This document shows, in pieces, positions 1 through 64,000 of a DNA stretch of 64,000 nucleotides. The position numbers and the translations under genes were made by a program. The DNA lies in the NCBI GenBank assembly GCA_043799545.1, contig JAZDNO010000004.1, forward strand, positions 64,001 through 128,000. Direction: 5' to 3'. The DNA is from Methanobacteriota archaeon. GTDB lineage: Archaea > Thermoplasmatota > Thermoplasmata > SG8-5 > DAIRED01. The notes beneath the pieces were generated by a model. It made no database searches and was not told where the DNA came from. It saw nothing but the letters and a program-made list of their open reading frames with translations. Each line of letters opens with the position of its first letter. Position 1 is the first letter of the stretch.

Positions 1-363
1 CCGCTTCTTCGCAACGTCCAGCAGCTCTGTGCCGACCCCCATTCGCCTGCGCGACTCGTCGACTGAGATGTCCCAGACGCGGATGCTGTTGTTCCAAGCC
101 TGGTGCTCGATTTGGATCAGCCCGGCCTCGGTTCCGCCGGCGAACGCCGCATAGACCTCTGTCTCGCCTTTGTATGGCTTCAGCAGGGGCTCGTTGAGGT
201 CCTTGACGAACGTCTCTGGAAATGGCTCCTTCCGCAGGGCGATTTCCCACCCGTCGCTGGTGCGCTTCAAACTCAGCCGGTACGTTCCGTCCGACGTGTA
301 GGCGAAGTCGTCCATCTTCCCCGCCAGCTCGCCCTTGTCAAGCTTCCTGATTTCGATCTTCAA
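1..363 (-). CDS. GNAT-family N-acetyltransferase (streptothricin acetyltransferase-like), 3' end runs off the window
   Basis: Not in the ORF track; translated by hand from a TTG at 363 overlapping the TGA of the upstream ATPase: [26 protein letters not shown]...[26 protein letters not shown], with acetyl-CoA motif A (V..xRRxGxGxxL). Confidence 0.8.
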
Positions 364-1466
364 GCAATGTCCTCGCCGTACTTCCTCACGAGCTTGCGGA
401 GCATCTCCGCGGAGAACGCCTCCTCCTCGAAGGGCTGCTTGCGCATGCGGTGCGGCAGCGCCATCTCCGCGGCCAGTACGACGTCCTCGACGGTCGTCTC
501 GTCGCGGCCCTCGAGCGCCGCGTTCGTCCTCGCCGAGCGCTCGATGATGATGTCCCCGCGATGGCCGTCGATGTTGAAGTCTATCCCCAGGCGCGTGATG
601 AGCTCGACGATTTTCATGGAAGTCTTTATCTTCGGGAGCCTCTCCATGGCCTCCAGGATGCGTTTGCGCAGCTCGTTCTGTGCGGGCTCCCACTTCTCCC
701 TGAATAAGACCGGGTCCTCCTGAAACTCGCGCGAGCGCTTGATTATCTCGACGCGCTTGTCAACTTCCTTGATGCCCTTGACCTCGGCCTGCAGCGCCAG
801 CCTGTCCAGGAGCTGCGGTCGTAGCTCCCCCTCCTCGGGGTTCATCGAGCCGATTATTACGAACTGAGACGGGTAGTTCAGGGAAATCCCCTCGCGCTCT
901 ATCGTCACCATCCCCATGGCTGCGGCATCCAGCAGGACGTCGACGACGTTGTCCTCCAGGAGGTTTATCTCGTCCACGTAGAGGATGTTGCGGTGCGCCT
1001 CCGCGAGGATTCCCGGCTCGAACGCCTCCACCCCCTCTTTGAGGACGCGCTCGATGTCTATCGCGCCGACGAGGCGGTCCTCCGTGATGTTGAGGGGCAG
1101 GTCGCACACGTTCATGTCCGTTTTCGTGGCCTTGAGCTCCCCCTTCTCGTGCTTCAGCTTGCACTCGTTGCAGAACTTCTCCGGCTTGTCGGTGGGGCGG
1201 CAGTTGAACTTGCAGCCCGTCACGTCCATCTTCGGAAGTATGTCCTGGAGCGCGCGCACCGCGATGGATTTGCCAGTCCCCTTCTCGCCCCTTATCAGCA
1301 CCCCCCCTATCTGGGGATTGACGACGTTGAGCAGCAGCGCCCTCTTGAGAACTTCCTGGCCGACTATGGCCGTGAACGGATAAATCCTCTCGGGCGAATG
1401 GCGCTTCCTCGAGCCCTGAACGGCCGGCGATGGTGTCTTTTTCTCCGTCCTCTTTTCGGGAGGCAC
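360..1466 (-). CDS. ChlI/BchI-like (Mg-chelatase subunit I family) AAA+ ATPase, catalytically intact
   Basis: PFTAIVGQ start, Walker A GEKGTGKS, Cys insert GCKFNC...CNEC, TEDRLVG, Walker [10 protein letters not shown], sensor/Arg-finger [22 protein letters not shown]. Confidence 0.92.
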
Positions 1467-1469
1467 GCC

Positions 1470-4331
1470 TCACCCCTTCCTGCCGTCGATGGACTCGCGC
1501 TCGCGCTGCTTCACGAGCTTGCGGAGCATCTCCTCGCTGAACTCCTCCTCCTCGTACGGGCGCCTGCGCATCCTGTGCGGCAAAGCCATCTCCGAGACGA
1601 CGACGATGTCCTCAGCCGCCACCTCAAGCCGTCCCTCGAATGCCGCGTTCGCCCGCGCCGCCCTCTCGATTATGATGTCCGCCCTGTGGCCGTCCACGTT
1701 GAAGTCTATGCACACCTGCGCTATCAAATCGTAGACGTGCTGAGGCGTCCTGACGTTGGGGAGTATCTCCCTCGCCTTCGTGATGCGCTCGCGCAGCTCC
1801 TGCCGCACTGGCTCGTGCTTGGCGCGGAATCCCTCCGGGTCGACTGTGAACTCCTCCCTCCGGCGCACGATGTCTATGCGAGACGTGACGTCCTGGATGC
1901 CGATGACGTCAGTTTGGAGCGCGATGCGGTCCAGTATCTGCGGCCTCAGCTCTCCTTCCTCTGGGTTCATCGAGCCGACGATGATGAACCTGGCCGGGTG
2001 CGAGAGGGAAATGCCCTCGCGCTCGACGTTCACGTTCCCGGACGAGGCCGAATCCAGCAATATGTCAACGATATAGTCGTCCAGCAAGTTTATCTCGTCC
2101 ACGTAAAGGATGCCTCGGTGCGCCTCCGCTAGGATTCCTGGCTCGAACGATTTTGTGCCTTCTGACAGAATCTTCTCTATGTCTATCGAACCGACGAGGC
2201 GGTCCTCCGTGATGTTCAGCGGCAGGTCAACGACCTGGACCTGGCGCGTGAAAGTCTCCAGCTTGCCTGCTTCGTAGCGAGCCGCGCACTCGGGGCAGAG
2301 CTTGTCCACCTCCTTGGGGTCGCAGATGAACTTGCATCCAGTCACTTCGATGTCCGGCAAGACCTCCGCCAAGCCGCGTACGCCGACGGACTTGCCCGTC
2401 CCCTTCTGTCCGCGTATGAGCACCCCTCCGACTTCCGGGTAGATGGCGTTGAGAATCATCGCCTTCTTCATCTTCTCCTGGCCGACGAGCGCGACGAACG
2501 GGAACAGCACGCGCTTCTGCTTGGTCTGCTCCACCATGCGGCCCGCCGCGGCCTTGAGCTTGAGCTTCTCCTCCTCCTCCAGGCGCTGGCGTATCTGGTT
2601 CTCCAGCTCCTGCTTCAGGTGCGAAAGCTCGCCTTCCTTCATGCGCAATTTTTCACGCGACTCGTCGAAGAGGTTGCGCTGGATTTCGAGGTCGGAGCGG
2701 GCCTTGATGAGGTCCTGCTCCTTCATCCTGATCTTTTCCTCCTCCTCCATCATGAACTCCTCGGTCTTGCGCTCGACCTCGGTCTGGACCAGGCTCTCCA
2801 TCTCCTGCTCCTTCATGTGGAGCTTCTCCTCCTCGGCTGCCAGGGCCTCGTTTTTCATTTCCAGCTCCGCCTGGATGGCAGAGACTTCTTGCTCCTTGAG
2901 GCGGACCTTCTCCTCCTCCTGCGCTATCTGCTCGGTCATGCTCTCGAGGCGCTGCTGGATTTCCTTCAGTTCCTCGTCCTTGAGGCGGAGGCGCTCCTCC
3001 TCCTCCTCGCGCATCTTCTCCATCTCCGTCTCCATGTCCGTCTTTATCTGGTCGATGTCGTTCTCCTTGTCCAGGTAAAGCTCGAAGTGCGCGCGGCCCG
3101 GGTCCTCGAGGACTGCCGGGTAGTTCATGTAGGCGATGAAGTCCAGGATTATCATCGTGGCGAGCACGATGATCATCACGATGCCGCCCAGGAGGTCGAT
3201 GGTTTCCGAACCGCCTTGCTGGTAAAACGCGGTGATGAATATCCCAATGAGCATGGCGAACGAGACCCAGATGCTGGCGAAGACGTTCAGCTTCGTGTCC
3301 CACGTGTGAAGAAGGGCGTCGACCGCGGTGATGATGACGGTTATCAGCAGCAGGTTGACCGTAATCGCCCCGCCCAGCATCGGCGCGAAGATCAGCATTG
3401 ACCGGGGTATCTTGTTGGAAATGTTGAACGTGAAGAGTATGAACTCGATGAACATGAACAGGGCGAGGAACGTGAAGAAGGTCACGGTGATGTTGCTGAC
3501 CCGGAAGTAGTTGAGGAACCCCTCGCTCTTCTCCTCCTCCAGCATCTCCTTAATCTTGCGCTTGCGCTCGTCCTTGCGCAGCTTGGCCCTCTCGCTCTCG
3601 TCCAGGTCATCGTCTTCCTCGAAATCGTCCCCGTCTTCCGCCGCTTCGTCCTCAGCGGTTTCGTCGCCCTCGCCATCGTCTTGCGGTTCGGCCTTCTTCT
3701 TGCCGAAACCGAAGCGTTTCTTCTTCGGAGCCTCCTCCTCGGCGACCTCCTCTTCCGCCGGTTCCCCGGATTCTGCATCATCCTCTTCCACGGCAATGTC
3801 TGGGGTTTCAGCGGCTTGTTCTTCTTCCCCGGCCGCCTTCTTCTTGCCGAAACCGAAGCGCTTTTTCTTCGGGGCTTCCGCCTCCTCAACGGTTTCAGGC
3901 TCCGCTTCAGGTTCTGCGGGGGCCTCTGGTGTCTTTGGTTTTTCCTCGGCTTTCGGCTCATCCTCTGGCACAGGCCCTGGTTTTCCCCCTCCCACGGAAC
4001 CCGCGTCCCAGCTCTCCTCAGTTTTCTTGATGGGATTGAAGCAGTTGGGGCAGATCTCGGCTATCTCGTCCACCCCTTTGCCGCATGAAGGGCATCTGAC
4101 GAAGTGCTCGAGGCTGGCGCTGCAGGATGGGCAGATCTTTGCCCCCGAGCCGACCAGCGTGCCGCACTCTGGGCAGCTCATCTGATCGCCGGGCACCTCG
4201 GCTGTAGGCACCCGCTCATGCGGCGCCTCCTGCGTTGCTGCGTCTTCAGGCAAATCTGCGCCGCAATTGGTGCACTGCGCCGCCTGGTCGTCGTAGTTGA
4301 CGGTTCCGCAATTCGAGCAGTAGCGCTCCAC
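1470..4331 (-). CDS. Membrane-anchored ChlI-like AAA+ ATPase: three double-Zn-ribbon units, acidic linker, 4 TM helices, long coiled coil, C-terminal intact AAA+ module
   Basis: CxxC pairs at N-terminus; two KKKRFGFGKKK repeats in an E/D-rich linker; four hydrophobic segments (~3120-3500); E/K/Q heptads (~2550-3060); [33 protein letters not shown] start. Confidence 0.88.
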   Translation of the reverse strand: MERYCSNCGTVNYDDQAAQCTNCGADLPEDAATQEAPHERVPTAEVPGDQMSCPECGTLVGSGAKICPSCSASLEHFVRCPSCGKGVDEIAEICPNCFNPIKKTEESWDAGSVGGGKPGPVPEDEPKAEEKPKTPEAPAEPEAEPETVEEAEAPKKKRFGFGKKKAAGEEEQAAETPDIAVEEDDAESGEPAEEEVAEEEAPKKKRFGFGKKKAEPQDDGEGDETAEDEAAEDGDDFEEDDDLDESERAKLRKDERKRKIKEMLEEEKSEGFLNYFRVSNITVTFFTFLALFMFIEFILFTFNISNKIPRSMLIFAPMLGGAITVNLLLITVIITAVDALLHTWDTKLNVFASIWVSFAMLIGIFITAFYQQGGSETIDLLGGIVMIIVLATMIILDFIAYMNYPAVLEDPGRAHFELYLDKENDIDQIKTDMETEMEKMREEEEERLRLKDEELKEIQQRLESMTEQIAQEEEKVRLKEQEVSAIQAELEMKNEALAAEEEKLHMKEQEMESLVQTEVERKTEEFMMEEEEKIRMKEQDLIKARSDLEIQRNLFDESREKLRMKEGELSHLKQELENQIRQRLEEEEKLKLKAAAGRMVEQTKQKRVLFPFVALVGQEKMKKAMILNAIYPEVGGVLIRGQKGTGKSVGVRGLAEVLPDIEVTGCKFICDPKEVDKLCPECAARYEAGKLETFTRQVQVVDLPLNITEDRLVGSIDIEKILSEGTKSFEPGILAEAHRGILYVDEINLLDDYIVDILLDSASSGNVNVEREGISLSHPARFIIVGSMNPEEGELRPQILDRIALQTDVIGIQDVTSRIDIVRRREEFTVDPEGFRAKHEPVRQELRERITKAREILPNVRTPQHVYDLIAQVCIDFNVDGHRADIIIERAARANAAFEGRLEVAAEDIVVVSEMALPHRMRRRPYEEEEFSEEMLRKLVKQRERESIDGRKG

Positions 4332-4333
4332 CC

Positions 4334-4999
4334 CTAATCTGCCTCCTCAGCGCCCTTGCGCTCTATCTTCTCGATCTTTCTGGCCAGCCTGTTGCTGAGG
4401 ACGCGCTTGTACAAAGTGAACCCGGCCGGTATGGCTGAGGCGGTCAGGGAGACCGCCACGAGCGCGTACACCTGGTACTCCTCTTGGATTATCGGCGGTG
4501 GCCTGTACTCGGAGGAGAACGGCCCCTCGTAGTATGCGGTCCTCCACGTATTGTCCGCGGCAAGGACCTTGATGGTCTTGCCCTGGAACTGCTCGAAGAC
4601 GAAGATTATTCGGATGGTGTTGTTCTTCACGTAATCGCCAACGAAGCGGTCGACTATGCATCTCCCCGCCTGGAGGGTGCCTCCCGCGTTGTCAACGAAT
4701 CTGTCGTTGACGTCGTAGGTCGTGTTCGTGTCGTGCTGGAAAAAGGTGACGTTCGCGACCTCGTCGCCGCTCCCGTCGATGACAAGCACATTCACGTTGT
4801 ATATGTCCAGCCCGCCGTTCTGGTCGTAAACCGTGACGTTGACTTCAACGTAATCCCCGTTCAATCCGACCCGGATGTCGCTGAACGTCGGGGGGATCCC
4901 CCAGACCCCCACGCCGCTCTGCGCTTTGGCGCCCTGAATGGCCAAGGCTAGAACGAACGTTGCGACTAGCGCCACGGCGAACATGCTCCTGGCCTTCAT
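4334..4999 (-). CDS. Secreted protein with signal peptide, beta-rich (Ig-like) domain and C-terminal membrane anchor
   Basis: N-terminal hydrophobic stretch ending AKA-Q; beta-strand pattern; C-terminal YALVAVSLTASAIPAGFTLY followed by basic tail. Confidence 0.75.
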   Translation of the reverse strand: MKARSMFAVALVATFVLALAIQGAKAQSGVGVWGIPPTFSDIRVGLNGDYVEVNVTVYDQNGGLDIYNVNVLVIDGSGDEVANVTFFQHDTNTTYDVNDRFVDNAGGTLQAGRCIVDRFVGDYVKNNTIRIIFVFEQFQGKTIKVLAADNTWRTAYYEGPFSSEYRPPPIIQEEYQVYALVAVSLTASAIPAGFTLYKRVLSNRLARKIEKIERKGAEEAD

Positions 5000-5004
5000 T
5001 TGCC

Positions 5005-6432
5005 CTATCCCCTCTTTCCTCGCCCCTTTTTCTTTTGCTTGCGCTGCTCTTTCTCCTTCTTTTTAAGGTTCGAGTAGTATGCCATGAAGCCGACGATCAC
5101 TGCCACGACCGCGACGATGGCGATGATGGCCATCCAATTGATTTCCACAGGCTCCTTGTAATCGGACGGCACTCTGTCAACTGTGACGGCGGTCGAGAAC
5201 AACTCCTCGCGCGCGGCCCCGCCGTCCGACCAGCCAAGAGTGTATATTATGCGCGCGGTGAACGCGGTCGTCGATGCCTTCTCCGCCTTGATTGTGATGC
5301 GAAGGTGCCTCTCAGTGACGTTCGAAAGGCTCAGCACGATGCTAGCCGGATCCACGGCCACGTCGTCGATTGTGGCGGAGGTAATCGTGATGTTGTCACC
5401 CACCAGCGAGAGCGTCGCGCTCCCCTCTCCAGTGAAGTACGCGTCTACGGTCGTGCTGTTGCCGAACTTCAGGAGCGGAACGTTTTTCACATACTGGACT
5501 ATGACCTTTCCAAAGTCCAGGAGGGTGTACCCGGTCCTCTGGACGTTGACGTTTATCGAGAATTGCTGCTCGAATGCGGGAACGAGCGCGACTGTCGCGG
5601 GGGTGATGAGGTACTTCGGCTCTCCGCGCACCGTCCCCGTGACCTTGAGCTCGCGCGGGCTCCATGCGGGGGCGGCGAAATCGATGAAATAGAATCGCTC
5701 CTCGCCGGGGTGGAAGATGGGGTAGTTGTCGCCGGCCTTCAGGGGCTCTGACTCGTTGTTCTTGTCCCACTTGAACCTGGTCGAGAAGTATTCGCCGAAG
5801 GGTTCAAAGCGAAGCGACAGCGTCAGCGGGACGTTCTCCACGTTGTTGGCCCTGACGTAGAAGCTCTGGTCCGCCGGGTCGAAGGACGAGACGCTCTGGG
5901 TCTGGAACGGCGACACGGCGAAGAAAAAGTCCGGCCTTGACAGGGAGAATCCGGATTCCGGCACCTCCACGACCACGTCGCCTGCCCAATCGAGAGCGCC
6001 GTCGACGTAGACTGTGAAGTTCCAGACGCCCGGAGTCGCCCTCGCGGACATTCCGACCGCGAATTTGTATATGTTGTTTGCTCCTATCGAGCACTGGCTG
6101 AGATTTACATACATCCCGTACTTCGCGTCCGACCAGACGCTGTTGACGCATGCCCAAGAATAGTAGTTGGTATCATCCTGGACGGCGGGAGCGGTCGCTC
6201 CCGGGTGGCATACGATGGTCACGTTCGCATGCGGCGCATCCAGCGAAACATCGATGGAGTGTATCACGCCAGCGACCATGATTGGAACTGTTCCGGCCGA
6301 AAACCTGAGGCTCTCGCCGGGTATGTAGAAGCTGACGGAGCTTACGGCGGCGGACGCGGGACCGGCCAATGGGGTCAGGGCCAAGAATCCGAGGGCCAGC
6401 AACACCAACACCGAGAGCGCTCGCATTCTCAT
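5005..6432 (-). CDS. Cell-surface protein with signal peptide, Ig-like beta-sandwich domains, C-terminal TM helix and Lys-rich tail
   Basis: ORF-track start 6456; ATG at 6432 follows GGAGGGG; signal peptide to ASA-A; WMAIIAIVAVVAVIVGFMAYY + KKKEKEQRKQKKK. Confidence 0.78.
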   Translation of the reverse strand: MRMRALSVLVLLALGFLALTPLAGPASAAVSSVSFYIPGESLRFSAGTVPIMVAGVIHSIDVSLDAPHANVTIVCHPGATAPAVQDDTNYYSWACVNSVWSDAKYGMYVNLSQCSIGANNIYKFAVGMSARATPGVWNFTVYVDGALDWAGDVVVEVPESGFSLSRPDFFFAVSPFQTQSVSSFDPADQSFYVRANNVENVPLTLSLRFEPFGEYFSTRFKWDKNNESEPLKAGDNYPIFHPGEERFYFIDFAAPAWSPRELKVTGTVRGEPKYLITPATVALVPAFEQQFSINVNVQRTGYTLLDFGKVIVQYVKNVPLLKFGNSTTVDAYFTGEGSATLSLVGDNITITSATIDDVAVDPASIVLSLSNVTERHLRITIKAEKASTTAFTARIIYTLGWSDGGAAREELFSTAVTVDRVPSDYKEPVEINWMAIIAIVAVVAVIVGFMAYYSNLKKKEKEQRKQKKKGRGKRG

Positions 6433-6469
6433 AGTTCGCCCCTCCAAAGCATACATGTCGTTAGAAGGC

Positions 6470-6486
6470 TTATTTATATAAAAAGG
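6470..6486 (-). promoter_or_regulatory. Archaeal TATA/BRE promoter for the 5005..6432 gene
   Basis: CCTTTTTATATAAATAAG on the minus strand ~20-25 nt upstream of the first ATG (6456). Confidence 0.6.
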
Positions 6487-6489
6487 TTA

Positions 6490-6497
6490 GCTATTAA
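6490..6497 (+). repeat. Left target-site duplication GCTATTAA
   Basis: Exact match to 14831-14838, immediately outside the inverted repeats. Confidence 0.95.
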
Positions 6498-6558
6498 GGT
6501 TCTGTTGCGTTTAAGGGTGCTATCACCCGCCGCTAGTGCCCTGTTGCACGGCGGGTGC
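6498..6558 (+). repeat. Left transposon end: terminal IR plus subterminal TGTTGC-Nx-GGGTG boxes
   Basis: TGTTGCGTTTAAGGGTG (6503-6519), TGTTGCACGGCGGGTGC (6542-6558), inverted CACCCGCC (6524-6531). Confidence 0.85.
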
Positions 6559-6632
6559 TGACCTCGATTAAAGGCATCCGAAAGTGGCTTATACGCGCTC
6601 CACGATGCCCGCAGCATAGGAGAGTGCTAGGG

Positions 6633-6941
6633 GTGCGATTGAGTATATTGGCCGTCGGAGTTGTAATCTTAGTGCTGGGTATGGTCGTCGCCTTATTGGG
6701 AATACAGGCCGACCTTGATAACCCCTATGTCACTATGCCAACCAGCAGTGGATATTCATACTACTACCCGCCAACGAGCATCGGTATGGCTGTGTTTGGC
6801 GCTTTAATGATGGCGGCGGGCACATTTTTCATGGGGTTGGGTGCTGGCATCCCCTCCCCCGTCAAATATACTTGTCCCAATTGTGGGGCAAAAGATTCGG
6901 CCAGTAATTTTTGTAAAGGCTGTGGTATGAAGTTGCGATAA
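6633..6941 (+). CDS. Small 2-TM membrane protein with C-terminal zinc ribbon (transposon cargo)
   Basis: Two hydrophobic helices then CPNCG...FCKGCG; start uncertain (track 6555, GTG at 6633 preferred). Confidence 0.65.
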   Translation: MRLSILAVGVVILVLGMVVALLGIQADLDNPYVTMPTSSGYSYYYPPTSIGMAVFGALMMAAGTFFMGLGAGIPSPVKYTCPNCGAKDSASNFCKGCGMKLR

Positions 6942-6984
6942 ACGGCCAGTAATACTTTGGGTGCAAGGCGCCCAATTTGCAATA

Positions 6985-7374
6985 CTATTTATTTTGTTTC
7001 TGTGCTTGCACCTTTGTGTAAATTTCGACTATCTGGTTGAAATTTCGTCTGTTCTTTAATTGTGCAACGATTTCATCTGTCTTTTTCAAATCACCAGATA
7101 GAATGCCTTGCTGGACCATTGTAACACAAACTTTCCACTCATTACAGTTCATCCATTCCTTTTGAAAAAACCACATCCAGAATAATGAAACCGCAATGCC
7201 TATCAAACCTAGCATCCACATGGGGAAATCCTGTAAGCATGCGATAACTGAGCCCACAAATAGCGATATTGATACGAGGAGTCGCTGATTGACTATGCCC
7301 AGAATTGAAACAGCGCTGGCGTGCTCACATTCCAGATACGACAACCAATCCTGCAAGGTTAATTTTTCTTCCAT
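6985..7374 (-). CDS. Small 2-TM membrane protein of unknown function (cargo)
   Basis: LLVSISLFVGSVIACL and WMLGLIGIAVSLFWMWFF helices; start at 7374 or 7389 avoids overlap with the upstream gene. Confidence 0.6.
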   Translation of the reverse strand: MEEKLTLQDWLSYLECEHASAVSILGIVNQRLLVSISLFVGSVIACLQDFPMWMLGLIGIAVSLFWMWFFQKEWMNCNEWKVCVTMVQQGILSGDLKKTDEIVAQLKNRRNFNQIVEIYTKVQAQKQNK

Positions 7375-7399
7375 CGCGGTCAAACCCATTTTATAGGCA

Positions 7400-7636
7400 T
7401 CATTTTTTCTTTTGATTGTATTGCTCTTCCCGAGCCAACCGTTCATAAGCCGCTCTTTTTCGCTCGGAAATTATTAGACAACTGGCTTCGACACTACCGC
7501 ACATCCTATTTGCCATCGAATTCCAGACACCATGATATACTTCAAGCCATGTGTATTTTGCCAATAAATATTTCAAATCTTTTATCATTTTATCGGCGAT
7601 TTCTCGGTCTTTTTGTTCAAAGGCTTTAATTTCCAT
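7400..7636 (-). CDS. Small helical hypothetical protein (cargo)
   Basis: RBS GAGGTGA precedes ATG at 7636, overlapping the stop of the upstream gene. Confidence 0.55.
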   Translation of the reverse strand: MEIKAFEQKDREIADKMIKDLKYLLAKYTWLEVYHGVWNSMANRMCGSVEASCLIISERKRAAYERLAREEQYNQKKK

Positions 7637-8354
7637 AATTTTCACCTCGCCCATAACGCCTTCTGACATCGTTTCCATCTAATTCAGAGCCACAATTGGA
7701 GCATTTATAATTCTTTCCCAGCCATTTAAGGTCGCCAACGCTGCAAACATGGCATTTTGGGCTACTCCCTTCCAATGGGTCTTTTAACTCACTACCGACC
7801 TCCGCCCCCCTTGACGGTAGCGCTTTTCTTTCGACTGTACCGCCCCTTACCATATATCCTTCTTCGACCCCACCGAGTTTACCCATTAACTCTGCGGGTT
7901 TTCTCCCCGATGGCATTTCAAGCTTTAATTCATGTGACCGTTTTACTTTGCTATAAAACGTTTTCCAGCATCGTAATACGTGCTTGTTTTGATAATCCTG
8001 CAAGTCATCGAATGTTGGCTCAAAATACTCATTATCGTCATTACATACAGTCAGGTATATCCCATACGAATGAAGATATTCCAGTACCTTACTATAAAAT
8101 TCTTCCTCATCCTCCACATGCTTTAATAGGTCTGGTTCGAGGAGCGTATAATACATGTATTTCGATAGTATGGCCTCACGAATCCCCCTTAATCCATTAT
8201 ATGCCCTATTATGGTCTTTAGTATTATCGGGGTCCCAACCGATTCCCCGAATCATGACCTCTAATGTGAACTTGTTCTCTGGCCCCCGGTCCCTAATCCA
8301 CCTCAGGATTTGGCGTCTAACTTTTCCCATCGCTATGGGTGTTTTTTTATTCAT
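7626..8354 (-). CDS. Hypothetical protein with putative N-terminal winged helix and C-terminal zinc ribbon (cargo)
   Basis: RBS GAGGTGG before ATG 8354; N-terminal RRQILRWIRDRG...F(T)LEVMIRGIG pattern; CHVC...YKCSNCG. Confidence 0.65.
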   Translation of the reverse strand: MNKKTPIAMGKVRRQILRWIRDRGPENKFTLEVMIRGIGWDPDNTKDHNRAYNGLRGIREAILSKYMYYTLLEPDLLKHVEDEEEFYSKVLEYLHSYGIYLTVCNDDNEYFEPTFDDLQDYQNKHVLRCWKTFYSKVKRSHELKLEMPSGRKPAELMGKLGGVEEGYMVRGGTVERKALPSRGAEVGSELKDPLEGSSPKCHVCSVGDLKWLGKNYKCSNCGSELDGNDVRRRYGRGENYGN

Positions 8355-8398
8355 TTTTACCACCTCTTCTTCCCACGGGGGCGTAGCAGATGATGCAA

Positions 8399-9385
8399 TT
8401 ACTCTTCTAGCGCCTCCCTAATTTGCTGGCATTTCTCCTCGATAGCATCTACCATTTTTATAATTTGTTGTTTTTGCTTGGGTATCAATTTTACGATGCG
8501 TTTATGATTGACTAATAAGATACGCTCACAACTTTTCTGAAACTCTTCGATAAACATTTGGTTTGAATCGTGCACTCTTGGTACATCTATGGCGGGTGTC
8601 TCGATTCCTTTTCTTTGGCTTACGCGAATATCCTCCACCCGCTCTTTTAATTCCCTATCTGAATAATCGTATTTCTTTACTTCATTGAGAACTACAATTT
8701 GTGTTTTTTCATCCTCGACTTCAGACAATATTTTTAATTTCTCAGGATTTAATGTTGATGTTTTACTAACAAATTCCTTTTGTACAGATTCCGGCGCTTT
8801 TTTCATTAGAGTAACCACATCGCCGACCTCGCTGGTTTGTATTTCGCCCTTTTCTACTCTCTTAAGAAATGATTCTCTTAGATTTTTTTCGGGTATTCGT
8901 GAGACTTCGTACAGTGATGATGTAGGCACCGAAGACGGCGTCTTCGCTTCATCCCTAATTTCTCTTGCTTTTAATATGTGCTGGATAGCGGTTTTATCGG
9001 AGTACCCCAGGGCATCTGCGAGGTCACCTTGATTTTTATATATGCCCGCCACCCATATTTCCTGTATCGCATGCTCCCTTTCAGTCGATGATAAATCTTG
9101 GCGATGTAAATTTTCTATAAGGGATTCCACCAGAACCTGGTTATCCGAAACGTTTTTTATTACTGCCGGGATTGTAGCTTTATTAGCTAGCTTACTGGCC
9201 CTCCAACGACGCTCACCACATATAATTTCGTACCTATTTCCTTTTTTTCTAACGACAATTGGTTGTAATATTCCATGAATTTTAATCGAATTGGCGAGTT
9301 CTTTAATATTCTCTTTTGTGAACTTCTCTCTCGGTTGCATCGGATTCGGCGTTAGCATCTCAATATCTAGTTCTTGATACTCCAT
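8399..9385 (-). CDS. parB: ParB/Spo0J-family protein (CTPase domain + HTH), no ParA in window
   Basis: PNPMQPR, LANSIKIHGILQPIVVR, ICGERRWRA, ENLHRQDL, then HTH (QGDLADALGYS). Confidence 0.9.
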   Translation of the reverse strand: MEYQELDIEMLTPNPMQPREKFTKENIKELANSIKIHGILQPIVVRKKGNRYEIICGERRWRASKLANKATIPAVIKNVSDNQVLVESLIENLHRQDLSSTEREHAIQEIWVAGIYKNQGDLADALGYSDKTAIQHILKAREIRDEAKTPSSVPTSSLYEVSRIPEKNLRESFLKRVEKGEIQTSEVGDVVTLMKKAPESVQKEFVSKTSTLNPEKLKILSEVEDEKTQIVVLNEVKKYDYSDRELKERVEDIRVSQRKGIETPAIDVPRVHDSNQMFIEEFQKSCERILLVNHKRIVKLIPKQKQQIIKMVDAIEEKCQQIREALEE

Positions 9386-9619
9386 GTTAAATTCCCCCGG
9401 ATACTCTGTTTAACGTACATCATCATACTCGTATAAATAACTACATTTCACCTTTCGACTACCCCTATTCGAATTTTACGAAGAGACGAACATCAATTTA
9501 GGAAGCATTCAGGGCTTTTATCACATTATTTTTCAAGGGAAACCGTAGTCAATCCCCCGATAAATATATATATTGCCTGTTTTTTCAGTAAATTATTTAT
9601 AGTAATGCTGCTTTAACCG

Positions 9620-10168
9620 ATGGTAGTAACTATGGAGTTCGTTCCCATGTTAATAAACCAAGAAGAAGGCTGGCGTTTGCCCGAATTATACGATACCATG
9701 ACACCAACTGAAAAGGCATCAGCTATTAAATCTTGCGTTTTAACTTTTCTTAATAACAATGGACCGGCTCCAAAATCAGTAATCGGAAAAGCGATAGGCA
9801 CGACTCATGAAGACAGCTTAAAAAGGGCTTTGGATTACTTGGTTCATACTCGTCAAATTTATTCAGAGAAATGGGGTTCGCGAAATCCAGTATATTTCCC
9901 GAATGGTTGTTTGGGGCACCCCCTCTATCAGGGGCGTATAATTTGTGGTCGGAAGGAATACACAATTAGAACATATATAGACCGAGTCACTGGTAGAAAT
10001 TTAACAATAACTGAGTATGAAAAAGATTATTCGGGTAAACAAGACCCCAAAGGAGGCATTAGAATAGACGCCGTGGATTTAGACGCCATTATTAGAGAGT
10101 TAGTGAGGATAAATGACTCATTGCGCCAGAGTGTTGAAATTAACGACAGAGGTCTAATATCAAGGTGA
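9620..10168 (+). CDS. Winged-helix protein fused to a PUR/PC4-like (DUF3276-like) nucleic-acid-binding domain (cargo)
   Basis: VLTFLNNNGPAPKSVIGKAIG...LKRALDYL wHTH pattern; C-terminal EYTIRTYIDRVTGRNLTITEYE...GIRIDAVDLDAIIREL resembles a PUR repeat. By-eye call. Confidence 0.55.
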   Translation: MVVTMEFVPMLINQEEGWRLPELYDTMTPTEKASAIKSCVLTFLNNNGPAPKSVIGKAIGTTHEDSLKRALDYLVHTRQIYSEKWGSRNPVYFPNGCLGHPLYQGRIICGRKEYTIRTYIDRVTGRNLTITEYEKDYSGKQDPKGGIRIDAVDLDAIIRELVRINDSLRQSVEINDRGLISR

Positions 10169-10172
10169 GAAA

Positions 10173-11504
10173 ATGAACACGCAACTATCAATGTATGTGG
10201 AGGAAGAGGACGCGCAAAAGGCTGTATGTAGATTCGGGAATCTTAAAATTCCCCGAGGATTATTTTCAATGCCGACAATAAGTCCAGGTATTCAGAAAAA
10301 TTTAGATGTGGAAGCATTGATGGCTAACATTAGCGGTGGCTCCTTCCCACATGCAATTACGCCACATCTCAGCACAAAACAGAGATATATTGTGAAATTA
10401 ATGCCAATGCTCCCCTCTGGCAAAGGCGTTATACATCCGTTTGTTGTGCCAGACCCGGAATATGAGGCTCTTTCCGTCAATTGTCTTGCGAGATTGAATT
10501 ATATGCAATTTGAAAATCCACCCCCCACAGTGCGTATGATTATGGATTCGGGGCTGACCGATGACCCGGATACAGATAGATTTAATGTAACAACAAGATG
10601 GCAAACCATTAGGCAGCGCTATGGCCTTGCTCCTTTGTTAGATTGGTCGTTAAATCTTCACGACTCCATCAATTCCGATTTGTATCTTGCACCGACCCCG
10701 ATAATGCGGGCCGATGAAAAACTTAAAAGCATTGAAGAGGCTTTTACCAGTGGGTATTTCCTTCTCTCAAATGCCGTCAGTTCGGCTCGATTCGCGTTGA
10801 ATGGGATTCACACGTTGCTCCATATCGAAATTTTTTCCGATACGGATGAAGCTGACGCTGCTCGAAACAAGATACTTACTGAGTTCGAGTCTTGGAAATC
10901 CGAGAAACAGCAATATCGGGGTTCAATAGTAGGCATAAAGCTCTATGACCCAAACAACTTATTCGGAGAAGCTGACTCGGGTTCAGTAAGGCGCAGATTA
11001 TTCAGCGAATTTGTAACAGAGCTTTCATCAAAGGTTCGAGGAGCCGATGGTTTTGTCATTGGTTATAATTTTGCCAATCTATCTCTTGGAATTTTGGATA
11101 GCGGCGCAGATTTAGCTACATTCAAAGTGGCTGGGGGAATGCGTATCGATGTGCCAATTAAATCAAGCAAGGGGAAGCGTGGTAAACGAAGGATTCCTTC
11201 CGTATTCGACGGAAGCACACTTTCCGAGGTGGGAAGCGACATCATCAAACAAACTTACAATAAATATGGTTCATTCCCTGTGCCGGCGTGTATGCAACCG
11301 AAGCCATATTGGGACGAAAATTATAAGGAGGCGTCGATATACGCGAGAAGAACCCGTTGTGCCTCATTGATTGCAGTTGGTGAAGAATATCGAGCAGCGG
11401 CGCTCGATAATGCAATCCCGTTGAAAGATTCCTTACGAAATCGAATTATGCAAAGTGAGGCGAGACAAGAATTGATTGATTTGTGTCCAACAATAAACGG
11501 TTAA
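10173..11504 (+). CDS. Divergent TIM-barrel protein resembling tRNA-guanine transglycosylase (TGT/DpdA) or beta/sce7725-type families (cargo)
   Basis: RBS AGGTGA; N-terminal RFGNLKIPRGLFSMP resembles TGT RxGxLxTPxGxIxTP; GADL near the last barrel strand; no GxDxFD Asp or CxCxxC site. Confidence 0.45.
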   Translation: MNTQLSMYVEEEDAQKAVCRFGNLKIPRGLFSMPTISPGIQKNLDVEALMANISGGSFPHAITPHLSTKQRYIVKLMPMLPSGKGVIHPFVVPDPEYEALSVNCLARLNYMQFENPPPTVRMIMDSGLTDDPDTDRFNVTTRWQTIRQRYGLAPLLDWSLNLHDSINSDLYLAPTPIMRADEKLKSIEEAFTSGYFLLSNAVSSARFALNGIHTLLHIEIFSDTDEADAARNKILTEFESWKSEKQQYRGSIVGIKLYDPNNLFGEADSGSVRRRLFSEFVTELSSKVRGADGFVIGYNFANLSLGILDSGADLATFKVAGGMRIDVPIKSSKGKRGKRRIPSVFDGSTLSEVGSDIIKQTYNKYGSFPVPACMQPKPYWDENYKEASIYARRTRCASLIAVGEEYRAAALDNAIPLKDSLRNRIMQSEARQELIDLCPTING

Positions 11505-11644
11505 TACAAATATATATTGACTTCACCCCGATGTCATAATCGCTGCCAGCTCATTTGCCTATACCGGGCCTTTCGACCCAGATTAATGTTGACATCAAAG
11601 TTGAACTCCTTCTCTATTCTCTGGGCGGTGTGAAAAATAATAAA

Positions 11645-11809
11645 TCATGCCTTACGAACGACAGCGACTATACTCTTACCCTCGTTACGGATGAGCCAGT
11701 TTACCTCATCTCCTGCCCTCAAGTTAAGGGATTCGACTACGGCCTCGGGAATAGTGGTTCGTAACGAGGGACTGGTTGTATTTGCTTTTGAAATCTTGGT
11801 ATTAGGCAT
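11645..11809 (-). CDS. AbrB/MazE/SpoVT-family DNA-binding protein (54 aa), divergent from the transposase
   Basis: Not in the ORF track; hand translation MPNTKISKANTTSPSLRTTIPEAVVESLNLRAGDEVNWLIRNEGKSIVAVVRKA* with the TIPxxVxExLxLxxGDxVxW signature. Confidence 0.8.
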   Translation of the reverse strand: MPNTKISKANTTSPSLRTTIPEAVVESLNLRAGDEVNWLIRNEGKSIVAVVRKA

Positions 11810-11840
11810 GGATACAGGATATGCCTCTGGCCGTATTTAT

Positions 11841-11907
11841 AGTTACCTATATACTGATAATCGTAGTTACCATAACCTTTATATCCTCCCTTGCTATATA
11901 GGTAACT
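11841..11907. promoter_or_regulatory. Divergent abrB/transposase promoter with 13-bp perfect inverted repeat (putative operator)
   Basis: AGTTACCTATATA (11841-11853) and TATATAGGTAACT (11895-11907) bracket a central TAGTTACCA and a CTTTATAT box. Confidence 0.65.
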
Positions 11908-13095
11908 GTGGTAGTAACCACAGAGGCAACAAATATGATGATGGACGATGCGAGACAGGCGCGGGGATTAGAGATACTAAAGGACGAGAGCGCAGTAGTG
12001 CGCATAAGCCAGAAAACTTACCACGTCAAGAGCCAGAGCGGGGAGGGGTTCTACACGGTTAAAAAGCAGATGGGGCTTTGGGGTTGCACATGCCCAGACT
12101 TCACCAACCGAAAGGTGTACTGCAAGCACATCTACGCCGTTGAGTATAGCCAGAAGCTCCGAAAACTCATCAAAACCGAGGAGAGGCCGAGGCCCGTAAT
12201 CGACGCAACCATGCACCCGATGTGCTGCCCGTCGTGCCACGCCGGGGAAATCAAGAGGAATGGCAACCGCGCAACCAAGAACGGGCCAATCCAGCGCTAT
12301 AAGTGCGAGGCTTGCGGATTCAGATTCACCATAGACAAGGGCTTTAGTGGTATGAAATCCGTTCCCGAGAGCATTTTAGCTTCGGTGGACCTCTATTTCA
12401 AGGGGCTTTCTTACCGCAAGATAGTGGACCACCTCAAGCAGTTCTATGGCGTGACTGTCAGCCAGACCACGCCGATGCGCTGGGTGACGAAGTACCTTAA
12501 GATGCTCGGAGATTACGCCGAAAAGCACCAGCCAGACGTGGGGCGCATGTGGCACAGCGACGAAATGGCTCAGAAGGTGAACGGTAAGCAGATGTGGGTT
12601 TGGAACGTCATGGACCACGAAACGCGCTTCTTGCTGGCCTGTAAGATTTCAGAGGGGCGCAGCATCCGCGAAACGAGGGCTGCGATAAGGGTAGCCAAGG
12701 AGAAGGCCGGGAAGCGCCCGGACTTCTTTGTTACCGATGGATTGCCAACATACCCGATAGCAGCCCGAAAGGAGTTCGGACCCGGGGAGAAGTTCGACAC
12801 GCAGAGCCGCCACCACAGATACAAGGATTTCCGCACAGCGCCCAACAACAATATCCTAGAGCGCTTGAATGGAACGCTCAGAGAGCGCTTCAAGGTGATG
12901 CGGAGCTTCGACAACCCCGAGAGCGCCGCCCGGATGCTTGCGGGCATCCAGACGTACTATAACTACGTCAGAGAGCACTCGGTACTAGGCACGACCCCGG
13001 CAATCGAGGCCGACATAGACCTAAACCTCGGAGAGAACCGCTGGGCCGGGATGGTTGGCCTGGTTGCGAATCAAAAGCAGTTCGGGGGCGTGTGA
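11908..13095 (+). CDS. tnp: IS6/IS240-like DDE transposase with N-terminal SWIM zinc finger and IS1-like zinc ribbon
   Basis: SWIM CTCPDF...CKH; CPSC...QRYKCEACG; HTH; WHSDEM, WNVMDHETRFLL, VTDGLPTY, NNILERLNGTLRERFK. Start may be 11935. Confidence 0.9.
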   Translation: MVVTTEATNMMMDDARQARGLEILKDESAVVRISQKTYHVKSQSGEGFYTVKKQMGLWGCTCPDFTNRKVYCKHIYAVEYSQKLRKLIKTEERPRPVIDATMHPMCCPSCHAGEIKRNGNRATKNGPIQRYKCEACGFRFTIDKGFSGMKSVPESILASVDLYFKGLSYRKIVDHLKQFYGVTVSQTTPMRWVTKYLKMLGDYAEKHQPDVGRMWHSDEMAQKVNGKQMWVWNVMDHETRFLLACKISEGRSIRETRAAIRVAKEKAGKRPDFFVTDGLPTYPIAARKEFGPGEKFDTQSRHHRYKDFRTAPNNNILERLNGTLRERFKVMRSFDNPESAARMLAGIQTYYNYVREHSVLGTTPAIEADIDLNLGENRWAGMVGLVANQKQFGGV

Positions 13096-13156
13096 AAGCG
13101 CGCTCCCAATTTTCTAGTTTTTACATATAACGTATGTTATACCGGAATACTAAAAT

Positions 13157-14491
13157 CTATTTAATATCGATTTTCTCACACTCATCCAGTAATTTTATTG
13201 CTTCGGAAAAAGGGATTAATGATTTTGGGAAAGGAGTAAATGATGCAACCCTAAGAAGTGCAGCTGCTTTGCTAACACATAAGCGATGTTTATATCCAGT
13301 ATCTTTATTTTCTTTGGCAAAAATATCTAATTTGCCCTCTATAAATTGTACAAATCGGTCTACGCGCTCGTTCTTAGGCAAGGTATAATTGATTCGATGC
13401 TCATTCTTTACGACGTGATAATTTATTTTAATAGGTGCATATTTATATTTTACTTTATTACCATTAATTTCCTCGGTATGAATCGGACTAAATATTGCAA
13501 TATCCGATAATAATTCACCAAGGTCATAAATATAATCACCCCTCAGGGATAATTGGTCAATATCAATGAACTTGACGCTATTAGCATGTCTCGATACTTT
13601 TTCCATAAAAACATTTCTACCATGACAATCCCCATGCTGGATTGTATTAAATGGCGGTATAAATTTTGGATAATTAGTTAAAATTCGCTCAACGTAAAAT
13701 CGGACATTTTTATATTTAAAACCATTTACAATATATTCCGCTTCAGGATAAATCAAAGGTAACATCGTGTCATTAAATTTCAATATGTCTCGATAGAAAT
13801 GTTCGAGATATGGGGGTTTCGTCAAAGCTAGCAATTGATTCGCAGAGTCGACTTTTTTTGTTTGTGAATACATTAAATTAAATGCTCCCCATAAACTTTC
13901 TAAATGTTTATTATCAAAGCCAAAAGACCTATTCCAGATAAATTCGTATAGTGGTTCAAAATCAGCTAGGTATTCAATTCGCATTACATGGAGTCGGTCA
14001 TTTTTATAGGTAAATTGCTCGGGCTTATGCGGCTGAGCAAATAAATGCAATATTGGCCCCGGAACTTCGGATTCAATTTTATCGTAGTCGGGTATATCCG
14101 ATTTACTTATTTTTAAAACAGTAGTATACTCAGATAATGTCGTTTGTCCATCTTCTTTCTCCCCCCCAATTGAAATGGAATGCTTTGTGCGATAAACTTG
14201 GTCGCCGCTATATCCACCAGACAATCTGTACAGTTCCTTGATTTTCGATTGAATATTAGTAGTTATCATTAATCCGGTATGGACATGCGTGAAACTTAGA
14301 ACTTGTTTTTCAATTTCATCATCTGCTAGTGTCCTCTTACCTTTTAACAGATTTTTTACTAATTTAGCTTGTTCTTTAATATCTGCATCCAGTTTATCAT
14401 TCGGCTCATTGTCTTTAATATTATATGTTTTTTTAATGATTTTCGCAATCCTTTGAACTGTTATAGGCGATGGTTTATTCCTACTTCCCAT
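13157..14491 (-). CDS. Aminoglycoside-phosphotransferase/choline-kinase-fold kinase (cargo)
   Basis: Gly loop LSGGYSGDQVY, VLK lysine, catalytic HGDCHGRN, metal-binding FIDID, YDLGEL. Confidence 0.78.
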   Translation of the reverse strand: MGSRNKPSPITVQRIAKIIKKTYNIKDNEPNDKLDADIKEQAKLVKNLLKGKRTLADDEIEKQVLSFTHVHTGLMITTNIQSKIKELYRLSGGYSGDQVYRTKHSISIGGEKEDGQTTLSEYTTVLKISKSDIPDYDKIESEVPGPILHLFAQPHKPEQFTYKNDRLHVMRIEYLADFEPLYEFIWNRSFGFDNKHLESLWGAFNLMYSQTKKVDSANQLLALTKPPYLEHFYRDILKFNDTMLPLIYPEAEYIVNGFKYKNVRFYVERILTNYPKFIPPFNTIQHGDCHGRNVFMEKVSRHANSVKFIDIDQLSLRGDYIYDLGELLSDIAIFSPIHTEEINGNKVKYKYAPIKINYHVVKNEHRINYTLPKNERVDRFVQFIEGKLDIFAKENKDTGYKHRLCVSKAAALLRVASFTPFPKSLIPFSEAIKLLDECEKIDIK

Positions 14492-14513
14492 TATTACACC
14501 AGAATGAAAGGGT

Positions 14514-14651
14514 TTATTCTTCGTAGATGATTAAATCCTGATTATATTGTGCATCTCTCATTGTATAGCATTTTAATCCTTCGCGCATGTATGAGTTCAA
14601 GTTTTTTCCACCACATGGCCCAGCATTTAAACTCTTTATTCTACCTACCAT
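14514..14651 (-). CDS. Possible 45-aa peptide immediately upstream of the kinase
   Basis: GGTGA RBS before ATG 14651 (MVGRIKSLNAGPCGGKNLNSYMREGLKCYTMRDAQYNQDLIIYEE*), 22 nt gap to the kinase start. Confidence 0.3.
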   Translation of the reverse strand: MVGRIKSLNAGPCGGKNLNSYMREGLKCYTMRDAQYNQDLIIYEE

Positions 14652-14770
14652 CTTAATCACCAACGCATCCCATCCGACATGCAGTTCAGGATTAGACAAC
14701 TAGTAAATAAATCTAGCGACAACGAATATATACTGATAGTGGTGGCAGTATAATCGGTTGGCTCAGATTG

Positions 14771-14830
14771 GCACCCACCGTGCAACACCCCGTTTAGATG
14801 CAACAAAACACCCGCCTACGCAACAGAACC
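14771..14830 (-). repeat. Right transposon end: terminal IR plus subterminal boxes
   Basis: Reverse complement reads GGTTCTGTTGCGTAGGCGGGTGTTTTGTTGCATCTAAACGGGGTGTTGCACGGTGGGTGC: three TGTTGC...GGGTG units; the inner one matches the left 6542-6558 box at 16/17. Confidence 0.85.
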
Positions 14831-15784
14831 GCTATTAAACCCCTTCTGGTGCTGGAGGGCGAAATCCACGACCTCCGTCACGTCGTCCATCGTGGCCCAG
14901 CTCCTTCCGTCGTAGGTGGCGTTCGCGATGGCCGCCTCGCGCAGGTTTGCGACGGCCCTCTCGTCGGCTCCGACCCTCCGTCCGACGCGCCCGATTGCCT
15001 GCACGACCTTTTGGGGGACATCCGCGCGCCCGATGAGTTTCCGCGCCGCCGCGAGCTTGCCCCTGACGATGGCGCTCTCCTTCTCGTGATGGCCCGCAAA
15101 CTCGGCCGGTCCCGCCTTGTACGCCTCCACCCTCCTAACTATCTCGAGGCGCTCCTCGATGTCGCTCAGCGAGCGGGCCGAGGCCCGCAAAACGAACCGC
15201 CGCCTCAGATCTTCCGGGAGCTCGCCCTCGTCGTCGTTCATCGTCGCGATGAGCGTTATCGCCGTCGGCCACGCGCCGTTGGCTTCGACCTTGCGGTTCT
15301 CCGTTGCATCCAGGACGAACTTCAAAATGTCCTCCGAAAACAGGTTCGCACGTTCCATTAGGGCGAAACCGCGGTTCGCCTTCGACAGCAGCCCCGGTCT
15401 GGGGGGGTTGCCCTTCCCGCCCCGGAGCTTCTCGATGGTCGCGGATATCGGAATCTCGACGAACGGCATCCGAGCCCTGACGCGGCTCTTGGGGTTGCTA
15501 GCGGCCTTGCAGGCAGGGCACCTCTCGCGGGCTGTGGGTATGCAGCTGACGGGGCAGCCTTCCGCGACGTCCATCTCAGGCAGCAGCGCGGCAAGCCCCC
15601 TCGCGGCGGTCCTCTTGCCCGTGTCCCTCTCGCCCGACAGGAGGAGGCTGGTAATCCTCGGGTTCACTACAGAAAGGAGCAGCCCGCGCTTGAGGGCGTT
15701 CTGGCCGACGACCCCCGTGAACGGGAAAGGCGGGTCGCCCGCCGAGCCTGGTTTGCGCCTGGATTTCGATGCCTCGTCCGCCAT
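14816..15784 (-). CDS. Degenerate ChlI-like AAA+ (pseudo-ATPase); last 4 codons and stop donated by the transposon IR
   Basis: PFPFTGVVGQ, GERDTGKRT (altered Walker A), FALMERANL replaces LYVDEINL, Cys insert GCPVSC...CPAC kept. Confidence 0.82.
   Translation of the reverse strand: MADEASKSRRKPGSAGDPPFPFTGVVGQNALKRGLLLSVVNPRITSLLLSGERDTGKRTAARGLAALLPEMDVAEGCPVSCIPTARERCPACKAASNPKSRVRARMPFVEIPISATIEKLRGGKGNPPRPGLLSKANRGFALMERANLFSEDILKFVLDATENRKVEANGAWPTAITLIATMNDDEGELPEDLRRRFVLRASARSLSDIEERLEIVRRVEAYKAGPAEFAGHHEKESAIVRGKLAAARKLIGRADVPQKVVQAIGRVGRRVGADERAVANLREAAIANATYDGRSWATMDDVTEVVDFALQHQKGFNSGSVA
14831..14838 (+). repeat. Right target-site duplication GCTATTAA
   Basis: Exact match to 6490-6497. 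Confidence 0.95.
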
Positions 15785-15881
15785 CTGATATTTGGCTCCT
15801 AAATGCGGGTATGCGCTTGGTGGTTAAACCCTTTGCTGCGCTCAATTCCCGATATGTTCTGGCTCCATTGGTCTGCGTGGC

Positions 15882-18800
15882 TTAGGGCCCCGGCGAATTT
15901 TCCCCTTTGCCGGGGTCTGGCGAGTCGCCCGAAACGTCTTCCGCCATCTCATCCGGGGCCTTGGGGTCTTCTTCGGCATCTTGGCCGGCATCCTTCCCTT
16001 TTTTACGTATCATCACGTAAATGAGCGCCATGGCTGCCATCAGGACGATGATTATTATCCACCAGTAATCCCCGAACCCTCCGCCTCCGACTCCGCCGCC
16101 GGTGACATCTATGCTTACGGTATGAGTCGCGGCCCGGTTGCCCAGCGCGTCCTCGGCATAGAACATCAGCGTGGCGTCTGCATCGAAGACCAGCGGCGCT
16201 GTGTACTGGCTCCACGTCGTTCCGCCGTCGAGGCTGTAGAAGATGGTTGCACCGCCCACATCCGCATCGATGGCCATGAGAGTGACGTTCTCGCCAGCAT
16301 GCAGTACTATAGCACCTCCAGTGGGTGTGGGAGACATCGAGGCTGTCGGCGGGGTCACGTCCACGAAAATCTCGATTGTCGATTCTGCGGACTCGTGACC
16401 CAGGTTGTCGGCAGCGTAGTATCGGATTGCGTGGGCCCCTTCAGTCGCAAATGTCAGCGCAACCGAGTATGCGGTCCATGCGCCTGCATCCACCGAGTAA
16501 CGCATTTCCGCGACGCCGGAACCGCTGTCGCTTGCAGCCAGGGTCAGGCTCGTGGCCGTTGTAATATAGGTGGGCGCGTTTCCATACTTTGGGCTTCCCA
16601 CCGTCGCGTCAATCGCCGGGGCGCTGAGGTCGACGATTATGTCTAATTTTTTGATTGCCTCGGTATTGCCCAGGTTGTCCAGCGCTCGGTATTCGATGGC
16701 GTACGCGCCGGCCGTCGAGAAGTTCAATGGACCGGAGTATGTTGCCCAGCTGGTCCATGTGCCCGTGCTGTCTCTGTAGACGCGGAACCTGATGAGGTCC
16801 ACGCCCGCACCTGAGTCGTTCGCTGTGAGGTTGATTTGCGTCGAAGAGCTGATGTAAACCGGCGCCGTGCCATACGACGGCGCTCCGATTTCGACAGAGG
16901 TGACAGGGACGATGGTGTCGACGAACACGTAGAATGTATCAAGGGTCGAGTTCTGACCAATATTGTCACTGGCCATGACGCTGATGTTGTGCGCCCCGGA
17001 GGCGGTCAAAGCGAAATTGCCTGAGTATGCAACCCACGCTCCGCTGTCGATGCGGTACCACATCCCCGCCACGCCTGAGCCCGCGTCCGTCGCAGTCAAG
17101 TTGAAGACGGTCGATGGCATGATGCAGACGGGATTCAGCCCGAACCTGGGGGCCGTAATTGTCAGCGTGACGACTGGCGGCTCCTCGTCTGGCCACACGG
17201 TCACGTTATTTGGCGCCTCCTGATTTCCGGCGAGGTCGATGCTGAAGTATTCGATGTACGCAATCCCGATCTGGTCCTCCAGAGTGAAGTTGCCCGTGTA
17301 AATGTTCAGCCCGCTCCAGCCGCCGTCCCATATTCGGTACTTGATGGCCGCTACGCCAGACAAATCCGTCGTCGCCGTTAGGTTGAAAGGAGTCGACCTG
17401 TTGACGTAGACGGTCGCCGTGCCGTTTTTCGGAGTCCCGATGGAAATCGTCGTGGCCGGGGCATCGGAGTCGAAGCCATGGCGCAAGTCCGCCACCGCCT
17501 GGGCAGCCTCAGTTTGACCCAACTTGTCTGTGGCTATGGTGTAGAATTCATAGAATCCCTGCCCATCAGGGAAGTTGAACGGCCACGACCAAAGTGCAGC
17601 ATTATCGATACCGGCACTCGTCCAGGGTACGGTCCAGGTTCCGTTGATTGCGCCGTACCTGTAGAACAGTTCGACGTTGGCGATTCCGCTCGACGGCGAA
17701 GCGTCGATGGCCGTCGCCGTGAGCGTTATCGGTGTGGTTGTGCGCCAGTATGCACCAGTCACGTCGCAGCCGCTCGACGGCGCCGTGCTGTCTCCGGTGA
17801 TGAATACCGTGAACGAATCGGAGCCCCAGGTAGAATCCGTCCCCGTGACTATGGTCCAGCCGCCCGTGTACCCGGCTGTGAATGTGCTGTTGGGTCCGGT
17901 GGCGTTGTCGAAGGTCCCGAGCACAGGTGCAACGGACCATGCGACAGAGATTGGGCCGAGGTCTCCGCCCGTGACGTTGGAAGCGATTGCCCGAGCCATG
18001 ACAGCCTGTCCGCCGTCCACATATACTGTGCCGATTTCCGTGCCATTCGACGGGTGCACGATTTGGATGGCATCCGGCGTCCAGATTTGCGACGTGACGC
18101 CGAAGCTGTCGTGATTCGTGGCGTTGCCGCCGAAGAGGCCGAGGCCTACCGACCGCATGTCTCCCCACGAGGCGTTCGCCGGGCTAGTAACGTTCATTGA
18201 GAAGTTGGCGCTCTGTCCAGGGTTGAGATTTCCCAAGTCCAACACGATGGTGCCGAAATTAGCATCTATTGTAGTGCCGTTCCAATGGCAGTAGAGCGTC
18301 GCGTTCCACCCGCCATTCAATCCCGTTGTCACCCACATCAGTGTAAAGCGGTCTGGCGCTGTCCCGTTGTTGGTGGCGCTGGCGCTGTAGCTTCTCGCTC
18401 CGTTAATCCCTATGCCTCGCGTCATTGTCTGTTCCGGCCCAGGAGGGTCTTGGAAAATGTTGCCACCGACCCCGTCGATTGATAGGTCCGGGAAGTAGCG
18501 GTTGATTGTGATGTTGATGGTGTAATTGATTCCCGGCGCGTAAACGACGGTCATGTGCGCGTAGCCAGTCGCGGCTCCCGAGGATAGGGTGTTGTTTAAT
18601 CCCCATGCACCCGTGAGCGATGCGGATGCGCCTGAGAAGTTCTGCAGCGACCACGTCACGTTAGCATCAAATAAATAGGTCCAGTTGGCGTCGTAGGCCG
18701 ACGCGAAGACGTCGCCAGAGAAGCCAACATCTGCGACTGTGTCCGTGAGATTCTCGCCGGAGTTGCCCGCGCCGGTGTTCATGCGGATGTGGGCGATTGA

Positions 18801-20738
18801 GACCGACCCGAATGCGTGTATCAGCGGATAACGGTCTTGGGTGTTCCCGTCGACATCGTAAGGCGCGTCTCCGAGACCGTCCTTCCCGGGCAAGTCTTGG
18901 TCGACCCCCCACATTGCATCCAAACCCGCGTAATCGTTCCAGTAGTTGCCGCCCCGGGGATATGGCGCACTCCAGTCGTTATTTAATTGGTTGTCCATAC
19001 CCTGCGCCACGTTATCGATTAGGTTGTTATTGTATATCAGGTTGTAGTCCGAAGAACCGATGTATATGCCTGTGTTGGTGCTGTCTGATATGGTGTTGTT
19101 CCTCACTTGGTTCTCAGTTCCTGAGGAAAGGTGTACGCCCATGGCGTTGCCTGTGAACGTGTTATCCGCGATGGTGGCGTAGGACGAAGGGAGAAGCAAG
19201 ACGCCCGACTGACCATTCACGTCGAACGTATTGTCCGTAATATTGATCCAAGAAGTAGTCTCAAGCCATATGCCATCCTGAACGTTGTTATGGATGTCAT
19301 TGGAAACGATCCAGCTTGCAGTGATGCCGTTCATGTGGATGCCCCTGTCATTGTACGAGATGTTGCAATTTGTCACTGTGTTTCGATCCGAATTAGCTGT
19401 AGTCTCCAAACCGCAACCGTCGTTGTTGGACAGTGTGCATTTGGTGATGTTGTTCCACTCTGAGTCCTGAAGGAAGACGCCGTTTCCGGTGTTGTTCGCG
19501 AATGTGCAGTTTATTATGCGGTTTCTATCGGACTGGCTGTTGAGAACTAAGCCTTGGAGCGCGTTCCCCATCGCGCTGTCGCGCACAGTGTTCAATCTGC
19601 TCGTGAGGAAGTATGCCCCGGACCCGGTGTCTCGCGACGTGACGTCGGATATCTCGTTGTTGTCTGAATAATACAGCGTGATTCCGTGAGTCTGGTTGTG
19701 GAGAGCCAGGTTGGAAATCCTTCCATTTTGCAGATTGTAAAGGTCGACCCCGGAGTTCGGCCGGAAAACGTCCAGACCGCCACTCGCATTATACAATGAG
19801 CAGTTCGAAATAACGAAGTATTCGGTCGTGTTGCCTATGTATATGCAGCATCCCGCCCCGGTCCCGTTGATGTCCCAGTTCTCGATCGTCCAGGGATTCC
19901 AAACGGTACCGTTCCCCGTCGCCCAGTTTACGACGCCGTGCCCAGCGTCGAAATCGCCATCGGAGTCGATGCGGATGGGCAGATGTGGCGTCATGCTGAA
20001 TCTGGTGTAGCTCTCCCAGATTTCTGTGGCGTTGAGGGCGCGGGACCAGATGCGAACCTCGTCGATTGAACCGTTGAAAAAAGCGGCAGTTCCAAACTCG
20101 CAACCAATGTTTAACGTTTCAGTGCATCCCTCGGTTCCTGGTGTTGAGCTAGAACTTGTGTTCACTAACATTCCATCAAAGTATAACCTTAATAGCTCGT
20201 CGGTAGCGTTCTTTGTTGCGGATACGTGATGCCACCTGCCATCATTTGCTGACACTGATGCAGAAGCAGACACTCCGGCATTGTACGATCGGAATGTCAG
20301 GTTGTTTCCAGTGTCTCTTATCTGAAATTCATATCCTGTGCCTGAGGGATCTCTTTTTCTCATTATCTGCATGAAAGAAGTAGCTGGATTGTTTAATTTA
20401 ATCCACGCCTCAGCGGTAAAACCAGCACCGGCACCGCCGATATTTAGGGCAGGGTTATGGCTCACATTCACATAATCATTTAGACCATCGAATTCCAATC
20501 CATTTTCAGAAATTCCGGGAACCCATGCCGGTCCTTTCATAAGCGTCCCGTCGTTTCCGTTGCCGCTCGTGTCGTATGCAACCGTACCTGCCCCCTCGTT
20601 GAACTTCCACTCCGCGACCAGCGATGGATCAACCATCGCTGATGTCTCAGCATTCGCGGCTTCGCTGGATGGAATTATCACGACAACCGCGCTCGCCACC
20701 ATCATCAGCCCCAAAACCGCCGCCAACAGCCTGTTCAT
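15882..20738 (-). CDS. Large cell-surface protein: LamG-like domain, NosD/parallel beta-helix, Ig-like and repeated beta-sandwich modules, C-terminal TM anchor
   Basis: Signal peptide; WKFNEGAG...GSIDEVRIW LamG; NxIxNC beta-helix repeats; GGNYWNDY; D(xx)AP repeats; YWWIIIIVLMAAMALIYVMI + KK. Confidence 0.85.
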   Translation of the reverse strand: MNRLLAAVLGLMMVASAVVVIIPSSEAANAETSAMVDPSLVAEWKFNEGAGTVAYDTSGNGNDGTLMKGPAWVPGISENGLEFDGLNDYVNVSHNPALNIGGAGAGFTAEAWIKLNNPATSFMQIMRKRDPSGTGYEFQIRDTGNNLTFRSYNAGVSASASVSANDGRWHHVSATKNATDELLRLYFDGMLVNTSSSSTPGTEGCTETLNIGCEFGTAAFFNGSIDEVRIWSRALNATEIWESYTRFSMTPHLPIRIDSDGDFDAGHGVVNWATGNGTVWNPWTIENWDINGTGAGCCIYIGNTTEYFVISNCSLYNASGGLDVFRPNSGVDLYNLQNGRISNLALHNQTHGITLYYSDNNEISDVTSRDTGSGAYFLTSRLNTVRDSAMGNALQGLVLNSQSDRNRIINCTFANNTGNGVFLQDSEWNNITKCTLSNNDGCGLETTANSDRNTVTNCNISYNDRGIHMNGITASWIVSNDIHNNVQDGIWLETTSWINITDNTFDVNGQSGVLLLPSSYATIADNTFTGNAMGVHLSSGTENQVRNNTISDSTNTGIYIGSSDYNLIYNNNLIDNVAQGMDNQLNNDWSAPYPRGGNYWNDYAGLDAMWGVDQDLPGKDGLGDAPYDVDGNTQDRYPLIHAFGSVSIAHIRMNTGAGNSGENLTDTVADVGFSGDVFASAYDANWTYLFDANVTWSLQNFSGASASLTGAWGLNNTLSSGAATGYAHMTVVYAPGINYTINITINRYFPDLSIDGVGGNIFQDPPGPEQTMTRGIGINGARSYSASATNNGTAPDRFTLMWVTTGLNGGWNATLYCHWNGTTIDANFGTIVLDLGNLNPGQSANFSMNVTSPANASWGDMRSVGLGLFGGNATNHDSFGVTSQIWTPDAIQIVHPSNGTEIGTVYVDGGQAVMARAIASNVTGGDLGPISVAWSVAPVLGTFDNATGPNSTFTAGYTGGWTIVTGTDSTWGSDSFTVFITGDSTAPSSGCDVTGAYWRTTTPITLTATAIDASPSSGIANVELFYRYGAINGTWTVPWTSAGIDNAALWSWPFNFPDGQGFYEFYTIATDKLGQTEAAQAVADLRHGFDSDAPATTISIGTPKNGTATVYVNRSTPFNLTATTDLSGVAAIKYRIWDGGWSGLNIYTGNFTLEDQIGIAYIEYFSIDLAGNQEAPNNVTVWPDEEPPVVTLTITAPRFGLNPVCIMPSTVFNLTATDAGSGVAGMWYRIDSGAWVAYSGNFALTASGAHNISVMASDNIGQNSTLDTFYVFVDTIVPVTSVEIGAPSYGTAPVYISSSTQINLTANDSGAGVDLIRFRVYRDSTGTWTSWATYSGPLNFSTAGAYAIEYRALDNLGNTEAIKKLDIIVDLSAPAIDATVGSPKYGNAPTYITTATSLTLAASDSGSGVAEMRYSVDAGAWTAYSVALTFATEGAHAIRYYAADNLGHESAESTIEIFVDVTPPTASMSPTPTGGAIVLHAGENVTLMAIDADVGGATIFYSLDGGTTWSQYTAPLVFDADATLMFYAEDALGNRAATHTVSIDVTGGGVGGGGFGDYWWIIIIVLMAAMALIYVMIRKKGKDAGQDAEEDPKAPDEMAEDVSGDSPDPGKGENSPGP

Positions 20739-20820
20739 CGCCTCACCTACTAAGGCGTTAAAGGGGCAACGGCGTTAATAGCTTTTCCTCGCACGAAACC
20801 TCATCGGGCCAGCTTTTCGC

Positions 20821-23607
20821 TCAGAACGTCCCCCAGATTGCGTTCAGCTCCTCCGGCTTCTTCAGCGCCGCCTGCGCGGCCGCGAACCGCGCGACCGGCA
20901 CCCTGTACGGCGAGCAGCTCACATAGTCCACGCCGATTGTGTGAACGAAGCCTATCGATTTCGGCTCTCCACCGTGCTCGCCGCAGATGCCTATCTTCAG
21001 TCCAGGCTTCGTCCTGCGCCCGAACTGCACGGTGATGGCCATCAGGCGCCCGACTCCCTTCTGGTCGAGCACCTCGAACGGGTTGTCTTTCAGGATCTTG
21101 CGCTCGTTGTACAGCGGCAGGAAGGTGTTCTCCGCGTCCTCGCGGCTGAACGAGAAGACGGCCTGGGTCAGGTCGTTCGTGCCGAAGGAGAAGAAGTCGG
21201 TCATCTCCGCGATCCGCCCGGCGCGCATGCACGACCTCACGACCTCAATCATCGTGCCGAACTTCATGGGAATCTTCAGGCCGTAGGCCTTCTCGACAGC
21301 CTCCTTCTCCTCCATCAGTTGGCTGTTCACCCACGCCAGCTCGTCCTTGGTGCAGACCTGCGGTATCATTATCTGCGGCTCGACCTTCGAGCCGTCCTTG
21401 ATTCTCTCGGCCGCAGCCTCGCATATCGCGCGCATCTGCATCCTATAAATCTCGGGGTACGTTATCGCCAGGCGTACGCCGCGGTGGCCGAGCATCGGGT
21501 TGACCTCCATGAGGTTCCGCACCTTGGCGAGCATCGAGAGCTTCACGCCCAGGGTCTTCTGGGCAATCTCCTGCTCGTGTATCATCTCCGTTTCCTTTGA
21601 AAGCCTGTGGACGACGGACTTTGCCTCGTCCGGGAGGGGCACCAGGTCCACCGCCCCGGACAGGGACTTCATGAAGTTCAGCCACTCCACGAACTTCTCC
21701 AGGTTCGCCACGTCGGCGTTCAGCTCGTCCACGCTGGGCAGGAACTCGTGAAGCGGGATGTCCAGCAAACGTATGACAACGGGCTTCTCCCCCATCACTT
21801 TGTATATCTCGATGAAGTCCTTCTTCTGGAACGGCATCAGCCTGTCCAGCGCGTGCTTGCGCCCCTCGGCGTCGTCGGCCAGAATCATCTCGACCACTAT
21901 GGGAAGCCGGTCGGTCGCGTTGAACATCCTCTCCGTCCTGCAGAGGCCGATGCCCTCGGCACCGAACTTCTTAGCCGCGAGCGCTTCCGCCGGCGTCGAG
22001 GCGTTCGCCCACACCCCCAGGCGGCGCATCTCGTCCGCCCACTTGAGAATCCTCTCGGCCTCCTGGGAGAGGTCGGGCTCGATGGTGTCTATCTGGCCCA
22101 CCATCACGAGCCCCTCAGTGCCATCGATTGTCACCCAGCTCCCCTCCCGGACCGTCGCCCCGCCAGCAGAGAACGATGCCTTCTCTATCAAAAGACCCTC
22201 GCAGCCGCTGACGCAGGGCTTCCCCATGCCGCGAGCGACCACCGCCGCGTGGCTGGTCTTGCCCCCCCGCGCGGTCATTATGCCCTCTGCGGCGAAGAAT
22301 CCATGAATGTCGTCCGGCTTGGTCTCGACTCTGACTAGAACGACCTTCTCCCCGCGCTTGTGCCAGGCCTCCGCATCATCTGCGGTGAAAACGACCCTTC
22401 CCACGGCCGCTCCGGGCGACGCGGGCAAACCCTTGCATACGGGCTTTACTGGAACCTTTGGGTCGAGCCTCCTGTGCAACAGATGTCCAATCTGGTTCGG
22501 GTCCACCCGGAGAATCGCCTCCTTTTTTGTTATGAGCCCCTCGTCCACCATGTCGACCGCCATCTTGATGGCGGCTTGCGCGGTCCTCTTGCCGTTCCTG
22601 GTCTGGAGGATGAAGAGCTCGCCGCGCTCGATTGTGAACTCGAAGTCCTGCATGTCCTTGAAATGCGCTTCCAGCGCGGGGTAAAGCTTCCGGAGCTGCT
22701 CGAACTGCTCTGGCATCTCGTTCTCCATCTCCGTGACCGGCTTCGGAGTGCGGATTCCGGCGACGACGTCCTCGCCCTGGGCGTTCCTCAGGTATTCGCC
22801 GTAATATTCCTTGATGCCGGTGCTGGGGCTCCTCGTGAAGCCCACGCCAGTCGCCGAGTCGTCGCCCAGGTTGCCGAACACCATCATCTGCACGTTGACG
22901 GCCGTGCCCAGATCGTCCGGGATGTTGTTGAGCCTCCTGTACGTGATGGCCCGCGGCGTGTTCCAGGAATCGAAAACAGATTTTATCGCGAGCTCCAGCT
23001 GCTCCATGGGCTCCGCGGGGAACGCCCTGCCAGCGTGCTCCTCCACAATCTTCAGGTAAGTCCCTACGAGCTCCTCCAGCGCCCCCTCGTCCAGCTCGAC
23101 GTCAGTACTGGCCTTCTTCCTCTCCCTCAGCTTCTCGAGCTGTACTTCGAAGAGGTCCATGTTCACGTTCAGCACGACCTCGCTGAACATCTGGATGAGC
23201 CTCCGGTAACAATCCAGGGCGAAGCGCCTGTCCCCTGAGAGCTTCGCAAGCGTCTCAACCGTGTCCGCGTTCAAGCCCAGGTTGAGGATGGTGTCCATCA
23301 TCCCCGGCATCGAAGACGCAGCCCCGGAGCGCACCGAGACCAGCAGCAGGTTCTTCGAATCCCCGAACTTCTTTCCCGTCGAGGCTTCAAGCTTTTTAAC
23401 GGAATCCGTCACCTGCTTCCACATCCCCTTCGGGAACTGGCGCCCGCTCTTCAGGAAGTGGACGCACGCCTCCGTTGTGATTGTGAAGCCCGGAGGGACG
23501 TTGAGCCCCTGCCTCGTCATCTCGGCCAGGTTCGCCCCCTTCCCGCCGAGCAAAGGCTTCATTCTCGCGTTCCCCTCGGAAAACATGTAGACGTATTTCG
23601 CCGGCAT
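20821..23607 (-). CDS. ppdK: Pyruvate phosphate dikinase
   Basis: LGGKGANLAEM, SVRSGA..SMPGMMDTILNLG, GGKTSHAAVVARG (phospho-His), GIGLCRTE, FSFGTNDLTQ, GICGEHGG; start at 23607 (MPAKYVY). Confidence 0.97.
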   Translation of the reverse strand: MPAKYVYMFSEGNARMKPLLGGKGANLAEMTRQGLNVPPGFTITTEACVHFLKSGRQFPKGMWKQVTDSVKKLEASTGKKFGDSKNLLLVSVRSGAASSMPGMMDTILNLGLNADTVETLAKLSGDRRFALDCYRRLIQMFSEVVLNVNMDLFEVQLEKLRERKKASTDVELDEGALEELVGTYLKIVEEHAGRAFPAEPMEQLELAIKSVFDSWNTPRAITYRRLNNIPDDLGTAVNVQMMVFGNLGDDSATGVGFTRSPSTGIKEYYGEYLRNAQGEDVVAGIRTPKPVTEMENEMPEQFEQLRKLYPALEAHFKDMQDFEFTIERGELFILQTRNGKRTAQAAIKMAVDMVDEGLITKKEAILRVDPNQIGHLLHRRLDPKVPVKPVCKGLPASPGAAVGRVVFTADDAEAWHKRGEKVVLVRVETKPDDIHGFFAAEGIMTARGGKTSHAAVVARGMGKPCVSGCEGLLIEKASFSAGGATVREGSWVTIDGTEGLVMVGQIDTIEPDLSQEAERILKWADEMRRLGVWANASTPAEALAAKKFGAEGIGLCRTERMFNATDRLPIVVEMILADDAEGRKHALDRLMPFQKKDFIEIYKVMGEKPVVIRLLDIPLHEFLPSVDELNADVANLEKFVEWLNFMKSLSGAVDLVPLPDEAKSVVHRLSKETEMIHEQEIAQKTLGVKLSMLAKVRNLMEVNPMLGHRGVRLAITYPEIYRMQMRAICEAAAERIKDGSKVEPQIMIPQVCTKDELAWVNSQLMEEKEAVEKAYGLKIPMKFGTMIEVVRSCMRAGRIAEMTDFFSFGTNDLTQAVFSFSREDAENTFLPLYNERKILKDNPFEVLDQKGVGRLMAITVQFGRRTKPGLKIGICGEHGGEPKSIGFVHTIGVDYVSCSPYRVPVARFAAAQAALKKPEELNAIWGTF

Positions 23608-23688
23608 TTCAATCCCGCCTTTCAATTCCACAATAAATCTACGGATATTATGGTTGCGCTCGCGCAACCGATGTCAACCCGCCGTGGC

Positions 23689-26451
23689 TCAGCCACCGTT
23701 CTGCGCCACGAGCCCGCGAAGCGACGCCTCCGCCTCGGCCTTCTCGCCTAGCTCCGTTCCGTACAGGGGCAGGACCAGCTTGACCGCGTTCAGGATGTCC
23801 ACGTCGTCCACCCGTCCCTCGCCGCGCAGCGCGGCCAAGACCCGTGCAACGTTCTGTATTCCCAGCTCCGCGGTGTTTCCACCAGCGCCCAGCTCGGCGC
23901 ACATCCTCGCGGTCATGTCGAGCTGGCTCTCGCTAAGGGTCGAGCGCGCTAGCGCCTTGCGGGCGGATTCGAGCTGCTCCAGCGTCGCCGCCTTCTCCGC
24001 CTGGCTGACCTTGGCGAAGCTCTCCGGCGATTCGGAGAAGACCCGCGCGAACCTCTCGGCCTTCACTGAGATGCGCAGCGCATCCAGCTCGTCGTACTTT
24101 ACTAGAGCGGACATGTGCTCCAGCAGCATCGGGTGCACCTCGCCGTCGGGGCTTCCCAGCGTGCCTATGATTGTGAACCTGCACGGCACGTCGATGTCCG
24201 AGTCCTCGCCCTCGATGAAATTCCGTCCGGTGGCCAGCACCTCGGCGATGGACTCCGCCGCCTCGCTGGGAAGCTCGTCCACGCTCTCCACGAAGACCAC
24301 GCCGCGGTGAGCCCTGGTGAGCAGGTTCGGCGTCAGCATGTAGTGCACGAATACCCGTCCCTTGAGCCTGTCCCGCGTGGCGGTGTGCGGGACATTTATC
24401 ACTGGCATCTTGAGCTTCACTCGTTCCATCTCTCCCGAGTCGGCTTTTATCCTGCAATAGTTGCAATAAGCCTCTGGGTCGTCCGGGTCGCAGAGGAACC
24501 TGCAGCCCTTGACGGTATCGACCTCGAACCCCATGTCCTGGACGTACCTGAGGGCGTTCCGCACGGCCTCCGTGGAAAATCCGGAGAGCATCAGCCCCTT
24601 CACCAGCTCCGGCGAGGCGAAGGCCAGGAGGAGCTTCTCCTTCAGCACCTCGTTCTCCGCAACGGAGCGCGCGACGTTCATGAACTGCGCCGCCTGGCCT
24701 CCAGTCCCGTCCAGCTCCCAGAGGGGTTTGAGGGCCACCAGCGCGTTCGCGATGTCCAGGTCGTCGACCTGGGAGCGGATGCGTTTCGCCGCGAAGGTCT
24801 TGGCGAGCTTGTTGACCTTGCTGATGAAGTCCGGGTTAGCCGAATACCTCGAGGCTATGGACCAGACAACCTCCTCGGAGTATGCGCCAACCTTCATCCC
24901 GGGCACCATCTTCCGCGCCTTGATGACCTGGAAGATGGACTCCTTGCGCTGCCTGTCGAGCTGGCTCTCGAAGCGCGCCGGGTCGACGTCGTAGCCTTTG
25001 CGGTACGTCAGGCTCCTGGCGCTGGAGTAGAGGTCGTCGCCGGCCCCGATGTCCACCACGGCGTCCACGATGTCGGCGATGTGCGCAGACGGTTCGTAAC
25101 CTGGCTCCGCCACGGCCACCAGCGTGAAGCGCGCGGGGAACCTCATCCTGTTGCCGTCCTTCTCCAGCTCGTAGAAGCCCCGCTTCAGCAGCGCGGCCGT
25201 GGCTTTCAGGAGCTTGCCATCCATGTCGGGCAGCTTCCCGGCGTACAGCATGCCCCTGTGCGCCTTTCCGATGAGACCAGGCACGACGATGAACCTGATG
25301 TAAATCTCCCCCAGGAGGTCCCTCACGCTCCCGGATTTTGGCAGGGTCACGATGGGGTATGTCCAGAGCGACGTCGGTATCTCTTTCGACTTGTCTTCCA
25401 CGTGGCCGGAATCTATGTATCGCAGCCTGCACGCGTGGCAGTAGTCCTCCGGATGGTCGGGCGAGCAGCCCACGTCGCATCCGGCGTTCGCCTTTATCTC
25501 CAGCGAGAGGTCGTCCAGGTACTTCATCACCTCCGCAACTATTTTGGTGTCTGCCCCCCTGAGTAGTATCCCGCGTATGTCGGGGTTGACCAGCGCCCCC
25601 ATAAGCGCCTGCAGCACGTCGTCGAAATGCATGAGGTCGTCCACGCTCTTGGAGCCCACGGCCTCGTCCGGGGGAAGCGCGTGGTGGTAGAACCCGCCCG
25701 AGACGCTGGCAATCTCGGTCGCGAGCTGGCTTCCCTCCTCGCTCACGTCTATTATCAAGGCCGGCACGGCCGCCTCGTTTATGGCGAGCGACGTCCCTTT
25801 AATCTCCCCGCGCACGTCCGCGCCAGGAACGATCGGCACGTTCGCCGTCCCGTCCGTGACTATGACCAGGAGCGGTCGCGTGTCCTTCTCTATCCTGAGC
25901 TTTGACTGGAGCGCCTCGAGGCCCTTCCTCATGCCCGCCGCGAGCGGGGTCGTCCCGCCGTACTGGACCCTTTCGACGTAGGCCTGGCCCTTGTCGATGC
26001 TGGAGGTGAATGGAACGACCATGTCCGCCCCTCGTCCGAAGCAGGCGACGACGGAGATGCGGTCCCTCTTCTGGTAGGCGTCCATCATCAGCTCCCGCAG
26101 CGCCGCCTTGATTGCCATGATGCGCGAGTGCGTGACCATGGAGCTGCTGGTGTCCATGACGATGCAGATGAGGCTGGAAATCTTGCGCCTGCGCACCTTC
26201 TCCTTGTAGTCGCGCTTCTTGATTTCGAGTTTTCCGCCTGCTGAATGCATGATGGCGGATTTTATCGTCGGCAAAAGCGCTATGTCCTGGCAATCGGACG
26301 TCGAGGGGGTGCGGTAGCGGATGTAGCGCCCGATGCGCCCCACGGTCATGATGTCAGTGCGCCTCCCGGCCCGCACTATGCCAGTGACGACGCGCTTGTT
26401 CTTCTTGTGGAGCAGCCCCCCCATTACCTTCTTGAGTTCCCCCTTGCTCAT
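23689..26451 (-). CDS. ChlD-related protein with N-terminal vWA (intact MIDAS) followed by two degenerate AAA+ modules
   Basis: GRYIRYR...DIALLPTIKSA and DTSSSM, GGTTPL, VTDG (vWA/MIDAS); two C-terminal modules with LVNPDIRGILL / FASPELVKGLML and Cys inserts but no GxxxxGKS or DE motifs. Confidence 0.85.
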   Translation of the reverse strand: MSKGELKKVMGGLLHKKNKRVVTGIVRAGRRTDIMTVGRIGRYIRYRTPSTSDCQDIALLPTIKSAIMHSAGGKLEIKKRDYKEKVRRRKISSLICIVMDTSSSMVTHSRIMAIKAALRELMMDAYQKRDRISVVACFGRGADMVVPFTSSIDKGQAYVERVQYGGTTPLAAGMRKGLEALQSKLRIEKDTRPLLVIVTDGTANVPIVPGADVRGEIKGTSLAINEAAVPALIIDVSEEGSQLATEIASVSGGFYHHALPPDEAVGSKSVDDLMHFDDVLQALMGALVNPDIRGILLRGADTKIVAEVMKYLDDLSLEIKANAGCDVGCSPDHPEDYCHACRLRYIDSGHVEDKSKEIPTSLWTYPIVTLPKSGSVRDLLGEIYIRFIVVPGLIGKAHRGMLYAGKLPDMDGKLLKATAALLKRGFYELEKDGNRMRFPARFTLVAVAEPGYEPSAHIADIVDAVVDIGAGDDLYSSARSLTYRKGYDVDPARFESQLDRQRKESIFQVIKARKMVPGMKVGAYSEEVVWSIASRYSANPDFISKVNKLAKTFAAKRIRSQVDDLDIANALVALKPLWELDGTGGQAAQFMNVARSVAENEVLKEKLLLAFASPELVKGLMLSGFSTEAVRNALRYVQDMGFEVDTVKGCRFLCDPDDPEAYCNYCRIKADSGEMERVKLKMPVINVPHTATRDRLKGRVFVHYMLTPNLLTRAHRGVVFVESVDELPSEAAESIAEVLATGRNFIEGEDSDIDVPCRFTIIGTLGSPDGEVHPMLLEHMSALVKYDELDALRISVKAERFARVFSESPESFAKVSQAEKAATLEQLESARKALARSTLSESQLDMTARMCAELGAGGNTAELGIQNVARVLAALRGEGRVDDVDILNAVKLVLPLYGTELGEKAEAEASLRGLVAQNGG

Positions 26452-26543
26452 GTCGATACCTAATAAGTGGTTGGGGGTATTTCACGGCTTCGGTTGAGTG
26501 GAGGCGTAATCTGGCCGGCGCCTGGTATGGACGATTGGAGCCG

Positions 26544-29500
26544 TTACACGATCACGTCGTACGTTATCGCCCCGCCCCCTGAGTAGACCCAGAAACCACT
26601 CGCGTAGTAAATCCGCATCGCTTCGTTGTTGTAGCCCAGGCCAGCGTTCCAGAGGCCGAACCACGCGTCGTAGATGCACGTGTCGTAAGTCTGCGTGGAT
26701 GGCAGCCAGACAGCTCCGGACGAGAGCGCGACGCCTCCGGTGAGGTAGTCTACGCCCGCGTTCGAGTCCGCGATTCCGCCAGGCTGGTCGTACCAGGCGT
26801 AGTGGACGCCGGCCTGCCAGCTTCCCCCCGTCCAGAAAATGCTGCCCTGGAAGCCGTGTCCCGTGTTCCCGATCGGGTCGACGAGGATTGGTGCGGTCAC
26901 GCCCCAGTTGAAGACGGCGCTGACCTCGTTCATGCCCGTGCTGACCAGCGTCCAGCCGTTGTTCAGGACGACGGTATTTACACCTGCGACGATTCCGACG
27001 CCCGGGTCGTTCGGCAACGTTATGTCAATTCCTGGTATGTAGACGCGCGGTATCGCAGCGTCGACGTAGACCCAGTAAGCGTAATCGTTCCCTATCGGAA
27101 AGTTCGGGCCGCCGACCCCGTAGGTGTATGTGTCGTAGCTGATGGTGGAAGGCTGGCCGTTCGTGAGCCTTGCCATCACTATGGAAGATGCTGGGCTGCC
27201 GTACAGGAGGTTCGCGTCCTGTATGCGCTGGCAGGCGACAGAGGCAGTGAAGGCGCCCATGCCAGTGTCTGCGAAGTCCTTGGTCATGGAAACGATGTTC
27301 CAGCCAGCCGCGAGCTGCCACATCAGGCCGCCGGTGAGGACTCTGATGTGCGTGTTGTCGGCCACGGTGGATGCCGCGTACGGGGCCAGCCACGTCGCCG
27401 GGTCTATCAGCGACGCGTCGCCGTTCCAGGTGTCGTTGACCCAGACGACCCAGGGATGCCATATGGCGTAATAAAGCTGGATTGTGCGGTTGTAGTACCC
27501 GTCGCTCCCGCCCAGCGGGTCGTCTCCGGGATTGAACGGTGAAGATGTGCCGCCGACTCCGTCGAGCGTTATCGTCGTCGGGTTCGCGCCGCCCCCAGAG
27601 CGTCACGAACGGGTGCGTGTCGTTGCTCCATATCCGCAACTGGCCGTAGTAGCCGGGGCAAACTATTGAACGGTTGTCCCGCACCGCGGCCTCGACATTG
27701 ACGAGCATTCCGGGCGTCACCACGTTGACGCCGATGATGGCCATCGTCGTCCAGTCTGGCACCCAGGTCACGGTCAGGTTGTACGGGATTCCGTAAGTCA
27801 CGTTGCAACCGGCCTTATCGGTATTCAGAACAATGATGGTCTGGTTCCAGCCCGTCCAGCCCGCCGCGTCGGTAGCCTGCACAAAGAACTGGTTCCCCCA
27901 GACCAGCTCGTCCTCCGGCTGCACTGTGAAAACGTAGTTCCCCGCCGGGTCGGTGTTCTGCGGCCCGTAGGTCAGGAAGGCGCCGGTCGCGTTGTACGTC
28001 TGCGCGATGACTGCCGCACCCGCCCTGGCTCTCGGATTGTAGCCTGCGCCGATGCTCCCGTTGTACAGGAACGCCCGCCCGTACAGCGTGTACGGGGCGT
28101 TCGGCGACACGTTCGCGGCGAAGTTCACGGTCCTCGGCGACGCCATCGTCGTGAGGTTGGCGGCGCTGGTGCAGTTGACGTAATAAGTGACAGTCGTCGG
28201 GCTACTCTCCGTGAAGTTCGCCTCGAAATAATTGTTGTACGAGCCGTTCCAGAACGAGATGTTTGTCATCGGCTGCCTATGCCAGGCGGACTCCGTCGCG
28301 TTCTTCCAGAACAGGGTGGCGTTCGCGCAGGCGGATTCGTTGTCGTAGTAGCGGGCGCGGACGGTGGCTTTATGGTTGAGGGCGAGAGTGGAGTTGTCTG
28401 GGGGAGTTGGGGGCGAGACGTAGGACACGGTCGGCGGGGTGGCGTCGGATGGGAAGTCGGGGAAGCGTTTGTAGTAGATTTCAGGGTTGCCATCGCGGTT
28501 ATCACCAAAAACCAAATGCTTATTCGTTCCTGAATTTTTTATTTTCCCTCCTCCAGAGCCAAATCCATCATCAGAGGTCAATTGAAGTTCTGAATCCCAA
28601 CTTGCACCACCATCGGTTGAATTAATGTAATAAACTTCGTTAGTGACTCCGTTTCTACCATCATCCCAGACCACATGAACTTCATCACCATTAGCATCTA
28701 TCGAAGGATTAACAGCATACCCAGAATTAACGAGCATTTTTATTGGGTTCCAACTAAGACCATTATCAGTGGAATTACGGTAATAAATATAATAATAAGG
28801 TCCAGGAAAAACTTCATCCACCCAGACTACATGAATTGCTGAGCCATTCACACCGACTTGGGGAGACATATGGGTACTAGTGATATTTGTCGTCAAGAGG
28901 CGGTCTAGTCCTACATTTTCTTGGCCGTCTTGCCATGTAACTCCGTTATCTTTGGACATCTTGTAAAAAATCTCAAAAGAACCCGTTCGTGAATCAGCCC
29001 AAACCAAATGGAGATTGGAATAATTCAGGGCTATATCGTGGCCAGCAGACGCATAAAGCGAATTCGTCAACCGTTGTTCACCCTCCCAAGTTATACCCCC
29101 ATCAAGGCTTCGATTAAAGTAGATTTCTGTATTTGCTGGAACTGATTCAGCACCGTGTCTTGAATCAACCCAGATTACATGGATGTTCTGACCGTCCTCA
29201 CTCATAGCAATTTTTGGATCTTGTGAGTTAAAGCCATCGTTTGCAGAAATCCTCTTTTCGGAATCCCAAGTATCGCCCCCATCAGTCGAGTTTCGGTAGA
29301 ATATTTCCCAGGCAGGGGTTTTCCAATCTTCCCAGACTATAGACACATTGTTCCATGCCATGGAAATATCAGAGTTCCTAGCACTTACCCCACTATTAGA
29401 TACCTTAAACGCTGTACCCCATGTTGTTCCATCATTATCAGATTTCATATGAAAAATTTCGTAATTCCCGATGTTTCGTGTCCAACTTAAATGGACATTC

Positions 29501-29700
29501 GAACCCGCTACCACGATGTTTGCACTCGAATCAGTTATTGCATTATTCGTTAACCGGATATCATCTGTCCATCCCGCAGGAACCCCTGCAATTCTATCAT
29601 CGGGCGAGCCAGCGGATTGGCCGAACGGAGCGTTGACGGCCATAACTAACACGGCCTCGACAACTAGGGAAACAACCAGCCGATGCCCTGCCTTCATCAT
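26544..29700 (-). pseudogene. Large secreted protein (BNR/sialidase-like propeller + beta-sandwiches + GWN-type C-terminal domain) split by a +1 frameshift at ~27592-27596
   Basis: The 891-aa ORF turns into junk after HPFVTLWG; deleting one G of the G5 run gives LWGGANPTTITLDG... continuing into the 26544..27365 ORF (about 1051 aa). Real frameshift or sequencing error. Confidence 0.8.
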
Positions 29701-29815
29701 TCCAATATATAGAATCCCTTGCTAATAACGCTTTCGCACGCACTTTCGGCTACCCCCCGACTACGAATTTATATAATTGTTCGTCAGTCCCGTGTTCAAA
29801 GGTAGGGGGAAACGC

Positions 29816-32800
29816 ATGAGTTCCGAAGGCAGAAGGAGAAAGTTAGCCGCCGCAATAGCTGCGTTGTTGACCATCCTGGCCGCCCAATCCGCGGTCGCCG
29901 AATATGACACAGGGGACGACATGGACATCTTCATTGACTCACTAGGAAACAAGAACATGGTCTGGCGCGAATCGGTGAACGGGACATATCAGGTGTTCTA
30001 CGGGTACGAAATAGTAGATACAATTTACGACCAGAATAACGATTCCTATGTAAATCAGACCATAAACGCCAACATAGTCTTTGATGACGGCTATCTAACA
30101 CTCCAGAATTGCATAATCAACGGCAATATCAAGACAACTAGAGCGCAAGTGGTCATAGAGAACTGCGAAATCTATGGCAACGTCAACCACAAGCTCGGAA
30201 GCCTCGTCATCGAATCCTCGAACGTCAGCGGCAACGTTGATGTGGAAAATTCTGATTTGGAGCTAAGAACCAGCTACGTCAACGGCAACGTGAAAGCCAA
30301 GACGAACACAGACGAAAGTTACTCGACCATCGTTACTGGCAACACAGTCAACGGCAATGTCGATTTGAAAAGCGGAATATGCTACGTCGTCGGGAACACG
30401 ATTGATGGCAATCTGAAAGTCAAAGAGCCAGCAATCATTCAGGAAGTCAGCGACAACATTGTAAGCGGGAACACGCAGTTAACAAATAACACCAGCGGCT
30501 TCGATGGCTACCAGATAACGAACTCGACGCTGGACGTGATGTACCCGCAGGTTGCGATAGATTCGGCTTCGGGCATGGCCTACGCGCTATGGGTCGTTAA
30601 TAGCAACAGAACCCTCGAATTCTGGTACGCGGTCAGCCCCGACACGATATTCTGGCTTGAGGCTCATTATGCCGGGACACTGAACTACGCCGCAGGAAAT
30701 CCAGAACTCGATTTCGAGACTATAAACGGTACTCTCTACGTTACCTGGCTGAACGGCGGAGAGTTGACGATTGCACCGGATTACAACGCGCCGCCAGATC
30801 TGCAAATCGTCGGCATCTCGGCGGACAAGCCAGTTGTTTATCTGAATAGCCCTGTAACCATCACGTTGGAGATGGGCAACGCTGGCAACGGTTCCGCGCT
30901 ATACACCGTCGTCAATGTAACGGACATCGGTGGAGAGAATGAAACCTTGATTGATTCGTCGGAAATCGGGATACTCCGGCCCGGAACGGAGAACGTTTAC
31001 CAGTTCAACTGGACGCCCGTAAAAACGGGTATCCATTACCTCAAGGTCGAGATGCTTGCAAATCATATAGAGCATCATTCCCCTGCGGCGCTCGTAGAAA
31101 GTCCGCCAACGATAATGAGCTTCGGATTTCCCGTGTCCATGGTAGCAGAGGAGAAAATCATTTGGTATGGTGGCCACATTGTGCCTAATGGTATCATAGA
31201 TGAATTTCCAGGCATCAATCCAACTTGGGGAGGAAGATATAACAGCACAGAAATCGTAATACCAGAGGATGACCCAGGCAACCTCGTCATCCAGTCTGGC
31301 GGTACTCTCATCTTCAACGACAACGTTACTTTTGTTATCGAGCAGCCCACTGGCCCTGGCGGTTGGCCCACAACCAAAAATGAAATCACCATCCAATCCG
31401 GCGCCTCCTTCATCATCGACAGCCCCCTTCGTACCACGACCATCCAGTCCCCCTCTTTAGACCCATATTACACCTACCCCTTCCTAAACTCCGGCGTCGT
31501 GGACTTTCTAGGCGCGAACGTAACATACACCTACGGCGACACGACGGACCTCTCCAAGTTCGGCGGAATCCAGAACAAGCCGGGGAGCGTGTGCAACCTG
31601 ACGGACTGCCGCGTGGAGTTCGCGGACACCCATAGCGTCATCGCCAACAACTCCGACATGCGGCTCGACGGTCCTGGAACCCTTGTTGGAAAAGGGAACA
31701 AGAACCCGCCGTATCCGAAGGGCGCCGGGATTACCATCAAAGGCGATGCGGGCGTTGTGGTCGATGGCGTCACGGTGGGGTGCAACGAGGGCTACGGGAT
31801 AAAGTGCGTGGATACCGTGAGTGGCACGAGGATTAGGGACAGGTTTTCCGACGGCTCGGCCTCGAAAGTTCTCACGTATTACGGCCAGGGAAGCCAGACC
31901 ATAAGCGTTTCTCTGCCTAAGGACGCATCAGTTGGCCCATCCTGTCTCAGTTTTGAGGGGGAATACAGGACACTGGCCGGCTCCGAAGATATGTATCCGG
32001 GACACTACTATGCGATGTATTGCTCAGCCAACACGGTCTGGACTGGCGACGCGGGCAACGTGCAGCTATATGCCGGTTGGAACATCGATGTGAATTACTC
32101 AAGCGTGTGGAGCTATCCCCGAAATGTTAACGTGATTATGGCTGAAATCAGTTGCATGATATTTAGCGAGGCTCCGTTCGACCCGAAGCTTGACGTGGGA
32201 AACGATGGCAGTTCCGAGTGGCTTGTAGCCGGGCGGTTCTCCTCCTCCGTTTTCATAGATGACACGAACACTACGCCGTTCCTCTGCCAGCAAATCCAGG
32301 ACTATATCGATGCCCATTCGCCGGATGAAAACGGGATGGTCTTGGTGCCGTTGAAGGTCAATTCCAACGCCAGTGGAATCATCACTCTGTCGGATTTGAA
32401 CATTTCGTACATGAGGGAATCGAAAATCACAGGCTGCGAAATCAGTAATAATCTGGAGACGGGAATATACTACGAGGATTCAAACATATCGACAGTTGAT
32501 TCGCAGATACACGACAACGGCAGAGACGGGATATTTATCTCAAATTCATACCCTGAGATTGAGTCTGTCACCGTGACCAACAATAAAATCGCCGGAATAA
32601 ATGTCGATAACGACAATCTCCTGAACCCATGGGGGTTGCCCGCAAGCGACCCAGGAAATGAGCTGGGCTATTTCGTGTGGCTCGACGAGACGGGGTGGCA
32701 TTTGCGGTGGAGTGGCGATGGTTCGAACCACGCCTTCAACGGGACAATCGAAGGCATTGACCAGATTAGCTCATTCACAACAGTCGGCATGGAATACCCG

Positions 32801-35800
32801 CAAGACAGTTGGAGTGCGACGCCACTCAAAATCACCTTCAGCGCTTCGGAGAACAATGGACAGGAAGGATTCGACTTTCTGACGGAGAGCGAAGTCCTGC
32901 GGTTCGATCTCTGGATTGATGGCGCAAGAGTTTCACAGAAAATCTACATCGGAACGTTCAAATTCAATCCAGCAACAGTGCCATTCAATTTGACCAAGCC
33001 TTTGATAATAAAGAGTTCCAACCTTGGTGCTAACCAGGGATTTGGACTGCACCTGAATATCTCGTCGGTCGTCTTGATGGATTCGACCTTCGATGGTAAT
33101 ATCATCGACGGAGTGGAAATCATTCGACCGCCATTCACAGAAAATAAACCAACGGCATGCCAGGTCATCAACTGCACCTTCAAGAACAACGGACGGACCG
33201 GCATAAAACACAGTCAGTCGGAAGTGATTCAAAAGGTAAATGAGACCGTGGATACGGACCTCAGAGTTGGTGATTCCCGTGCAGGACATCTCCTTATCGA
33301 AGGATGCCATTTCAGCGACAATGGGGCCGGGACGGCGCATTGCTATCAAGGATATTTCGTGACCGGCTATATTAAAATCCTCAACAATACATTCTCTAAC
33401 ACTAAAAAATATAATTCGCTCTTCTTCGAAGGCGTCGCATTCCGGTTTGACGTGCAAGGAAACAGTTTTGAAGGCACTCCGATTGGGGTACACAACAGCG
33501 GTACTGGTTACATTGATGGGAACAGGCTTCAACAGTGTCCTTCCGGAATTTTTATGGCCGATTGCACGTCGCTGTCAATCACCAATAATACACTTGAAGA
33601 CCTGGACACCGCCATTTCGTTGGGAGACAATCACGCCAGGATAGTAATGAACAATACGATAATGAATTGCACGAATGGGATATCGCACATTAGCGGTAAT
33701 TGTATTATATCATCCAACCGCATAGTTGGCAGAGGCGCCCCGCTGTCGTATGGATTCCAGCAATATTACAATTCACCGAGCGGGGGAACGTTTGTGAATT
33801 TCCTATACAACAATACGATTTCTGGCTTCAAATGGGGGATGCACTTCCAGAAAGGTCGGGGAACGGTGGGTGGCATTTTGCGGGATAATATAATAAAATC
33901 CAACACATATGGCATTGTTGTCGAGAACGGTTATCTGCGGGCGTTCAACAACACAATCCAGAATTCTACCGTAGGATTGTACTCAACACATTCCGATCTA
34001 TTGCTAATGAACAACACGATTGAGGGCAATGGAATTGGCATTAAGATGGAGAATGCAACCGCAGGTGAAACTGATTACACATGCAATCAATTTACGAACA
34101 GTTCGAGCCTTGCTCGTGTTGCATTCCCGACCGGAGGCGGAACAAATACCGGTCTGGACATATCACTGCCAAAAGGATGCAAGATTAACGCCGCATCGCT
34201 TACCATCGATGGCCTTTCCCTCACCGCGACCCATTCTGAATCCAATCTTTTAATGCCGGATTCGAGAACGATTTCTGGCGGGGACTTGGACGGCGATGGG
34301 GACATCGATTTACTCGAAGGATATAATGACGGGGCGAATATACACGGTATAAGGTTTCTGTACAACGATGGAGAAGGTGATTTCACCAGCGCTGGTAATA
34401 TAATTTCGACTATCTTTGAACCCTGGGAAATGGAGTTAGCAGATTTCACTGGCGACGGACTGGATGATATCTTGGTGTTGGAAGGCGGATATGTATTTTT
34501 ATATGCCAACCAAGGTAATGGAATGTACGAAAGGCAATATGTTATAGTTTCTTGGTGCAAAGACATAGTAACGGCGGATTTCGACGAGGACGGCGACATC
34601 GACACATTATGCGGATTCTCCAACGGCACGATTTGGTTTTACAGAAATAACGGGGACGGGACTTTCGAAAATAACGGGAAGGTGGCCGACATCCCCGGAG
34701 GCATGAATCAGATGACGGGCGGGTCTTTCATCGGTTCTTCCAAGATTGACATCGTAGCGAAAAATGGATCTTACCTATTCGTTCTTGAAGGCGTTGGCGG
34801 AGGCGCTTTCGGCAGTCCGATACCGATTGCATTTGTCGGATTATCCGACGACCTGAATAAGCTGTCAGCAGAGGATTTCGACGATAATGGCATCGACGAC
34901 ATCATTTTATTGTCTTCGGACAGTTTAAGAATATTCACTCTGAACGAATCCCACCAGGCAATAATGAGAAATATAATGACACCAGCACTCTTTACGCCAT
35001 CATTCCCTGGCATCCTAGCGACCGACCCATTTGACAGTGACGCGAGAGTGGATTTGATAATGTCACCAGATCGCCGTTCGATAACTACTTACTCATACTA
35101 CGCGACTAGGAACGTAAAAATTGATGTTGGGGCAGACAATGCCGTTGATTGGGCGTGGGTAGGCAATTTCACGCAGCGCATTGGCATAGGCTCTGTCAAC
35201 GGTTCGAATGAATTCGCCCAAAGGTTGCAGGACTTTATCGATGCAGGAACACCGGATTACAAATGGCTGGTGCACATACCATTCGCTGTGCATTCAGATG
35301 CAATCGGATCCTTGTCGATATCTGAATTGGATATAAATTACACTGTGGGAGCGAGAATGGAGAATAACACGATAAGACACAACGAAATGAGTGGCGTCGT
35401 AATCATAAATGGAACCTACAAAGCATGTCGCAACGAAATTTATGAAAATCACGGTGGCGGGATTAATTTAATCCACTCGTCCGATATTGTCGCCGATAAT
35501 AATATTACGGCAAATGACGAGTATGGTATTAACGTTGCCAACCAAGACGATTACGCCTTAAGGCCAGTGATAGCGAACAACACCGTCATGGGTAATGAGC
35601 AAGGGATAAACGTGATTGATGCCTCTCTCACGATAAAGGGTAACGACATACTCTCGAACAGAGGGCCAGGCATATATCTCGAAAACAGCAAAGGTGAGAT
35701 TTCTTTGAACGTCATTATAAACAACCACGAGCTTGCAACCCCTCCGCCATTGGAACCAACGTATACCGGGATCAAGGTGAGGGATTCGAGCGATGTCCAG

Positions 35801-36670
35801 ATACTCCATAACAACATCTCGTACAACACCGGGAACATCTACCTATACGATTCCGATAACATAACGATCGAGTGGAACGAGATTCTCGATAATGCGCCTG
35901 GCTTGATTCAAATATACCCGCCGCGACCTATAGAAACGGGCGTGCAATCCATCTCCTCCCAGATGAACGTTTCAAACAACACGGTCTACGGGTGCGTATA
36001 TGGGCTGCATGTGGTGGATGCAGGTGACACCACTATAATTCGAGACAACGCATTTCTTCCGTTGTATGCGGACGGGCCTGCCGCCGTGTACGGCCTCCTT
36101 CTTGAGGACGCGTCAGTATCTGTAGGATCTAACTTGATATTCGGCATGGGATCGCATGGAATATTCTGCAATGACTACTCCGACGCTGCAATCTCAGACA
36201 ATACGATATTGAATTGCGGAGGCGATGGGATACACTGTAGCTGGGCATCCCCCGTCATCGTGGGCAATGCGATTTCCGACAACTACGGTTGGGGGATTTA
36301 TTGCGAATACGCAAGCACGATGAATGCTGGCAACGATACGGCACAACTGTTGCTGGACAATCCTTTGTTAGGTCCCAACGGCCTTGGAAGGTGCATCCAA
36401 TATTGGGCGCTGGAAGTGTTGCTGGTCGAGTCAGGCAGCGGGATTCCCGTTTCGGGGGAACTCGTCAACGTAAGGCCGTTGATGGGGGCCGTCGTGGCTT
36501 CGAGTAATACCGACGCAAACGGCTTCGTGACGTTTAAAATCGCGCAAGATTATGCAGACAACGACGGTTTCATTCCGGTGCTGAATCCATACATTATAGA
36601 TTGCGACGGCGAGTTCTGTCCAGACTGGGTCTGGGTGTACTCGAACGCAAATGTGTACTGGGAGATGTAG
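29816..36670 (+). CDS. Giant secreted protein (~2280 aa): CARDB-like, parallel beta-helix repeats, FG-GAP-like repeats
   Basis: Signal peptide MSSEGRRRKLAAAIAALL...AVA; PDLQIVGIS...GNAG CARDB; many IxxNxIxxN repeats; GDLDGDGDIDL, DFTGDGLDDIL, DFDEDGDIDTL. Confidence 0.85.
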   Translation: MSSEGRRRKLAAAIAALLTILAAQSAVAEYDTGDDMDIFIDSLGNKNMVWRESVNGTYQVFYGYEIVDTIYDQNNDSYVNQTINANIVFDDGYLTLQNCIINGNIKTTRAQVVIENCEIYGNVNHKLGSLVIESSNVSGNVDVENSDLELRTSYVNGNVKAKTNTDESYSTIVTGNTVNGNVDLKSGICYVVGNTIDGNLKVKEPAIIQEVSDNIVSGNTQLTNNTSGFDGYQITNSTLDVMYPQVAIDSASGMAYALWVVNSNRTLEFWYAVSPDTIFWLEAHYAGTLNYAAGNPELDFETINGTLYVTWLNGGELTIAPDYNAPPDLQIVGISADKPVVYLNSPVTITLEMGNAGNGSALYTVVNVTDIGGENETLIDSSEIGILRPGTENVYQFNWTPVKTGIHYLKVEMLANHIEHHSPAALVESPPTIMSFGFPVSMVAEEKIIWYGGHIVPNGIIDEFPGINPTWGGRYNSTEIVIPEDDPGNLVIQSGGTLIFNDNVTFVIEQPTGPGGWPTTKNEITIQSGASFIIDSPLRTTTIQSPSLDPYYTYPFLNSGVVDFLGANVTYTYGDTTDLSKFGGIQNKPGSVCNLTDCRVEFADTHSVIANNSDMRLDGPGTLVGKGNKNPPYPKGAGITIKGDAGVVVDGVTVGCNEGYGIKCVDTVSGTRIRDRFSDGSASKVLTYYGQGSQTISVSLPKDASVGPSCLSFEGEYRTLAGSEDMYPGHYYAMYCSANTVWTGDAGNVQLYAGWNIDVNYSSVWSYPRNVNVIMAEISCMIFSEAPFDPKLDVGNDGSSEWLVAGRFSSSVFIDDTNTTPFLCQQIQDYIDAHSPDENGMVLVPLKVNSNASGIITLSDLNISYMRESKITGCEISNNLETGIYYEDSNISTVDSQIHDNGRDGIFISNSYPEIESVTVTNNKIAGINVDNDNLLNPWGLPASDPGNELGYFVWLDETGWHLRWSGDGSNHAFNGTIEGIDQISSFTTVGMEYPQDSWSATPLKITFSASENNGQEGFDFLTESEVLRFDLWIDGARVSQKIYIGTFKFNPATVPFNLTKPLIIKSSNLGANQGFGLHLNISSVVLMDSTFDGNIIDGVEIIRPPFTENKPTACQVINCTFKNNGRTGIKHSQSEVIQKVNETVDTDLRVGDSRAGHLLIEGCHFSDNGAGTAHCYQGYFVTGYIKILNNTFSNTKKYNSLFFEGVAFRFDVQGNSFEGTPIGVHNSGTGYIDGNRLQQCPSGIFMADCTSLSITNNTLEDLDTAISLGDNHARIVMNNTIMNCTNGISHISGNCIISSNRIVGRGAPLSYGFQQYYNSPSGGTFVNFLYNNTISGFKWGMHFQKGRGTVGGILRDNIIKSNTYGIVVENGYLRAFNNTIQNSTVGLYSTHSDLLLMNNTIEGNGIGIKMENATAGETDYTCNQFTNSSSLARVAFPTGGGTNTGLDISLPKGCKINAASLTIDGLSLTATHSESNLLMPDSRTISGGDLDGDGDIDLLEGYNDGANIHGIRFLYNDGEGDFTSAGNIISTIFEPWEMELADFTGDGLDDILVLEGGYVFLYANQGNGMYERQYVIVSWCKDIVTADFDEDGDIDTLCGFSNGTIWFYRNNGDGTFENNGKVADIPGGMNQMTGGSFIGSSKIDIVAKNGSYLFVLEGVGGGAFGSPIPIAFVGLSDDLNKLSAEDFDDNGIDDIILLSSDSLRIFTLNESHQAIMRNIMTPALFTPSFPGILATDPFDSDARVDLIMSPDRRSITTYSYYATRNVKIDVGADNAVDWAWVGNFTQRIGIGSVNGSNEFAQRLQDFIDAGTPDYKWLVHIPFAVHSDAIGSLSISELDINYTVGARMENNTIRHNEMSGVVIINGTYKACRNEIYENHGGGINLIHSSDIVADNNITANDEYGINVANQDDYALRPVIANNTVMGNEQGINVIDASLTIKGNDILSNRGPGIYLENSKGEISLNVIINNHELATPPPLEPTYTGIKVRDSSDVQILHNNISYNTGNIYLYDSDNITIEWNEILDNAPGLIQIYPPRPIETGVQSISSQMNVSNNTVYGCVYGLHVVDAGDTTIIRDNAFLPLYADGPAAVYGLLLEDASVSVGSNLIFGMGSHGIFCNDYSDAAISDNTILNCGGDGIHCSWASPVIVGNAISDNYGWGIYCEYASTMNAGNDTAQLLLDNPLLGPNGLGRCIQYWALEVLLVESGSGIPVSGELVNVRPLMGAVVASSNTDANGFVTFKIAQDYADNDGFIPVLNPYIIDCDGEFCPDWVWVYSNANVYWEM

Positions 36671-36771
36671 TCCGATATATCAAATGCAGCCTTGTTCCTA
36701 GGCCCCGCCCGACCTGTGATACACGACTATCACACAATGGTCCACGCGCAGCCTCTTCCCTCACTTCACCG

Positions 36772-37095
36772 TCACACCACAAGCTTCAAGGTCTTCGGTC
36801 CCTCCACGCATATCGTTATTGTCGAGTCGACAGTGAGGCCCAGCGCCTCGACCAGCGCCTTCGGCAGGCGAAGCACGTACGAGTTGCCCGCCTTCGCGAC
36901 CTTCCCAGTCAGGATGGCGTTCTTGATTTTGTTGTACACCAGCGCCTTGTTCGCGTCCTCGGCGTTGAAGTACGCCTCGCCGCAGCCCGGGCATTCGGAG
37001 CCGCGCACTGCGAATCCATCCAGATTGAAGTGCCTCGGGCGGGTCCACTTGCCGCACGCGCACTTCACCTTTTCCTTCTTGAGTTCGTCTTTCAT
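36772..37095 (-). CDS. Putative antitoxin: YgiT/MqsA-type zinc finger fused to AbrB-like domain
   Basis: CACG...ECPGCGEAYF, then KVAKAGNSYVLRLPKALVEALGL; ATGA-coupled to the upstream gene. Confidence 0.75.
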   Translation of the reverse strand: MKDELKKEKVKCACGKWTRPRHFNLDGFAVRGSECPGCGEAYFNAEDANKALVYNKIKNAILTGKVAKAGNSYVLRLPKALVEALGLTVDSTITICVEGPKTLKLVV

Positions 37096-37334
37096 TGTAT
37101 CGCCCCTGCATGGACGACGAGCCACACACGGCTTTCGTCCCACTCCTGAAGGCTGTCTACCACCACCACCTTCAGCACCTTCCTGCCGTCCCGCTTGCAC
37201 CGCTCGACAGTCCCGACCTTGCGCTTCGAGCGCTCGCAGTCATACCCGTTCTCCAGTATATCCAGGACATCGAAGAGGTCGAGGCCGAGTTCGGACAGCT
37301 CCCTGCAGGCCGTTCTGGACGGCTTCAGTTCCAT
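37092..37334 (-). CDS. Putative DUF4258/RelE-like toxin
   Basis: 80 aa, S..A.RELSELGLDLFDVLDILENG...LKVVV...LVVHAG pattern; paired with the Zn-finger gene. Confidence 0.55.
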   Translation of the reverse strand: MELKPSRTACRELSELGLDLFDVLDILENGYDCERSKRKVGTVERCKRDGRKVLKVVVVDSLQEWDESRVWLVVHAGAIQ

Positions 37335-37426
37335 CCCTTTCCATTTGAACTGCGTGTGATTACACCAAGTGATAACATGAGGTACTAACTATTTATTCTT
37401 TTCGGCCCGGTCCAGCTGGCGCCGCA

Positions 37427-38014
37427 TCATGTGCCGTCAACCGCGTCCAGGCGGTAATTTACAACAGTGACGCAGTGGTCCGTGTGCAGACAGCGTTCTC
37501 CCAGCCCGGCCCTGGTCGCTCCGGCCTTTTCGACGATTGCCAGCTCCTCCGCCGTCAAATCCTGCTGGTCGCTGAGAATGAACGTCGCCCCCCCAGAAAG
37601 CCCTTTCCAGTCCGGCGCGGGCGCCCCCTCCGCGAGCAGGACCAGGGGTTTCGAAGCTTTCTCCAGAATTTCTGGCAGCCCTCTCCTCGCGACAGTGACG
37701 CCGGGCGACGACTCCACATCCCCTTCCGCCGGGCAGCGCATCAGCGCGTTCCGAATGAGCGAGGCTCCGTTTCTCTCGTCCGGATTGAGGTAGCGAACCT
37801 TCTCCCAATCGAAGCAGATGTGCCTGGGCTTTGCCGGATTGGTGTTGATTATGACGTGGGCCAGCGTGTCTCTCCGAATCCCGTGCGAGAGCAGTAGCGC
37901 GGCTCCGACCGAGCGCGCCACCAAATCCACGCGCCCGCCCGCTCCCGTAAGGTCGTTTAGAGTGAAGTCCCCGCCGCGGGGGACCCGATGAGCGACGAAG
38001 ACGAATTCCCTCAT
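37427..38014 (-). CDS. trmY: tRNA (pseudouridine54-N1)-methyltransferase
   Basis: FTLNDLTGAGGRVDL, LLSHGIRRD, LNPDERN, FILSDQQDL, LHTDHCVTVV. Confidence 0.9.
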   Translation of the reverse strand: MREFVFVAHRVPRGGDFTLNDLTGAGGRVDLVARSVGAALLLSHGIRRDTLAHVIINTNPAKPRHICFDWEKVRYLNPDERNGASLIRNALMRCPAEGDVESSPGVTVARRGLPEILEKASKPLVLLAEGAPAPDWKGLSGGATFILSDQQDLTAEELAIVEKAGATRAGLGERCLHTDHCVTVVNYRLDAVDGT

Positions 38015-39354
38015 TCCTTGAACTGCTCCAGGCCTTCCTTACCGAACTGCTTCATGAGCTGCCTGCGCATCTTCCTGTTGCCCAGCAGCCCCTTCATCTG
38101 CTTCTTCGACTGGTTGAACTGGTGCAGCAGCTCGCGCACCTCCGACGGGTCGACGCCAGAGCCTCGGGCGATGCGAGTGATGCGCGAGCCCTTGATGAGC
38201 TTCGGGTCCTCCAGCTCCGCATGGGTCATCGAAGACATCATGACCTTGAACCTCCGGAGGCGCTCCTGGGTCTTCGCCAGGTCCTCGTCCGAGAGCTTCC
38301 CGGAGAAGCCCGGAATCATCCCCATCACCTTTTGGAGCGGGCCCATGTTGGAGAGCATCTCCATCTGCTTCCTCATCTCGATGAGGGTGAAGCGGCCTGA
38401 CATCATCTTCTTGACGGTTTCCTCGGCCTCCCCCTCGTCTATGGACTCCCTCGCCTTTTCGAGGAGGGAGGTCAGGTCTCCCATCCCCAGCAATCGGGAG
38501 ATGAACCTGTCCGGAACGAACGGCTCCAGGTCCTCCACGTGCTCCCCCGTGCCAGTGAAGAGGACGCTGGCCTTCGTCTCCGAGACCGCGCTCATGGCGC
38601 CGCCGCCCTTCGCCGAGCCGTCCAGCTTGGTGATTATGACCCCCGTCACGCCGACGGCCTCGTGGAACGCCTTGGCCTGCGGGCCGGCCTGCTGGCCGAC
38701 AGCGGCGTCTATGACCAGTATCTTCTCGGTAGGCTGGGCGATCTTCGAAACGCGCTTTATCTCGTCGATGAGGTCGTCCTCGAGCGCGTGGCGGCCTGAG
38801 GTGTCCAGTATTACGACGTCCATCTTCGCGAACTCCTCCAGGCCTGCGGCCGCGACCTTGTCCGCCTTCTTCTCCCCGGGCATGCCGAAAACGGGAACTC
38901 CAACCAGTTTACCAATCTGGCTGAGCTGGTCGTAGGCCGCGGGGCGGTGCACGTCCCCGGCTATGAGCCCCACGCTGAGCTTCTTCTTCTTGAAATGTTT
39001 CGCCAGCTTCCCCGCGGTCGTGGTCTTGCCCTGGCCGTACAGGCCGACCATCATGATGACCTGGCGACCCTTGGCGACCTCGCGCCTCGCGCCCACAATT
39101 TTTACAAGCTCCTCGTAAATCGTGTGGATGACGTGCTCCCTGGAGCTCATACCAGGCTTTGGCTTCTCCGTCAGAGCGCGGCGCTCCACCTCCTTCGAAA
39201 GGTGGAGCGCGAGCTGGACGTTGACGTCCGCCTGCAGAAGCGCCCTTTGGATGTCGCGCACGACCTCCTTGATGAGCGCCTGGTCGACGTTGGAGGCGTT
39301 GGCTATCTTCTTCAGAACGTCGCGGAGCGAGCCCCCCAACTTGTCCAATACCAT
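38011..39354 (-). CDS. srp54: Signal recognition particle 54 kDa protein
   Basis: ALLQADVN, GLYGQGKTTT, DTSGRH, TKLDGSAKGGG, RLLGMGD, SRITRIARGSG. Confidence 0.97.
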   Translation of the reverse strand: MVLDKLGGSLRDVLKKIANASNVDQALIKEVVRDIQRALLQADVNVQLALHLSKEVERRALTEKPKPGMSSREHVIHTIYEELVKIVGARREVAKGRQVIMMVGLYGQGKTTTAGKLAKHFKKKKLSVGLIAGDVHRPAAYDQLSQIGKLVGVPVFGMPGEKKADKVAAAGLEEFAKMDVVILDTSGRHALEDDLIDEIKRVSKIAQPTEKILVIDAAVGQQAGPQAKAFHEAVGVTGVIITKLDGSAKGGGAMSAVSETKASVLFTGTGEHVEDLEPFVPDRFISRLLGMGDLTSLLEKARESIDEGEAEETVKKMMSGRFTLIEMRKQMEMLSNMGPLQKVMGMIPGFSGKLSDEDLAKTQERLRRFKVMMSSMTHAELEDPKLIKGSRITRIARGSGVDPSEVRELLHQFNQSKKQMKGLLGNRKMRRQLMKQFGKEGLEQFKE

Positions 39355-39399
39355 CGGAACGTCGAAGCGGCGGGGGGAATAAAAGGTTTCCCCTCAACC

Positions 39400-39582
39400 C
39401 TTTCTTTGGGTCTCGCCTCGCCTGCTCGGGCTCACCAAAGAAAGCATTGGGAGCAAAGAAAGTTCGCCCTCGCCAGCTCGGCTCGACCGAAACGCTTTCT
39501 TTGAGTCTCGCTGCGCTGGCTCGCCCCTCGCAAAGAAAGCGTTTGGAGCAAAGAAACTCGGGGCGAGCCTGCTCGCTCGACC
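39400..39582. repeat. Two tandem copies of an ~88-bp palindromic intergenic repeat
   Basis: CTTTCTTTG-GTCTCGC..CGC..GCTCG-CAAAGAAAG...GGAGCAAAGAAA...GCTCG.CTCGACC at 39400-39488 and 39495-39582. Confidence 0.85.
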
Positions 39583-39717
39583 GTTTCCCTGCACAAATGC
39601 CGCGAACACTCACCACCTATTCCTACTGAACATGTGTTAGCCATGCCGATTGCGAAATCAGCGATTTATCTGTTAGTTTCGCAACTATAATATCCCCCCT
39701 CGCGTTGGCATCTCCGA

Positions 39718-41061
39718 ATGGACTACGCGACTGGTTGGATATTGGCCGGGACGGTCATACTGCTCTGGATTCTCTGCGTCTACTACTTCTTCGCCAGGAG
39801 CCCTTGGGGCAAGGGGGCGGAGGCCGCGGGTTTCTCGATGTACGGTCCGTTCATCATGTGGCGCACGAAGCGCGGGCGGGAGCTTCTTGAGAACCTGTCG
39901 AAATACAGGAAGCTCTGGGGCTTCTACGGCGACGCGGCCATCGCGTGCGCCGCGGCCGCGGCCATCGTCATGATGGGCCTGCTGATGTGGCAGTCAGTTC
40001 TCGTCCCCTCGATAGCGAGCGAGGACGCTCCATCTCCCGAGACGATGCTGGGCCTGCCGGGAATAAACAAGTTCATACCATTCGGCTACGGCATCTTCGG
40101 GCTCGCGATTGCGATAATCGTTCACGAGAGCGCGCACGGCATCCTGATGCGCCTCGGGGGGATCAGGCTCAAGAGCCTCGGGCTACTCTTCTTCGTCGTG
40201 CCGGTGGGCGCGTTCGCCGAGCAGGACGAGGAGGACATGAGGAACGGGTCGCGGCGGGGACGGATGCGCGTCTTCGCGGGGGGGCCGATGGCCAACCTTC
40301 TCCTGGCTTTTGTCTGCATGGCTGTTTTTTCGTCTGTCCTGATGCCCGCGGTCCAGCCGGCGCGGGAGGGCGTGGGCGTGATGAACGTCGGTGCGGGAAC
40401 TCCAGCAGATGGAACGCTGGAGACGACGATGATAATCACGTCGTTCAACGGGACGGCCGTGGCTGATTATGCGGATTTCTCTGACGCGATAGCCATAACG
40501 CACGCCAACCAGACGGTTGCGATAACCGTTTACTACCAAGGGGCCGAGCGGAGCTTCAACGTCACGCTCGACGACAGAGGTGATTACGTCGGCGGAGCCG
40601 ACAACGAAGGCAGGGGCTACCTCGGCATCAGCGGCGGCACGGTGTCCACGGACCGCTTCCACCCCATCGCAGGCGCGAAGAACTCCACGGCGCTGGTTAG
40701 GAACTTCCTGATATTCATTACGCTGCCAATCAGCGGCGGTTCGCCTGTCGAGGGGGCGCAGATGGACTTCTACACTGTGAGCGGGCCGCTCGACGAGGGC
40801 ACGTTCTGGCTGCTTTCGAACGCTGTCTACTGGGTGTTCTGGCTGAACCTCATGGTCGGCCTGACGAACGTGCTGCCCGCGGTGCCGCTAGACGGCGGGT
40901 ACATCTACAAAGACTGGCTTGAGAAGCTGTTCGGCAAGCTCGGTCTGAAGGGTGGCAACAGGGATGAGCAGGTGAAGCTCGTCGACAAAATCGTCCTTGC
41001 GACTTCGTTCCTCGTGCTGGCCCTGATATTGTGGCCTCTGATTGGCCCCAGAATAATGTGA
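39718..41061 (+). CDS. Site-2 protease (M50) with PDZ domain
   Basis: HESAH, GAFAE, FAGGPMAN, PDZ-like segment, NVLPAVPLDGG. Confidence 0.92.
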   Translation: MDYATGWILAGTVILLWILCVYYFFARSPWGKGAEAAGFSMYGPFIMWRTKRGRELLENLSKYRKLWGFYGDAAIACAAAAAIVMMGLLMWQSVLVPSIASEDAPSPETMLGLPGINKFIPFGYGIFGLAIAIIVHESAHGILMRLGGIRLKSLGLLFFVVPVGAFAEQDEEDMRNGSRRGRMRVFAGGPMANLLLAFVCMAVFSSVLMPAVQPAREGVGVMNVGAGTPADGTLETTMIITSFNGTAVADYADFSDAIAITHANQTVAITVYYQGAERSFNVTLDDRGDYVGGADNEGRGYLGISGGTVSTDRFHPIAGAKNSTALVRNFLIFITLPISGGSPVEGAQMDFYTVSGPLDEGTFWLLSNAVYWVFWLNLMVGLTNVLPAVPLDGGYIYKDWLEKLFGKLGLKGGNRDEQVKLVDKIVLATSFLVLALILWPLIGPRIM

Positions 41062-41101
41062 GCAGCGCCGCTGTAATGCTCAGAATGAACTGTTGTCCGA
41101 C

Positions 41102-41794
41102 TCAATCCGACACTAGCTCGAACCCGTTCTTGTCGAATATCAGGGGGAAGTAGCCGCGTTTGTGGGAGGCCTGGCGCATCTTCACAATGCTGAGGAAGAG
41201 GTTGACGTTGTTCGCGTCCCTCTTGAGGTCCAGGTGGATTATGCCGTCAGCAAGGAAGTCCTCGCCGTACTCGGCGAACTCCTCGGTGTTCTGGCCCATC
41301 TCCGTTATCAGGAAGGCGGTAACCTCCAGGTCGCGCAGCCATTCGAAGAACTTGAAAAGGTCGTCGCGCGGGCACTGGAACCTGGCCATGACCTCCAGGA
41401 CAGGGAGCGAGTCTATGACGACGAGCTTGATGTCCATGTTCTTCTTCAGGTTCTTCAGGTACATCTGGAAGACTTCCATCCAGGTCTGGTTGGTGAGCTG
41501 GGTGAGCTTCTTGCGTATCATACCCAGGTCCAGGACGCTGATTTCGCGCTCCAGCCCGCTCATTGTCATCCCCAGGCCCTCCATGTTTATGAGGAGGCTC
41601 TCGCGGCTCTGCTCCAGGGTGACGTAGACGCCGCTGATGTCGTCTCGGTTGGCGTTGTTGTAGAGGATGTTGAACGCAAGCGACGACTTCATGGTTCCGG
41701 GCTTCCCCGCGATGAGGACGACGTGGTTCACCGGAATTCCCCCGGCGAGCTGCTCGTCCAGGCTTTTGACGTATGTCTTCACGCGTTTTGGCAT
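41102..41794 (-). CDS. RAD55/KaiC-family RecA-fold ATPase
   Basis: LDEQLAGGIP, GKPGTMKSS, YVTLEQ, VIDS, FLADGII, IVKMR; start 41794. Confidence 0.88.
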   Translation of the reverse strand: MPKRVKTYVKSLDEQLAGGIPVNHVVLIAGKPGTMKSSLAFNILYNNANRDDISGVYVTLEQSRESLLINMEGLGMTMSGLEREISVLDLGMIRKKLTQLTNQTWMEVFQMYLKNLKKNMDIKLVVIDSLPVLEVMARFQCPRDDLFKFFEWLRDLEVTAFLITEMGQNTEEFAEYGEDFLADGIIHLDLKRDANNVNLFLSIVKMRQASHKRGYFPLIFDKNGFELVSD

Positions 41795-41884
41795 GGTATT
41801 CCCCCTGGCGGCTCCCAATAATTGTATTGTCTAATAAAGGCTTCTACTGCAAAGGATTATTTCCCACGACTCATCCACCCCCCG

Positions 41885-42430
41885 ATGCCCGGCAGGATGA
41901 CGTTAGGACTTTACAACTCCTACGACCCAGTGAAGATGCACGAGGCCCATCGCAGGGCGCTGGCACGAGCCGGGCCGCTCTGCCTGGGCTTCGACTGCAA
42001 CCTTATCACAATAGGTTTTCCTTACGGACGCGAGATGCGCACGCCCGCGGAAATCGTCGCCTGGATATCCGAGACGACGAGTATCGGAAAGGACGGCCAG
42101 TATCTGGTAAAACTCGCCGAGGCAGGGCGCTTCCAGGCCGTCGATTTTCCCGATCGGGGGTTCCAGCCGCAGTACGGGCTTCCGGTGCTGACGACATGCC
42201 GCCCGGACCCGAAGAAGGCGATGATGCCGCGCCAGGCTGCGGAAGAGCTCGCGCACGGGCAATCCATCCTGCTCATTTTCGGCCTAGGCCCGCGCGGGGT
42301 CCCCAAGGACATCCACGCCATGTGCCCCAGGCATCTGGACGTCACCGGGCGCGGGCTCTCGATGGAGACAGCGACGGCGCTTGGCGCCGTTCCGGCCGCG
42401 ATTCATGCGCACCTCGACTCATTGAAGTGA
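41885..42430 (+). CDS. DUF531-family (SPOUT-like) archaeal protein
   Basis: TLGLYNSYDP..HEAHRRALARAGPLCLGFDCNL, TSIG, GLGPRGVP, SMETATALGA. Confidence 0.8.
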   Translation: MPGRMTLGLYNSYDPVKMHEAHRRALARAGPLCLGFDCNLITIGFPYGREMRTPAEIVAWISETTSIGKDGQYLVKLAEAGRFQAVDFPDRGFQPQYGLPVLTTCRPDPKKAMMPRQAAEELAHGQSILLIFGLGPRGVPKDIHAMCPRHLDVTGRGLSMETATALGAVPAAIHAHLDSLK

Positions 42431-42518
42431 CGCCCATCTTGGCCAGCAGCGATTTCCGACGTGCTTTCCGCCAGTGTAACGAAAATATTAAATATCTGTA
42501 ACTGTATTACGTGTAATT

Positions 42519-43376
42519 ATGATACAAAATAACGATTGGCAGGCGAAGAAGGAGGCGCTCCGCGCCCAGGCGGAGGCGCTCCGTGCGCAGGAGGCGGCGC
42601 TGAGGGCGCAAGCGGAGAAACTCGGACGCCAGCAGGCCGAGGAGGAGAAGAAGATGGCCGTCCTCGAACGCACGATGGGTGCCCCGCCGAGGCGCGGAGA
42701 GGACCCTTACGAGGTCAAGGAGCGCTACCGCCAGGCGAAGGCGGAGTACCAGGCGGCCAAGATGCGCGTGAAGGCGTTCGAGCGCGTCGAGAGGGAGATG
42801 GAGCGCGCCGAGGAGGCGATGGAGGACATCGAGGACGAGCTGTCATCCGTCGAGGAGGAGGCCGAGGAGTCGCTCGAGGAGGTTGAGGACGAGGCCGACG
42901 CGGAATTCCCCGACCTGGCACCCATCGAGAGGAAGATACAGAAAGCGATGGAGCGCATAAAGGTGATAGACTTCGCGGGGCTGGAGGCGGGGATGAGGGA
43001 TGCCATCGACCGCGGGCTTGCCCCGCTGGCCCCGCGCCCCCCGGCGGTTCCGTCCGCGCCCAGCGCCCCGCAGAACGGCATAGGCTTCGACATGGTCCGC
43101 GAGCAGATGGGCGGCAGGGCAAATACAATCATGACCCGCGTCTCGGACGAGGACCTGCAGACCCTGGACATACTCGTCGAGGCCGGGCTGGCTTCGTCTC
43201 GCTCTGAGTGCGCGGCAATGCTGCTGCACGAGGGCATCATCGCCAGGAAGGACATGATCCAGAAAGTGCGCGACACCGCAGACCAGATACGCAAGCTCAG
43301 GGACTCGATGCGGGAGGAGCTAAGGTCCGTCGCGGCCGCTTCGCCGTCGGCGAAGAAGGAGCCTGGCTCAGAGTAG
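42519..43376 (+). CDS. Coiled-coil protein with C-terminal ribbon-helix-helix-like domain
   Basis: E/A/K/R-rich heptads, Pro-rich linker, TIMTRVSDEDLQTLDILVEAGLASSRSECAAMLL. Confidence 0.65.
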   Translation: MIQNNDWQAKKEALRAQAEALRAQEAALRAQAEKLGRQQAEEEKKMAVLERTMGAPPRRGEDPYEVKERYRQAKAEYQAAKMRVKAFERVEREMERAEEAMEDIEDELSSVEEEAEESLEEVEDEADAEFPDLAPIERKIQKAMERIKVIDFAGLEAGMRDAIDRGLAPLAPRPPAVPSAPSAPQNGIGFDMVREQMGGRANTIMTRVSDEDLQTLDILVEAGLASSRSECAAMLLHEGIIARKDMIQKVRDTADQIRKLRDSMREELRSVAAASPSAKKEPGSE

Positions 43377-44189
43377 GGACCATGACAGCACGCCCACGCC
43401 CAGAGCGAGGCAGTACGGGGCGAACCAGTGCAGGCCCCCGCGCCTCACGACCCGCATCATCGCCTCCAGGCAGGCGTAGCCGACGAGGGCGGCGGCGAGC
43501 GCCCCCAGTGCGGCCGGCGCCAAATCCGCCGACGCGATGTGGCCGATTTCCCCCAGCTTCAGCACGGCCGCGCCCAACGTCGCCGGAATCAGGGCGAGGA
43601 ACGAGAACTTCGCCGCGTCCTCCAGCGACGCGCCAAGGAAGATGCCGGTCCCTATCGTCAGCCCCGAGCGCGACAGTGACGACAGGACCGACGCGCCCTG
43701 CGCAGTGCCTATGGCCAGCGCCCCGCCTGCTCCGATTCGCCCGCCCCTCGGCCTAGCAAGCTTCGTGGCCGCCAGGAAAAATCCGGTGGCGACGAAGCCG
43801 GCGCCGATTATTGCCAGCGAGGTGAAATCGCCGCCGCCGAGATGCCTATCGATTGCGTAGCCGATTATCGCTGTCGGTACGCTCGCCAGCAGTATGAGCC
43901 AGCCCCATAGCCTCTCCTTCCTGCCGAAGAGGGCCTCTTTCCTGTCCTCGGCGCCAAACGCCTCTCCGACGCCGGCAAGCCAGTCGGCGATTATGGCCGC
44001 GATGTCCTTCCTAAGGTATATGCAAGCCACGGCGACAGTGGCCAGGTGCAGAACGACGTCGTACGCGACCGAGACCTCGCCGAGGTAGATTTGCGCCAGC
44101 GCCAGATGCCCCGAGCTGCTGAGGGGCAGCCATTCAGTGACCCCCTGGACGATTCCGAGCAGCAGAGCTACGAGCCAGTCCATGGGCAA
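43368..44189 (-). CDS. uppP: Undecaprenyl-diphosphate phosphatase family protein
   Basis: GIVQGVTEWLPLSSSGHL, LHLAT, QGASVLSSLSRSGLTI, FSFLALIP. Confidence 0.9.
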   Translation of the reverse strand: MPMDWLVALLLGIVQGVTEWLPLSSSGHLALAQIYLGEVSVAYDVVLHLATVAVACIYLRKDIAAIIADWLAGVGEAFGAEDRKEALFGRKERLWGWLILLASVPTAIIGYAIDRHLGGGDFTSLAIIGAGFVATGFFLAATKLARPRGGRIGAGGALAIGTAQGASVLSSLSRSGLTIGTGIFLGASLEDAAKFSFLALIPATLGAAVLKLGEIGHIASADLAPAALGALAAALVGYACLEAMMRVVRRGGLHWFAPYCLALGVGVLSWSLL

Positions 44190-44192
44190 TCC

Positions 44193-44717
44193 TCAGATTC
44201 TCTTCATCGAGGCGCGGTACCTCTTCTCTGCCAGCTCGCGATATATTGCCTTGAACCTCTTCCACTGGGCTATGTACTCGTCGTTCACCTCGGCCACCTG
44301 CTTGGCCGGGATGCCGACGACGATTGCACGCGGCGGGACGACGGACTTGTTCTTCACGACGGCCCCCTCGCCAACGGTCGCGTTCTCGCCCACGACCGCG
44401 TAATCGGAGACGACAGCGCCCATGCCGACGACCGTGCCGTCGCCGATTGTGCAGTTGTGTATCACGCACGAATGGCCGAGCGTGACGTTGTTGCCTATGA
44501 CCAGCTTCTCCCCCGGTCGCGCGTGCAGGACGCAGTTGTCTTCGATGGCGGAGCCTTCGCCGATAACAATCGTTCCGTAATCGCCGCGAATTCTGGCTCC
44601 CGGCCCGACGTAGCAGCCCGCGCCCATCGTAACGTCGCCGATGACGTCGGCGCTCTCGAAAACATATGCGGTCTCGTGGATTTTCGGGCGTTTTCCCTCG
44701 AACTCGTAGATTGGCAT
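44193..44717 (-). CDS. Gamma carbonic anhydrase family (hexapeptide-repeat) protein
   Basis: ADVIGDV, ARIRGD, IEDNCVLH, VTLGHSCVIHNC, VVGIPAK. Confidence 0.92.
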   Translation of the reverse strand: MPIYEFEGKRPKIHETAYVFESADVIGDVTMGAGCYVGPGARIRGDYGTIVIGEGSAIEDNCVLHARPGEKLVIGNNVTLGHSCVIHNCTIGDGTVVGMGAVVSDYAVVGENATVGEGAVVKNKSVVPPRAIVVGIPAKQVAEVNDEYIAQWKRFKAIYRELAEKRYRASMKRI

Positions 44718-44725
44718 GTATTCCC

Positions 44726-45757
44726 TCAGTACTTATCGTAGCTCAGCCCCAATTCCGGTAGCGTGGCCTTCGTGACCTTGGATTTCGCAACGGTCCCGAC
44801 GACCTTCGCCCTGTGCCCCGCCTTCTTCATCGTTTGGATGATTCCCTTCGCTTCCCGCTCGGGCGCGACGAATGCGTATCCCATACCCATGTTGAAGGTC
44901 TGGTACATCTCCCTGTCATCGACCTTGCCCAACTCCTGCAAGGCAGAGAAGACCCTGTTCGGCGCAAGCGGCTCATCGAAGCGGTACTCGAGCCCCTTCT
45001 TCAGCCTGATGAGGTTGCGCAGGCCTCCGCCCGTGATGTTGGCCATGCCGTGAATACCGTGCTTGGCAACGGCTGCCATGACGCCGCGCACGTAAATCTC
45101 GGTCGGCTCCAGGAGCTCGTCCCCCCAGGTCCGCCCGAGCTTCGGTTCTTTTTGACGGTATCCGCTGCCCGCCTTCTCGATAATCTTCCGCGCCAGCGTG
45201 AGGCCGTTGCAGTGGATGCCGCTTGCACCCACTCCGATTATAGAGTCGCCCGCCGAAATCTTCGCGCCTGTGATGATGTCCTTCTTCAGGACCGAGCCCA
45301 GGCAGGTCCCGCCGAGATCCGTGCCGCTCACTATGTCTGGCACGACCGCAATCTCACCGCCGATGATGCTGACGTTCGACATCCTGGCCCCTTCGTTCAG
45401 GCCGACGCCGATTTGCCTCGCCCTCTCAGGGTCGGGCCTGTCGATGGAGATGAAATCCACGAAGGCCAGCGGCTCGGCTCCGATGCAAATCATGTCGTTG
45501 ACGTTCATGGCCATGCAGTCTATGCCTATCGTGTCCCACCGTTTCATTTCGTTGGCGACGACAATCTTCGTGCCTACGGTGTCGGTGCAGAGCGAGAGGG
45601 CGTGCTCCCCGAAGTCTATGAGCCCGGTGAAATGGCCGTCCAGGTCGAGCATCCTGCCCCGGCCCTTGCGCCTGAATGCGAGGGTGCGCACGAGCTGCGA
45701 TATGGCGCTCGACTTCCCGTCTATGTCCACGCCCGCCTTCGCGTACGTCATGCCCAT
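44726..45757 (-). CDS. purM: Phosphoribosylformylglycinamidine cyclo-ligase (AIR synthetase)
   Basis: TYAKAGVDID, TDTVGTK, DCMAMNVND, GAEPLAF, GGEIA, HCNGLTL, ITGGG, TFNMGMG. Confidence 0.96.
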   Translation of the reverse strand: MGMTYAKAGVDIDGKSSAISQLVRTLAFRRKGRGRMLDLDGHFTGLIDFGEHALSLCTDTVGTKIVVANEMKRWDTIGIDCMAMNVNDMICIGAEPLAFVDFISIDRPDPERARQIGVGLNEGARMSNVSIIGGEIAVVPDIVSGTDLGGTCLGSVLKKDIITGAKISAGDSIIGVGASGIHCNGLTLARKIIEKAGSGYRQKEPKLGRTWGDELLEPTEIYVRGVMAAVAKHGIHGMANITGGGLRNLIRLKKGLEYRFDEPLAPNRVFSALQELGKVDDREMYQTFNMGMGYAFVAPEREAKGIIQTMKKAGHRAKVVGTVAKSKVTKATLPELGLSYDKY

Positions 45758-45805
45758 GGTATCACGAGCCTAGATGGGCGAGGGGTAGGAAAAGGTTGCG
45801 GGCGC

Positions 45806-47557
45806 TCAAACGTCCAACACGTATACCCTCGGATGAACCTCCCTCAGGCCATCATTTTGGACTGGACCGGCAGTATACACGATTGAGATGCCGTTGTCGA
45901 CTAAAAATGATGTGTTGGAGCAACGTCCGTCAAAGAAAGATGCAATCTTTTCGACCATGGATTCCATTGCGGCGTCAGGGCCTTGCGGGATTTTGTACAA
46001 TACCTGTTTTTCTGCGATCGGGCTGAAAGCGATGGCCTTCCAAGGGTCTAGGACAGCCTTTGTGTATGTTGCGTTGAGATTTTCACGAATCCAGGTGAAG
46101 TCGTCGAACTCCTGCTCGCTGACAATCATGTAATACGGTTCGTTCGCATGGCTGTAGAAGGCCATTCCCACAGCCGTTGCCAGAACTATCGCGATGGCTG
46201 GTTTGCTCCATTTCCATCCCCTGGACGCACCCACCCCCGAAGATAACGCGAGCAATCCGAAGAATAAAAAGGTCGTCCTATCCATCAGGGCCTGTGCATC
46301 TTGCATCCGATTGAGGACAAATTGGAAAGCCAGCGTGAGACCTGCTATAGACATTGTTGCCAGGGCCAACGTCAGGCTTTGGCGCTTCCTCTCCCAAATG
46401 AGGAGCCCCAATCCAAGGAAACCCAGAAGGAAGAGCCAGAACCCGAACGTTTGCACATAAGATGTGAGCGACATCTGCGGCAGGAAGAGTGCGCCTCCCG
46501 TCAGCAAGGTCAATCCGCGTTTCGCCCATACCCCCCCCGACCATAGGAATGGTGTGAAAATCGCAATAAGGAGCGATGCGGCGCCTACCCCAATCAAGAT
46601 AACGCCCAACCGCCATTCCTTGAACAAGATGAACGCGAATCCGGCAGATACGATTATGATCAGCCCTGCAAGCGCCGTGGGCGGGTGCATCAGGAGCGCG
46701 TAAACCTCGATGATTATTATCAAGGGCAGCAACCAAAGCGATTTGAAGCGAAGGAGAATTAAAATAAGCCCGAGTATCAAAAGAAAACCCAGCGTGATTG
46801 GGACCAGGAACCCTGGCCCGAGGAACCTGAGCGTGGTCGGCAGCATCGCCCCCAGGAGCGCGCAGGGAATGGCTGCCTCGAAGCTTTTTCCTATGGCATA
46901 ACACGCCATGATTGTCATGGCAGAAATTAAAACTGGACCGAATGCAAACAGCCAGCCCCAATCGATTCCGCTCAGATTTTGAAATGTGCCGATGGTGAGG
47001 AGGAAACCACCTTCCGCGTGATTCCCTGCGTTATAACCGTAGTACGCTTCCTGGAAATTCCATACTCCCTGGCCCATCATGCTCTGCGCGTGAGCCCAGT
47101 AGTGCCATTCGTCCGTGTGGATGGGGCGGTAATAGCCGAACTTTGGCCAGAGCGAAAAGATTGCGCCGAGAGCCATGATGCAAAGAAGAATCCATGTATT
47201 TCGGGACTTCATTTTCAAAGCCACGTTTTCTTTCCCCGTCCTCCAAATCCAGGATACGTGGGAAAATAACGATTCTTTGGACTCGCGAAGGAGTATGATG
47301 TACAATAATGCGCCAACGAAGGTGACGATTGCTGATGCAAATGCCCATGATTGGACGCCAAATTTGACGCCAAAGCCGAAATACGCCACAACCATCGTAA
47401 CAAACGACAACGAAATCGATGATATCGGCATCAAGGCGATCGCTTCAAGCCGCGTGAACAACTTCTTTCGCATCAAAATTAATGATAATGGCAAACCCGG
47501 AAAAGAAAAGACGAATGCCATTGAGACAAATATCCACGGTATGTCCAGGAAACCCAT
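45806..47557 (-). CDS. Polytopic membrane protein, possible GT-C-fold glycosyltransferase
   Basis: About 14 hydrophobic segments, loop HTDEWHYW after an early TM, MHPPT, soluble C-terminal domain; start 47557 avoids overlap with the divergent gene. Confidence 0.6.
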   Translation of the reverse strand: MGFLDIPWIFVSMAFVFSFPGLPLSLILMRKKLFTRLEAIALMPISSISLSFVTMVVAYFGFGVKFGVQSWAFASAIVTFVGALLYIILLRESKESLFSHVSWIWRTGKENVALKMKSRNTWILLCIMALGAIFSLWPKFGYYRPIHTDEWHYWAHAQSMMGQGVWNFQEAYYGYNAGNHAEGGFLLTIGTFQNLSGIDWGWLFAFGPVLISAMTIMACYAIGKSFEAAIPCALLGAMLPTTLRFLGPGFLVPITLGFLLILGLILILLRFKSLWLLPLIIIIEVYALLMHPPTALAGLIIIVSAGFAFILFKEWRLGVILIGVGAASLLIAIFTPFLWSGGVWAKRGLTLLTGGALFLPQMSLTSYVQTFGFWLFLLGFLGLGLLIWERKRQSLTLALATMSIAGLTLAFQFVLNRMQDAQALMDRTTFLFFGLLALSSGVGASRGWKWSKPAIAIVLATAVGMAFYSHANEPYYMIVSEQEFDDFTWIRENLNATYTKAVLDPWKAIAFSPIAEKQVLYKIPQGPDAAMESMVEKIASFFDGRCSNTSFLVDNGISIVYTAGPVQNDGLREVHPRVYVLDV

Positions 47558-47630
47558 GACCCCAAATGTGGATATCGGTATATTAGTATTAGGAAAAATA
47601 TTTATATCGTTATAGCTCTCTGAAGAGAGC

Positions 47631-50600
47631 GTGATGAAGATAAGGGGGTCATTTGTTGGGAAAAAGATATTCTGCTGGTCATTGGCAATGTTGTCAATAT
47701 CGGCCCTTTTAACCACGATATCCCATGACGCCGCAGCGATTCACGTGGACATTCCCGACCCGCCATTCGGCCAGTACCCAGCAGGGTCTATAATTTCATT
47801 CCATATGAACATCTCTTTTGAAAGCGGAGAGATGGTTCCGATACAATCCCTGTCGGTGGTCCTCTCCGGGCCAACGGCAGCGACCAAGACGTTTGGCATC
47901 TCCGGCAACTTGACTTCAGGGCCAACGTGGATGACCGTCAGCCCTTTGTATGTTTCATCGACCGAAAGCTACGGGGAACTCCACGGATACGACTACAGAT
48001 ACTGGAATGGCTATGGGTATGGATACGATTTCACATACGGGTACGGTTACGGCACATGGTTGAGTGCCTCGTATGAAATTATAATCGACACCTCAACTCT
48101 CGCTCCGGGAAGCTACAGCGCAGTGGGTCGCGTGAATACGGGCAATCCAATTCATCAGTACTATGAGTCGAACGTTGGCTACTTCAACCTTGGAACGGTT
48201 TCGATAGCAGGATGCGTGCACAACGTCGACACCGGCGAGGATTTCGACACAATCCAGGCCGCGATAGACGACATCGACACACTCGACGGGCACACCATCG
48301 AGGCCGAGGCGGGCATTTACAGGGAGAACGTGATTGTCTGCAAATCCGTTCGACTGGTGGGTGCCAGCGCAAACGGCACGGTGATAGACGGCGGCTTGGG
48401 CAACGGAATCGAGGTTTACGCGAACGGAACATCAGTCAGCGGCTTCACGATTGCGAATTGCAGCTACGGACCCAATCAGACTGGCATTCTCGTCCGAGCG
48501 AACAACGTGGACATCCACGATAACACAATCGCAGGCAATGCGAGGGGAATCGCAATCGGCGTTCCGTCGACTGGGGGCACAACCAGCGTGATAGACACAA
48601 CGGCAGATTTCGATGCGGGAACCAAAAGCAATTCCTCAGAAAACTATGAGGTGGAGACAAGTACTGATAACTTGGCAATACAGGGTGGGACGTTGTCCTT
48701 GGGCAATCATTTCGGAGATTCCTTTACCACTCCAAGCTCGGATGCGATCACTTGGAAATGGGACAAGGCGAATCCCGATGGAATAATACGCACCACTGTC
48801 AGGACTGAAAATATTATTGCCCAGGCGCTCCACCTGTATTCAAAAAATACTGGGGTCAGGGGTGGTACAAACGTCAATTTGAACCAGCAATTGACAGGCG
48901 ACATCGACATAAGGATTCGTGTAAACGGAATTAATGCTATGGCGGTTAACGCGAACGAATATGTCTCGATTAAGCTGTGGCAAAGTCCCACTAATTATGC
49001 GCATATGACTTACGGATACGATACCTCAAATTATATGCAGGCTCTTACAGTGGTAAATGGCGTGATGAATTTTACAAATTATCATGATGGTTCTGATGTT
49101 GACCGGCTCTTCCGGATTGTAAGAAATGGGACGAAGATTACGACATATTATAAAATGGATGCAACCGCTGACATCACTACCGATACAGGTTGGACTCAAG
49201 CCCGCCAGGATCCTGTTGGAACTGCAACTGGCCCCATGTGGGTGTCATTTGTCACATACACCGCAAATATATTAAACTCGGAAGCCGAGGGATACTTCTA
49301 TGACTTATTTATAAAACAGGGAACGATTGCCGACAGCTTCAGGACAAACGGGACTTGGACTTCCGCCGCGCAAAGCGTGCCGCCTTCGGAGGCACTTGAT
49401 TCGACGACGATCAATTACTCGGGTGCCAGTAGCCAAAACTGCATAGATCGAGTCGAGTGGTCGATGAATGGCACAGTGATGGCATCGTATGACACAGATA
49501 TAACGTCAGGGAACAGTATTACTATTTGGGAGTCCGACCTCACCACAGGTTCTTTCTTAAACATTAATGGAGCGTACAATGTAAGACTTTTTTTGGTCGG
49601 AGACGGTAGCGGGTCCGTGATAGTGGATAAACTCCTCATAAACATGATCCCTCAAAGTCCAGTCAGCGTGATAGACACAACGGCAGATTTCGATGCCGGA
49701 ATCAAGAGCAGCTCCCTGGAGAACTATGAAATCGAAACAAGGACTGACAACCTGGCGATACACGATGGAACATTGTCCTTGGGCAGTCATTTCGGCGACT
49801 CGTTCACATGCCCTAGCGCGGACGCACTCACTTGGAAGTGGGAACGGATAGTTCCCGACGGCATGATATCCGCAACGGTGAGGACCAAGGAAATTACCGC
49901 TGGGACGCTCCACCTCTATGCAAAGAACACCGGTGTAAGAGGAGGGGAGCAGGTCAATCTGAACCAGCAAATTACTGGCAACTTCGACATCCGAGTTCAC
50001 ATGCGAGGGACGAGCGCAGCGGTTGTCAACCAGAACGAATACATCTGCCTGAGGATGTGGCAAAATTCGAACAACGGGGCTTTGATACAGTTCGGATACG
50101 ATACAGCGAATTATATCCAGACGCAACTAAACGTGAACGGGGTTGCAGACATAGACACCCGACGCGACGGATTGGATGTGGACCGGCTCGTCAGAATAGT
50201 GAGGGACGGGTCGAACATCGCCGCTTATTACAAGCTCGATGGAGGGGCGGACATCACTTCCGACACGGGTTGGACTCTGACCTGCCAGAAGGCAGTCGGC
50301 ACGGCGACCGGTCCGATGTCGGCGATATTGTACGTTTACACGTCGCAATTTTTCAATTCGGAAATCGACGGATATTTCGACGACGTGTATGTGAAACAGG
50401 GAACGATTGCCGACAGCTTCAGGACAAACGGAACTTGGACTTCCGCCGAACAAACCGTACCCCTTACGGACGCATTTGATTCGACGACAATTAATTACTC
50501 GGGTGCAAGCCCGCAGAACTGCATCGACCGTGTGGAGTGGCTGGTCAACGGCACAGTGATGGCATCGTACGACACCGATGTGACGTCAGGCAACAGCATC

Positions 50601-51830
50601 ACGATTTCGGAATCCGACCTCTCGACGGGATCCTATTCGGGCATCAATGGAGCGTACAACGTCCGGTTCTGCCTGGTTGGAGACGGCAGCGGGTCCGCAA
50701 TAGTGGATAAAATCGAACTCGAAACCCATGCGACGGGCCCGTATTGCTACAACAACACAATTTTCCACAACAATTTCATAGCGAATGGCATTCAGGCATT
50801 GGACTATTCTGCGGGCAACGCGTGGGACGATGGGTATCCGTCCGGGGGCAATTACTGGAGCGACTACAACGGCACGGATGTTTATTCCGGGCCGAGCCAG
50901 AACATCTCCGGGAGCGACGGCATTGGCGATACGCCATACACGAACATACAAGGTGGCGCGGGCGCGCTTGACAACTATCCCCTGATGGAGCCCTTGCCTC
51001 CCGAACCCGTCCCCGACACCTCGCCTCCAATCCATTTCGACGAGACTCCCCAGCCGGGCGGCGCCTCGACGAACCTGACCCCCGTCATCTCCGTGCACGT
51101 CGCCGACCCGTCCGGCGTGGACCTGGCAACCATCAGGCTGTACGTGGACGGCTTCTGCATCTTTTACGAAGCTGTTCCTACCGTCGACGGCTTCATAGTT
51201 TCGTACTGGCACGAGATGGGTTTCGCTTTCGGAGCAAACGTCACATGCATGATTGTGGCGTCGGACACCCTGGGAAACGCCATGGAATACACGTGGCAAT
51301 TCACCGCGTCATCGGGCCAAGCAATCCCCGTCGCGCTCGGATGGAACCTGATTTCGATACCCGTGACCCAGAACTCGACGTCTCTGCCAGGCTGCCTCGC
51401 CGACCTCTTGGGCGATACGTTGTGGGACCGGGTCATGTGGTACGATTCATCCGACATTTCGGACCATTGGAAGCAGTACAACGCGAACTGGCCGTCCTCC
51501 ATGAACGACCTTTACAACATCGACCCTTCGATGGGCGTCTGGATAAACGTGACCGTTCCGGGCGACGGGCTGATCACGATATGCGGGACGCCGCCAACAG
51601 CCACAATCGTACATCTCCGTGCGGGCTGGAACATGGTCGGTTACCCCAGCCTGAACAGCAACGTCACAGTAGCCATGGCCTTCTGGGGGACGACCGTGAG
51701 CATAGTCGAGGCCTTCGACCCGGGCGCGCCGTACCGCACGCGCGCCGTAGGCTCGAAGTACGTGATGAATCCATACGAGGGCTACTGGGTGTACGCAGTG
51801 GCGGATTCTGTGTGGGCTGTGGACTGGTGA
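47631..51830 (+). CDS. Large secreted protein: NosD-like beta-helix interrupted by two tandem ~360-aa modules, C-terminal GWN domains
   Basis: Signal peptide, YG-rich patch, IQAAID...AEAGIYRENV, GGNYWSDY, LGWNLISIP / AGWNMVGYP. Confidence 0.85.
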   Translation: MMKIRGSFVGKKIFCWSLAMLSISALLTTISHDAAAIHVDIPDPPFGQYPAGSIISFHMNISFESGEMVPIQSLSVVLSGPTAATKTFGISGNLTSGPTWMTVSPLYVSSTESYGELHGYDYRYWNGYGYGYDFTYGYGYGTWLSASYEIIIDTSTLAPGSYSAVGRVNTGNPIHQYYESNVGYFNLGTVSIAGCVHNVDTGEDFDTIQAAIDDIDTLDGHTIEAEAGIYRENVIVCKSVRLVGASANGTVIDGGLGNGIEVYANGTSVSGFTIANCSYGPNQTGILVRANNVDIHDNTIAGNARGIAIGVPSTGGTTSVIDTTADFDAGTKSNSSENYEVETSTDNLAIQGGTLSLGNHFGDSFTTPSSDAITWKWDKANPDGIIRTTVRTENIIAQALHLYSKNTGVRGGTNVNLNQQLTGDIDIRIRVNGINAMAVNANEYVSIKLWQSPTNYAHMTYGYDTSNYMQALTVVNGVMNFTNYHDGSDVDRLFRIVRNGTKITTYYKMDATADITTDTGWTQARQDPVGTATGPMWVSFVTYTANILNSEAEGYFYDLFIKQGTIADSFRTNGTWTSAAQSVPPSEALDSTTINYSGASSQNCIDRVEWSMNGTVMASYDTDITSGNSITIWESDLTTGSFLNINGAYNVRLFLVGDGSGSVIVDKLLINMIPQSPVSVIDTTADFDAGIKSSSLENYEIETRTDNLAIHDGTLSLGSHFGDSFTCPSADALTWKWERIVPDGMISATVRTKEITAGTLHLYAKNTGVRGGEQVNLNQQITGNFDIRVHMRGTSAAVVNQNEYICLRMWQNSNNGALIQFGYDTANYIQTQLNVNGVADIDTRRDGLDVDRLVRIVRDGSNIAAYYKLDGGADITSDTGWTLTCQKAVGTATGPMSAILYVYTSQFFNSEIDGYFDDVYVKQGTIADSFRTNGTWTSAEQTVPLTDAFDSTTINYSGASPQNCIDRVEWLVNGTVMASYDTDVTSGNSITISESDLSTGSYSGINGAYNVRFCLVGDGSGSAIVDKIELETHATGPYCYNNTIFHNNFIANGIQALDYSAGNAWDDGYPSGGNYWSDYNGTDVYSGPSQNISGSDGIGDTPYTNIQGGAGALDNYPLMEPLPPEPVPDTSPPIHFDETPQPGGASTNLTPVISVHVADPSGVDLATIRLYVDGFCIFYEAVPTVDGFIVSYWHEMGFAFGANVTCMIVASDTLGNAMEYTWQFTASSGQAIPVALGWNLISIPVTQNSTSLPGCLADLLGDTLWDRVMWYDSSDISDHWKQYNANWPSSMNDLYNIDPSMGVWINVTVPGDGLITICGTPPTATIVHLRAGWNMVGYPSLNSNVTVAMAFWGTTVSIVEAFDPGAPYRTRAVGSKYVMNPYEGYWVYAVADSVWAVDW
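48585..50730 (+). repeat. Intragenic tandem duplication, period 1080 nt (360 aa)
   Basis: CAGCGTGATAGACACAACGGCAGATTTCGATGC recurs, with ATAGACACAA at 48591 and 49671; both peptides begin SVIDTTADFDAG and end GDGSGS.IVDK. Confidence 0.9.
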
Positions 51831-51867
51831 GCGCAACCCCTATCTACCACGAAACCCATCCACCATC

Positions 51868-52602
51868 GTGCTAGAGATTGCCCTGTACGATTTGCTGGCA
51901 ACAGCAGCCATCTGCGCGGCGCTGGCCGGGCTCGCCTACTGGCGCGACCTGCTGACCCTGGCGGGCTCCGCCGGCGCCTTCGCCATGGGTTTAGTCATTG
52001 GCGTTTTCGGTGGCGTCGAGTGGGTTCTGGTACTATTGGTATTCCTCGTATCCAGCTTCGCCGCCACGCGCTACGGCTTTGAGGCGAAGCGCGCGATGGG
52101 CCAGCAGGAGGGAAGGAGGGGCGAGCGCGGCCTGGTCAACGTTGCCGCCAACGGTTTCGTCGCATGCCTTGCGGCGGCGGCGTATCCGTGGGTCGGCGAA
52201 CCCGCTGCGGTGCTCTTCCTCGTTGCGGTCGCTTCGGCGGCATCGGACACTCTTGCTTCCGAGCTGGGGGTGCTCTCCCCGAATGCCTACTTGATAACCA
52301 ATGGCAGGAGGGTCGCGCCCGGCACGAACGGGGGGGTCTCGCTCGGCGGCACCGCCTGGGCGCTCGTCGCCGCGGCCTATGTTTCGCTAGTCGGGGCGGC
52401 GTTCTTGGGGTGGGCAGGCGCGATGGCGTGGACGCCGCTCAACGTCGCGCTGCCGGTGCTGGCCGGCTTCCTGGGATGCAACGTGGACAGCGTGCTGGGA
52501 GCCACGCTGGAGACTCGGGGCTACCTGACGAAGCTAACAAATAACCTTGCGTCTATAGCCCTAGCGACCGCGCTAGCGGCGGTGGTGATGTTCCTTGCCT
52601 GA
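51868..52602 (+). CDS. DUF92/TMEM19-family membrane protein
   Basis: RGLVNVAANG, SDTLASELG, VAPGTNGGVS, DSVLGATLE. Confidence 0.9.
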   Translation: MLEIALYDLLATAAICAALAGLAYWRDLLTLAGSAGAFAMGLVIGVFGGVEWVLVLLVFLVSSFAATRYGFEAKRAMGQQEGRRGERGLVNVAANGFVACLAAAAYPWVGEPAAVLFLVAVASAASDTLASELGVLSPNAYLITNGRRVAPGTNGGVSLGGTAWALVAAAYVSLVGAAFLGWAGAMAWTPLNVALPVLAGFLGCNVDSVLGATLETRGYLTKLTNNLASIALATALAAVVMFLA

Positions 52603-53791
52603 ACACGGGAAGATGATGATGGTGATATGCGACGGGATGGGCGACAGGCCGTGCGTTGAACTCGGGGGGATGACGCCTCTCCAGAGGGCCGAGGCTCCGT
52701 TCATGGACAGCCTGGCCAGAAAAGGGATGTCCGGCCTCATGCACACCGTAGGCGTCGGGCGCGTGCCCGGAAGCGACACGGCGCATCTCGCGCTTCTGGG
52801 ATACGACCCCGAGACCACATACACCGGCCGCGGCCCGTTCGAGGCCATGGGCGCCGGCGTCGAGGTGAAGCCAGGCGACGTGGCTTTCAGGTGCAACTTC
52901 GCCACCGTCGAGAACGGGATTGTGAAGGACCGCCGCGCAGGTCGCATACGAGAAGGCACGGAGAAGCTGGCCGCGGCTCTCGACGGCATGAAGCTAGGCG
53001 GGGCCGAAGTCATTTTCAGGGCCGGCGTGGAGCACCGCGCGATACTCCTCCTGAGAGGCGCTGGCCTCAGCTCGAAAATCACGGACACCGACCCGCACGC
53101 CGAAGGGGTGGCGATACTGGCTTCAAAGGCGACCTCGAAGGAGGGGGAGAAGACCGCCAAGGCGCTGAACGAGTTCACGAAGCGCTCGATCGATGCCCTG
53201 GCGAAGTTCGACAGCCCCGCGAACGCCGTTCTCGTCCGGGGCGGCGGGCTCGTGCCGCACGTCCAGAAGTTCTCGGAGCGCTACAACATGAAGGGATCCG
53301 CAGTCGTCGGTATCACCCTCGTCAAGGGGATATGCAACTTCGCAGGCCTGGACGCCGTGAACGTCAAGGGGGCGACGGGCAGCGTCGACACGGATTACGA
53401 CGCCAAGGCGATGGCTGCCGCCAAGGCGCTCGACGGCCACGATTTCGTGCTCCTCCATTACAAGGCTCCGGACATCTACGGCCACGATGCAAACCCGCAG
53501 GGCAAGGTCGATGTCATTGAGAGGATAGATTCCGCGCTGGGCAAGGCTTTCAAAGGACGGGACGACGCCGTGATTGCGCTCACGGCTGACCACTCCACCC
53601 CATGCTCGGCGAAGGACCACACGGCTGACCCGGTTCCTCTCGTAATCTCAGCGCCCTGGCTAAGGAAGGACAGGGTCGAGTGCTTCGACGAAATATCGGC
53701 CGCGGAGGGAGCGCTCGGAAACATCCAGGGCAAGGATTTGCTCGCGATGATGATGGGTTACGCCAACAGGGCCGAGAAGTTCGGAGCTTGA
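52595..53791 (+). CDS. apgM: 2,3-bisphosphoglycerate-independent phosphoglycerate mutase (archaeal type)
   Basis: CDGMGD, TPLQRA, PGSDTAHL, YTGRGPFEA, KAPDIYGHD, TADHSTP, HTADPVP. Confidence 0.95.
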   Translation: MPEHGKMMMVICDGMGDRPCVELGGMTPLQRAEAPFMDSLARKGMSGLMHTVGVGRVPGSDTAHLALLGYDPETTYTGRGPFEAMGAGVEVKPGDVAFRCNFATVENGIVKDRRAGRIREGTEKLAAALDGMKLGGAEVIFRAGVEHRAILLLRGAGLSSKITDTDPHAEGVAILASKATSKEGEKTAKALNEFTKRSIDALAKFDSPANAVLVRGGGLVPHVQKFSERYNMKGSAVVGITLVKGICNFAGLDAVNVKGATGSVDTDYDAKAMAAAKALDGHDFVLLHYKAPDIYGHDANPQGKVDVIERIDSALGKAFKGRDDAVIALTADHSTPCSAKDHTADPVPLVISAPWLRKDRVECFDEISAAEGALGNIQGKDLLAMMMGYANRAEKFGA

Positions 53792-53834
53792 GCAAGGCTG
53801 GGAAAGAAACCGATGGTTTACCGCCGGATGGGGC

Positions 53835-54281
53835 CTACTTCTCCTCTTCGGGCTCTTCCTCGGGCTTCCCGCGGTTGCGCCAGATGTCGTCGGTGACGTC
53901 CTGGTAGACCATACCGGGGTCTTCCAGCGCCACTCGCTCCTTCTCCCTCGCGGTCTTGACCAGCTCGAGAATCTTGTCCTTGCGGAAAAGCCAGTAGTGG
54001 ATGCGCCACTCGCGGCCGTCATAGAGCGTCGTCTCCTCGCGCTCGGTTGTGAGCAGGCCGGAGTCCTCCAGCATGTAGAACGCGTCGCGGTCCTCCGGCT
54101 CCAGGATGTTGTCTATGATGCGCTCGCTGTATCCGAAAAAGTTGAGGACGTGCTGCGCCATCGAGCGGGCCTCTTCGTCCTTCATGCCCTCGCGGTCGAT
54201 GCTGTTCCTGATGGCTCTGGTAAGGTCGTCCACAGTCAGGGTGCTCACGTACCCCTTCCTGGTCTTTGTCATTATGTTCAT
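53835..54281 (-). CDS. DUF6015-like protein (Thermoplasmata)
   Basis: VLNFFGYSERIIDNILEPEDRDAFYMLEDSGLL...REWRIHYW. Confidence 0.75.
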   Translation of the reverse strand: MNIMTKTRKGYVSTLTVDDLTRAIRNSIDREGMKDEEARSMAQHVLNFFGYSERIIDNILEPEDRDAFYMLEDSGLLTTEREETTLYDGREWRIHYWLFRKDKILELVKTAREKERVALEDPGMVYQDVTDDIWRNRGKPEEEPEEEK

Positions 54282-54430
54282 TCGCGTGCCCCCCCGGGGT
54301 GCTAGCCCACTAACTGTGATAGATATTAGAAAATGGGGTTATAAATATGTTTCGTGACATAGTATATCAATGCGGGGGGGTCGCCGGGCGGCGGCGAAAA
54401 CGGGCGCACCGCAAACCTTTATCACCACAT

Positions 54431-55624
54431 ATGGCAATCCTCGCCCCGATGTTCGAATCGTACCAGTCGCGCATCATCAAGGATTCGTCGAAGCTCTCGT
54501 TCGACTACGTCCCAGACAAGCTTGCTCACCGGGACGAGCAGATGCGCCGCCTCTTCTCTCTTTTCAGGCCAGTCCTCGACGGCGTGGGCGCCAACGCCTT
54601 CCTCGTGGGGAGCGTGGGCACGGGCAAGACAGCACTTTCCAAGCGTTTCTGCCTCGATTTCAAGGCCCACTGCGCGGCCAAAGGCAAGGCGCTGGACCAC
54701 GTCCTCGTGAACTGCAGGCAGCGCGGGACGGACTCCGCGGCGCTGCTGAGAATCGTGCAGCACTTCCAGCCCCATTTCCCGGACAGGGGCTTCTCAACCG
54801 CGGAGATGCTGGACATCCTGCGCAAGGACCTGGACAGGTCCGGCGCGCACCTCGTGGTCATACTGGACGAGGTGGACGTCCTGCTGAAGAGGAGCGGCTC
54901 GGACCTCGTCTACTCTCTGGCGCGGTTCGACGACGAGCGCGCGGTGCCCAAAGGCCGCGTCTCGATAATCATGATATCCCAGAAGTGGGCGCTCGACCTG
55001 CTGGACCCGGCGGCGCTGTCGACGTTCAAGCGCGGCAACGCGGTGGAGCTGGGCAAGTACGGCGCCTCGGAGCTGGCGGACATCGTCAGGGAAAGGGCGA
55101 AGCTGGCGATGCACCCCGGCGTCGTGGACGACGATGCGATGGCACTCATAGGCGACATCGCGTCCGAGTGGGGAGACGCGCGCTTCGCAATCGAGCTTCT
55201 GGACAAGGCGGGGATGCTGGCCGAGGAGGCCGGGGCCGAGCTTGTGGTCGCAGAGCACGTCCGCGCGGCCAAGGCCGAGACCAACCCTGTCGTCACGGAG
55301 GACAAGCTCGCGGAGCTGGACAGGGGGAAGGCGCTCGCATTGCTGGGAGTGGCCCGAAGCCTCAGGAGGGCGACGTACGCCGCCACTGGGGAGATTGAGA
55401 AGAACTATGCCGTCGCGTGCGAGGAGTTCGGAGAGAGGCCCCGCGCGCACACGCAGTTCTGGGGCTACCTGAAGGAGCTGGACTCCCTGGGTTTCGTGGA
55501 GGCGAAGGTTTCCGGCGCGGGCACGGCCGGCCGCACGACGATGGTCTCCCTGCCAGATGTTCCCGCCAAGGTGCTGGAGGCCCGCCTGGTTGACATTTTA
55601 ACAAAAGGGCATGGGAAAAAATAA
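54431..55624 (+). CDS. cdc6: Orc1/Cdc6 replication initiator
   Basis: LSFDYVPDKLAHRDEQ, GSVGTGKT, VNC, VILDEVD, GDARFAIELL, C-terminal wHTH; start 54431 or 54449. Confidence 0.93.
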   Translation: MAILAPMFESYQSRIIKDSSKLSFDYVPDKLAHRDEQMRRLFSLFRPVLDGVGANAFLVGSVGTGKTALSKRFCLDFKAHCAAKGKALDHVLVNCRQRGTDSAALLRIVQHFQPHFPDRGFSTAEMLDILRKDLDRSGAHLVVILDEVDVLLKRSGSDLVYSLARFDDERAVPKGRVSIIMISQKWALDLLDPAALSTFKRGNAVELGKYGASELADIVRERAKLAMHPGVVDDDAMALIGDIASEWGDARFAIELLDKAGMLAEEAGAELVVAEHVRAAKAETNPVVTEDKLAELDRGKALALLGVARSLRRATYAATGEIEKNYAVACEEFGERPRAHTQFWGYLKELDSLGFVEAKVSGAGTAGRTTMVSLPDVPAKVLEARLVDILTKGHGKK

Positions 55625-55641
55625 TAAAGCCCCCCGGCATC

Positions 55642-56208
55642 ATGCAATTGACTCAGATGACCGAGCTTGGGAAAAACAAGCCGCACCAGATGCGCGAGGG
55701 GACTTGCTACCTCGTAAAGGAGGGGAAGCCGCTCCTCAGCTTCGCGCTTTTCGAGATGATGCTGGCGGACGGCGCGCGCGGGCTATGCATCACGCGCCAG
55801 TATCCCCAGCGCCTTAGGGAGCGGTACAAGCTTGGCGCCGCCAGGGCGCTCTGGCTGAGCCAGACCCCCGGGCCGGAGAGCCACAACCCCACGAGCATCG
55901 GCGCGCTGGCCACCGTCGTCTCCCGCTACATCGAGGAGAGCCACGACTCGGCCATCATCCTCGACGGGATAGAGTACCTGGTCGTGAACAACGGATTCGC
56001 CCAGGTCCTGAAGTTCGTAGAGCACGTGAACGAGATGGTCATGCGCTCCCGCGCAATCATGATTATACCCGTGAGCCCGGACGCATTCGACAAGAGGGAG
56101 ATGGCGCTCCTGGAGCGCAACATGGACGTCATCGAGTCGCCGCTCGTCCAGATAGGGAAGCCCCCGGCGAAGAAGGAGAACGTCGACGAGCTGCTGGACA
56201 AATACTGA
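55642..56208 (+). CDS. DUF835-domain protein
   Basis: GLCITRQYP, LWLS, NPTSI, IILDGIEYLVVNNGF, LLER. Confidence 0.88.
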   Translation: MQLTQMTELGKNKPHQMREGTCYLVKEGKPLLSFALFEMMLADGARGLCITRQYPQRLRERYKLGAARALWLSQTPGPESHNPTSIGALATVVSRYIEESHDSAIILDGIEYLVVNNGFAQVLKFVEHVNEMVMRSRAIMIIPVSPDAFDKREMALLERNMDVIESPLVQIGKPPAKKENVDELLDKY

Positions 56209-56229
56209 AAAGGTTTTTTCGAAGGGAGG

Positions 56230-58194
56230 TTACGGCAGGTCGACGCTGCAGAGCTCGGAGAAGTCCGCCAGCGACGTTCCCTTGAGCATCATGTTCGAGA
56301 CCGTGTACATCGTGTCGCCGATGTAGAACGAGCGCCTGACCGGGTTGTAAGCGTTGTACTGGTGGTAACCGTAGCTGTAATCGTACTGCGTTTCGGCCTC
56401 GACGTTGTGCGATATCTTGCCCGCTATCTTTATCCCGCCTTCTGGGGTGATGTTGAAGACGTAGGCTCCGTACCACATGTCGCCGTAGCCGTAGGGGCCG
56501 TTTCCGCCCTCGTACACCTCCATTGGCACCGTGAGCTGGCTCCTCTCTGGGTCGAAGAGGAAGGCGTGAGGGTCGTAGAGCGCAGCCGACTCGGAGCCTC
56601 TGTCGCCGACGACTATCGAGTCCACCTCCTTCGGGTCGCTTGCGTCGCCGACGTCGAACAGGGCTATCTTCACTCCCTGGTACCAGGCGAAGTCGCCGTT
56701 CTCGGAATCTACCGCGTCCTTGCCTATGCCGATGATGTGGTTCTCGTCGTATGGGTGCAGGTAGGTCGAGTAGCCAGGTATCTTGAGCTCGCCCAGCACC
56801 GTCGGCTCCTCCGGGTCCGAGAGGTCAATCACGAAGAGCGGGTCCACCTGCCTGAAGGTGACCACGTAGCCGCGGTCGCCGATGAACCTGGCCGAGTATA
56901 TCCGCTCCCCGGGAGCGATGTCGTCGACCTTGCCGACGGTCTCCATGCCCATGTCCAGGACAGTCACGTGGCTCTCAGACATCCAGCCGCTCGTAGTCGC
57001 GAGCCTGAGGTGTCCGCCGTGCTCGTCCATGCAGTACCTGTTAAGGAGGCTCCCCTCCGCCTCGCCCCTGGCGGCGTAGGATATACCGTCCCCCTCGACC
57101 GAGAGCCTGTGCACCACGGTCATCTCGGAGGACGAACTTCCCCAGTAGTTGGCATTGTTGTATTCCCGCTCCGTGTATGTTATGTAGATGTTCCCCAGCG
57201 TGAAGAGGACGTTGTTTGAGCCTGCCATGACGACGTGCAGGACGCTGGGCTCCCTCTCCGGGGCTGAGAGGTTGACGACCGCGAACTCAGTGAGCCTGTA
57301 GTCCCCGCCCTCGCCGTCCACGTGGTATATCTCCGCGCACTTGGCCGGCAGGTCCGTCTCGTTCTCGATGCCGTAGAGGGAGACTTCGCCTATCAGGTAT
57401 ATCCTGTCGCCGACGACTCGGGATGTGACGTACTGGCCGTCGGTCCTGACCGTCTTGACCAGCGACGGAGCTGAGGCGTTGCTCACGTCGTAGACGCTCA
57501 CGAAGAGTATCGGCTCGTTCGAGTATGCGTAGCTCGATTTGGATATCCCGCCCTCGAAGTAGTACGCCTGCTCCACTATCACGAGCCTGTCCCCGTCGAG
57601 GTAGAGCTCGATAGCCTGCCCAGTCACGTCTATCGCGCATAGCATGCCCGCCTCGGCGGCCGGGCCGACCCTGACGACCTGCACGCTGCCACCGTCCGGC
57701 GTGATGAGGTAAGCGAACTCGCCGTCGTTCTTCAGGACGTCCCCTTCGTCGACGCCTGCGACCTGTACGTTCGTCACGGAGTAGCCGCCGTTGACCTCAC
57801 AAACCGTAGCGCCGTTCGGTTCGCCGCTTCCAGCGGCCGAATCCAACCCGCTGAAGCTGAGAGCGCCTGATGGCGCGGCTTGGTCGATGCGGTCCATCTC
57901 GTAGTACCCTCCGTTCTGGTAGTAGTAATGCGCGTTCCCTATGTATTCGCCCATCTCGTCGAACGATTCGAAAGTCTCCAGTCCAGTCGAGTTGATTGCG
58001 GCGCCGTCGAAGAGGTCTATGGACCTCGTTTCCCCTCCGGATGCCGCGCTCGCGCCGCTCGGGTAGACGGGCACGTACACAGGATAGTACTGCATCCTCG
58101 CATCTTCATGGCTCAATGCCACCATCATCGCCGACAGGGACACGCACACCGCAATGACGACGGCTACCGGTCCGACCGCTCCCTTTCCCCACAT
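56230..58194 (-). CDS. Secreted beta-propeller-domain protein (Beta_propel family)
   Basis: YSVTNVQVAGVDEGDVLKNDG, NRYCMDE...LRLATT, ERIYSARF, VTFRQVDPLFVIDLS, GELKIPGYSTYLHP. Confidence 0.9.
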   Translation of the reverse strand: MWGKGAVGPVAVVIAVCVSLSAMMVALSHEDARMQYYPVYVPVYPSGASAASGGETRSIDLFDGAAINSTGLETFESFDEMGEYIGNAHYYYQNGGYYEMDRIDQAAPSGALSFSGLDSAAGSGEPNGATVCEVNGGYSVTNVQVAGVDEGDVLKNDGEFAYLITPDGGSVQVVRVGPAAEAGMLCAIDVTGQAIELYLDGDRLVIVEQAYYFEGGISKSSYAYSNEPILFVSVYDVSNASAPSLVKTVRTDGQYVTSRVVGDRIYLIGEVSLYGIENETDLPAKCAEIYHVDGEGGDYRLTEFAVVNLSAPEREPSVLHVVMAGSNNVLFTLGNIYITYTEREYNNANYWGSSSSEMTVVHRLSVEGDGISYAARGEAEGSLLNRYCMDEHGGHLRLATTSGWMSESHVTVLDMGMETVGKVDDIAPGERIYSARFIGDRGYVVTFRQVDPLFVIDLSDPEEPTVLGELKIPGYSTYLHPYDENHIIGIGKDAVDSENGDFAWYQGVKIALFDVGDASDPKEVDSIVVGDRGSESAALYDPHAFLFDPERSQLTVPMEVYEGGNGPYGYGDMWYGAYVFNITPEGGIKIAGKISHNVEAETQYDYSYGYHQYNAYNPVRRSFYIGDTMYTVSNMMLKGTSLADFSELCSVDLP

Positions 58195-58378
58195 TTTTCA
58201 TCACCCCGTGCGAGCCGTCCGGCCGGGTATAAGCCCTGATTGGTCGGGTCTTTTGTGTGTTATTTCAACCTTTTGGTGTGGGGCTTTGTGACTCCGCACG
58301 CTCTCGCACATGGTTACGTCTATTCCCGCCGGGGTATATCCCTAGTTTGGCGCAAACCTGCAATCGTTGGCGCAATCC

Positions 58379-59869
58379 TCAAAAAGTCGCGCTGTCCAGC
58401 ACGTCCAAGACCTTCGCCACCTCTATCTCGCCGTTGGCGCTGTAAAGAATCTCCTTCCCCCGCCGCTCGCGGACTATCACGTGCGCGGCCCTGAGCCTCC
58501 GCGCGTGCCACACGACCGTCGACGGATGCATGCCCAGGTGCTCGGCGATTGCCTTCTGGTTCGCGCCGCCGCGGGACAGGATGAACTTCACCATCTTCCT
58601 CGCGGTCTCGTTTTTCAGCGATGCCAGGACGTCCTTGTACTCGAAACCGTTGGTGTAGATGCCGTACCCGTTGTGGCTCGAATAGTAATGCTTGAGCTTG
58701 CCGCTCTTGTGGGCAATGACCTTCTCGTTGCACTCCAGGACCAGGAGGTGGTACCTCGCGCTGCTGGACGAGAGGGAGAGCCTCCTCGTAATCTCGGCCA
58801 CGTGCTCGCCGGGGTTGCTCTGGATGTGGTCGTATATCTGCCTCCGCACGCCGTCCATGACCTCGTCGTCCCTCAGCCTGCTGAACAGGACGCCCGTGAG
58901 GCCCAGGGATGCGAGGACGAGGCCGCCGAGCGCGTACTTCCACGGGACCAGGACGAGCGACTGCGCCCCCGCCGCCGACGGGGCCGCCCTCGAAGCGGCC
59001 GCGAAGTAGTACTGCTCGGCGAGGGCTCCGAGGGCGAGCTCCTCGTCCGTCGGGGGCGCCTGCTCCCTGAGCCATATCAGGCCGTCCCTGGCTTTCAGCA
59101 GGTCCGAATATTCCCCCGTCTCCGCCAGAGCCATCACGGCCCACGCCGTGTCGCTGAACGAGCCGAAGCTGCCGTCGGAGGATTGGTTGGCGGCTATGCT
59201 CTCCACGTATTCCGCAGGGCTGTTTCCCGTAGCCTCCATCGCCATCGCGGTCTTCGCGCTCTCCTCAACGGTCTGCGGCTCTTCGCCTGCGAGCCACTGG
59301 GCGCCCATTGCCGCGGTTTCGTTGCCGCTTCCGTACTCGGTGGCGAGCGCGTAGGTGGCCAACGCGGTGCTGGAAACTTCACCTCCCCAGCTGCCGTTCG
59401 CGTCCTGGAGGCCGGAGAGGTCGGAGGCGGCCCTGAGCTTGAAGTCCGCGTAGTCCAGGCTTATTCCGGCCGTCTGCCCGTCCGCGTAGCTCGGGGCTTC
59501 AGCCAGGACGGCGTAGGAGACTGCGGTGTCGTTCGACACGTCGTAGTGCTCCATCGTCCAGTTCAGGGAGTCCAGCGTCGCGTTGTCGCCCACGGCGTTC
59601 GCGTAGACTGAGAGCGCCGTCGCGTTGGGGTCTCCGCTCCAGCTCCCGTCAGCATCCCTCGCCGCGTTGAGCTCGTCGAGGAAAAGGCTGCCGTATTCTG
59701 GCGCGCCGCCGCCGAGGTCGCATAACTCCGAATCTGGGCTCCCGTCGTAACCGCCCATGCCTCCGGTCGTCGCGTTGTTCCCCTCCGCTATAGCGTAGAC
59801 CAGGAGCGCCCCCGTCACCAGGACCGCGGCGACGGCCGCGGCGAGCAAACCCTTCCAACCCGCATTCAT
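58379..59869 (-). CDS. Membrane-spanning regulator: extracellular prenyltransferase/squalene-cyclase-like repeats, TM helix, tandem winged HTH
   Basis: N-terminal anchor; RDADGSW, QDANGSWGG, QSSDGSFG repeats; TM; RRQIYDHIQSNPG.H and ARKMVKFILSRGG...HPSTVVWH; start 59869. Confidence 0.78.
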   Translation of the reverse strand: MNAGWKGLLAAAVAAVLVTGALLVYAIAEGNNATTGGMGGYDGSPDSELCDLGGGAPEYGSLFLDELNAARDADGSWSGDPNATALSVYANAVGDNATLDSLNWTMEHYDVSNDTAVSYAVLAEAPSYADGQTAGISLDYADFKLRAASDLSGLQDANGSWGGEVSSTALATYALATEYGSGNETAAMGAQWLAGEEPQTVEESAKTAMAMEATGNSPAEYVESIAANQSSDGSFGSFSDTAWAVMALAETGEYSDLLKARDGLIWLREQAPPTDEELALGALAEQYYFAAASRAAPSAAGAQSLVLVPWKYALGGLVLASLGLTGVLFSRLRDDEVMDGVRRQIYDHIQSNPGEHVAEITRRLSLSSSSARYHLLVLECNEKVIAHKSGKLKHYYSSHNGYGIYTNGFEYKDVLASLKNETARKMVKFILSRGGANQKAIAEHLGMHPSTVVWHARRLRAAHVIVRERRGKEILYSANGEIEVAKVLDVLDSATF

Positions 59870-59969
59870 TGCGTCCAACTCATTGGTCGGAGTATTTAAA
59901 AGGATTGTGGCGCGAAGGTGCAAGTGAGATGCTTTTATACGGAAATTGCGTTGCCGTTCCGGTGAGCCA

Positions 59970-60386
59970 ATGAACTACGCAATCATCTATTACTCGCACT
60001 TCGGGAACGGGAAAAGGATAGTCGAGCGCCTGGCTTCCAAGCTTCGGGGGGATGTCAAGGTGCTGTCTCTGGCCGAGGCGGACCCTGCGGCGCTGCCTCC
60101 TGCGGACGCCTATGTGTTTTCCGCGCCCGCCGAAGCCTTCAGCCTCCACCGCGGGTTCAAGCGATTCCTGAAGGAGCTTCCACAGATGGACGGGAAGAAG
60201 TACGGGATAATCAACACCCACGGCATGAAGAAGGGCCGGCTTCCGGCGATGGAGGCATTGCTCTCCAAGAAGGGGATGCTGAAGGCCGCGGAGCTTGACA
60301 TCCAGGTCGCCGGCGACTACAAGGGCGGGAGCGGGCTGCCCGCCGGTTGGGAGGAGAGGGCGGACGAGTTCGCGGGGAAGATGTGA
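59970..60386 (+). CDS. Flavodoxin-like protein
   Basis: GGTGA RBS; IIYYSHFGNGKRIVE, YVFSAP, GIINTHG. Confidence 0.8.
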   Translation: MNYAIIYYSHFGNGKRIVERLASKLRGDVKVLSLAEADPAALPPADAYVFSAPAEAFSLHRGFKRFLKELPQMDGKKYGIINTHGMKKGRLPAMEALLSKKGMLKAAELDIQVAGDYKGGSGLPAGWEERADEFAGKM

Positions 60387-60453
60387 GACTGAGCCGTGGC
60401 TGAGCAATCGGATTCAACAACGCTTTATAACCTTCGGGGCAATATCTAATCAG

Positions 60454-61938
60454 ATGTGCCCAAAGATGCTCAGCCTTTCCGTCGTGTCGTTGATTTTGCT
60501 GTCGTTTTCAACCCATGCACTCGGCTGGAGCAACGGAGGATACTCGACGACAATCGCCGCCCCATCGCTCGGTTCGCACGACAGGGTTGCGACCGTGGCT
60601 ATGAACTTCCTGCCATCGACGGAATCGGCATTTCTCCTTTCGAATCTTGGGATGTACGAGTACGGCACCGAGCTTCCGGATAATTCACAGGCGGTCCTCG
60701 GGGACGGATTTGGTGACGCATCAATGCATCACGTTTACTTCAGCGCTGATGGCACATGCACGGACAACTCGAGCGCTTACCGCGCAAAGCAGATGTACCA
60801 GGCCGCGCTCGCATCTCTGAAATCCGGTGACACGGCAAACGCTGCCAAGTGGAGCGGGGCGATGACGCATTACATAGCCGATTTGGCGGTCTTCGGCCAC
60901 GTCATGGGGGCCGACACGCCGTGGGGGGCGGAGAACCATCACAGCGATTATGAGGACTATGTGGAGGCTCATTGGTACGGTTTTCAGGGAATGATGTCGT
61001 TCGACGGCGTGCTCACACCGCGCACAGCCTACGACGCAGCGATCACGCTCGCGCACGATACTACCTTCGACGATTCTGCGGCTGGGAAGACCTGTGTCTG
61101 GATGGACGCAAATGCGACTGCTGTCCTTCCTGTAAACCCACCGCCTGTCAATCCCCCCCCGAGCGGCCAAGGGCACTTGTTGGTAAACGAGGTGGAGCCG
61201 AATCCTGCCGGCGACGACGTTGGCGTCGAGTGGGTGGAAATTTACAATCCCATGACCGCCGCTGTGGATTTGACCGGCTGGTCGCTGTCGACGAGCCATG
61301 GCGATGTCGTAACGGTCCAGTTGTCCGGTTCCATCGCGGCGGCCGGATACAAGATTGTGACACGCACCTCCCAGTGGCTCGACAACGAAGACGAGTCTGT
61401 GACCCTGAAATCTGGCACGGCCGTAATAGACGCGACGCCCGTGATTACCGACAAGGACTCGCCGGGGGATGCCAGAACATGGTCACGCGTGCCGAACGGC
61501 GTCGACACCGATTCTACGACGGACTGGAAGTTCGTCCAGGGCACCCCGGGTTCTGCGAATCCCTCCACGCGCGCCTATGACTGGACGGACAGCGTTTTCA
61601 AGGCGCGTGCCACGCAATCGCTGAACCTGGCTGTGAACCTGCTAGCGGACGTTTTGCACACGCTGTACTTCGAGGCGGGTGGCGCCTCCCCGCTGCCGGA
61701 CGACGCCCCTGTGGACGATAGTGCGCCAGTCGACCAGGTCGTGGACGATGCGCTTGCGGACGCGAGCTTGCCCGGCAATGAGGCGGACGAAACCGGGGGC
61801 GCGGACATCCCTCCGGACTCTGAAGGGGGGAGCGATGGCGGCGTCGACCTGACTATCCCGCTCGCGGTACTTGCGGGGGTCGCCAGCACACTGTTGCTGC
61901 TCATGGCTGCGTGGGGGAAGAGAAGGCGGTCAAGGTAA
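60454..61938 (+). CDS. Surface-anchored Zn-dependent phospholipase C/P1-nuclease-fold enzyme with inserted lamin-tail domain
   Basis: Signal peptide; W-SNGG..SHD, ELPD, HHVY, THYIAD...GH, HSDYE Zn ligands; LLVNEVEPNP...EWVEIYN LTD; C-terminal TM + RRR. Confidence 0.78.
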   Translation: MCPKMLSLSVVSLILLSFSTHALGWSNGGYSTTIAAPSLGSHDRVATVAMNFLPSTESAFLLSNLGMYEYGTELPDNSQAVLGDGFGDASMHHVYFSADGTCTDNSSAYRAKQMYQAALASLKSGDTANAAKWSGAMTHYIADLAVFGHVMGADTPWGAENHHSDYEDYVEAHWYGFQGMMSFDGVLTPRTAYDAAITLAHDTTFDDSAAGKTCVWMDANATAVLPVNPPPVNPPPSGQGHLLVNEVEPNPAGDDVGVEWVEIYNPMTAAVDLTGWSLSTSHGDVVTVQLSGSIAAAGYKIVTRTSQWLDNEDESVTLKSGTAVIDATPVITDKDSPGDARTWSRVPNGVDTDSTTDWKFVQGTPGSANPSTRAYDWTDSVFKARATQSLNLAVNLLADVLHTLYFEAGGASPLPDDAPVDDSAPVDQVVDDALADASLPGNEADETGGADIPPDSEGGSDGGVDLTIPLAVLAGVASTLLLLMAAWGKRRRSR

Positions 61939-62047
61939 TACTAACCTATTCTTTAGATTGTTATTGATATCTGTTGGCGAGGGTAGACTCCCTCGGGAGG
62001 GAATGGACGCAGGCGAGAACGCCGGAGAGCCAGCCTTTGAATACCGG

Positions 62048-62434
62048 CTATTTCATCCGGTTCCTGACCCACGATACAAACTGAACCGCATGCCTCACGG
62101 TTTTCTCGGCATCCCCCTTCGATATCGGAACGCCCATGTATCCAGCATGGGAACGGAGGTCCATCGCCGCTTTCAAACGGTCTCTCTGCGAACCGTCGTT
62201 GATGATTTTTACGACATCGGCATGTAGCTTCTGCCCCTCACGATGATCCGAGGATGCCCGCTGTCCCAAATAGAACACGGTCAGGGCATCGTTGGCGTTT
62301 ATCATCGCTTGAACGGCGTTGAATGTCGCCGCGTTGCACATTTCGGATTCCAGGCTGTGCCTGGCCGCGCCCAAGAACTCGTCCGCCTGAGCCAGGTACC
62401 TGACTGCGTCGCTCTTTCTCATATCCTTAGCCAT
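62048..62434 (-). CDS. HEPN-domain protein (HEPN-MNT pair)
   Basis: YLAQADEFLGAA, A.FNAVQAMINANDAL, SDH, LRSHAGY; overlaps the MNT stop. Confidence 0.85.
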   Translation of the reverse strand: MAKDMRKSDAVRYLAQADEFLGAARHSLESEMCNAATFNAVQAMINANDALTVFYLGQRASSDHREGQKLHADVVKIINDGSQRDRLKAAMDLRSHAGYMGVPISKGDAEKTVRHAVQFVSWVRNRMK

Positions 62435-62997
62435 CTTGCATCACCCCGGACGATCTTGCCTTCGTCCATGACCCGGAGGATGAAATCGTCCAACCGTTCG
62501 ATGCGGGCCTCGACATCGTCGATTGTGAGCGCGATGGGAGAGACGACAACGTCGTACTTCTCCAGCATGTCATCGACGGCCCTGCCGACGTTTCTCGGCG
62601 GGCGACCGCGCCTGTGGACGATGAGGACATCGAGGTCGCCAATCACCTTTTCCCCCCTGGCCGCCGAGCCGAACAGGATTACGCTCTCCGCCCCCTCTAT
62701 GCGCCCCGCGAATTCCTTGGCCAGGTCCATGAACGCCGCGGATTCCCGGTCGAGGAGCGACTTGATTTGCGGGTACAGGATATGGTTTCCGTTCGCTTTG
62801 TATTGCCTCGAACGCCCCGCCTTCCTAGCCAGGACAATCCTGGCGTCGACCAAGCCAGCCAGCGCCGGGTGCGCAGTGCCGTAGGACATGCCCGTTTCCC
62901 TGGCCAGGTCCTCGATGGAGAACTCCCGGCGGGGGTTGCCCGCAATCGCCCTCAGCAGCCGTATCTTGGCCTTCGAGCCCAGTATCCGCTCCAGCAT
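62419..62997 (-). CDS. wHTH-fused minimal nucleotidyltransferase (MNT)
   Basis: ILGSKAKIRLL...ELARETGMS; ILFGSAARG...DLDVL. Confidence 0.88.
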   Translation of the reverse strand: MLERILGSKAKIRLLRAIAGNPRREFSIEDLARETGMSYGTAHPALAGLVDARIVLARKAGRSRQYKANGNHILYPQIKSLLDRESAAFMDLAKEFAGRIEGAESVILFGSAARGEKVIGDLDVLIVHRRGRPPRNVGRAVDDMLEKYDVVVSPIALTIDDVEARIERLDDFILRVMDEGKIVRGDARWLRI

Positions 62998-63081
62998 CGA
63001 CCGGGGTTACGCCTTTCGCGTATATTATTGTTTCGGTTTTTAGATGCGGGCATCGATTTTTAGAAACGCCTCCTTCAAGCC

Positions 63082-63169
63082 CTTTCTTTGTGTCTCGCTG
63101 CGCTGGCTCGGTCCTCCCAAAGAAAGCTCTTGGTGGAAAGAAAATCGGACCGAGCCTGCTCGCTCGGCC
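63082..63169. repeat. Third copy of the ~88-bp palindromic repeat
   Basis: CTTTCTTTGTGTCTCGCTGCGCTGGCTCG..CAAAGAAAG..GAAAGAAA..CGAGCCTGCTCGCTCG shares long exact blocks with 39495-39582. Confidence 0.85.
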
Positions 63170-63390
63170 TATGTTCGGGACCGATACAATCCTCTTCCGA
63201 CGAATTCCAGTATTCCATTATCCCGCAATAATTGCATCTGCTGGCGTATCTTCTCCCTGACGTGCTTGTTGTCCGGGTGCAGCCTTCCGAGCCTCCGCTC
63301 GAAGGCGTAGGTGTCTGCGAGGGCGAAGTCCTTCGGGAGGGAGCGGACGACGGCGAGGAGGTCGGAGAGCCAGCCTTCCTTGCTTTCATT
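63169..63390 (-). pseudogene. Stand-alone DpnI C-terminal (Dam-replacing) winged-helix domain, start codon out of frame
   Basis: Hand translation (N)ESKEGWLSDLLAVVRSLPKDFALADTYAFERRLGRLHPDNKHVREKIRQQMQLLRDNGILEFVGRGLYRSRT*; in-frame TAA just upstream; nearest ATG (63389) is one base out of frame. Confidence 0.75.
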
Positions 63391-63464
63391 CGGTTAGTGG
63401 TGACGATACCGTTCCCTGTGCAAATATTAAAATATGTGGATGCACATATTGTATCTCGATAAAT

Positions 63465-63686
63465 ATGCCAAACATGACACTGTCTGTTGACGAGACGCTG
63501 TACGACGCCATCAAGAGCCACCCGGAAATCAAGTGGAGCGCAATTGCAAGAAAGGCGATGAAGGAATACGCCCACAGGCTTAATGTGCTTGATAAAATCG
63601 CTGCAAAGAGCAAACTGACCGAGAGCGATATAGATGAACTGGACAAAGCGCTCAAGCGAAGGGTAGCCAAGCGCCACGGGTTGTAG
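63465..63686 (+). CDS. RHH-type antitoxin (VapB-like)
   Basis: MPNMTLSVDETLY...PEIKWSAIARKA; directly upstream of the PIN gene. Confidence 0.82.
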   Translation: MPNMTLSVDETLYDAIKSHPEIKWSAIARKAMKEYAHRLNVLDKIAAKSKLTESDIDELDKALKRRVAKRHGL

Positions 63687-63688
63687 GC

Positions 63689-64000
63689 ATGCTCATCGTG
63701 GTCGATTCGAACATCATCTTCGCCAGCCTCATAAAAGATTCGTTCACCCGCAAGATACTGATTAGCTCCGAGATTGATTTCGTAGTGCCGGAATGGGTAC
63801 ATGCCGAGCTGCGGGAGCATTTTACGGAGATCGCGAAGAAATCCGGGCTTCGCGCGGACGAGGTCGAGCATTTCGCCGAGGAGATATTCCAGGTCGTCCA
63901 GACCGTGCCCAAGGACGAGTACGAGGACTTTCTACCGGAAGCCGTCGAAATCATGAAGGACATCGACAGGGACGACGCGCCGGTCCTCGCCCTTGCGATG
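63689..64000 (+). CDS. PIN-domain toxin (VapC-like), truncated by window end
   Basis: Hand translation MLIVVDSNIIFASLIKDS...AEL...DIDRDDAPVLALAM. Confidence 0.88.
   Translation, partial: MLIVVDSNIIFASLIKDSFTRKILISSEIDFVVPEWVHAELREHFTEIAKKSGLRADEVEHFAEEIFQVVQTVPKDEYEDFLPEAVEIMKDIDRDDAPVLALAM

Follow-up and report, generated by a model that had tools for sequence, protein, structure and literature searches.

A conserved chelatase-type motor gene set associated with Ig-fold surface proteins in uncultured Thermoplasmata

The window analyzed here, a stretch of 64,000 nucleotides from the 2.06-Mb, 94%-complete genome of a Thermoplasmata archaeon (GCA_043799545.1, contig JAZDNO010000004.1), carries on its minus strand a set of genes related to the ChlI and ChlD subunits of class I chelatases. 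Domain searches of the window found every gene listed in an earlier sequence-only reading on that strand and where it had been placed. Five ChlI-type AAA+ modules are spread over four chains, namely a von Willebrand factor A (vWA) protein with two dead AAA modules, a pseudo-ChlI, a membrane-bound ChlI (TM-ChlI), and a soluble ChlI (sChlI), which are the only ChlI-type genes in the source genome. The motifs agree with the proposed tally of two live ChlI modules, three ATPase-dead modules, and one intact metal ion-dependent adhesion site (MIDAS), and the tally is the same in all orthologues examined. All ChlI-type modules keep a four-cysteine insert typical of the anaerobe subfamily, which is not a special trait of this system, because the classical ChlI/ChlD proteins of anaerobes carry it too.

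TM-ChlI (953 residues, 1470..4331, minus strand), delineated by domain searches and motifs, begins with three Zn ribbons (4032-4331), followed by an acidic, lysine-rich linker, a four-transmembrane-helix (4-TM) domain (about 3117-3509), a coiled coil of approximately 175 residues consisting of six 28-30-residue repeats (about 2532-3014), and an active-type ChlI AAA+ module with intact Walker A and B motifs and arginine finger (about 1497-2516). The coiled-coil repeats are spaced by 28, 28, 30, 28, and 28 residues. K647/S648 of Walker A, D745/E746 of Walker B, and R796 are invariant in 32 TM-ChlI orthologues, as is the DAxLHxWDRK loop motif; the cytoplasmic loop of the 4-TM domain is conserved between families, and the N-terminal Zn-ribbon region varies between lineages. 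The TM-ChlI family comprises 42 family clusters. The adjacent sChlI (368 residues, 360..1466, minus strand), a soluble ChlI paralogue, likewise has intact motifs and matches the structure of cyanobacterial ChlI (8osf) with E=2.4e-100; its score against TIGR02030 is 405.7 bits, below the 467-bit cut-off. In a tree of the modules, sChlI and the AAA domain of TM-ChlI form slowly evolving sister clades beside Methanolobus ChlI, and the three dead modules lie on long branches. Judged by sequence and phylogeny, the motor is a true ChlI.

The vWA protein (920 residues, 23689..26451, minus strand; Pfam and NCBIfam) resembles a ChlD adaptor with the reversed domain order. A pre-vWA segment and the vWA domain (about 25687-26169) precede dead module 1 (about 24727-25635) and dead module 2 (about 23692-24681), all on the minus strand. 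Its MIDAS is intact (DTSSS, T167/T168, and D200), and the MIDAS residues D100, S102, S104, T167, and D200, together with eight cysteines, are invariant among 23 orthologues of the vWA protein. Walker A and B are missing from both of its AAA modules, as they are in all orthologues. The full-length architecture was seen only in metagenome-assembled genomes of Thermoplasmata; the number of dead modules behind the N-terminal vWA domain differs by lineage, with forms of 548-570 residues having one, which weakens ideas of a fixed ring stoichiometry. Domain and motif analysis identified the pseudo-ChlI (322 residues, 14816..15784, minus strand), which comes straight after the vWA gene, in many cases with an overlap, in every relative's locus with downstream sequence. 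Its P-loop reads GERDTGKR and its Walker B MERAN, with both the Walker B glutamate and the arginine finger replaced; it may still bind nucleotide, since the Gly-Lys pair of the P-loop is retained. Pseudo-ChlI forms its own long-branch clade in the module tree. Without a working ATPase site or an arginine finger, the vWA protein and pseudo-ChlI need a live partner.

Upstream of TM-ChlI lie the genes for two single-pass surface proteins, p483 (5005..6456) and p221 (4334..4999), both on the minus strand. A signal peptide, three Ig-like β-sandwich domains, and a C-terminal transmembrane helix followed by a polybasic cytoplasmic tail make up p483, whose family comprises 129 family clusters. A signal peptide, one Ig-like domain, a stalk with a conserved GPFSxEYxPPP motif, a transmembrane helix, and a cytoplasmic tail aligned as RRxxSN(K/R)LA(R/K)xxE make up p221, and the tail is conserved between families. 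Neither protein matched Pfam, and their predicted structures (pLDDT of 92 for the AlphaFold model of p483 and 84.5 for p221) matched generic Ig domains only; in the ectodomains, neither a conserved His/Cys site nor an informative structural match was found. The p221 gene is directly downstream of a p483 homologue in every locus. Some loci without ChlI contain c5-like, p483-like, and p221-like genes together with a stand-alone 4-TM protein, which matches the transmembrane domain of TM-ChlI with E values from 1e-15 to 1e-8; the match takes in the LH..D loop motif. Because triads of p483-like, p221-like, and 4-TM genes also exist at a distance from ChlI genes, the membrane module is a unit onto which the motor was fused. 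Further secreted proteins of the c5 family join the membrane complex in some families, some lineages have variable secreted proteins embedded in the operon, and DUF835 and TPR proteins recur beside both ChlI-linked and ChlI-less modules.

Other genes at the locus do not belong to the conserved core. A pyruvate phosphate dikinase with all three domains (PPDK, 20821-23667, minus strand) and a 1618-residue surface protein with LamG, β-helix, and OmpL47-barrel domains, a signal peptide, and a C-terminal transmembrane helix (15882-20738, minus strand) lie between the vWA and pseudo-ChlI genes in the source genome; no homologue of either was found in 28 loci of relatives, and the surface protein has a homologue upstream of pseudo-ChlI only in a genome of the same genus (G001). 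A GNAT acetyltransferase fragment (PF00583, 1..380, minus strand), representing the start of a gene whose remainder lies in L130, adjoins sChlI on the downstream side and has no homologue in the relatives' loci. The sequence-only reading had listed these proteins with the others. PPDK and GNAT were found beside the system in no other family, and the proposal of associated surface proteins holds for p483 and p221, which show conserved co-occurrence and the ChlI-less triads, but not for the 1618-residue protein, limited to the genus level. An island of approximately 8.3 kb with genes on both strands (about 6498..14830; GC profile and Pfam) separates p483 from pseudo-ChlI and splits the operon in the source genome; the corresponding gap is about 60-115 bp in two relatives (G002 and G005). 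Its GC content is 0.40-0.47 compared with about 0.60, its ends carry inverted repeats (I4 and I6) that are about 62 bp long and align imperfectly, and its genes encode a ParB_N protein, an IS240-type DDE/SWIM transposase, a kinase-like protein, and unknowns. From these sequence features, the island is mobile-element-like and not part of the core.

Comparison with relatives defined a core of six genes: the vWA protein with its dead modules, pseudo-ChlI, p483, p221, TM-ChlI, and sChlI. The last four have a constant order wherever they are found. In G002 and G005 all six form an uninterrupted run with some overlaps, and in four further genomes (G043, G022, G029, and G064) they are linked, including a 10-gene single-strand operon in G043; elsewhere they form two blocks. 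The vWA protein and p483 occur together in 22 of 41 relatives; five have the vWA protein only, all of them less than 80% complete, and none has p483 only. A count over 401 Thermoplasmata genomes gave 24 with the vWA-first protein and 24 with the TM/coiled-coil domain; 23 have both, 1+1 have only one of them, and 376 have neither. Strong co-occurrence links the vWA gene and pseudo-ChlI with TM-ChlI and the two small anchored surface proteins, as the sequence-only reading required. The carriers are the order around SG8-5/‘Ca. Proteinoplasmatales’ and a few other families of uncultured Thermoplasmata, and the core is single-copy and present in every sampled genome of the order. The neighboring housekeeping genes (EF-2, primase, and RNA methyltransferase) and the family-level identity of 42-47% are consistent with vertical inheritance.

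With moderate confidence, we interpret the core as a lineage-specific, vertically inherited six-gene system in which a chelatase-type motor is coupled to a surface complex of Ig proteins for remodeling or transduction. The motor would comprise the two live ChlI paralogues, one joined to the 4-TM domain by the six-repeat coiled-coil stalk; the vWA protein and pseudo-ChlI would be the ChlD-like inactive partner set, and the 4-TM domain with the single-pass p483 and p221 the membrane complex. We infer that sChlI and TM-ChlI form the ATP-hydrolyzing ring, on which the dead modules and the MIDAS would constitute a ChlD-like adaptor layer gripping an acidic peptide of the client; such a peptide could come from the cytoplasmic tail of p221, which is conserved, or from the glutamate-rich stalk repeats. 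ATP-driven motion might then pass through the stalk and the 4-TM domain to the surface proteins to assemble, remodel, or gate them, by analogy with mechanotransmission in FtsEX and MacB and with the chaperoning of a membrane client by MoxR-vWA pairs of the NorQ-NorD style. The DUF835 and TPR neighbors of both kinds of module point as much to signaling.

The same parts could instead form an outside-in receptor, a reading we regard as unlikely. In it, the Ig surface complex and the 4-TM domain sense a ligand or contact, the stalk relays the signal to the ChlI ring, and the ring, with the vWA protein, pseudo-ChlI, and DUF835/TPR adaptors, works on a target in the cytoplasm; the surface proteins would be the input and not the client. 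The conserved long stalk does join a transmembrane domain to an output domain, and the 4-TM bundle resembles the membrane modules of GGDEF, kinase, and AraC-type sensors, but with TM-scores of only 0.5-0.58, and such likeness between four-helix bundles is weak evidence. DUF835-ZnR-TPR and Zn-ribbon/coiled-coil proteins adjoin the system in families f5, f12, f14, and f18, the same kinds of DUF835/Zn-ribbon protein adjoin the ChlI-less triad on contig C18 of the source genome, and DUF835 is known as an ‘inactive KaiC’, a signaling output domain of archaeal response regulators (PMC5847659). However, DUF835 is a 15-copy family in the source genome, so some of the adjacency may be fortuitous; no DUF835 gene adjoins the system in f1-f4, and the six core genes include no conserved cytoplasmic target. 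A separation into two units, the vWA and pseudo-ChlI block and the p483-p221-TM-ChlI-sChlI block, present jointly through shared ancestry only, seems to us scarcely probable. In most f3 and f4 genomes the blocks lie some 60 kb from each other or on separate contigs, so the link between them rests there on co-occurrence among related genomes, which is not independent evidence. Nevertheless, at least four families (f2, f5, f15, and f18-adjacent) have both blocks in a single operon, the same four of 33 genomes in the patchy family f18 carry both the vWA-first protein and the TM/coiled-coil domain, and the vWA protein and pseudo-ChlI would find their live partner in the source genome only within the four ChlI-type genes.

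Chelatases are the only known users of class I motors, and both live subunits are very similar to ChlI, which would suit a cryptic class I chelatase or dechelatase acting on salvaged tetrapyrrole or corrinoid with an unrecognized, perhaps membrane-associated H/N-type subunit. We consider this quite improbable, as the ChlD-like partner has been rearranged and retains no live module, and the searches for chelatase companions speak against it. The family of CobN/ChlH/HmuS-type subunits (PF02514) had no match in the whole 94%-complete source genome or in any carrier among the 41 relatives, CobN being found only in three relatives without the system. The suggestion that these genes work without a CobN/ChlH partner, originally confined to the window, thus extends genome-wide, and the co-occurrence data together with the lack of CobN matches in carriers indicate one conserved ChlI/ChlD-type system independent of CobN/ChlH. 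HemB, HemC, and CbiX were not found in the source genome, HemB was found among carriers in one genus only, and the conserved neighborhood contains no transporter or B12 gene. A conflict or defense system of the vWA-MoxR type, controlling effectors on infection as in the NTP-dependent ternary systems (Kaur et al., 2020), appears very improbable to us. Such systems are built around an AAA+ protein of the MoxR/chelatase clade and a vWA adaptor (PMC7159879), and the variable secreted proteins inside the operon of some lineages would fit. On the other hand, PADLOC gave no match, effector, VMAP, and protease domains were not found, and a membrane form of the chelatase subclade is not described in PMC7159879; the single copy in every sampled genome of the order, the housekeeping neighbors, and a divergence tracking taxonomy also oppose this explanation, and no patchy distribution among strains within defense islands was seen.

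Returning to the surface-coupled motor, lineages lacking haem and B12 ring synthesis keep the six-gene set with its surface proteins, so its job is probably at the cell surface. Our literature search found no description of such a system, and the chelatase-type motor probably has an undescribed role there in these archaea. The type VII ABC systems FtsEX, MacB, and LolCDE combine a cytoplasmic ATPase with a small helical membrane module and extracytoplasmic domains, and do work outside the membrane without moving a substrate across it. The likeness is architectural only, with no ABC ATPase or permease homology here. Midasin/Rea1 likewise combines multiple AAA+ modules, in part inactive and from this broad clade, with an acidic region and a client-gripping MIDAS. 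It is, however, a eukaryotic ribosome-assembly factor whose single giant chain has six modules and carries its MIDAS at the C terminus, whereas the system here has five modules on four chains, varies between lineages, is tethered to the membrane, has its MIDAS at the N terminus, and shares no specific homology beyond the clade. MoxR-vWA pairs (NorQ-NorD, CbbQ-CbbO, RavA-ViaA, and CoxD-CoxE) belong to the common helix-2-insert AAA+ clade, have a MIDAS vWA adaptor, and remodel a specific client, a membrane protein in the case of NorQ-NorD (PMC9976466; PMC7159879). The ATPase here is of the chelatase subclade and not MoxR proper, the motor itself is fused to the membrane domain, its five modules are divided among four chains, and its client is a candidate only. 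Class I chelatase motors (ChlI/BchI with ChlD/BchD of Mg-chelatase, and the TIGR02442 ‘putative cobaltochelatase’ of anaerobes, with ChlI and ChlD on a single chain or as a pair) share with the present system ChlI-type live subunits, a partner with a pre-vWA segment and a MIDAS vWA domain, the four-cysteine insert of the anaerobe proteins, and the design of a live ring with a less active or inactive vWA-bearing partner (PMC6604950; bioRxiv 10.64898/2026.10.09.757910). Unlike them, the system has neither CobN/ChlH nor tetrapyrrole pathway genes found in its genome, places the vWA domain first with two tandem dead modules and a separate pseudo-ChlI, fuses one ChlI to Zn ribbons, a 4-TM domain, and a 175-residue repeat stalk, and is obligatorily linked to Ig-fold surface proteins.

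All of the minus-strand genes listed in the sequence-only reading were confirmed by ORF listing, Pfam, NCBIfam and direct reading. The vWA-AAA*-AAA* protein (920 aa, 23689-26451, minus strand; ORF, Pfam and NCBIfam) begins with the segment preceding the vWA domain in ChlD and has an intact MIDAS (DTSSS, T167/T168, D200), followed by two ChlI-like modules, each with substitutions at every Walker A, Walker B, and Arg-finger position (AAA*, ATPase-dead modules). The pseudo-ChlI (322 aa, 14816-15784, minus strand) keeps the P-loop Gly-Lys (GERDTGKR), has MERAN in place of the VDEIN of ChlI, and lacks the Arg finger. TM-ChlI (1470-4331, minus strand) combines three Zn ribbons and an acidic/Lys-rich linker with four TM helices (residues ~283-402), a coiled coil of ~175 residues, and a ChlI domain whose catalytic motifs are all present. 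The soluble sChlI (360-1466, minus strand) is a plain intact ChlI, matching a solved cyanobacterial ChlI with E=2.4e-100. As in class I chelatase ChlI/BchI, the Walker A, Walker B, Arg finger, and sensor residues are intact in both sChlI and TM-ChlI; their TIGR02030 scores of 406 and 410 bits, respectively, are slightly below the equivalog cut-off of 467 bits. The two small surface proteins, p483 and p221, bear signal peptides and C-terminal TM helices and belong to no Pfam family. A GNAT fragment is also among the minus-strand genes, and a canonical three-domain PPDK and a 1618-aa LamG/β-helix/OmpL47-barrel surface protein lie between the vWA gene and pseudo-ChlI (15882-23667). Two more large surface proteins flank the cluster within 27025-36670, namely an 891-aa BNR/sialidase-like protein on the minus strand and a 2297-aa β-helix/FG-GAP protein on the plus strand. 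As the genome has many large surface proteins, the 1618-aa protein may lie close to the ChlI genes by chance.

To define the core of the system, we searched whole genomes with the vWA protein and annotated the fetched loci. In block A, the vWA-AAA*-AAA* gene is followed directly, often with an overlap, by pseudo-ChlI in every locus with downstream sequence. The block A loci number more than 17 and include MAGs labelled Methanomassiliicoccales UBA280, "Ca. Proteinoplasmatales" SG8-5, and groundwater/sediment Thermoplasmata. Block B comprises p483, p221, TM-ChlI, and sChlI in an invariant order, adjacent genes being separated or overlapping by just a few bases. All six genes are contiguous in a single operon in two genomes of family f2 (G002 and G005), and a genome of f15 (G043) has a single 10-gene operon with three additional secreted proteins and a second p483. 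A few kb separate the blocks in G022 (f5), G029 (f12), and G064 (f18), and in f3 and f4 they are unlinked, with EF-2, the primase large subunit, and an RNA methyltransferase as housekeeping neighbours. At full-length coverage, the vWA-first architecture was found in Thermoplasmata only, and the next-best matches encode classical pairs of ChlI and AAA-linker-vWA ChlD. Some marine MAGs encode vWA-first proteins of 548-570 aa with a single dead AAA module, still next to pseudo-ChlI (L076:4312-5958; P0043, P0045, and P0046).

Only in the present window do PPDK and the 1618-aa protein interrupt block A; in all other lineages, the vWA gene directly adjoins or overlaps pseudo-ChlI. No homologue of PPDK or the 1618-aa protein was found in the other fetched loci, with the exception of the same-genus genome G001, where a homologue of the 1618-aa protein lies upstream of pseudo-ChlI. 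The rearrangement is therefore at least as old as the genus. GNAT is not conserved in the loci of relatives either, and we thus regard all three, which the sequence-only reading had listed with the cluster, as local neighbours. The operon is also split by a low-GC element of ~8.3 kb (6498-14830; GC 0.40-0.47 vs. ~0.60), which separates p483 from pseudo-ChlI. Imperfect terminal inverted repeats of ~62 bp mark its two ends (6498-6560 and 14770-14830), the right one overlapping the last codons of pseudo-ChlI, and no tRNA gene flanks the element. Its genes include one for a ParB_N protein at 8399-9385, one for an IS240-type DDE transposase that carries a SWIM finger (11908-13095), and one for a protein resembling kinases (13157-14491); four other products have no significant family match.

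A quick maximum-likelihood tree, with SH-aLRT support only, was used to place 59 ChlI-type modules. The AAA domains of sChlI and TM-ChlI are short-branched sister paralogues, with a Methanolobus ChlI as the nearest outgroup among the sequences used. The pseudo-ChlI modules form a separate long-branched clade, and AAA*1 and AAA*2 cluster together on long branches. In the vWA protein of G029 (L014:8041-10623), the two dead modules are nearly identical (branches of 0.22 and 0.13, the same motif strings), which suggests a recent internal duplication or gene conversion. According to the motif columns, the live/dead pattern is the same across all orthologues. The conserved set has two live modules, two or three dead ones depending on the lineage, and one MIDAS. 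Because some lineages have only two dead modules, a six-membered ChlD-like ring of three dead modules in two copies each is left as speculation. The 4-Cys insert could be discarded as a special feature: it also occurs in classical ChlI/ChlD of methanogens, Bacillota, and Desulfobacterota, and it is ancestral to the subfamily and no novelty.

The p483 model (pLDDT 92) shows three Ig-like β-sandwich domains and one TM helix, together with a polybasic tail that varies. In the p221 model (pLDDT 84.5), a single Ig-like domain is followed by a TM helix running on into a cytoplasmic helix, and the cytoplasmic tail, RRxxSN(K/R)LA(R/K)xxE, is kept between families. Fold searches with p483 (Foldseek against the PDB) and p221 returned generic Ig/β-sandwich matches only (pilins, integrin legs, MG domains, and GH2 Ig domains), from which no function was drawn. 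An Atlas search placed p483 near archaeal surface proteins of the CARDB/NEW3/FixG_C type, which we take as a lead only, and an Atlas search by features placed the 4-TM domain near nothing.

Pairs of p483-like and p221-like proteins also exist away from any ChlI gene, including on contig 18 of the genome that harbours the window. They are followed by a small 4-TM protein whose match to the membrane domain of TM-ChlI (E=1e-15 to 1e-8) extends to the conserved cytoplasmic loop (D-A-x-L-H-x-W-D-R-K in TM-ChlI). In the contig 18 module (L131:1-6340), the p483-like gene lies at the contig end, and the other products are a p221-like protein, a 4-TM protein of 343 aa, one protein with a Zn ribbon, and two with DUF835. 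The ChlI-less pairs often have a gene for a secreted c5-family protein in front of them. Members of this family are 352-1068 aa long and unanchored, carry a signal peptide, match no Pfam family, and share a conserved C-terminal motif of the type W..DIP...PEG.Y.G.I.Y.I.H (L133:7899-17873 in G043, L132:1-3277 in G064, L065:7536-13127 in G022, and L044:224-1363), and c5 genes also lie inside the ChlI-linked operons of f5, f15, and f18. In one database protein of 1389 aa (P0204), an N-terminal domain of the p483 type is combined with a C-terminal region of the c5 type. In the genome with the window, the search for c5-type proteins gave weak matches only (E ~1e-6), on another contig and none with the short paralogue. 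Since the ChlI-less loci carry p483-like, p221-like, and matching 4-TM proteins, we read p483, p221, and 4-TM, with or without c5, as a module in its own right, the 4-TM subunit of which is fused to the ChlI motor here.

The linker from TM4 to the ChlI domain consists of six repeats of ~28 residues with the core EEEEKLRMKEQE (window 2532-3014; TM-ChlI residues ~440-600). Across families, the repeat spacing of 28, 28, 30, 28, and 28 is kept, several Glu residues are invariant, and the Glu clusters are near-invariant. By this measure, the stalk is conserved beyond the needs of a plain spacer.

On balance, we favour a non-chelatase AAA+/vWA machine functionally coupled to the surface-protein membrane module, and we rate any specific step within it much lower. 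The gene fusion and the conserved adjacency are the strongest evidence here that the motor and the surface proteins probably work together. That the two blocks are unrelated, as their unlinked positions in f3 and f4 might suggest, is scarcely credible. Among 41 relatives, 22 have both the vWA protein and p483, 14 have neither, none has p483 alone, and the five with the vWA protein but not p483 are all less than 80% complete. We extended the census to an even sample of 401 Thermoplasmata genomes, each at least 80% complete, with cut-offs of E<=1e-60 for the vWA-first protein and E<=1e-10 for the TM/coiled-coil part of TM-ChlI. Each was found in 24 of the 401 genomes, and both in 23. As for the two exceptions, a contig ends just past p483 in one genome, and the other genome is 83% complete. 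All genomes compared are MAGs, and related ones are not independent. Within the patchy family f18, the identical 4 of 33 genomes carry both parts; because of this pattern and the operon fusions in several families, a functional link between the blocks is likely. The conserved co-occurrence of the vWA gene, pseudo-ChlI, TM-ChlI, and the small surface proteins, on which the earlier proposal depended, is thus borne out in relatives. A cryptic chelatase or dechelatase, for which the two intact ChlI subunits could speak, is very unlikely. PF02514 (CobN/ChlH/BchH) was not found in the 2.06-Mb assembly with the window, which lies on its contig 22, nor in any system-bearing relative; the control genomes were positive, and the calls of absence depend on the 94% completeness of the assembly. 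CobN occurs in just 3 of the 41 relatives, which have classical ChlI/ChlD and not the six-gene system. No CobN partner tracking these genes, which would have told against the earlier proposal, was thus found. HemB (PF00490), HemC (PF01379), and CbiX (PF01903) were not found in the genome with the window, and among system carriers HemB occurs in one genus only. Nor was the ChlD/BchD order of AAA, acidic/Pro linker, and vWA(MIDAS), present in Methanolobus and bacteria, found here: the vWA domain is N-terminal, two dead modules follow, and pseudo-ChlI is separate.

Another AAA+/vWA alternative, a conflict system, is likewise very unlikely, as there were no effector or defence-model matches and the neighbours are housekeeping genes; PADLOC gave no match among the island or system proteins. 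Outside-in signalling, in which information would flow from the surface to the motor, is better placed and still rather unlikely. DUF835, regarded as the inactive-KaiC output domain of archaeal response regulators (PMC5847659), occurs in DUF835-Zn-ribbon-TPR proteins that, together with Zn-ribbon/coiled-coil proteins, accompany the system in f5, f12, f14, and f18, and two DUF835 genes adjoin the ChlI-less triad (p483-like, p221-like, and stand-alone 4-TM proteins) on contig 18. With DUF835 proteins next to both the system and the triad, the machine may have a signalling role, and information may flow in either direction. Given the 15 DUF835 copies in this genome, one of them in the window (~55750-56124), part of the adjacency may be due to chance.

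For the coupled machine, a mechanism can be drawn from the literature on chelatases and MoxR proteins (PMC6604950, PMC9976466, PMC7159879, and bioRxiv 10.64898/2026.10.09.757910). The live ChlI paralogues would form a hydrolysing ring, and the dead modules with the vWA domain would form a ChlD-like partner, the MIDAS of which would grip an acidic residue of a client. We suggest the membrane module as this client; synteny and the gene fusion point to the p221/p483/4-TM complex as the candidate. The conserved Glu-containing p221 tail and the Glu-rich stalk repeats are candidate MIDAS ligands. ATP-driven motion would then pass via the stalk and the 4-TM domain to the ectodomains, making the assembly a mechanotransmission device. 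In its boldest form, which we consider distinctly unlikely, the system would be a new kind of ATP-driven trans-membrane force generator: a chelatase-type AAA+ double layer on ~25-nm coiled-coil stalks under a 4-TM module holding Ig-domain proteins. With it, wall-less or thin-walled Thermoplasmata would act from within the cell on surface adhesins or fibres and change their conformation, assembly, or position. Such a device would resemble in function the inside-out activation of integrins or the internal motor of the Mycoplasma gliding leg.

To our knowledge, class I chelatase motors (ChlI/ChlD and CobS/CobT) are known solely for driving the insertion of metals into tetrapyrroles. In the present system, the motor is conserved where neither the catalytic subunit nor the searched pathway genes were found, is fused to a membrane module, and is tied to surface proteins. 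If our reading is true, the chelatase motor would be a general-purpose remodelling engine like its MoxR relatives, and the 4-TM protein and the two anchored Ig-fold proteins would, whether or not secreted proteins join them, constitute a new membrane-module family existing with and without the motor. It would also provide a handle on the cell-surface biology of abundant, uncultured, protein-degrading sediment and groundwater archaea. Database names for these proteins do not go beyond "Mg-chelatase subunit ChlI/ChlD", "VWA domain-containing protein", and "ATP-binding protein"; "Mg-chelatase" and "cobaltochelatase" labels on such genes may mislead the reconstruction of B12/haem pathways from metagenomes.

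We found no description of the arrangement in the papers searched, some of them on these lineages. The part families (ChlI, ChlD-type vWA, and Ig folds) and the principle of a MoxR/chelatase-clade AAA+ with a MIDAS adaptor are already known. The novelty lies in the dead ChlD-like chain, which is reversed and duplicated and has a separate pseudo-ChlI beside it, in the joining of ChlI to a 4-TM domain via a stalk of repeats, in the obligatory pairing with a membrane/surface module not described before, and in the occurrence in organisms in which no tetrapyrrole-synthesis genes were found. The ChlI-type subunits are like those of the class I chelatases ChlIDH/CobNST, whereas the ChlD-like order is reversed and neither ChlH/CobN nor a tetrapyrrole context was found. 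The vWA-MoxR ternary conflict systems have VMAP as a third component, effectors, and variable or defence contexts (Kaur et al., 2020); in the present system, the searches for effector domains and defence models gave no match, and the neighbours are housekeeping genes. Bat/aerotolerance operons combine MoxR with DUF58, TM-anchored vWA proteins (BatA/B), and TPR proteins; here, DUF58 and a TM-vWA protein are absent, and TPR proteins occur in some lineages only and bear DUF835. MoxR-vWA chaperones likewise encode an AAA+ of this clade with a MIDAS vWA protein, but the ATPase here belongs to the chelatase subclade rather than to MoxR proper. Such chaperones serve a defined client that needs the pair to mature, a part for which the p221/p483/4-TM complex would be the candidate here. 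Midasin/Rea1 carries six tandem AAA+ modules and a C-terminal MIDAS on one chain, whereas the present system distributes five modules, a number that varies with the lineage, over four chains and has its MIDAS at the N-terminus.

Follow-up and report, generated by a model that had tools for sequence, protein, structure and literature searches.

The window, the whole stretch of 64,000 nucleotides that was analysed, carries on its minus strand a previously undescribed gene cassette encoding the proteins P4, P3, P1 and P2, with two ChlI-like proteins (P5 and P7) encoded apart from it. A literature search returned no relevant report of a membrane-anchored ChlI, of the P1 architecture in Thermoplasmatota, or of DUF4332. 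The features of the locus are as follows.

360 to 1466, minus strand: P2, a soluble ChlI-type AAA+ paralogue of 368 aa with intact motifs, 3 nt downstream of P1
1470 to 4331, minus strand: P1, 953 aa, made up of the six parts given next
4032 to 4331, minus strand: P1 residues 1-100, three 4-Cys zinc ribbons (Pfam, cysteine positions, AlphaFold2)
3600 to 4031, minus strand: P1 residues 101-244, disordered acidic proline-containing linker (composition, motifs, pLDDT)
3519 to 3599, minus strand: P1 residues 245-271, basic juxtamembrane helix (AlphaFold2 helix 245-267, K/R-rich sequence)
3120 to 3518, minus strand: P1 residues 272-404, 4-TM adaptor domain without a Pfam family (Kyte-Doolittle, AlphaFold2, alignments A2 and A6, profile search)
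2505 to 3119, minus strand: P1 residues 405-609, post-TM motif YPAVLEDPGR, helical stalk and connector KQKRVLFPF
1470 to 2504, minus strand: P1 residues 610-953 plus stop, ChlI/BchI-type AAA+ module with intact ATPase motifs
4334 to 4999, minus strand: P3, a 221-aa type I membrane protein, always immediately upstream of the fusion
5005 to 6456, minus strand: P4, a 483-aa type I membrane protein (AlphaFold2, Foldseek, conserved cassette position)
14816 to 15784, minus strand: P5, a 322-aa pseudo-ChlI with degenerate Walker A and B (motifs, synteny in the related loci L009, L010 and L029)
23689 to 26451, minus strand: P7, 920 aa, a vWA domain followed by two pseudo-AAA (ChlI-like) modules (motifs, co-occurrence)

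P1 is encoded by a single uninterrupted ORF that starts at a GTG codon preceded by a Shine-Dalgarno-like site (GAGGAGG). That this ORF is an artefact, either a chimera of the assembly or two genes read through as one, has a negligible probability: the junction with its invariant connector recurs in at least 19 independent assemblies (NCBI, JGI, ENA) and GC content runs smoothly across the gene (GC profile). The fusion, for which the initial annotation had raised the possibility of a chimera or a missed stop, is thus genuine. Its orthologues in alignment A6 displayed 45-81% overall identity to P1, and no orthologue was found in which the N-terminal part forms a separate gene, the other arrangement considered at that stage. 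Paralogous cassettes do carry the 4-TM module without any AAA+, and 4-TM proteins of 300-400 aa were identified as paralogues with other tails, not split forms.

At the N-terminus of P1 Pfam recognises three Zn_ribbon_3 matches and, at residues 53-97, one DZR; the zinc ribbons have cysteines at 5/8/20/23, 53/56/67/70 and 80/83/94/97 and a pLDDT of 70-81 (AlphaFold2). These make up one single and one double ribbon, so the ribbons first annotated were recovered, not as three double units but as three ribbons of four cysteines. The linker that follows is composed of 52 D/E, 20 K/R and 14 P residues, has a pLDDT of 25-30 and carries the two copies of KKKRFGFGKKK noted before (residues 155-165, nt 3837-3869; residues 203-213, nt 3693-3725). 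Among homologues it varied in both length and sequence and was missing from short forms. Zinc ribbons and linker are dispensable, as one family has forms of 643-668 aa that start at the 4-TM domain.

Kyte-Doolittle segments and AlphaFold2 helices (residues 275-301, 325-344, 347-373 and 377-403) agreed on the four TM helices of the initial annotation. By the positive-inside rule the basic juxtamembrane helix is on the cytoplasmic side. The N-in/C-in topology that had been proposed, with both ends of the protein in the cytoplasm, agrees with this helix, with the conserved loop-1 sequon (N-x-S/T), with the ATP-dependent domain and with the zinc ribbons. The conserved features of the 4-TM domain are the loop-1 sequon, an invariant His342 and Asp397, and a charged residue in TM1 (A2, A6); P1 carries the sequon, the His after TM2 and the Asp at the end of TM4 that characterise the family (alignments A2, A5, A6). 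The segment is rare, with 112 clusters among 1.84 billion representatives in the profile search, and has no Pfam entry.

A Pfam tally of 93 members of the 4-TM family gave PAS (28), DUF4332 (8), ChlI (6), zinc ribbon (6) and TPR (3). The membrane part did not arise for the fusion: the 4-TM segment is a modular anchor that existed before it and also carries PAS, DUF4332, TPR or zinc-ribbon tails. Forms without ChlI adjoin the same two surface-protein genes in four sequenced loci: in L032-L034 a 302-aa form consisting of 4-TM, acidic linker and C-terminal zinc ribbon was encoded together with the P4 and P3 genes, as was a 4-TM-coil-PAS form in L012. In three further 4-TM contexts the agreement with this arrangement is limited to gene size and order. 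Wherever a locus has flanking DNA, the 4-TM gene directly follows a P4/P3-type pair, non-ChlI forms included.

The long stalk described at the outset as a coiled coil was borne out as a helix. AlphaFold2 modelled one continuous helix of ~190 residues (413-602), with a 28-aa repeat present six times at residues 434-601 (nt 2529-3032; lag-28 z = 6.6, autocorrelation) and hydrophobic periods of 7.16 and 3.57 (periodicity analysis). The monomer model was of moderate confidence in the stalk (pLDDT 52-75) and in the TM part too. If straight, the stalk would measure roughly 25-28 nm. From the TM4-exit motif YPxxLE to the start of the AAA+ module at FPFxxxVGQ the distance was exactly 206 residues in about 20 homologues, and these differ by about 300 residues in their N-terminal parts. 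The remaining homologues have a spacing of 195, 191, 178 or 225 residues, differences of 11, 15, 19 and 28 residues. Identity across the families of the class was 49-61% in the stalk compared to 30-39% in the TM domain. Such alignments lend strong support to a stalk length that is apparently held to the residue by selection. The earlier proposal of a ring docked at a fixed distance from the membrane therefore stands as regards the fixed length; the docking of a ring is a step that we infer.

The stalk is very rich in E, K and R and its invariant residues are mostly charged, so it could be a single stable alpha-helix instead of a coiled coil. A pure ER/K single-helix reading appears less likely because the heptad-spaced hydrophobic positions are 84-100% conserved, a feature that also sets the stalk apart from ER/K spacers. 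Like these spacers and the dynein stalk, the P1 stalk is a long helix of constrained length that would join an AAA+ to a remote binding site. In dynein an antiparallel hairpin emerges from within the ring, whereas in P1 a single helix enters the N-terminus of the AAA+.

The range of cytoplasmic heads and the pattern of stalk lengths bear on the reading of the cassette as a transmembrane receptor. Here P4, P3 and the 4-TM domain would form the sensor, the cytoplasmic module the output and the stalk a signalling helix that transmits through its register, with the AAA+ pair switching a cytoplasmic target and performing no work on the surface proteins. We consider this unlikely but worth keeping in view, since PAS is the most frequent module on the 4-TM family (28/93), together with other typical signalling or adaptor modules, and the length changes in the stalk include the phase-preserving 11 and 28 residues. 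Structural neighbours of the 4-TM part (Atlas) were also mostly membrane modules of signalling proteins; these matches, however, have TM-scores of only about 0.5 and are generic four-helix bundles. The cassette moreover contains no kinase, cyclase, HTH or receiver domain, and a second active ATPase (P2) together with pseudo-ATPases would suit a motor assembly better than a switch.

AAA+ proteins of the ChlI/BchI type are the soluble motors of tetrapyrrole chelatases. The AAA+ module of P1 matched solved ChlI/BchI proteins with E = 9e-101 (8osf), 6e-98 (6l8d) and 5e-92 (1g8p), the match spanning residues 1-324 of the 348-aa module. The ATPase motifs, GHRADI among them, are intact from Walker A and Walker B through sensor 1 and the arginine finger to sensor 2, and P2 carries equivalents. 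The P1 module also contains an insert with four cysteines (C666, C670, C679, C682). As had been noted, the module is intact and closely related to the adjacent ChlI, with 60% identity between P1 and P2 over 335 aa including a common C-terminal tail. Membership of the ATPase in the MoxR family (AAA_3/COG0714) was not borne out: AAA_3 scored only 19.8 bits in P2, below the cut-off of 27, and ChlI models scored far higher.

In a maximum-likelihood tree the fused AAA+ modules formed one clade (100/98) and their soluble neighbours another (97/95). The two were joined (94/92) to the exclusion of most other sampled ChlI and branched congruently within, with outgroups that are thin because several Methanosarcinales ChlI sequences failed the motif filter. 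The tandem duplication put forward in the initial annotation was upheld by this tree: sister clades with congruent branching fit an old duplication that was probably maintained in tandem.

Another reading is a membrane-localised tetrapyrrole chelatase (Co, Ni or Mg), with P1 and P2 as I and D-like subunits. The best family models were cobaltochelatase (464 bits) and BchI-ChlI (410 bits), similarity to solved ChlI is high, and a vWA protein of the ChlD kind is encoded nearby. Both model scores, however, are below the curated cut-offs; for TIGR02030 (BchI-ChlI) the equivalog cut-off of 466.95 was reached by neither P1 (409.6 bits, residues 610-932) nor P2 (405.7 bits). A search for CobN/ChlH (PF02514) gave no match in the 94.2%-complete genome and was positive in five control genomes; as the genome is only 94% complete, a missing ChlH/CobN is not proof of absence. 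A ChlD-type partner with the order AAA, linker, vWA was not found either. The sole vWA relative is P7, which is rearranged (vWA, pseudo-AAA, pseudo-AAA), has lost Walker A and has dead AAA modules. The constant operon partners are surface proteins, with no tetrapyrrole genes. A chelatase is therefore very improbable, and on its sequence and gene context P1 is almost certainly not part of one.

Compared to the subunits of Mg-chelatase, ChlI/BchI and ChlD/BchD (PMC10653834; 8osf, 6l8d, 1g8p), the AAA+ of P1 is a full-length ChlI homologue with all ATPase motifs. The two systems share an active subunit paired with an extension-bearing paralogue, an acidic proline-containing linker and a vWA protein, here in the extended neighbourhood. 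In P1, however, the extension is N-terminal and not C-terminal, and zinc ribbons, four TM helices and a 190-residue helix take the place of vWA. Both P1 and P2 seem, furthermore, to be catalytically competent and score under the curated ChlI cut-off, their operon partners are surface proteins, and the genome yielded no ChlH/CobN.

P4 begins with a signal peptide, continues with stacked Ig-like/ASH-like beta-sandwich domains and ends in a C-terminal TM helix with a basic tail (model pLDDT 86; AlphaFold2). Foldseek matched it to pilins, integrin-alpha leg domains and ASH-domain proteins; these are generic stacked Ig-like matches, with TM-scores that are low because the matched proteins are multidomain. 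In P3 a signal peptide precedes a single Ig-like ectodomain, for which the structural neighbours were weak and Ig-like only (Atlas), and a C-terminal TM helix leads into the cytoplasmic tail. The tail carries the conserved motif R-R-x-x-S-N-K-L-A-R-x-I-E, and the tail motifs of ChlI-type and zinc-ribbon-type cassettes differ.

The cassette order Ig-like ~460 aa (P4), Ig-like ~220 aa (P3), fusion (P1) and soluble ChlI (P2) did not change in any locus whose flanking DNA was sufficient, the genes being 2-5 nt apart or overlapping, and was kept down to 26-34% identity for P3 and P4. This synteny was read among related genomes, whose neighbourhoods are not independent evidence. The fusion was present in 33 of the 401 genomes sampled from the class and, in the four families of its own order, in 1/1, 9/13, 5/5 and 2/2 genomes. 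The 400 genomes sampled across the phylum gave one weak match only, from a paralogous 4-TM-PAS cassette. Being syntenic and near-universal in the order, the cassette may well serve a housekeeping role, for which its distribution argues. A defence system was also considered and rejected, there being no relevant PADLOC match for this syntenic, near-universal cassette.

In relatives (L009, L010, L029) P5 is encoded directly upstream of P4, and here an 8.3-kb low-GC insertion lies between them (GC profile). Full-length relatives of P7 occur in essentially the same lineages as the fusion, across families, and often at most 12 kb away. Both P5 and P7 are detached from the cassette in the window and in one further genome (G416).

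We propose that one Thermoplasmatota group has a conserved ATP motor associated with the envelope and coupled to a surface-protein complex, and that P1 is the subunit that anchors this motor in the membrane; we assign this reading a probability of about 55%. In it we infer what the motor acts on and how, that a hetero-oligomer forms, that P3 and P4 are physically contacted, which way the coupling runs and what the system does in the cell. The core would be a membrane complex in which the 4-TM adaptor joins P4 and P3, the Ig-like surface proteins anchored at their C-termini. Beyond the membrane the adaptor would continue as a rigid helical stalk with a fixed length (206 residues, six 28-residue repeats), entering the catalytically competent ChlI-type AAA+ through a 7-residue invariant connector. 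This AAA+ most likely co-assembles with P2 in the manner of ChlI with ChlD, and the assembly probably also takes in P5, the pseudo-ATPase, and P7 with its vWA domain. The outcome would be a ring complex at a set distance beneath the membrane, from which ATP-driven conformational change may pass through the stalk to the membrane and the surface proteins, for remodelling or signalling. The zinc ribbons on their long acidic tether could act as an accessory cytoplasmic head for binding or regulation.

A tethered ring could instead grip the cytoplasmic tails of P3 and P4 and extract, unfold or recycle them, like FtsH or Cdc48-type AAA+. The tail motif of P3, conserved and specific to ChlI-type cassettes, and the membrane-tethered AAA+ encoded in the same operon speak for such quality control. 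We nevertheless find it improbable. A ring about 25 nm from the membrane would be ill-placed for pulling tails of ~20 residues, and P1 contains no protease family (Pfam), the LonB model matching only a 30-residue stretch of the AAA part at 26 bits. AAA+ proteins of the ChlI/MoxR clade, moreover, remodel partner complexes and are not known to thread substrates.

We know of no documented cell-surface role for ChlI-clade AAA+ proteins. A bolder version of the proposed motor, speculative and on balance doubtful, is that the P4-P3-4TM triad is an unrecognised archaeal trans-membrane coupling platform, driven here by the ChlI-type AAA+ pair. With the ring ~25 nm inside the cell, its ATP-dependent motion along a register-sensitive stalk of fixed length would move or switch the Ig-like surface proteins. 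Archaea that may be without a rigid wall would thereby control their adhesion, surface architecture or cell shape from the inside out. If true, the ChlI clade would gain a new functional class, and a membrane-spanning motor of a new kind would be known. In P1 a ChlI-type motor is wired to the membrane by a new 4-TM domain and the stalk, in a surface-protein operon of a genome that yielded no chelatase catalytic subunit. If the reading of P1 as part of an envelope motor holds, it would widen the known repertoire of the ChlI AAA+ clade, define a new rare family of membrane adaptors with swappable cytoplasmic heads, and provide a compact testable system for the communication of a cytoplasmic ATPase across the archaeal membrane. 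Annotations as 'Mg chelatase subunit I' in Thermoplasmatota metagenomes should not be taken as tetrapyrrole metabolism.

Modules of MoxR-type AAA+ and vWA proteins occur in arCOG01314 neighbourhoods within predicted archaeal surface or secretion systems (PMC5898192). The P1 system shares with them the joint occurrence, in archaea, of genes for an AAA+ from one broad clade, for a vWA protein and for Ig-like proteins that are membrane-bound or secreted (PMC5898192), the vWA partner being P7 within the window. The modules described there pair a soluble COG0714 MoxR/GvpN ATPase with a secreted vWA protein (PMC5898192), whereas here the ATPase is of the ChlI type and membrane-anchored by the 4-TM domain, and the vWA protein P7 appears cytoplasmic. 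A Pfam search found none of the families named in that study in P3 or P4.

In ZorAB of the Zorya defence system a membrane motor carries a 70-nm cytoplasmic coiled-coil tail (PMC11946911). ZorAB resembles the P1 system in a multi-pass protein extended by a long helical tail in the cytoplasm, the length of which is important (PMC11946911), in single-pass partners with extracellular domains, and in a tail that connects a membrane event to cytoplasmic effectors. P1, however, has no sequence relation to ZorAB, its tail ends in an AAA+ ATPase, and its gene belongs to the syntenic core of an archaeal order and not to a defence island. PADLOC and Pfam gave no match to a membrane subunit of the MotA/ExbB/ZorA type, and P3 and P4 lack the N-terminal TM helix with key aspartate of ZorAB and MotAB: each carries a signal peptide and is anchored by a C-terminal TM helix that contains no charged residue.

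As proposed for P1, FtsH, archaeal LonB and CoxD place an AAA+ ring at the cytoplasmic membrane face. In FtsH and LonB this ring is joined to protease domains and lies close to the membrane without a long stalk. CoxD, a BchI-like AAA+, fractionates with the membrane without any TM segment (PMC3471820). Elsewhere in Thermoplasmatota there are ChlI homologues that bear other TM anchors, different from that of P1, and the statement in the initial annotation that ChlI proteins are soluble was too absolute.

P1 was encoded by one 953-aa open reading frame on the minus strand (window 1470-4331), and the architecture proposed for it by the initial annotation was confirmed, with the parts placed as follows.

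Features of P1 (residue positions in the 953-aa protein)
2-27 and 53-97: zinc-ribbon models (Pfam, NCBIfam)
101-244: acidic linker (52 acidic residues, 20 basic residues, 14 prolines)
155-165 and 203-213: two copies of KKKRFGFGKKK, inside the acidic linker
275-301, 325-344, 347-373 and 377-403: four TM helices (AlphaFold2 model)
413-602: single unbroken helix after the TM part (AlphaFold2 model)
610-938: ChlI/BchI-type AAA+ models (Pfam, NCBIfam)

Twelve N-terminal cysteines formed three CxxC...CxxC units and hence three zinc ribbons, one single and one double rather than the three double units originally proposed. The linker agreed in composition and in its two KKKRFGFGKKK copies with the earlier description and was disordered in the AlphaFold2 model (pLDDT 25-30), while the four hydrophobic segments of the hydropathy profile agreed with the four modelled TM helices.

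An artefact (an assembly chimera or a missed stop) was ruled out, as 19 full-length homologues aligned uninterrupted across the junction, with a nearly invariant connector (KQKRVLFPF), and GC content was level across the gene. Among 5.8 billion proteins, word-indexed searching returned seven more clusters with the identical full architecture (48-87% identity). Six-frame scanning of 401 genomes sampled from this class detected the TM-plus-stalk part in 33; in the four families of its own order 1/1, 9/13, 5/5 and 2/2 genomes were positive, the negatives being genomes 59-77% complete, and 400 genomes sampled across the whole phylum gave a single weak match. Neighbouring genes, MCM and NMD3 among them, confirmed that the DNA is archaeal. 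The P1 gene is real and conserved.

The C-terminal module of P1 matched the solved ChlI 8osf over its full length (E = 9e-101) and kept Walker A, Walker B, sensor 1, the arginine finger and sensor 2. The next gene, P2 (window 360-1466, minus strand), encodes a 368-aa ChlI 60% identical to this module, C-terminal tail included, which bears out the suggestion of an intact AAA+ module paralogous to an adjacent soluble ChlI; from their sequences both proteins look catalytically competent. In a maximum-likelihood tree with thin outgroup sampling the fused modules were monophyletic (100/98), as were the soluble neighbours (97/95); the two groups united at 94/92, separate from most other sampled ChlI. 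Branching within the two groups was congruent, which fits an old tandem duplication of ChlI, the origin already suggested, with both copies co-inherited ever since. A four-Cys insert (C-x3-C-x8-C-x2-C; window 2286-2336, minus strand, in P1) had equivalent sites in P2 and in P5 and P7, listed below, and was present in every ChlI-like module here, cyanobacterial ChlI having none. Its cysteines were invariant across 19 fusion homologues and possibly form a structural zinc site.

By sequence P1 was nearest to the Mg-chelatase ChlI-ChlD motor (PMC10653834), but a true chelatase is a very unlikely reading of the system, given that matches to the ChlI and cobaltochelatase equivalog models fell below the curated cut-offs, that a search for the catalytic subunit family CobN/ChlH, positive in five control genomes, found no member in this 94%-complete genome, that no ChlD in standard domain order was found, and that the constant gene partners of the fusion were surface proteins.

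These partners, P4 (window 5005-6456, minus strand) and P3 (4334-4999, minus strand), formed a cassette with the fusion and the soluble ChlI, in the order P4 (~450-540 aa), P3 (~215-260 aa), fusion, soluble ChlI (~350-390 aa) wherever a locus had flanking DNA; neighbouring genes abutted or overlapped. The intergenic gaps in the window were 5, 2 and 3 nt, and Shine-Dalgarno-like sites lay within the upstream genes. P3 and P4 had no family match in Pfam, NCBIfam or PADLOC; each comprised a signal peptide, a beta-rich ectodomain, one C-terminal TM helix and a short basic tail. The P4 model (pLDDT 86) consisted of stacked Ig-like sandwiches followed by the terminal TM helix, and its Foldseek neighbours (pilins, integrin-alpha leg domains, ASH-domain proteins) were a generic Ig-like result, while P3 looks like a single Ig-like domain. 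The cytoplasmic tail of P3 carried a conserved motif (R-R-x-x-S-N-K-L-A-R-x-I-E) that differed between ChlI-type and zinc-ribbon-type cassettes. Two further proteins with degenerate ChlI-like modules were also encoded in the window:

14816-15784, minus strand: P5, 322-aa pseudo-ChlI (Walker A = GERDTGKR; Walker B Met-Glu instead of Asp-Glu)
23689-26451, minus strand: P7, 920 aa, N-terminal vWA, then two ChlI-like AAA modules without Walker A

P5 was directly upstream of P4 in three compared loci (L009, L010, L029), and in the window ~8.3 kb of low-GC DNA separated them. This stretch (6490-14838; GC ~0.40-0.43 against ~0.60 around it), whose genes include one for ParB-N (8399-9385), is an insertion because its two flanking genes adjoin in those loci. 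The lineages with full-length P7 relatives were essentially those with the fusion, and in several families the P7 relative and the cassette were no more than ~12 kb apart; because related genomes are not independent, this association is suggestive only. Adjoining P5 was a gene for a 1618-aa protein (15882-20738, minus strand) with Laminin_G_3, beta-helix/NosD repeats and Ig-like domains, and similar giants flanked the cassette in L009 and L010. Upstream of the window on the same contig (L007:4774-8940), ~6-10 kb downstream of P2, lay genes for two large TPR proteins, one of which has an AAA_16 (STAND-like) ATPase domain; a homologous TPR gene of 380 aa occurred close to the L009 cassette.

The 4-TM segment is a modular domain. 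One family had a fusion of only 643-668 aa beginning at this domain, so the zinc ribbons and acidic linker are accessory. In three paralogous zinc-ribbon cassettes (L032:6574-9517, L033:8804-11720, L034:4279-7195) P4-like and P3-like genes were followed by a 302-aa protein in which an acidic linker joins the 4-TM domain to a C-terminal zinc ribbon, without AAA+. A third secreted protein (~350 aa) preceded these cassettes and very large FG-GAP-like repeat surface proteins followed them. In another class of the phylum (L012:69-2730) P4-like and P3-like genes preceded a 401-aa 4-TM-coil-PAS-like protein. An exhaustive search of 1.84 billion representatives with a profile of the 4-TM alignment (A2) gave only 112 clusters, and Pfam on 93 of them found PAS (28), DUF4332 (8), ChlI (6), zinc ribbons (6) and TPR (3). 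Judged by gene size and order, three further members had a similar context: an unannotated gene of ~205-224 aa before each, preceded in turn by a larger gene, which had 448 aa where complete, and the gene ends overlapped. One 570-aa member (P0024) had genes of 350, 448 and 224 aa before it and an archaeal flagellin-type (type IV pilin-like) gene after it.

Within the domain a conserved N-x-S/T sequon in loop 1 was consistent with an outside loop; a His after TM2 and an Asp at the end of TM4 were invariant, and a charged residue within TM1 was acidic in the ChlI type, other types having lysine there. The zinc ribbon and acidic linker preceded the domain in one type and followed it in another, a placement that fits the cytoplasmic location of both ends previously thought probable. 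This changes the origin first proposed, in that the membrane part is not specific to the fusion, the 4-TM domain being modular with other tails. The cassette also defines a new 4-TM adaptor family. The main rival reading of P1 is that of a receptor for which the AAA+ pair is merely one among several outputs.

The long helix claimed between the TM part and the AAA+ module was recovered as a stalk with six 28-residue repeats over residues 434-601 (autocorrelation lag 28, z = 6.6) and hydrophobic periods of 7.16 and 3.57 residues. The spacing from YPxxLE after TM4 to FPFxxxVGQ at the AAA+ start was exactly 206 residues in ~20 distinct homologues whose N-terminal regions ranged from ~240 to 530 residues, in agreement with the length part of the idea that the ring is docked at a fixed distance. 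In other clades it was 195, 191, 178 or 225 residues (207 in one sequence); in hendecad/heptad geometry, differences of 11 and 28 residues would keep coiled-coil phase. Hydrophobic positions at heptad spacing were 84-100% conserved, each repeat carried an acidic-basic motif, EEE-K-h-R-h-K-E, that hardly varied, and identity to the window protein across class families was 49-61% for the stalk, 30-39% for the 4-TM domain and 68-84% for the AAA+ module. With length and sequence both so well conserved, the stalk is more than a passive spacer. A straight stretch of 168-190 helical residues would be roughly 25-28 nm long, at 0.15 nm per residue. The stalk may form coiled-coil dimers or trimers or stand alone as a single stable helix; it was modelled as a monomer, at pLDDT 52-75.

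Architecture, conservation, synteny and the stalk length constraint were observed directly, and P1 is most likely the membrane anchor of a ChlI/ChlD-like motor coupled to a surface-protein complex. P1 would be the anchoring subunit, holding a ring of P1 and P2, perhaps with P5 and P7, at a fixed depth under the membrane, and the stalk would couple this ring, mechanically or allosterically, to a complex of the 4-TM domain, P3 and P4; the contacts, stoichiometry, coupling direction and cellular purpose of the motor are what we infer. An extraction or quality-control role is less likely than either this coupled motor or a receptor. The nearest systems by gene context were MoxR-vWA modules in predicted archaeal surface systems (PMC5898192) and by design logic ZorAB with its long cytoplasmic tail (PMC11946911), while CoxD is a membrane-associated BchI-like ATPase without a TM segment (PMC3471820). 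None of ChlI-ChlD, MoxR-vWA, ZorAB or CoxD has a ChlI module together with a TM anchor and a long stalk, as P1 does. P1 thereby adds a new architecture to a known AAA+ family, in an uncharacterised cassette and with a putative function.

The premise that ChlI proteins are soluble was overstated for this phylum, where other ChlI homologues of Thermoplasmatota carry TM helices. No paper on any of these extended forms was found in the literature. N-extended ChlI from metagenomes (P0171, P0172, P0207, P0213, P0211, P0223) had several head types: a zinc ribbon with 2-4 unrelated TM helices, ~seven TM helices with a glycine-rich linker, zinc ribbons with DUF835, and coils of > 300 residues.

Follow-up and report, generated by a model that had tools for sequence, protein, structure and literature searches.

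Can an IS6-type transposase mobilise many genes within a single pair of its own ends? IS6 elements measure 0.7–1.76 kb, with a single one-passenger exception, and by current understanding the family mobilises only cargo that lies between a pair of IS copies (PMC7986276). For the 64,000-nucleotide stretch of archaeal DNA analysed here (the window), an earlier note had proposed a large unit transposon built on an IS6-type DDE enzyme. Analysis of the locus and its relatives supported this proposal and extended it to a family of 43 bounded elements. With a probability of about 0.84, we consider positions 6498–14830 of the window (8,333 bp, bounded by inverted repeats (IRs) and a target-site duplication (TSD)) to be an intact, single-copy unit transposon with an IS6-type DDE transposase, belonging to a large cargo-carrying archaeal family. 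The features of the locus are as follows.

6490–6497, no strand: left TSD copy, GCTATTAA, identical to 14831–14838
6498–6560, plus strand: left end, with the IRL tip and two putative binding-site copies, 6503–6519 and 6542–6557 (TGTTGCRY-Nx-GGGTG)
6498–6510, plus strand: IRL tip, GGTTCTGTTGCGT
6555–6941, plus strand: 128-aa membrane protein with a C-terminal zinc ribbon (Pfam Zn_ribbon_3, E 2.8e-6)
6985–8363, minus strand: three cargo ORFs (153, 92 and 245 aa), on the same strand as and downstream of the ParB-N gene
8399–9385, minus strand: ParB N-terminal-domain protein, 328 aa (Pfam ParB_N, E 2.4e-35; TIGR00180, 138 bits)
9620–11504, plus strand: two-gene unit, a 182-aa wHTH protein followed by a 443-aa TGT-fold protein
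11645–11809, minus strand: AbrB/SpoVT-like DNA-binding protein, 54 aa, divergent from the transposase (NCBIfam PrlF/AbrB matches)
11841–11907, no strand: perfect 13-nt inverted repeat, AGTTACCTATATA / TATATAGGTAACT, between the regulator and transposase genes
11908–13095, plus strand: transposase, 395-aa ORF, with a SWIM zinc finger, Zn ribbon and IS6-type HTH-DDE domain
13157–14491, minus strand: APH/choline-kinase-like phosphotransferase, 444 aa, right-arm cargo (weak Pfam EcKL/APH matches)
14771–14830, minus strand: right end, with three putative binding-site copies (14772–14787, 14786–14805 and 14809–14825) and the IRR tip
14818–14830, minus strand: IRR tip, reverse complement of GGTTCTGTTGCGT
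14831–14838, no strand: right TSD copy, GCTATTAA, exact over 8 bp
14816–15784, minus strand: host ChlI-like AAA+ gene, its 3' end altered by the insertion

The IRL and IRR tips match at 13 of 13 positions, and at 18 of 22 when extended, bearing out the 13-bp terminal IRs and exact 8-bp TSD of the earlier note. An inner inverted pair (6542–6558 and 14771–14787) matches at 16 of 17 positions. Each end spans ~60–70 bp, with the GGTTCTG tip inside the terminal site and further site copies, one on the left and two on the right. The putative binding-site motif TGTTGCRY-N2-7-GGGTG occurs five times in the window, always at the element's two ends and facing inwards (two left, three right), against 0.05 occurrences expected in shuffled sequence; none of 100 shuffles reached five. 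IRs starting with GG and containing cTGTt (GGTTCTGTTGCGT at both ends) and an 8-bp TSD (GCTATTAA on either side) are as in IS6 elements, whereas the simple IS6 end with a single 15–20-bp IR is replaced by two (left) and three (right) sites within ~60–70 bp. Nor is the element a compact single ORF of 0.7–1.76 kb without passengers, since its 8,333 bp hold eight or nine passenger genes, slightly fewer than the "about 10" first counted, besides a small regulator and the transposase. A single transposition module with passengers, one IR pair and a TSD gives it the form of a unit transposon or transporter IS (tIS).

The true start of the transposase is likely ATG 11935, because homologues align from residue 9–12. 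The IS6 model NF033587 (NCBIfam) matched residues 146–354 with 135.3 bits, against a cut-off of 125, over model positions 1–201 of 202, and Pfam DDE_Tnp_IS240 (PF13610) matched with E 6.5e-16, in agreement with the enzyme type first named for the locus. The protein has the HTH and the DDE triad followed by K/R of IS6 enzymes, and D218, D277, E318 and R325 are invariant in 17 homologues. Solved PDB structures gave no match for any IS6-type transposase. IS6 elements transpose through cointegrates and have no resolution system of their own; profile searches (Pfam, NCBIfam) likewise found no resolvase encoded in the element, and no TnsC/TniB-type ATPase or target selector was found in it.

In the classical IS6 arrangement, cargo moves between two copies in direct repeat (PMC7986276), and the locus could be read as a decayed pseudo-compound transposon, in which two IS copies flanked the cargo and one lost its transposase. 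Searches with tblastn found one intact transposase ORF, single in the 2.06-Mb assembly, and no second transposase or remnant in the element, at its ends or in the rest of the assembly. Remnants of this kind were what the earlier note had named as evidence against itself, and the single transposase that it placed in the middle lies there, beside a conserved regulator and not at an end. Furthermore, the outer ends are inverted and run for only ~60–70 bp before cargo begins, whereas IS6 compound transposons need direct repeats, and the single-transposase layout recurs in 43 elements. With one transposase and inverted 60–70-bp end segments, the element is neither an IS6 pseudo-compound transposon nor a translocatable unit, and the decayed pseudo-compound reading is largely refuted, keeping only a very small probability.

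The element overall has 42.8% GC, against 59–60% in both flanks, and is itself a mosaic (transposase 55.8%, ends 56–62%, cargo 34–44%, host 59–60%), which shows that the element gained its cargo independently of its core. The gene for the 128-aa membrane protein, at 50.6% GC, resembles the transposase and ends in composition more than it does the rest of the cargo, and the 444-aa kinase-like gene has 33.7% GC. An abrupt change in composition inside the element, in a genome that is a MAG of 31 contigs, might also point to an assembly chimera in which arms of different elements or organisms were joined via a common transposase repeat. Such an artefact is highly improbable, as the two arms have ends that match and are flanked by one and the same 8-bp host duplication, the assembly contains the transposase only once, and relatives lie on complete or megabase-scale contigs. 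Removal of the element also restores a sensible host junction, in which the ChlI-like stop codon adjoins the DNA upstream of the next gene. This stop codon sat just outside the duplicated 8 bp, so that the host gene now reads into the IR and its C-terminus has changed from ...GFNS(stop) to ...GFNSGSVA(stop). The search for empty sites suggested in the earlier note found none, and neither a circle junction nor a cointegrate nor a second copy of the element was found; the case for movement of the 8.3-kb unit therefore comes from the TSD and the relatives.

The survey of relatives covered 79 loci from genome contigs, plus metagenome contigs, homologous to this transposase locus. GGTTCTG-type IRs and exact 8-bp TSDs bound 43 elements, this one included, with lengths of 2,219–10,983 bp (median 4,088 bp) and hosts from at least six archaeal phyla-level groups (Methanoregulaceae, Bathyarchaeia, Thermoplasmatota, Nitrososphaerota and DPANN archaea among them). 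At roughly half of the loci no IR/TSD pair could be identified; many of these lie on truncated contigs or have short flanks. The 42 elements besides this copy are multi-kb, IR/TSD-bounded units with variable cargo, of the kind that the earlier note had proposed to look for around homologues of the SWIM-IS6 transposase. Relatives of only ~1.5 kb, which would have spoken against the proposal, did not emerge: the closest relatives carry cargo in IR/TSD-bounded units. The closest complete one (L023; 3,863 bp, TSD GCACGGAA) has unrelated cargo, the close relatives L022, L024, L025 and L111 hold cargo between end and core, and L111 combines an 88%-identical transposase with a different right-arm gene. 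In two distant Thermoplasmatales loci (L063 and L065), just ~1.7–2.1 kb separates the paired IRs, and there is no matching TSD. Two-site ends are present in every element, with 0.89 extra copies of the terminal 7-mer per subterminal window compared with 0.11 in the interior. Every element checked was single-copy in its own genome, and recent transposition was thus not seen directly.

These relatives bear on whether the 8.3-kb unit ever moved as one piece. A ~2.1-kb element (ends, 128-aa gene, regulator and transposase) could have landed first and then gained the low-GC blocks at ~6950–11520 and 13100–14750 in place. GC changes sharply at the transposase stop codon and where the ends give way to the interior, the high-GC parts total ~2.1 kb, near the smallest family members (2.2–2.6 kb), and a perfect TSD would survive cargo acquired after landing. 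The TSD alone has no power to date the cargo gain. In-place gain would, however, require two separate foreign insertions into a 2-kb target, and in a repeat scan of the region the borders of the blocks showed no IRs, TSDs or att-like repeats. Cargo of 34–44% GC in a 59% GC genome is not of local origin. The same two slots, from the left end to the regulator and from the transposase stop codon to the right end, hold cargo in 43 of 43 elements, and cargo travels with the transposase between genomes: L038 and L041, at different sites in different genomes, have ParB and transposase in common over 64–78% of their length at 74% identity. We consider gain in place unlikely, and recent insertion of the 8.3-kb transposon as one piece, as first proposed, likely.

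The 54-aa AbrB-like protein shows 49% identity to its L023 counterpart, and an AbrB-like gene takes the same position in 26 of 83 loci. Other occupants of this slot are a Zn-ribbon protein (16 loci) and a second AbrB-like type (6 loci); a further 15 proteins are RHH-like by reading of the sequence, unscored. The AbrB-like protein probably acts as a repressor at the promoter region that it shares with the transposase, where the 13-nt inverted repeat may correspond to a mirrored pair of TATA-box promoters and perhaps an operator.

The 443-aa cargo protein gave an AF2 model with pLDDT 94.4, and the best 50 Foldseek matches listed were all tRNA-guanine transglycosylases (TGT; prob 1.0, TMq ~0.5). 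The predicted structure clearly has a TGT fold, and no PADLOC, Pfam TGT or NCBIfam match was obtained for the protein. Its family is rare, with 46 representatives in 1.84e9 proteins, and the 182-aa/443-aa gene pair is kept at one other surveyed locus (L112). A Dpd-type DNA 7-deazaguanine system combines a DpdA-like TGT with a DpdB-like ParB partner, recognisable by the Dpd profiles; here the TGT-fold gene lies next to a ParB-N gene. ParB-N homologues are also cargo in L038 and L041. The 444-aa kinase-like protein had an Atlas feature score of 0.96 and structural TM scores of 0.61–0.66 to APH clusters. Profile searches including Pfam, NCBIfam and PADLOC gave no significant family match for the 153-, 92- and 245-aa proteins, the last of which has a C-terminal CxxC...CxxC zinc ribbon, and PADLOC matched nothing in the element's cargo. 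The cargo probably forms a module for defence or for modification of nucleic acids. Across the family, 170 of 271 cargo ORFs were singletons by blastp, and Pfam matches included nine N6_N4 methylases, MvaI/BcnI, Bpu10I and BsaWI restriction enzymes, ResIII, GmrSD, SocA/Panacea, Fic, HEPN and NYN. By annotation, most of the cargo in the family as a whole consists of genes for restriction-modification, toxin-antitoxin and other defence systems.

Head-to-tail stacks of family members are frequent, and neighbours in a stack share one 8-mer that lies between them. Abutting end-to-end junctions had spacings of exactly 8 bp in 11 cases, 6 bp in one and 7 bp in one, and no other spacing between 0 and 40 bp was found. 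This arrangement suggests insertion next to resident ends.

The anatomy, the enzyme's family, the TSDs, the variable cargo and the arrays are direct observations, and a mechanism can be proposed from them. The mobile machinery would consist of the ~386–395-aa transposase, the divergent 54-aa AbrB-like protein and the two ~60–70-bp ends. The transposase would bind the repeated end sites, pair the ends, cleave at the GG tips and join the ends to target DNA whose strands are cut 8 bp apart, giving rise to the GCTATTAA duplication. Transposition could be either replicative, through a cointegrate as in IS26, or by cut-and-paste. Cargo occupies two permissive slots, filled here with foreign DNA: the ParB-N operon, the wHTH and TGT-fold pair, the APH-like kinase and the membrane Zn-ribbon protein. 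Members of the family would often insert exactly beside a resident member's end, producing tandem arrays.

Cargo-carrying DNA transposons drive gene flow in bacteria. According to a 2019 survey, passenger-carrying transposons had gone undetected in archaea (PMC6563490), a gap that the present family would fill. We found no description of it in the open-access literature, and the "undescribed class" suggested as a possibility in the earlier note fits the literature examined. At slightly better than even odds, these elements are a previously undescribed, IS6-derived family of cargo-carrying unit transposons across Archaea that acts as a main vehicle of restriction-modification, toxin-antitoxin and novel defence or modification genes and seeds defence islands. 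Its hallmarks would be a SWIM/Zn-ribbon/IS6 transposase, an interchangeable regulator (AbrB-like, Zn-ribbon or RHH-like), 8-bp TSDs, ~60-bp ends with two or three sites whose sequence is element-specific even between sister transposases, and targeting of the flank of resident ends to form tandem arrays. This element and its 42 bounded relatives show that a lone IS6-type enzyme mobilises 1–9 kb of cargo inside its own ends, in at least six archaeal lineages. Since its cargo is defence-enriched, the family offers a route for the horizontal spread of immunity in archaea. It also provides a list of candidate new systems, such as the rare TGT-fold, wHTH, ParB-N and kinase set found here, while the two-site ends, swappable regulators and shared-8-mer arrays lead to testable hypotheses on end recognition and target choice.

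The element has the DDE core, the GG tip with cTGTt and the 8-bp TSD in common with IS6 ISs (IS26, IS257/IS431, IS1216 and IS6100; archaeal ISH14- and ISC774-type). Those ISs are 0.7–0.9 kb (to 1.76) with one ORF and simple 15–20-bp IRs, and move cargo only as direct IS pairs or translocatable units, whereas the element is 8.3 kb (family 2.2–11 kb), holds its cargo inside the IRs, and has an extra regulator gene, two or three sites per end and a 145-aa SWIM and Zn-ribbon N-terminus on its transposase. N-terminal zinc-finger extensions also occur in two bacterial IS6 clades found mostly in Clostridia, h and i, and a passenger inside the IRs is likewise present in ISDsp3, the one IS6 element listed as a "transporter IS" (PMC7986276). 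Their descriptions set both apart from the archaeal family: clades h and i are 1.2–1.76 kb without cargo and ISDsp3 is a single case with one hypothetical passenger, whereas in the archaeal family cargo is the rule across phyla, many-gened and defence-rich. Tn3-family and Tn7-like elements are also self-contained IR units with multi-site ends and variable, often defence, cargo; the element differs from them in its unrelated single-protein transposase, its archaeal hosts and a TSD of 8 bp rather than 5. Tn7-like elements form arrays at attachment sites, which the stacking of the family resembles, and IS30 and IS911 insert at the IRs of resident related elements. Targeted conservative events of IS26 create no new duplication and share the IS copy, whereas abutting elements in the archaeal arrays are separated by exactly one shared 8-mer, which points to normal staggered insertion that re-used the resident's flanking 8 bp. 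The family appears to be directed to resident related ends, much as IS26 prefers insertion beside another IS26 (PMC7986276).

The sequence description in the earlier note was borne out. The 8,333-bp element carries the terminal inverted repeat (IR) GGTTCTGTTGCGT at window 6498-6510 and its reverse complement at 14818-14830, and is flanked by two copies of the target-site duplication (TSD) GCTATTAA, at 6490-6497 and 14831-14838. The inverted similarity extends inward: 18 of 22 tip positions match, and another inverted pair, 17 nt long, occupies 6542-6558 and 14771-14787. The 64-kb window contains five copies of a site motif, TGTTGCRY-N2-7-GGGTG, against 0.05 expected in shuffled sequence, and all five are inward-facing at the element ends, two on the left and three on the right. 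The element interior has no copy of the motif, and internal relic ends were rejected on that ground. Tip-like motifs at window 30603-30613 and on three other contigs of the assembly (C18, C27 and C31) are without the site motif and seem fortuitous.

The insertion point is the extreme end of a ChlI-like AAA+ gene, which now gains four extra codons from the IR (...GFNSGSVA*); taking the element out restores ...GFNS followed by TAA. The predicted empty site is ...AAGGTTAGCTATTAA joined directly to ACCCCTTCT..., and the exact 24-mer across it had no match in metagenome_contigs. In the same-genus genome G001 the ChlI-like gene is present on a contig that begins within the gene, short of the junction, and 12 relatives yielded nothing that matched the left flank of the element. 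Over 5500-16000, Rfam and tRNA scans returned no matches. The genes of the element are as follows.

Cargo: 128-aa membrane/Zn-ribbon protein
Minus strand, cargo: four-gene set with a ParB-N protein first
9620-11504, plus strand, cargo: pair encoding 182-aa and 443-aa proteins
11645-11809, strand opposite the transposase: AbrB/SpoVT-like gene, 54 aa, 99 bp upstream of the transposase ORF
11908-13095: transposase ORF with SWIM zinc finger, Zn ribbon and IS6-type catalytic domain
Right arm, cargo: 444-aa gene, APH/choline-kinase-like

The transposase matched Pfam DDE_Tnp_IS240 (E 6.5e-16) and the NCBIfam model NF033587, 'IS6 family transposase', with 135.3 bits against a cut-off of 125; all 202 model positions align, to transposase residues 146-354. 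Residues D218, D277, E318 and R325 are strictly conserved across 17 homologues. A sequence search of the PDB found no solved IS6 transposase, the top match being a weak one to the Mutator family. Since homologues align from residue 9-12, the true start is probably ATG 11935. Between the AbrB-like gene and the transposase lies a perfect 13-nt inverted repeat, AGTTACCTATATA / TATATAGGTAACT, at 11841-11853 and 11895-11907. Each arm holds a TATA-like box, mirrored, about 30-40 nt from the likely starts ATG 11809 and ATG 11935, an arrangement suggesting that 11841-11907 comprises two divergent promoters and a putative operator common to both.

The element had been proposed to be a single-transposase unit, and a tblastn search of the 2.06-Mb, 31-contig assembly agreed, finding no second transposase, copy or fragment. 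Likewise, in a blastn search of the same assembly, no portion of the element recurred elsewhere. Two surveyed relatives, L037 and L044, had no second copies in their own complete or megabase-scale genomes; these yielded only transposase segments of other members, 70-77% identical, and one 32-nt end-like match (91%). Every element checked for copy number was single-copy in its own genome, and other members sharing a genome were only 70-77% identical, over parts of the transposase gene.

The protein collection contains about 750 transposase homologues of similar length; identity is 44-50% for most of them and 60-79% for a handful. A single-protein query of genome_contigs gave nothing, and an alignment query was required to recover the loci. 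This alignment-based scan covered one genome per species and gave 79 loci, distributed over Methanoregulaceae, other Methanobacteriota, Thermoplasmatota, Bathyarchaeia, Nitrososphaerota, Aenigmatarchaeota, and Woese- and Nanoarchaeota, with one contig labelled Desulfobacteria. The remaining metagenome scan with the transposase gave one short contig at 88% identity. An element was scored as bounded if an inverted pair surrounded its transposase and an exact 8-bp direct repeat was also present. By this definition there are 43, the window element and its closest complete relative, L023, included. Their sizes range from 2,219 to 10,983 bp (median 4,088 bp; the window element is third largest), and none of the 43 is below 2.2 kb. 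In two distant Thermoplasmatales loci, IR pairs lie 1.7 and 2.1 kb apart with no matching TSD; the other loci lacking a bounded pair are mostly on truncated contigs or have short flanks. Most IRs start with GGTTCTG, with tip variants in some Nitrososphaerota and DPANN members. In a tree of 40 transposases, every clade contains bounded multi-kb elements, and the window transposase groups with that of L023 (support 100/99).

Cargo was present in every close relative with usable flanks. L023 (61% identity) is complete at 3,863 bp, with the same IR as the window element and the TSD GCACGGAA; its cargo, genes for 463-aa and 133-aa proteins, is unrelated to that of the window element. In relatives at 79% (L022), 64% (L024) and 75% identity (L025, in genome G002), the stretch from the left end to the AbrB-like gene carries different 364-385-aa or other genes, and one relative at 88% (L111) has a different small gene in place of the kinase-like gene. 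For all relatives, DNA similarity to the window element extends no further than the transposase gene.

Comparison of the family revealed a shared architecture. The terminal site consists of the tip, a variable hexamer and a GG-rich box, and is repeated about 40 nt further inward in each element; extra copies of the terminal 7-mer number 0.89 per subterminal window versus 0.11 per interior window. The variable parts agree across both sites and both ends within an element and differ between elements. This end 'code' follows the transposase tree only loosely and switches between sister branches, which gives no ground for strict co-divergence. Within Methanoregulaceae, sister transposases (for example L037 versus L047) have ends that differ in the GG box and in the hexamer following GGTTCTG, which suggests that end specificity may switch rapidly.

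The regulator slot holds a small gene, divergent from the transposase and 40-250 bp upstream. The position is constant, and unrelated gene types fill it in different members, for example at L026:9756-9965, L033:9701-9859 and L094:9795-9935. Among 83 loci it was AbrB-like in 26, a CPKCKSPYWD-type zinc ribbon in 16 and a second AbrB-like type in 6; three further groups (15 loci) are, by sequence inspection, putative ribbon-helix-helix proteins. Cargo occupies two slots, from the left end to the regulator and from the transposase stop codon to the right end, the right arm being just 56-82 bp in four elements. No blastp match in any other element was found for 170 of 271 ORFs. A Pfam tally of 145 cargo proteins was led by N6_N4 DNA methylases (9) and SocA/Panacea (4), and also included ParB_N (3), ResIII, HD, three type II restriction enzyme families, GmrSD, Fic, HEPN, NYN, nucleoside deoxyribosyltransferase and radical SAM. 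Two elements in different Methanoregulaceae genomes, L038 and L041, have different TSDs but have ParB and the transposase in common; the shared part is 74% identical and makes up 64-78% of their length. Cargo and core were thus inherited and moved together.

Two further observations concern ends that stand apart from a transposase. On contig C12 of the window's own assembly, outside the window, a lone left end (GGTTCTGTTGCGT...) with the family two-site layout (second site at 60303) is followed by about 24 kb of DNA of 37-50% GC, in a genome of 59% GC. A partner IR/TSD and a transposase were sought there and none was found; C12:60259-~84000 may represent a large member of the family that has decayed or lacks a transposase. 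In G002, from the same order, the 11-nt IR tip GGTTCTGTTGC occurs at 21 places versus 1 for the reversed control, with only one full-length close transposase homologue found, pointing to many solo ends, fragments or transposase-less relatives in that genome.

The cargo of the window element had no match in PADLOC for any protein, nor to any Dpd profile, and ParB was the sole match in PHROGs. The predicted fold of the 443-aa protein (pLDDT 94.4) gave Foldseek PDB matches of which all those listed (ranks 1-50) are tRNA-guanine transglycosylases (TGTs), at probability 1.0 and a TM of about 0.5-0.6, with sequence identity near 10%. The family is rare, with 46 representatives among 1.84 billion proteins. 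Its Atlas structural neighbours include 665-683-aa clusters with Ser/Thr kinase domains. The 182-aa and TGT-fold pair recurs in a metagenome contig (L112:2-1550; 53% and 44% identity), where the adjoining gene reads like an IS4/IS5-type transposase. A TGT-fold enzyme beside a ParB-N protein recalls the DpdA/DpdB arrangement for DNA modification; as no Dpd profile matched, a DpdA/DpdB-like function of the cargo is only a lead.

The GC content of the element is 42.8%, and that of both flanks 59-60%. Within it the transposase (55.8%), the ends (56-62%) and the 128-aa gene (50.6%) stand beside cargo blocks of 41% and 34%, a mosaic indicating that cargo was gained separately from the core. The high-GC parts total about 2.1 kb and so equal the smallest family members in size. 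The TSD cannot prove when cargo was gained, but gain before arrival at this site is more likely, because the slots are the same family-wide and cargo travels with the core elsewhere.

Several relatives form tandem arrays; the window element stands outside any. Tip-to-tip ends abut at exactly 8 bp in 11 cases, at 6 bp in one and at 7 bp in one, with none at any other spacing from 0 to 40 bp in the surveyed loci. Three elements lie in a row with CAGTTGAG at L045:5219-12220 and with ATTTTAGC at L038:2728-12666; further head-to-tail junctions in L027, L029, L031, L032, L034, L040 and L041 have one 8-mer shared between neighbours. Arrays whose two outer flanks can both be seen are bordered as a whole by the same 8-mer. 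Three of four neighbouring elements examined have their own transposase, the remaining one (1,116 bp) having none. These junctions are most simply explained by insertion with an ordinary 8-bp stagger, directed at the 8 bp beside a resident end. Conservative exchange of the IS26 type between ends is disfavoured, because the resident's flanking 8-mer would then not appear at the internal junction. The complete 3.86-kb element at L023:6665-10582, with its TSD GCACGGAA, interrupts the left end of another member, inside that end's second binding site, and is a further case of end-directed insertion.

This anatomy supports a single-enzyme DDE transposon, in which the transposase would recognise the repeated sites at each end and make 8-bp duplications. 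No resolvase is encoded in the window element, and its single-copy state fits a cointegrate route, as in IS26, and cut-and-paste alike. The earlier interpretation, a large unit transposon built on an IS6-type DDE enzyme in an archaeon, is supported.

No prior description of the family was found in the open-access papers on IS6 and archaeal cargo transposons that the search covered. According to a 2019 survey of archaeal integrated elements, no passenger-carrying transposons had been detected in archaea (PMC6563490). The archaeal 'transposons with cargo' described later are aloposons, which integrate at tRNA genes (PMC8813620, PMC11529989), unlike the DDE/TIR element of the window. The 2021 review of IS6 gives member sizes of 0.7-1.76 kb, zinc-finger extensions in bacterial clades h and i only, one member named with a single passenger gene (ISDsp3), and cargo transfer only via paired direct copies (PMC7986276). 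The window enzyme is a member of the IS6 family, whereas the element lies outside it in size, in its more than single-ORF content and in its complex ends. The best description is an IS6-derived lineage of unit transposons that is widespread in Archaea and rich in defence-type cargo.
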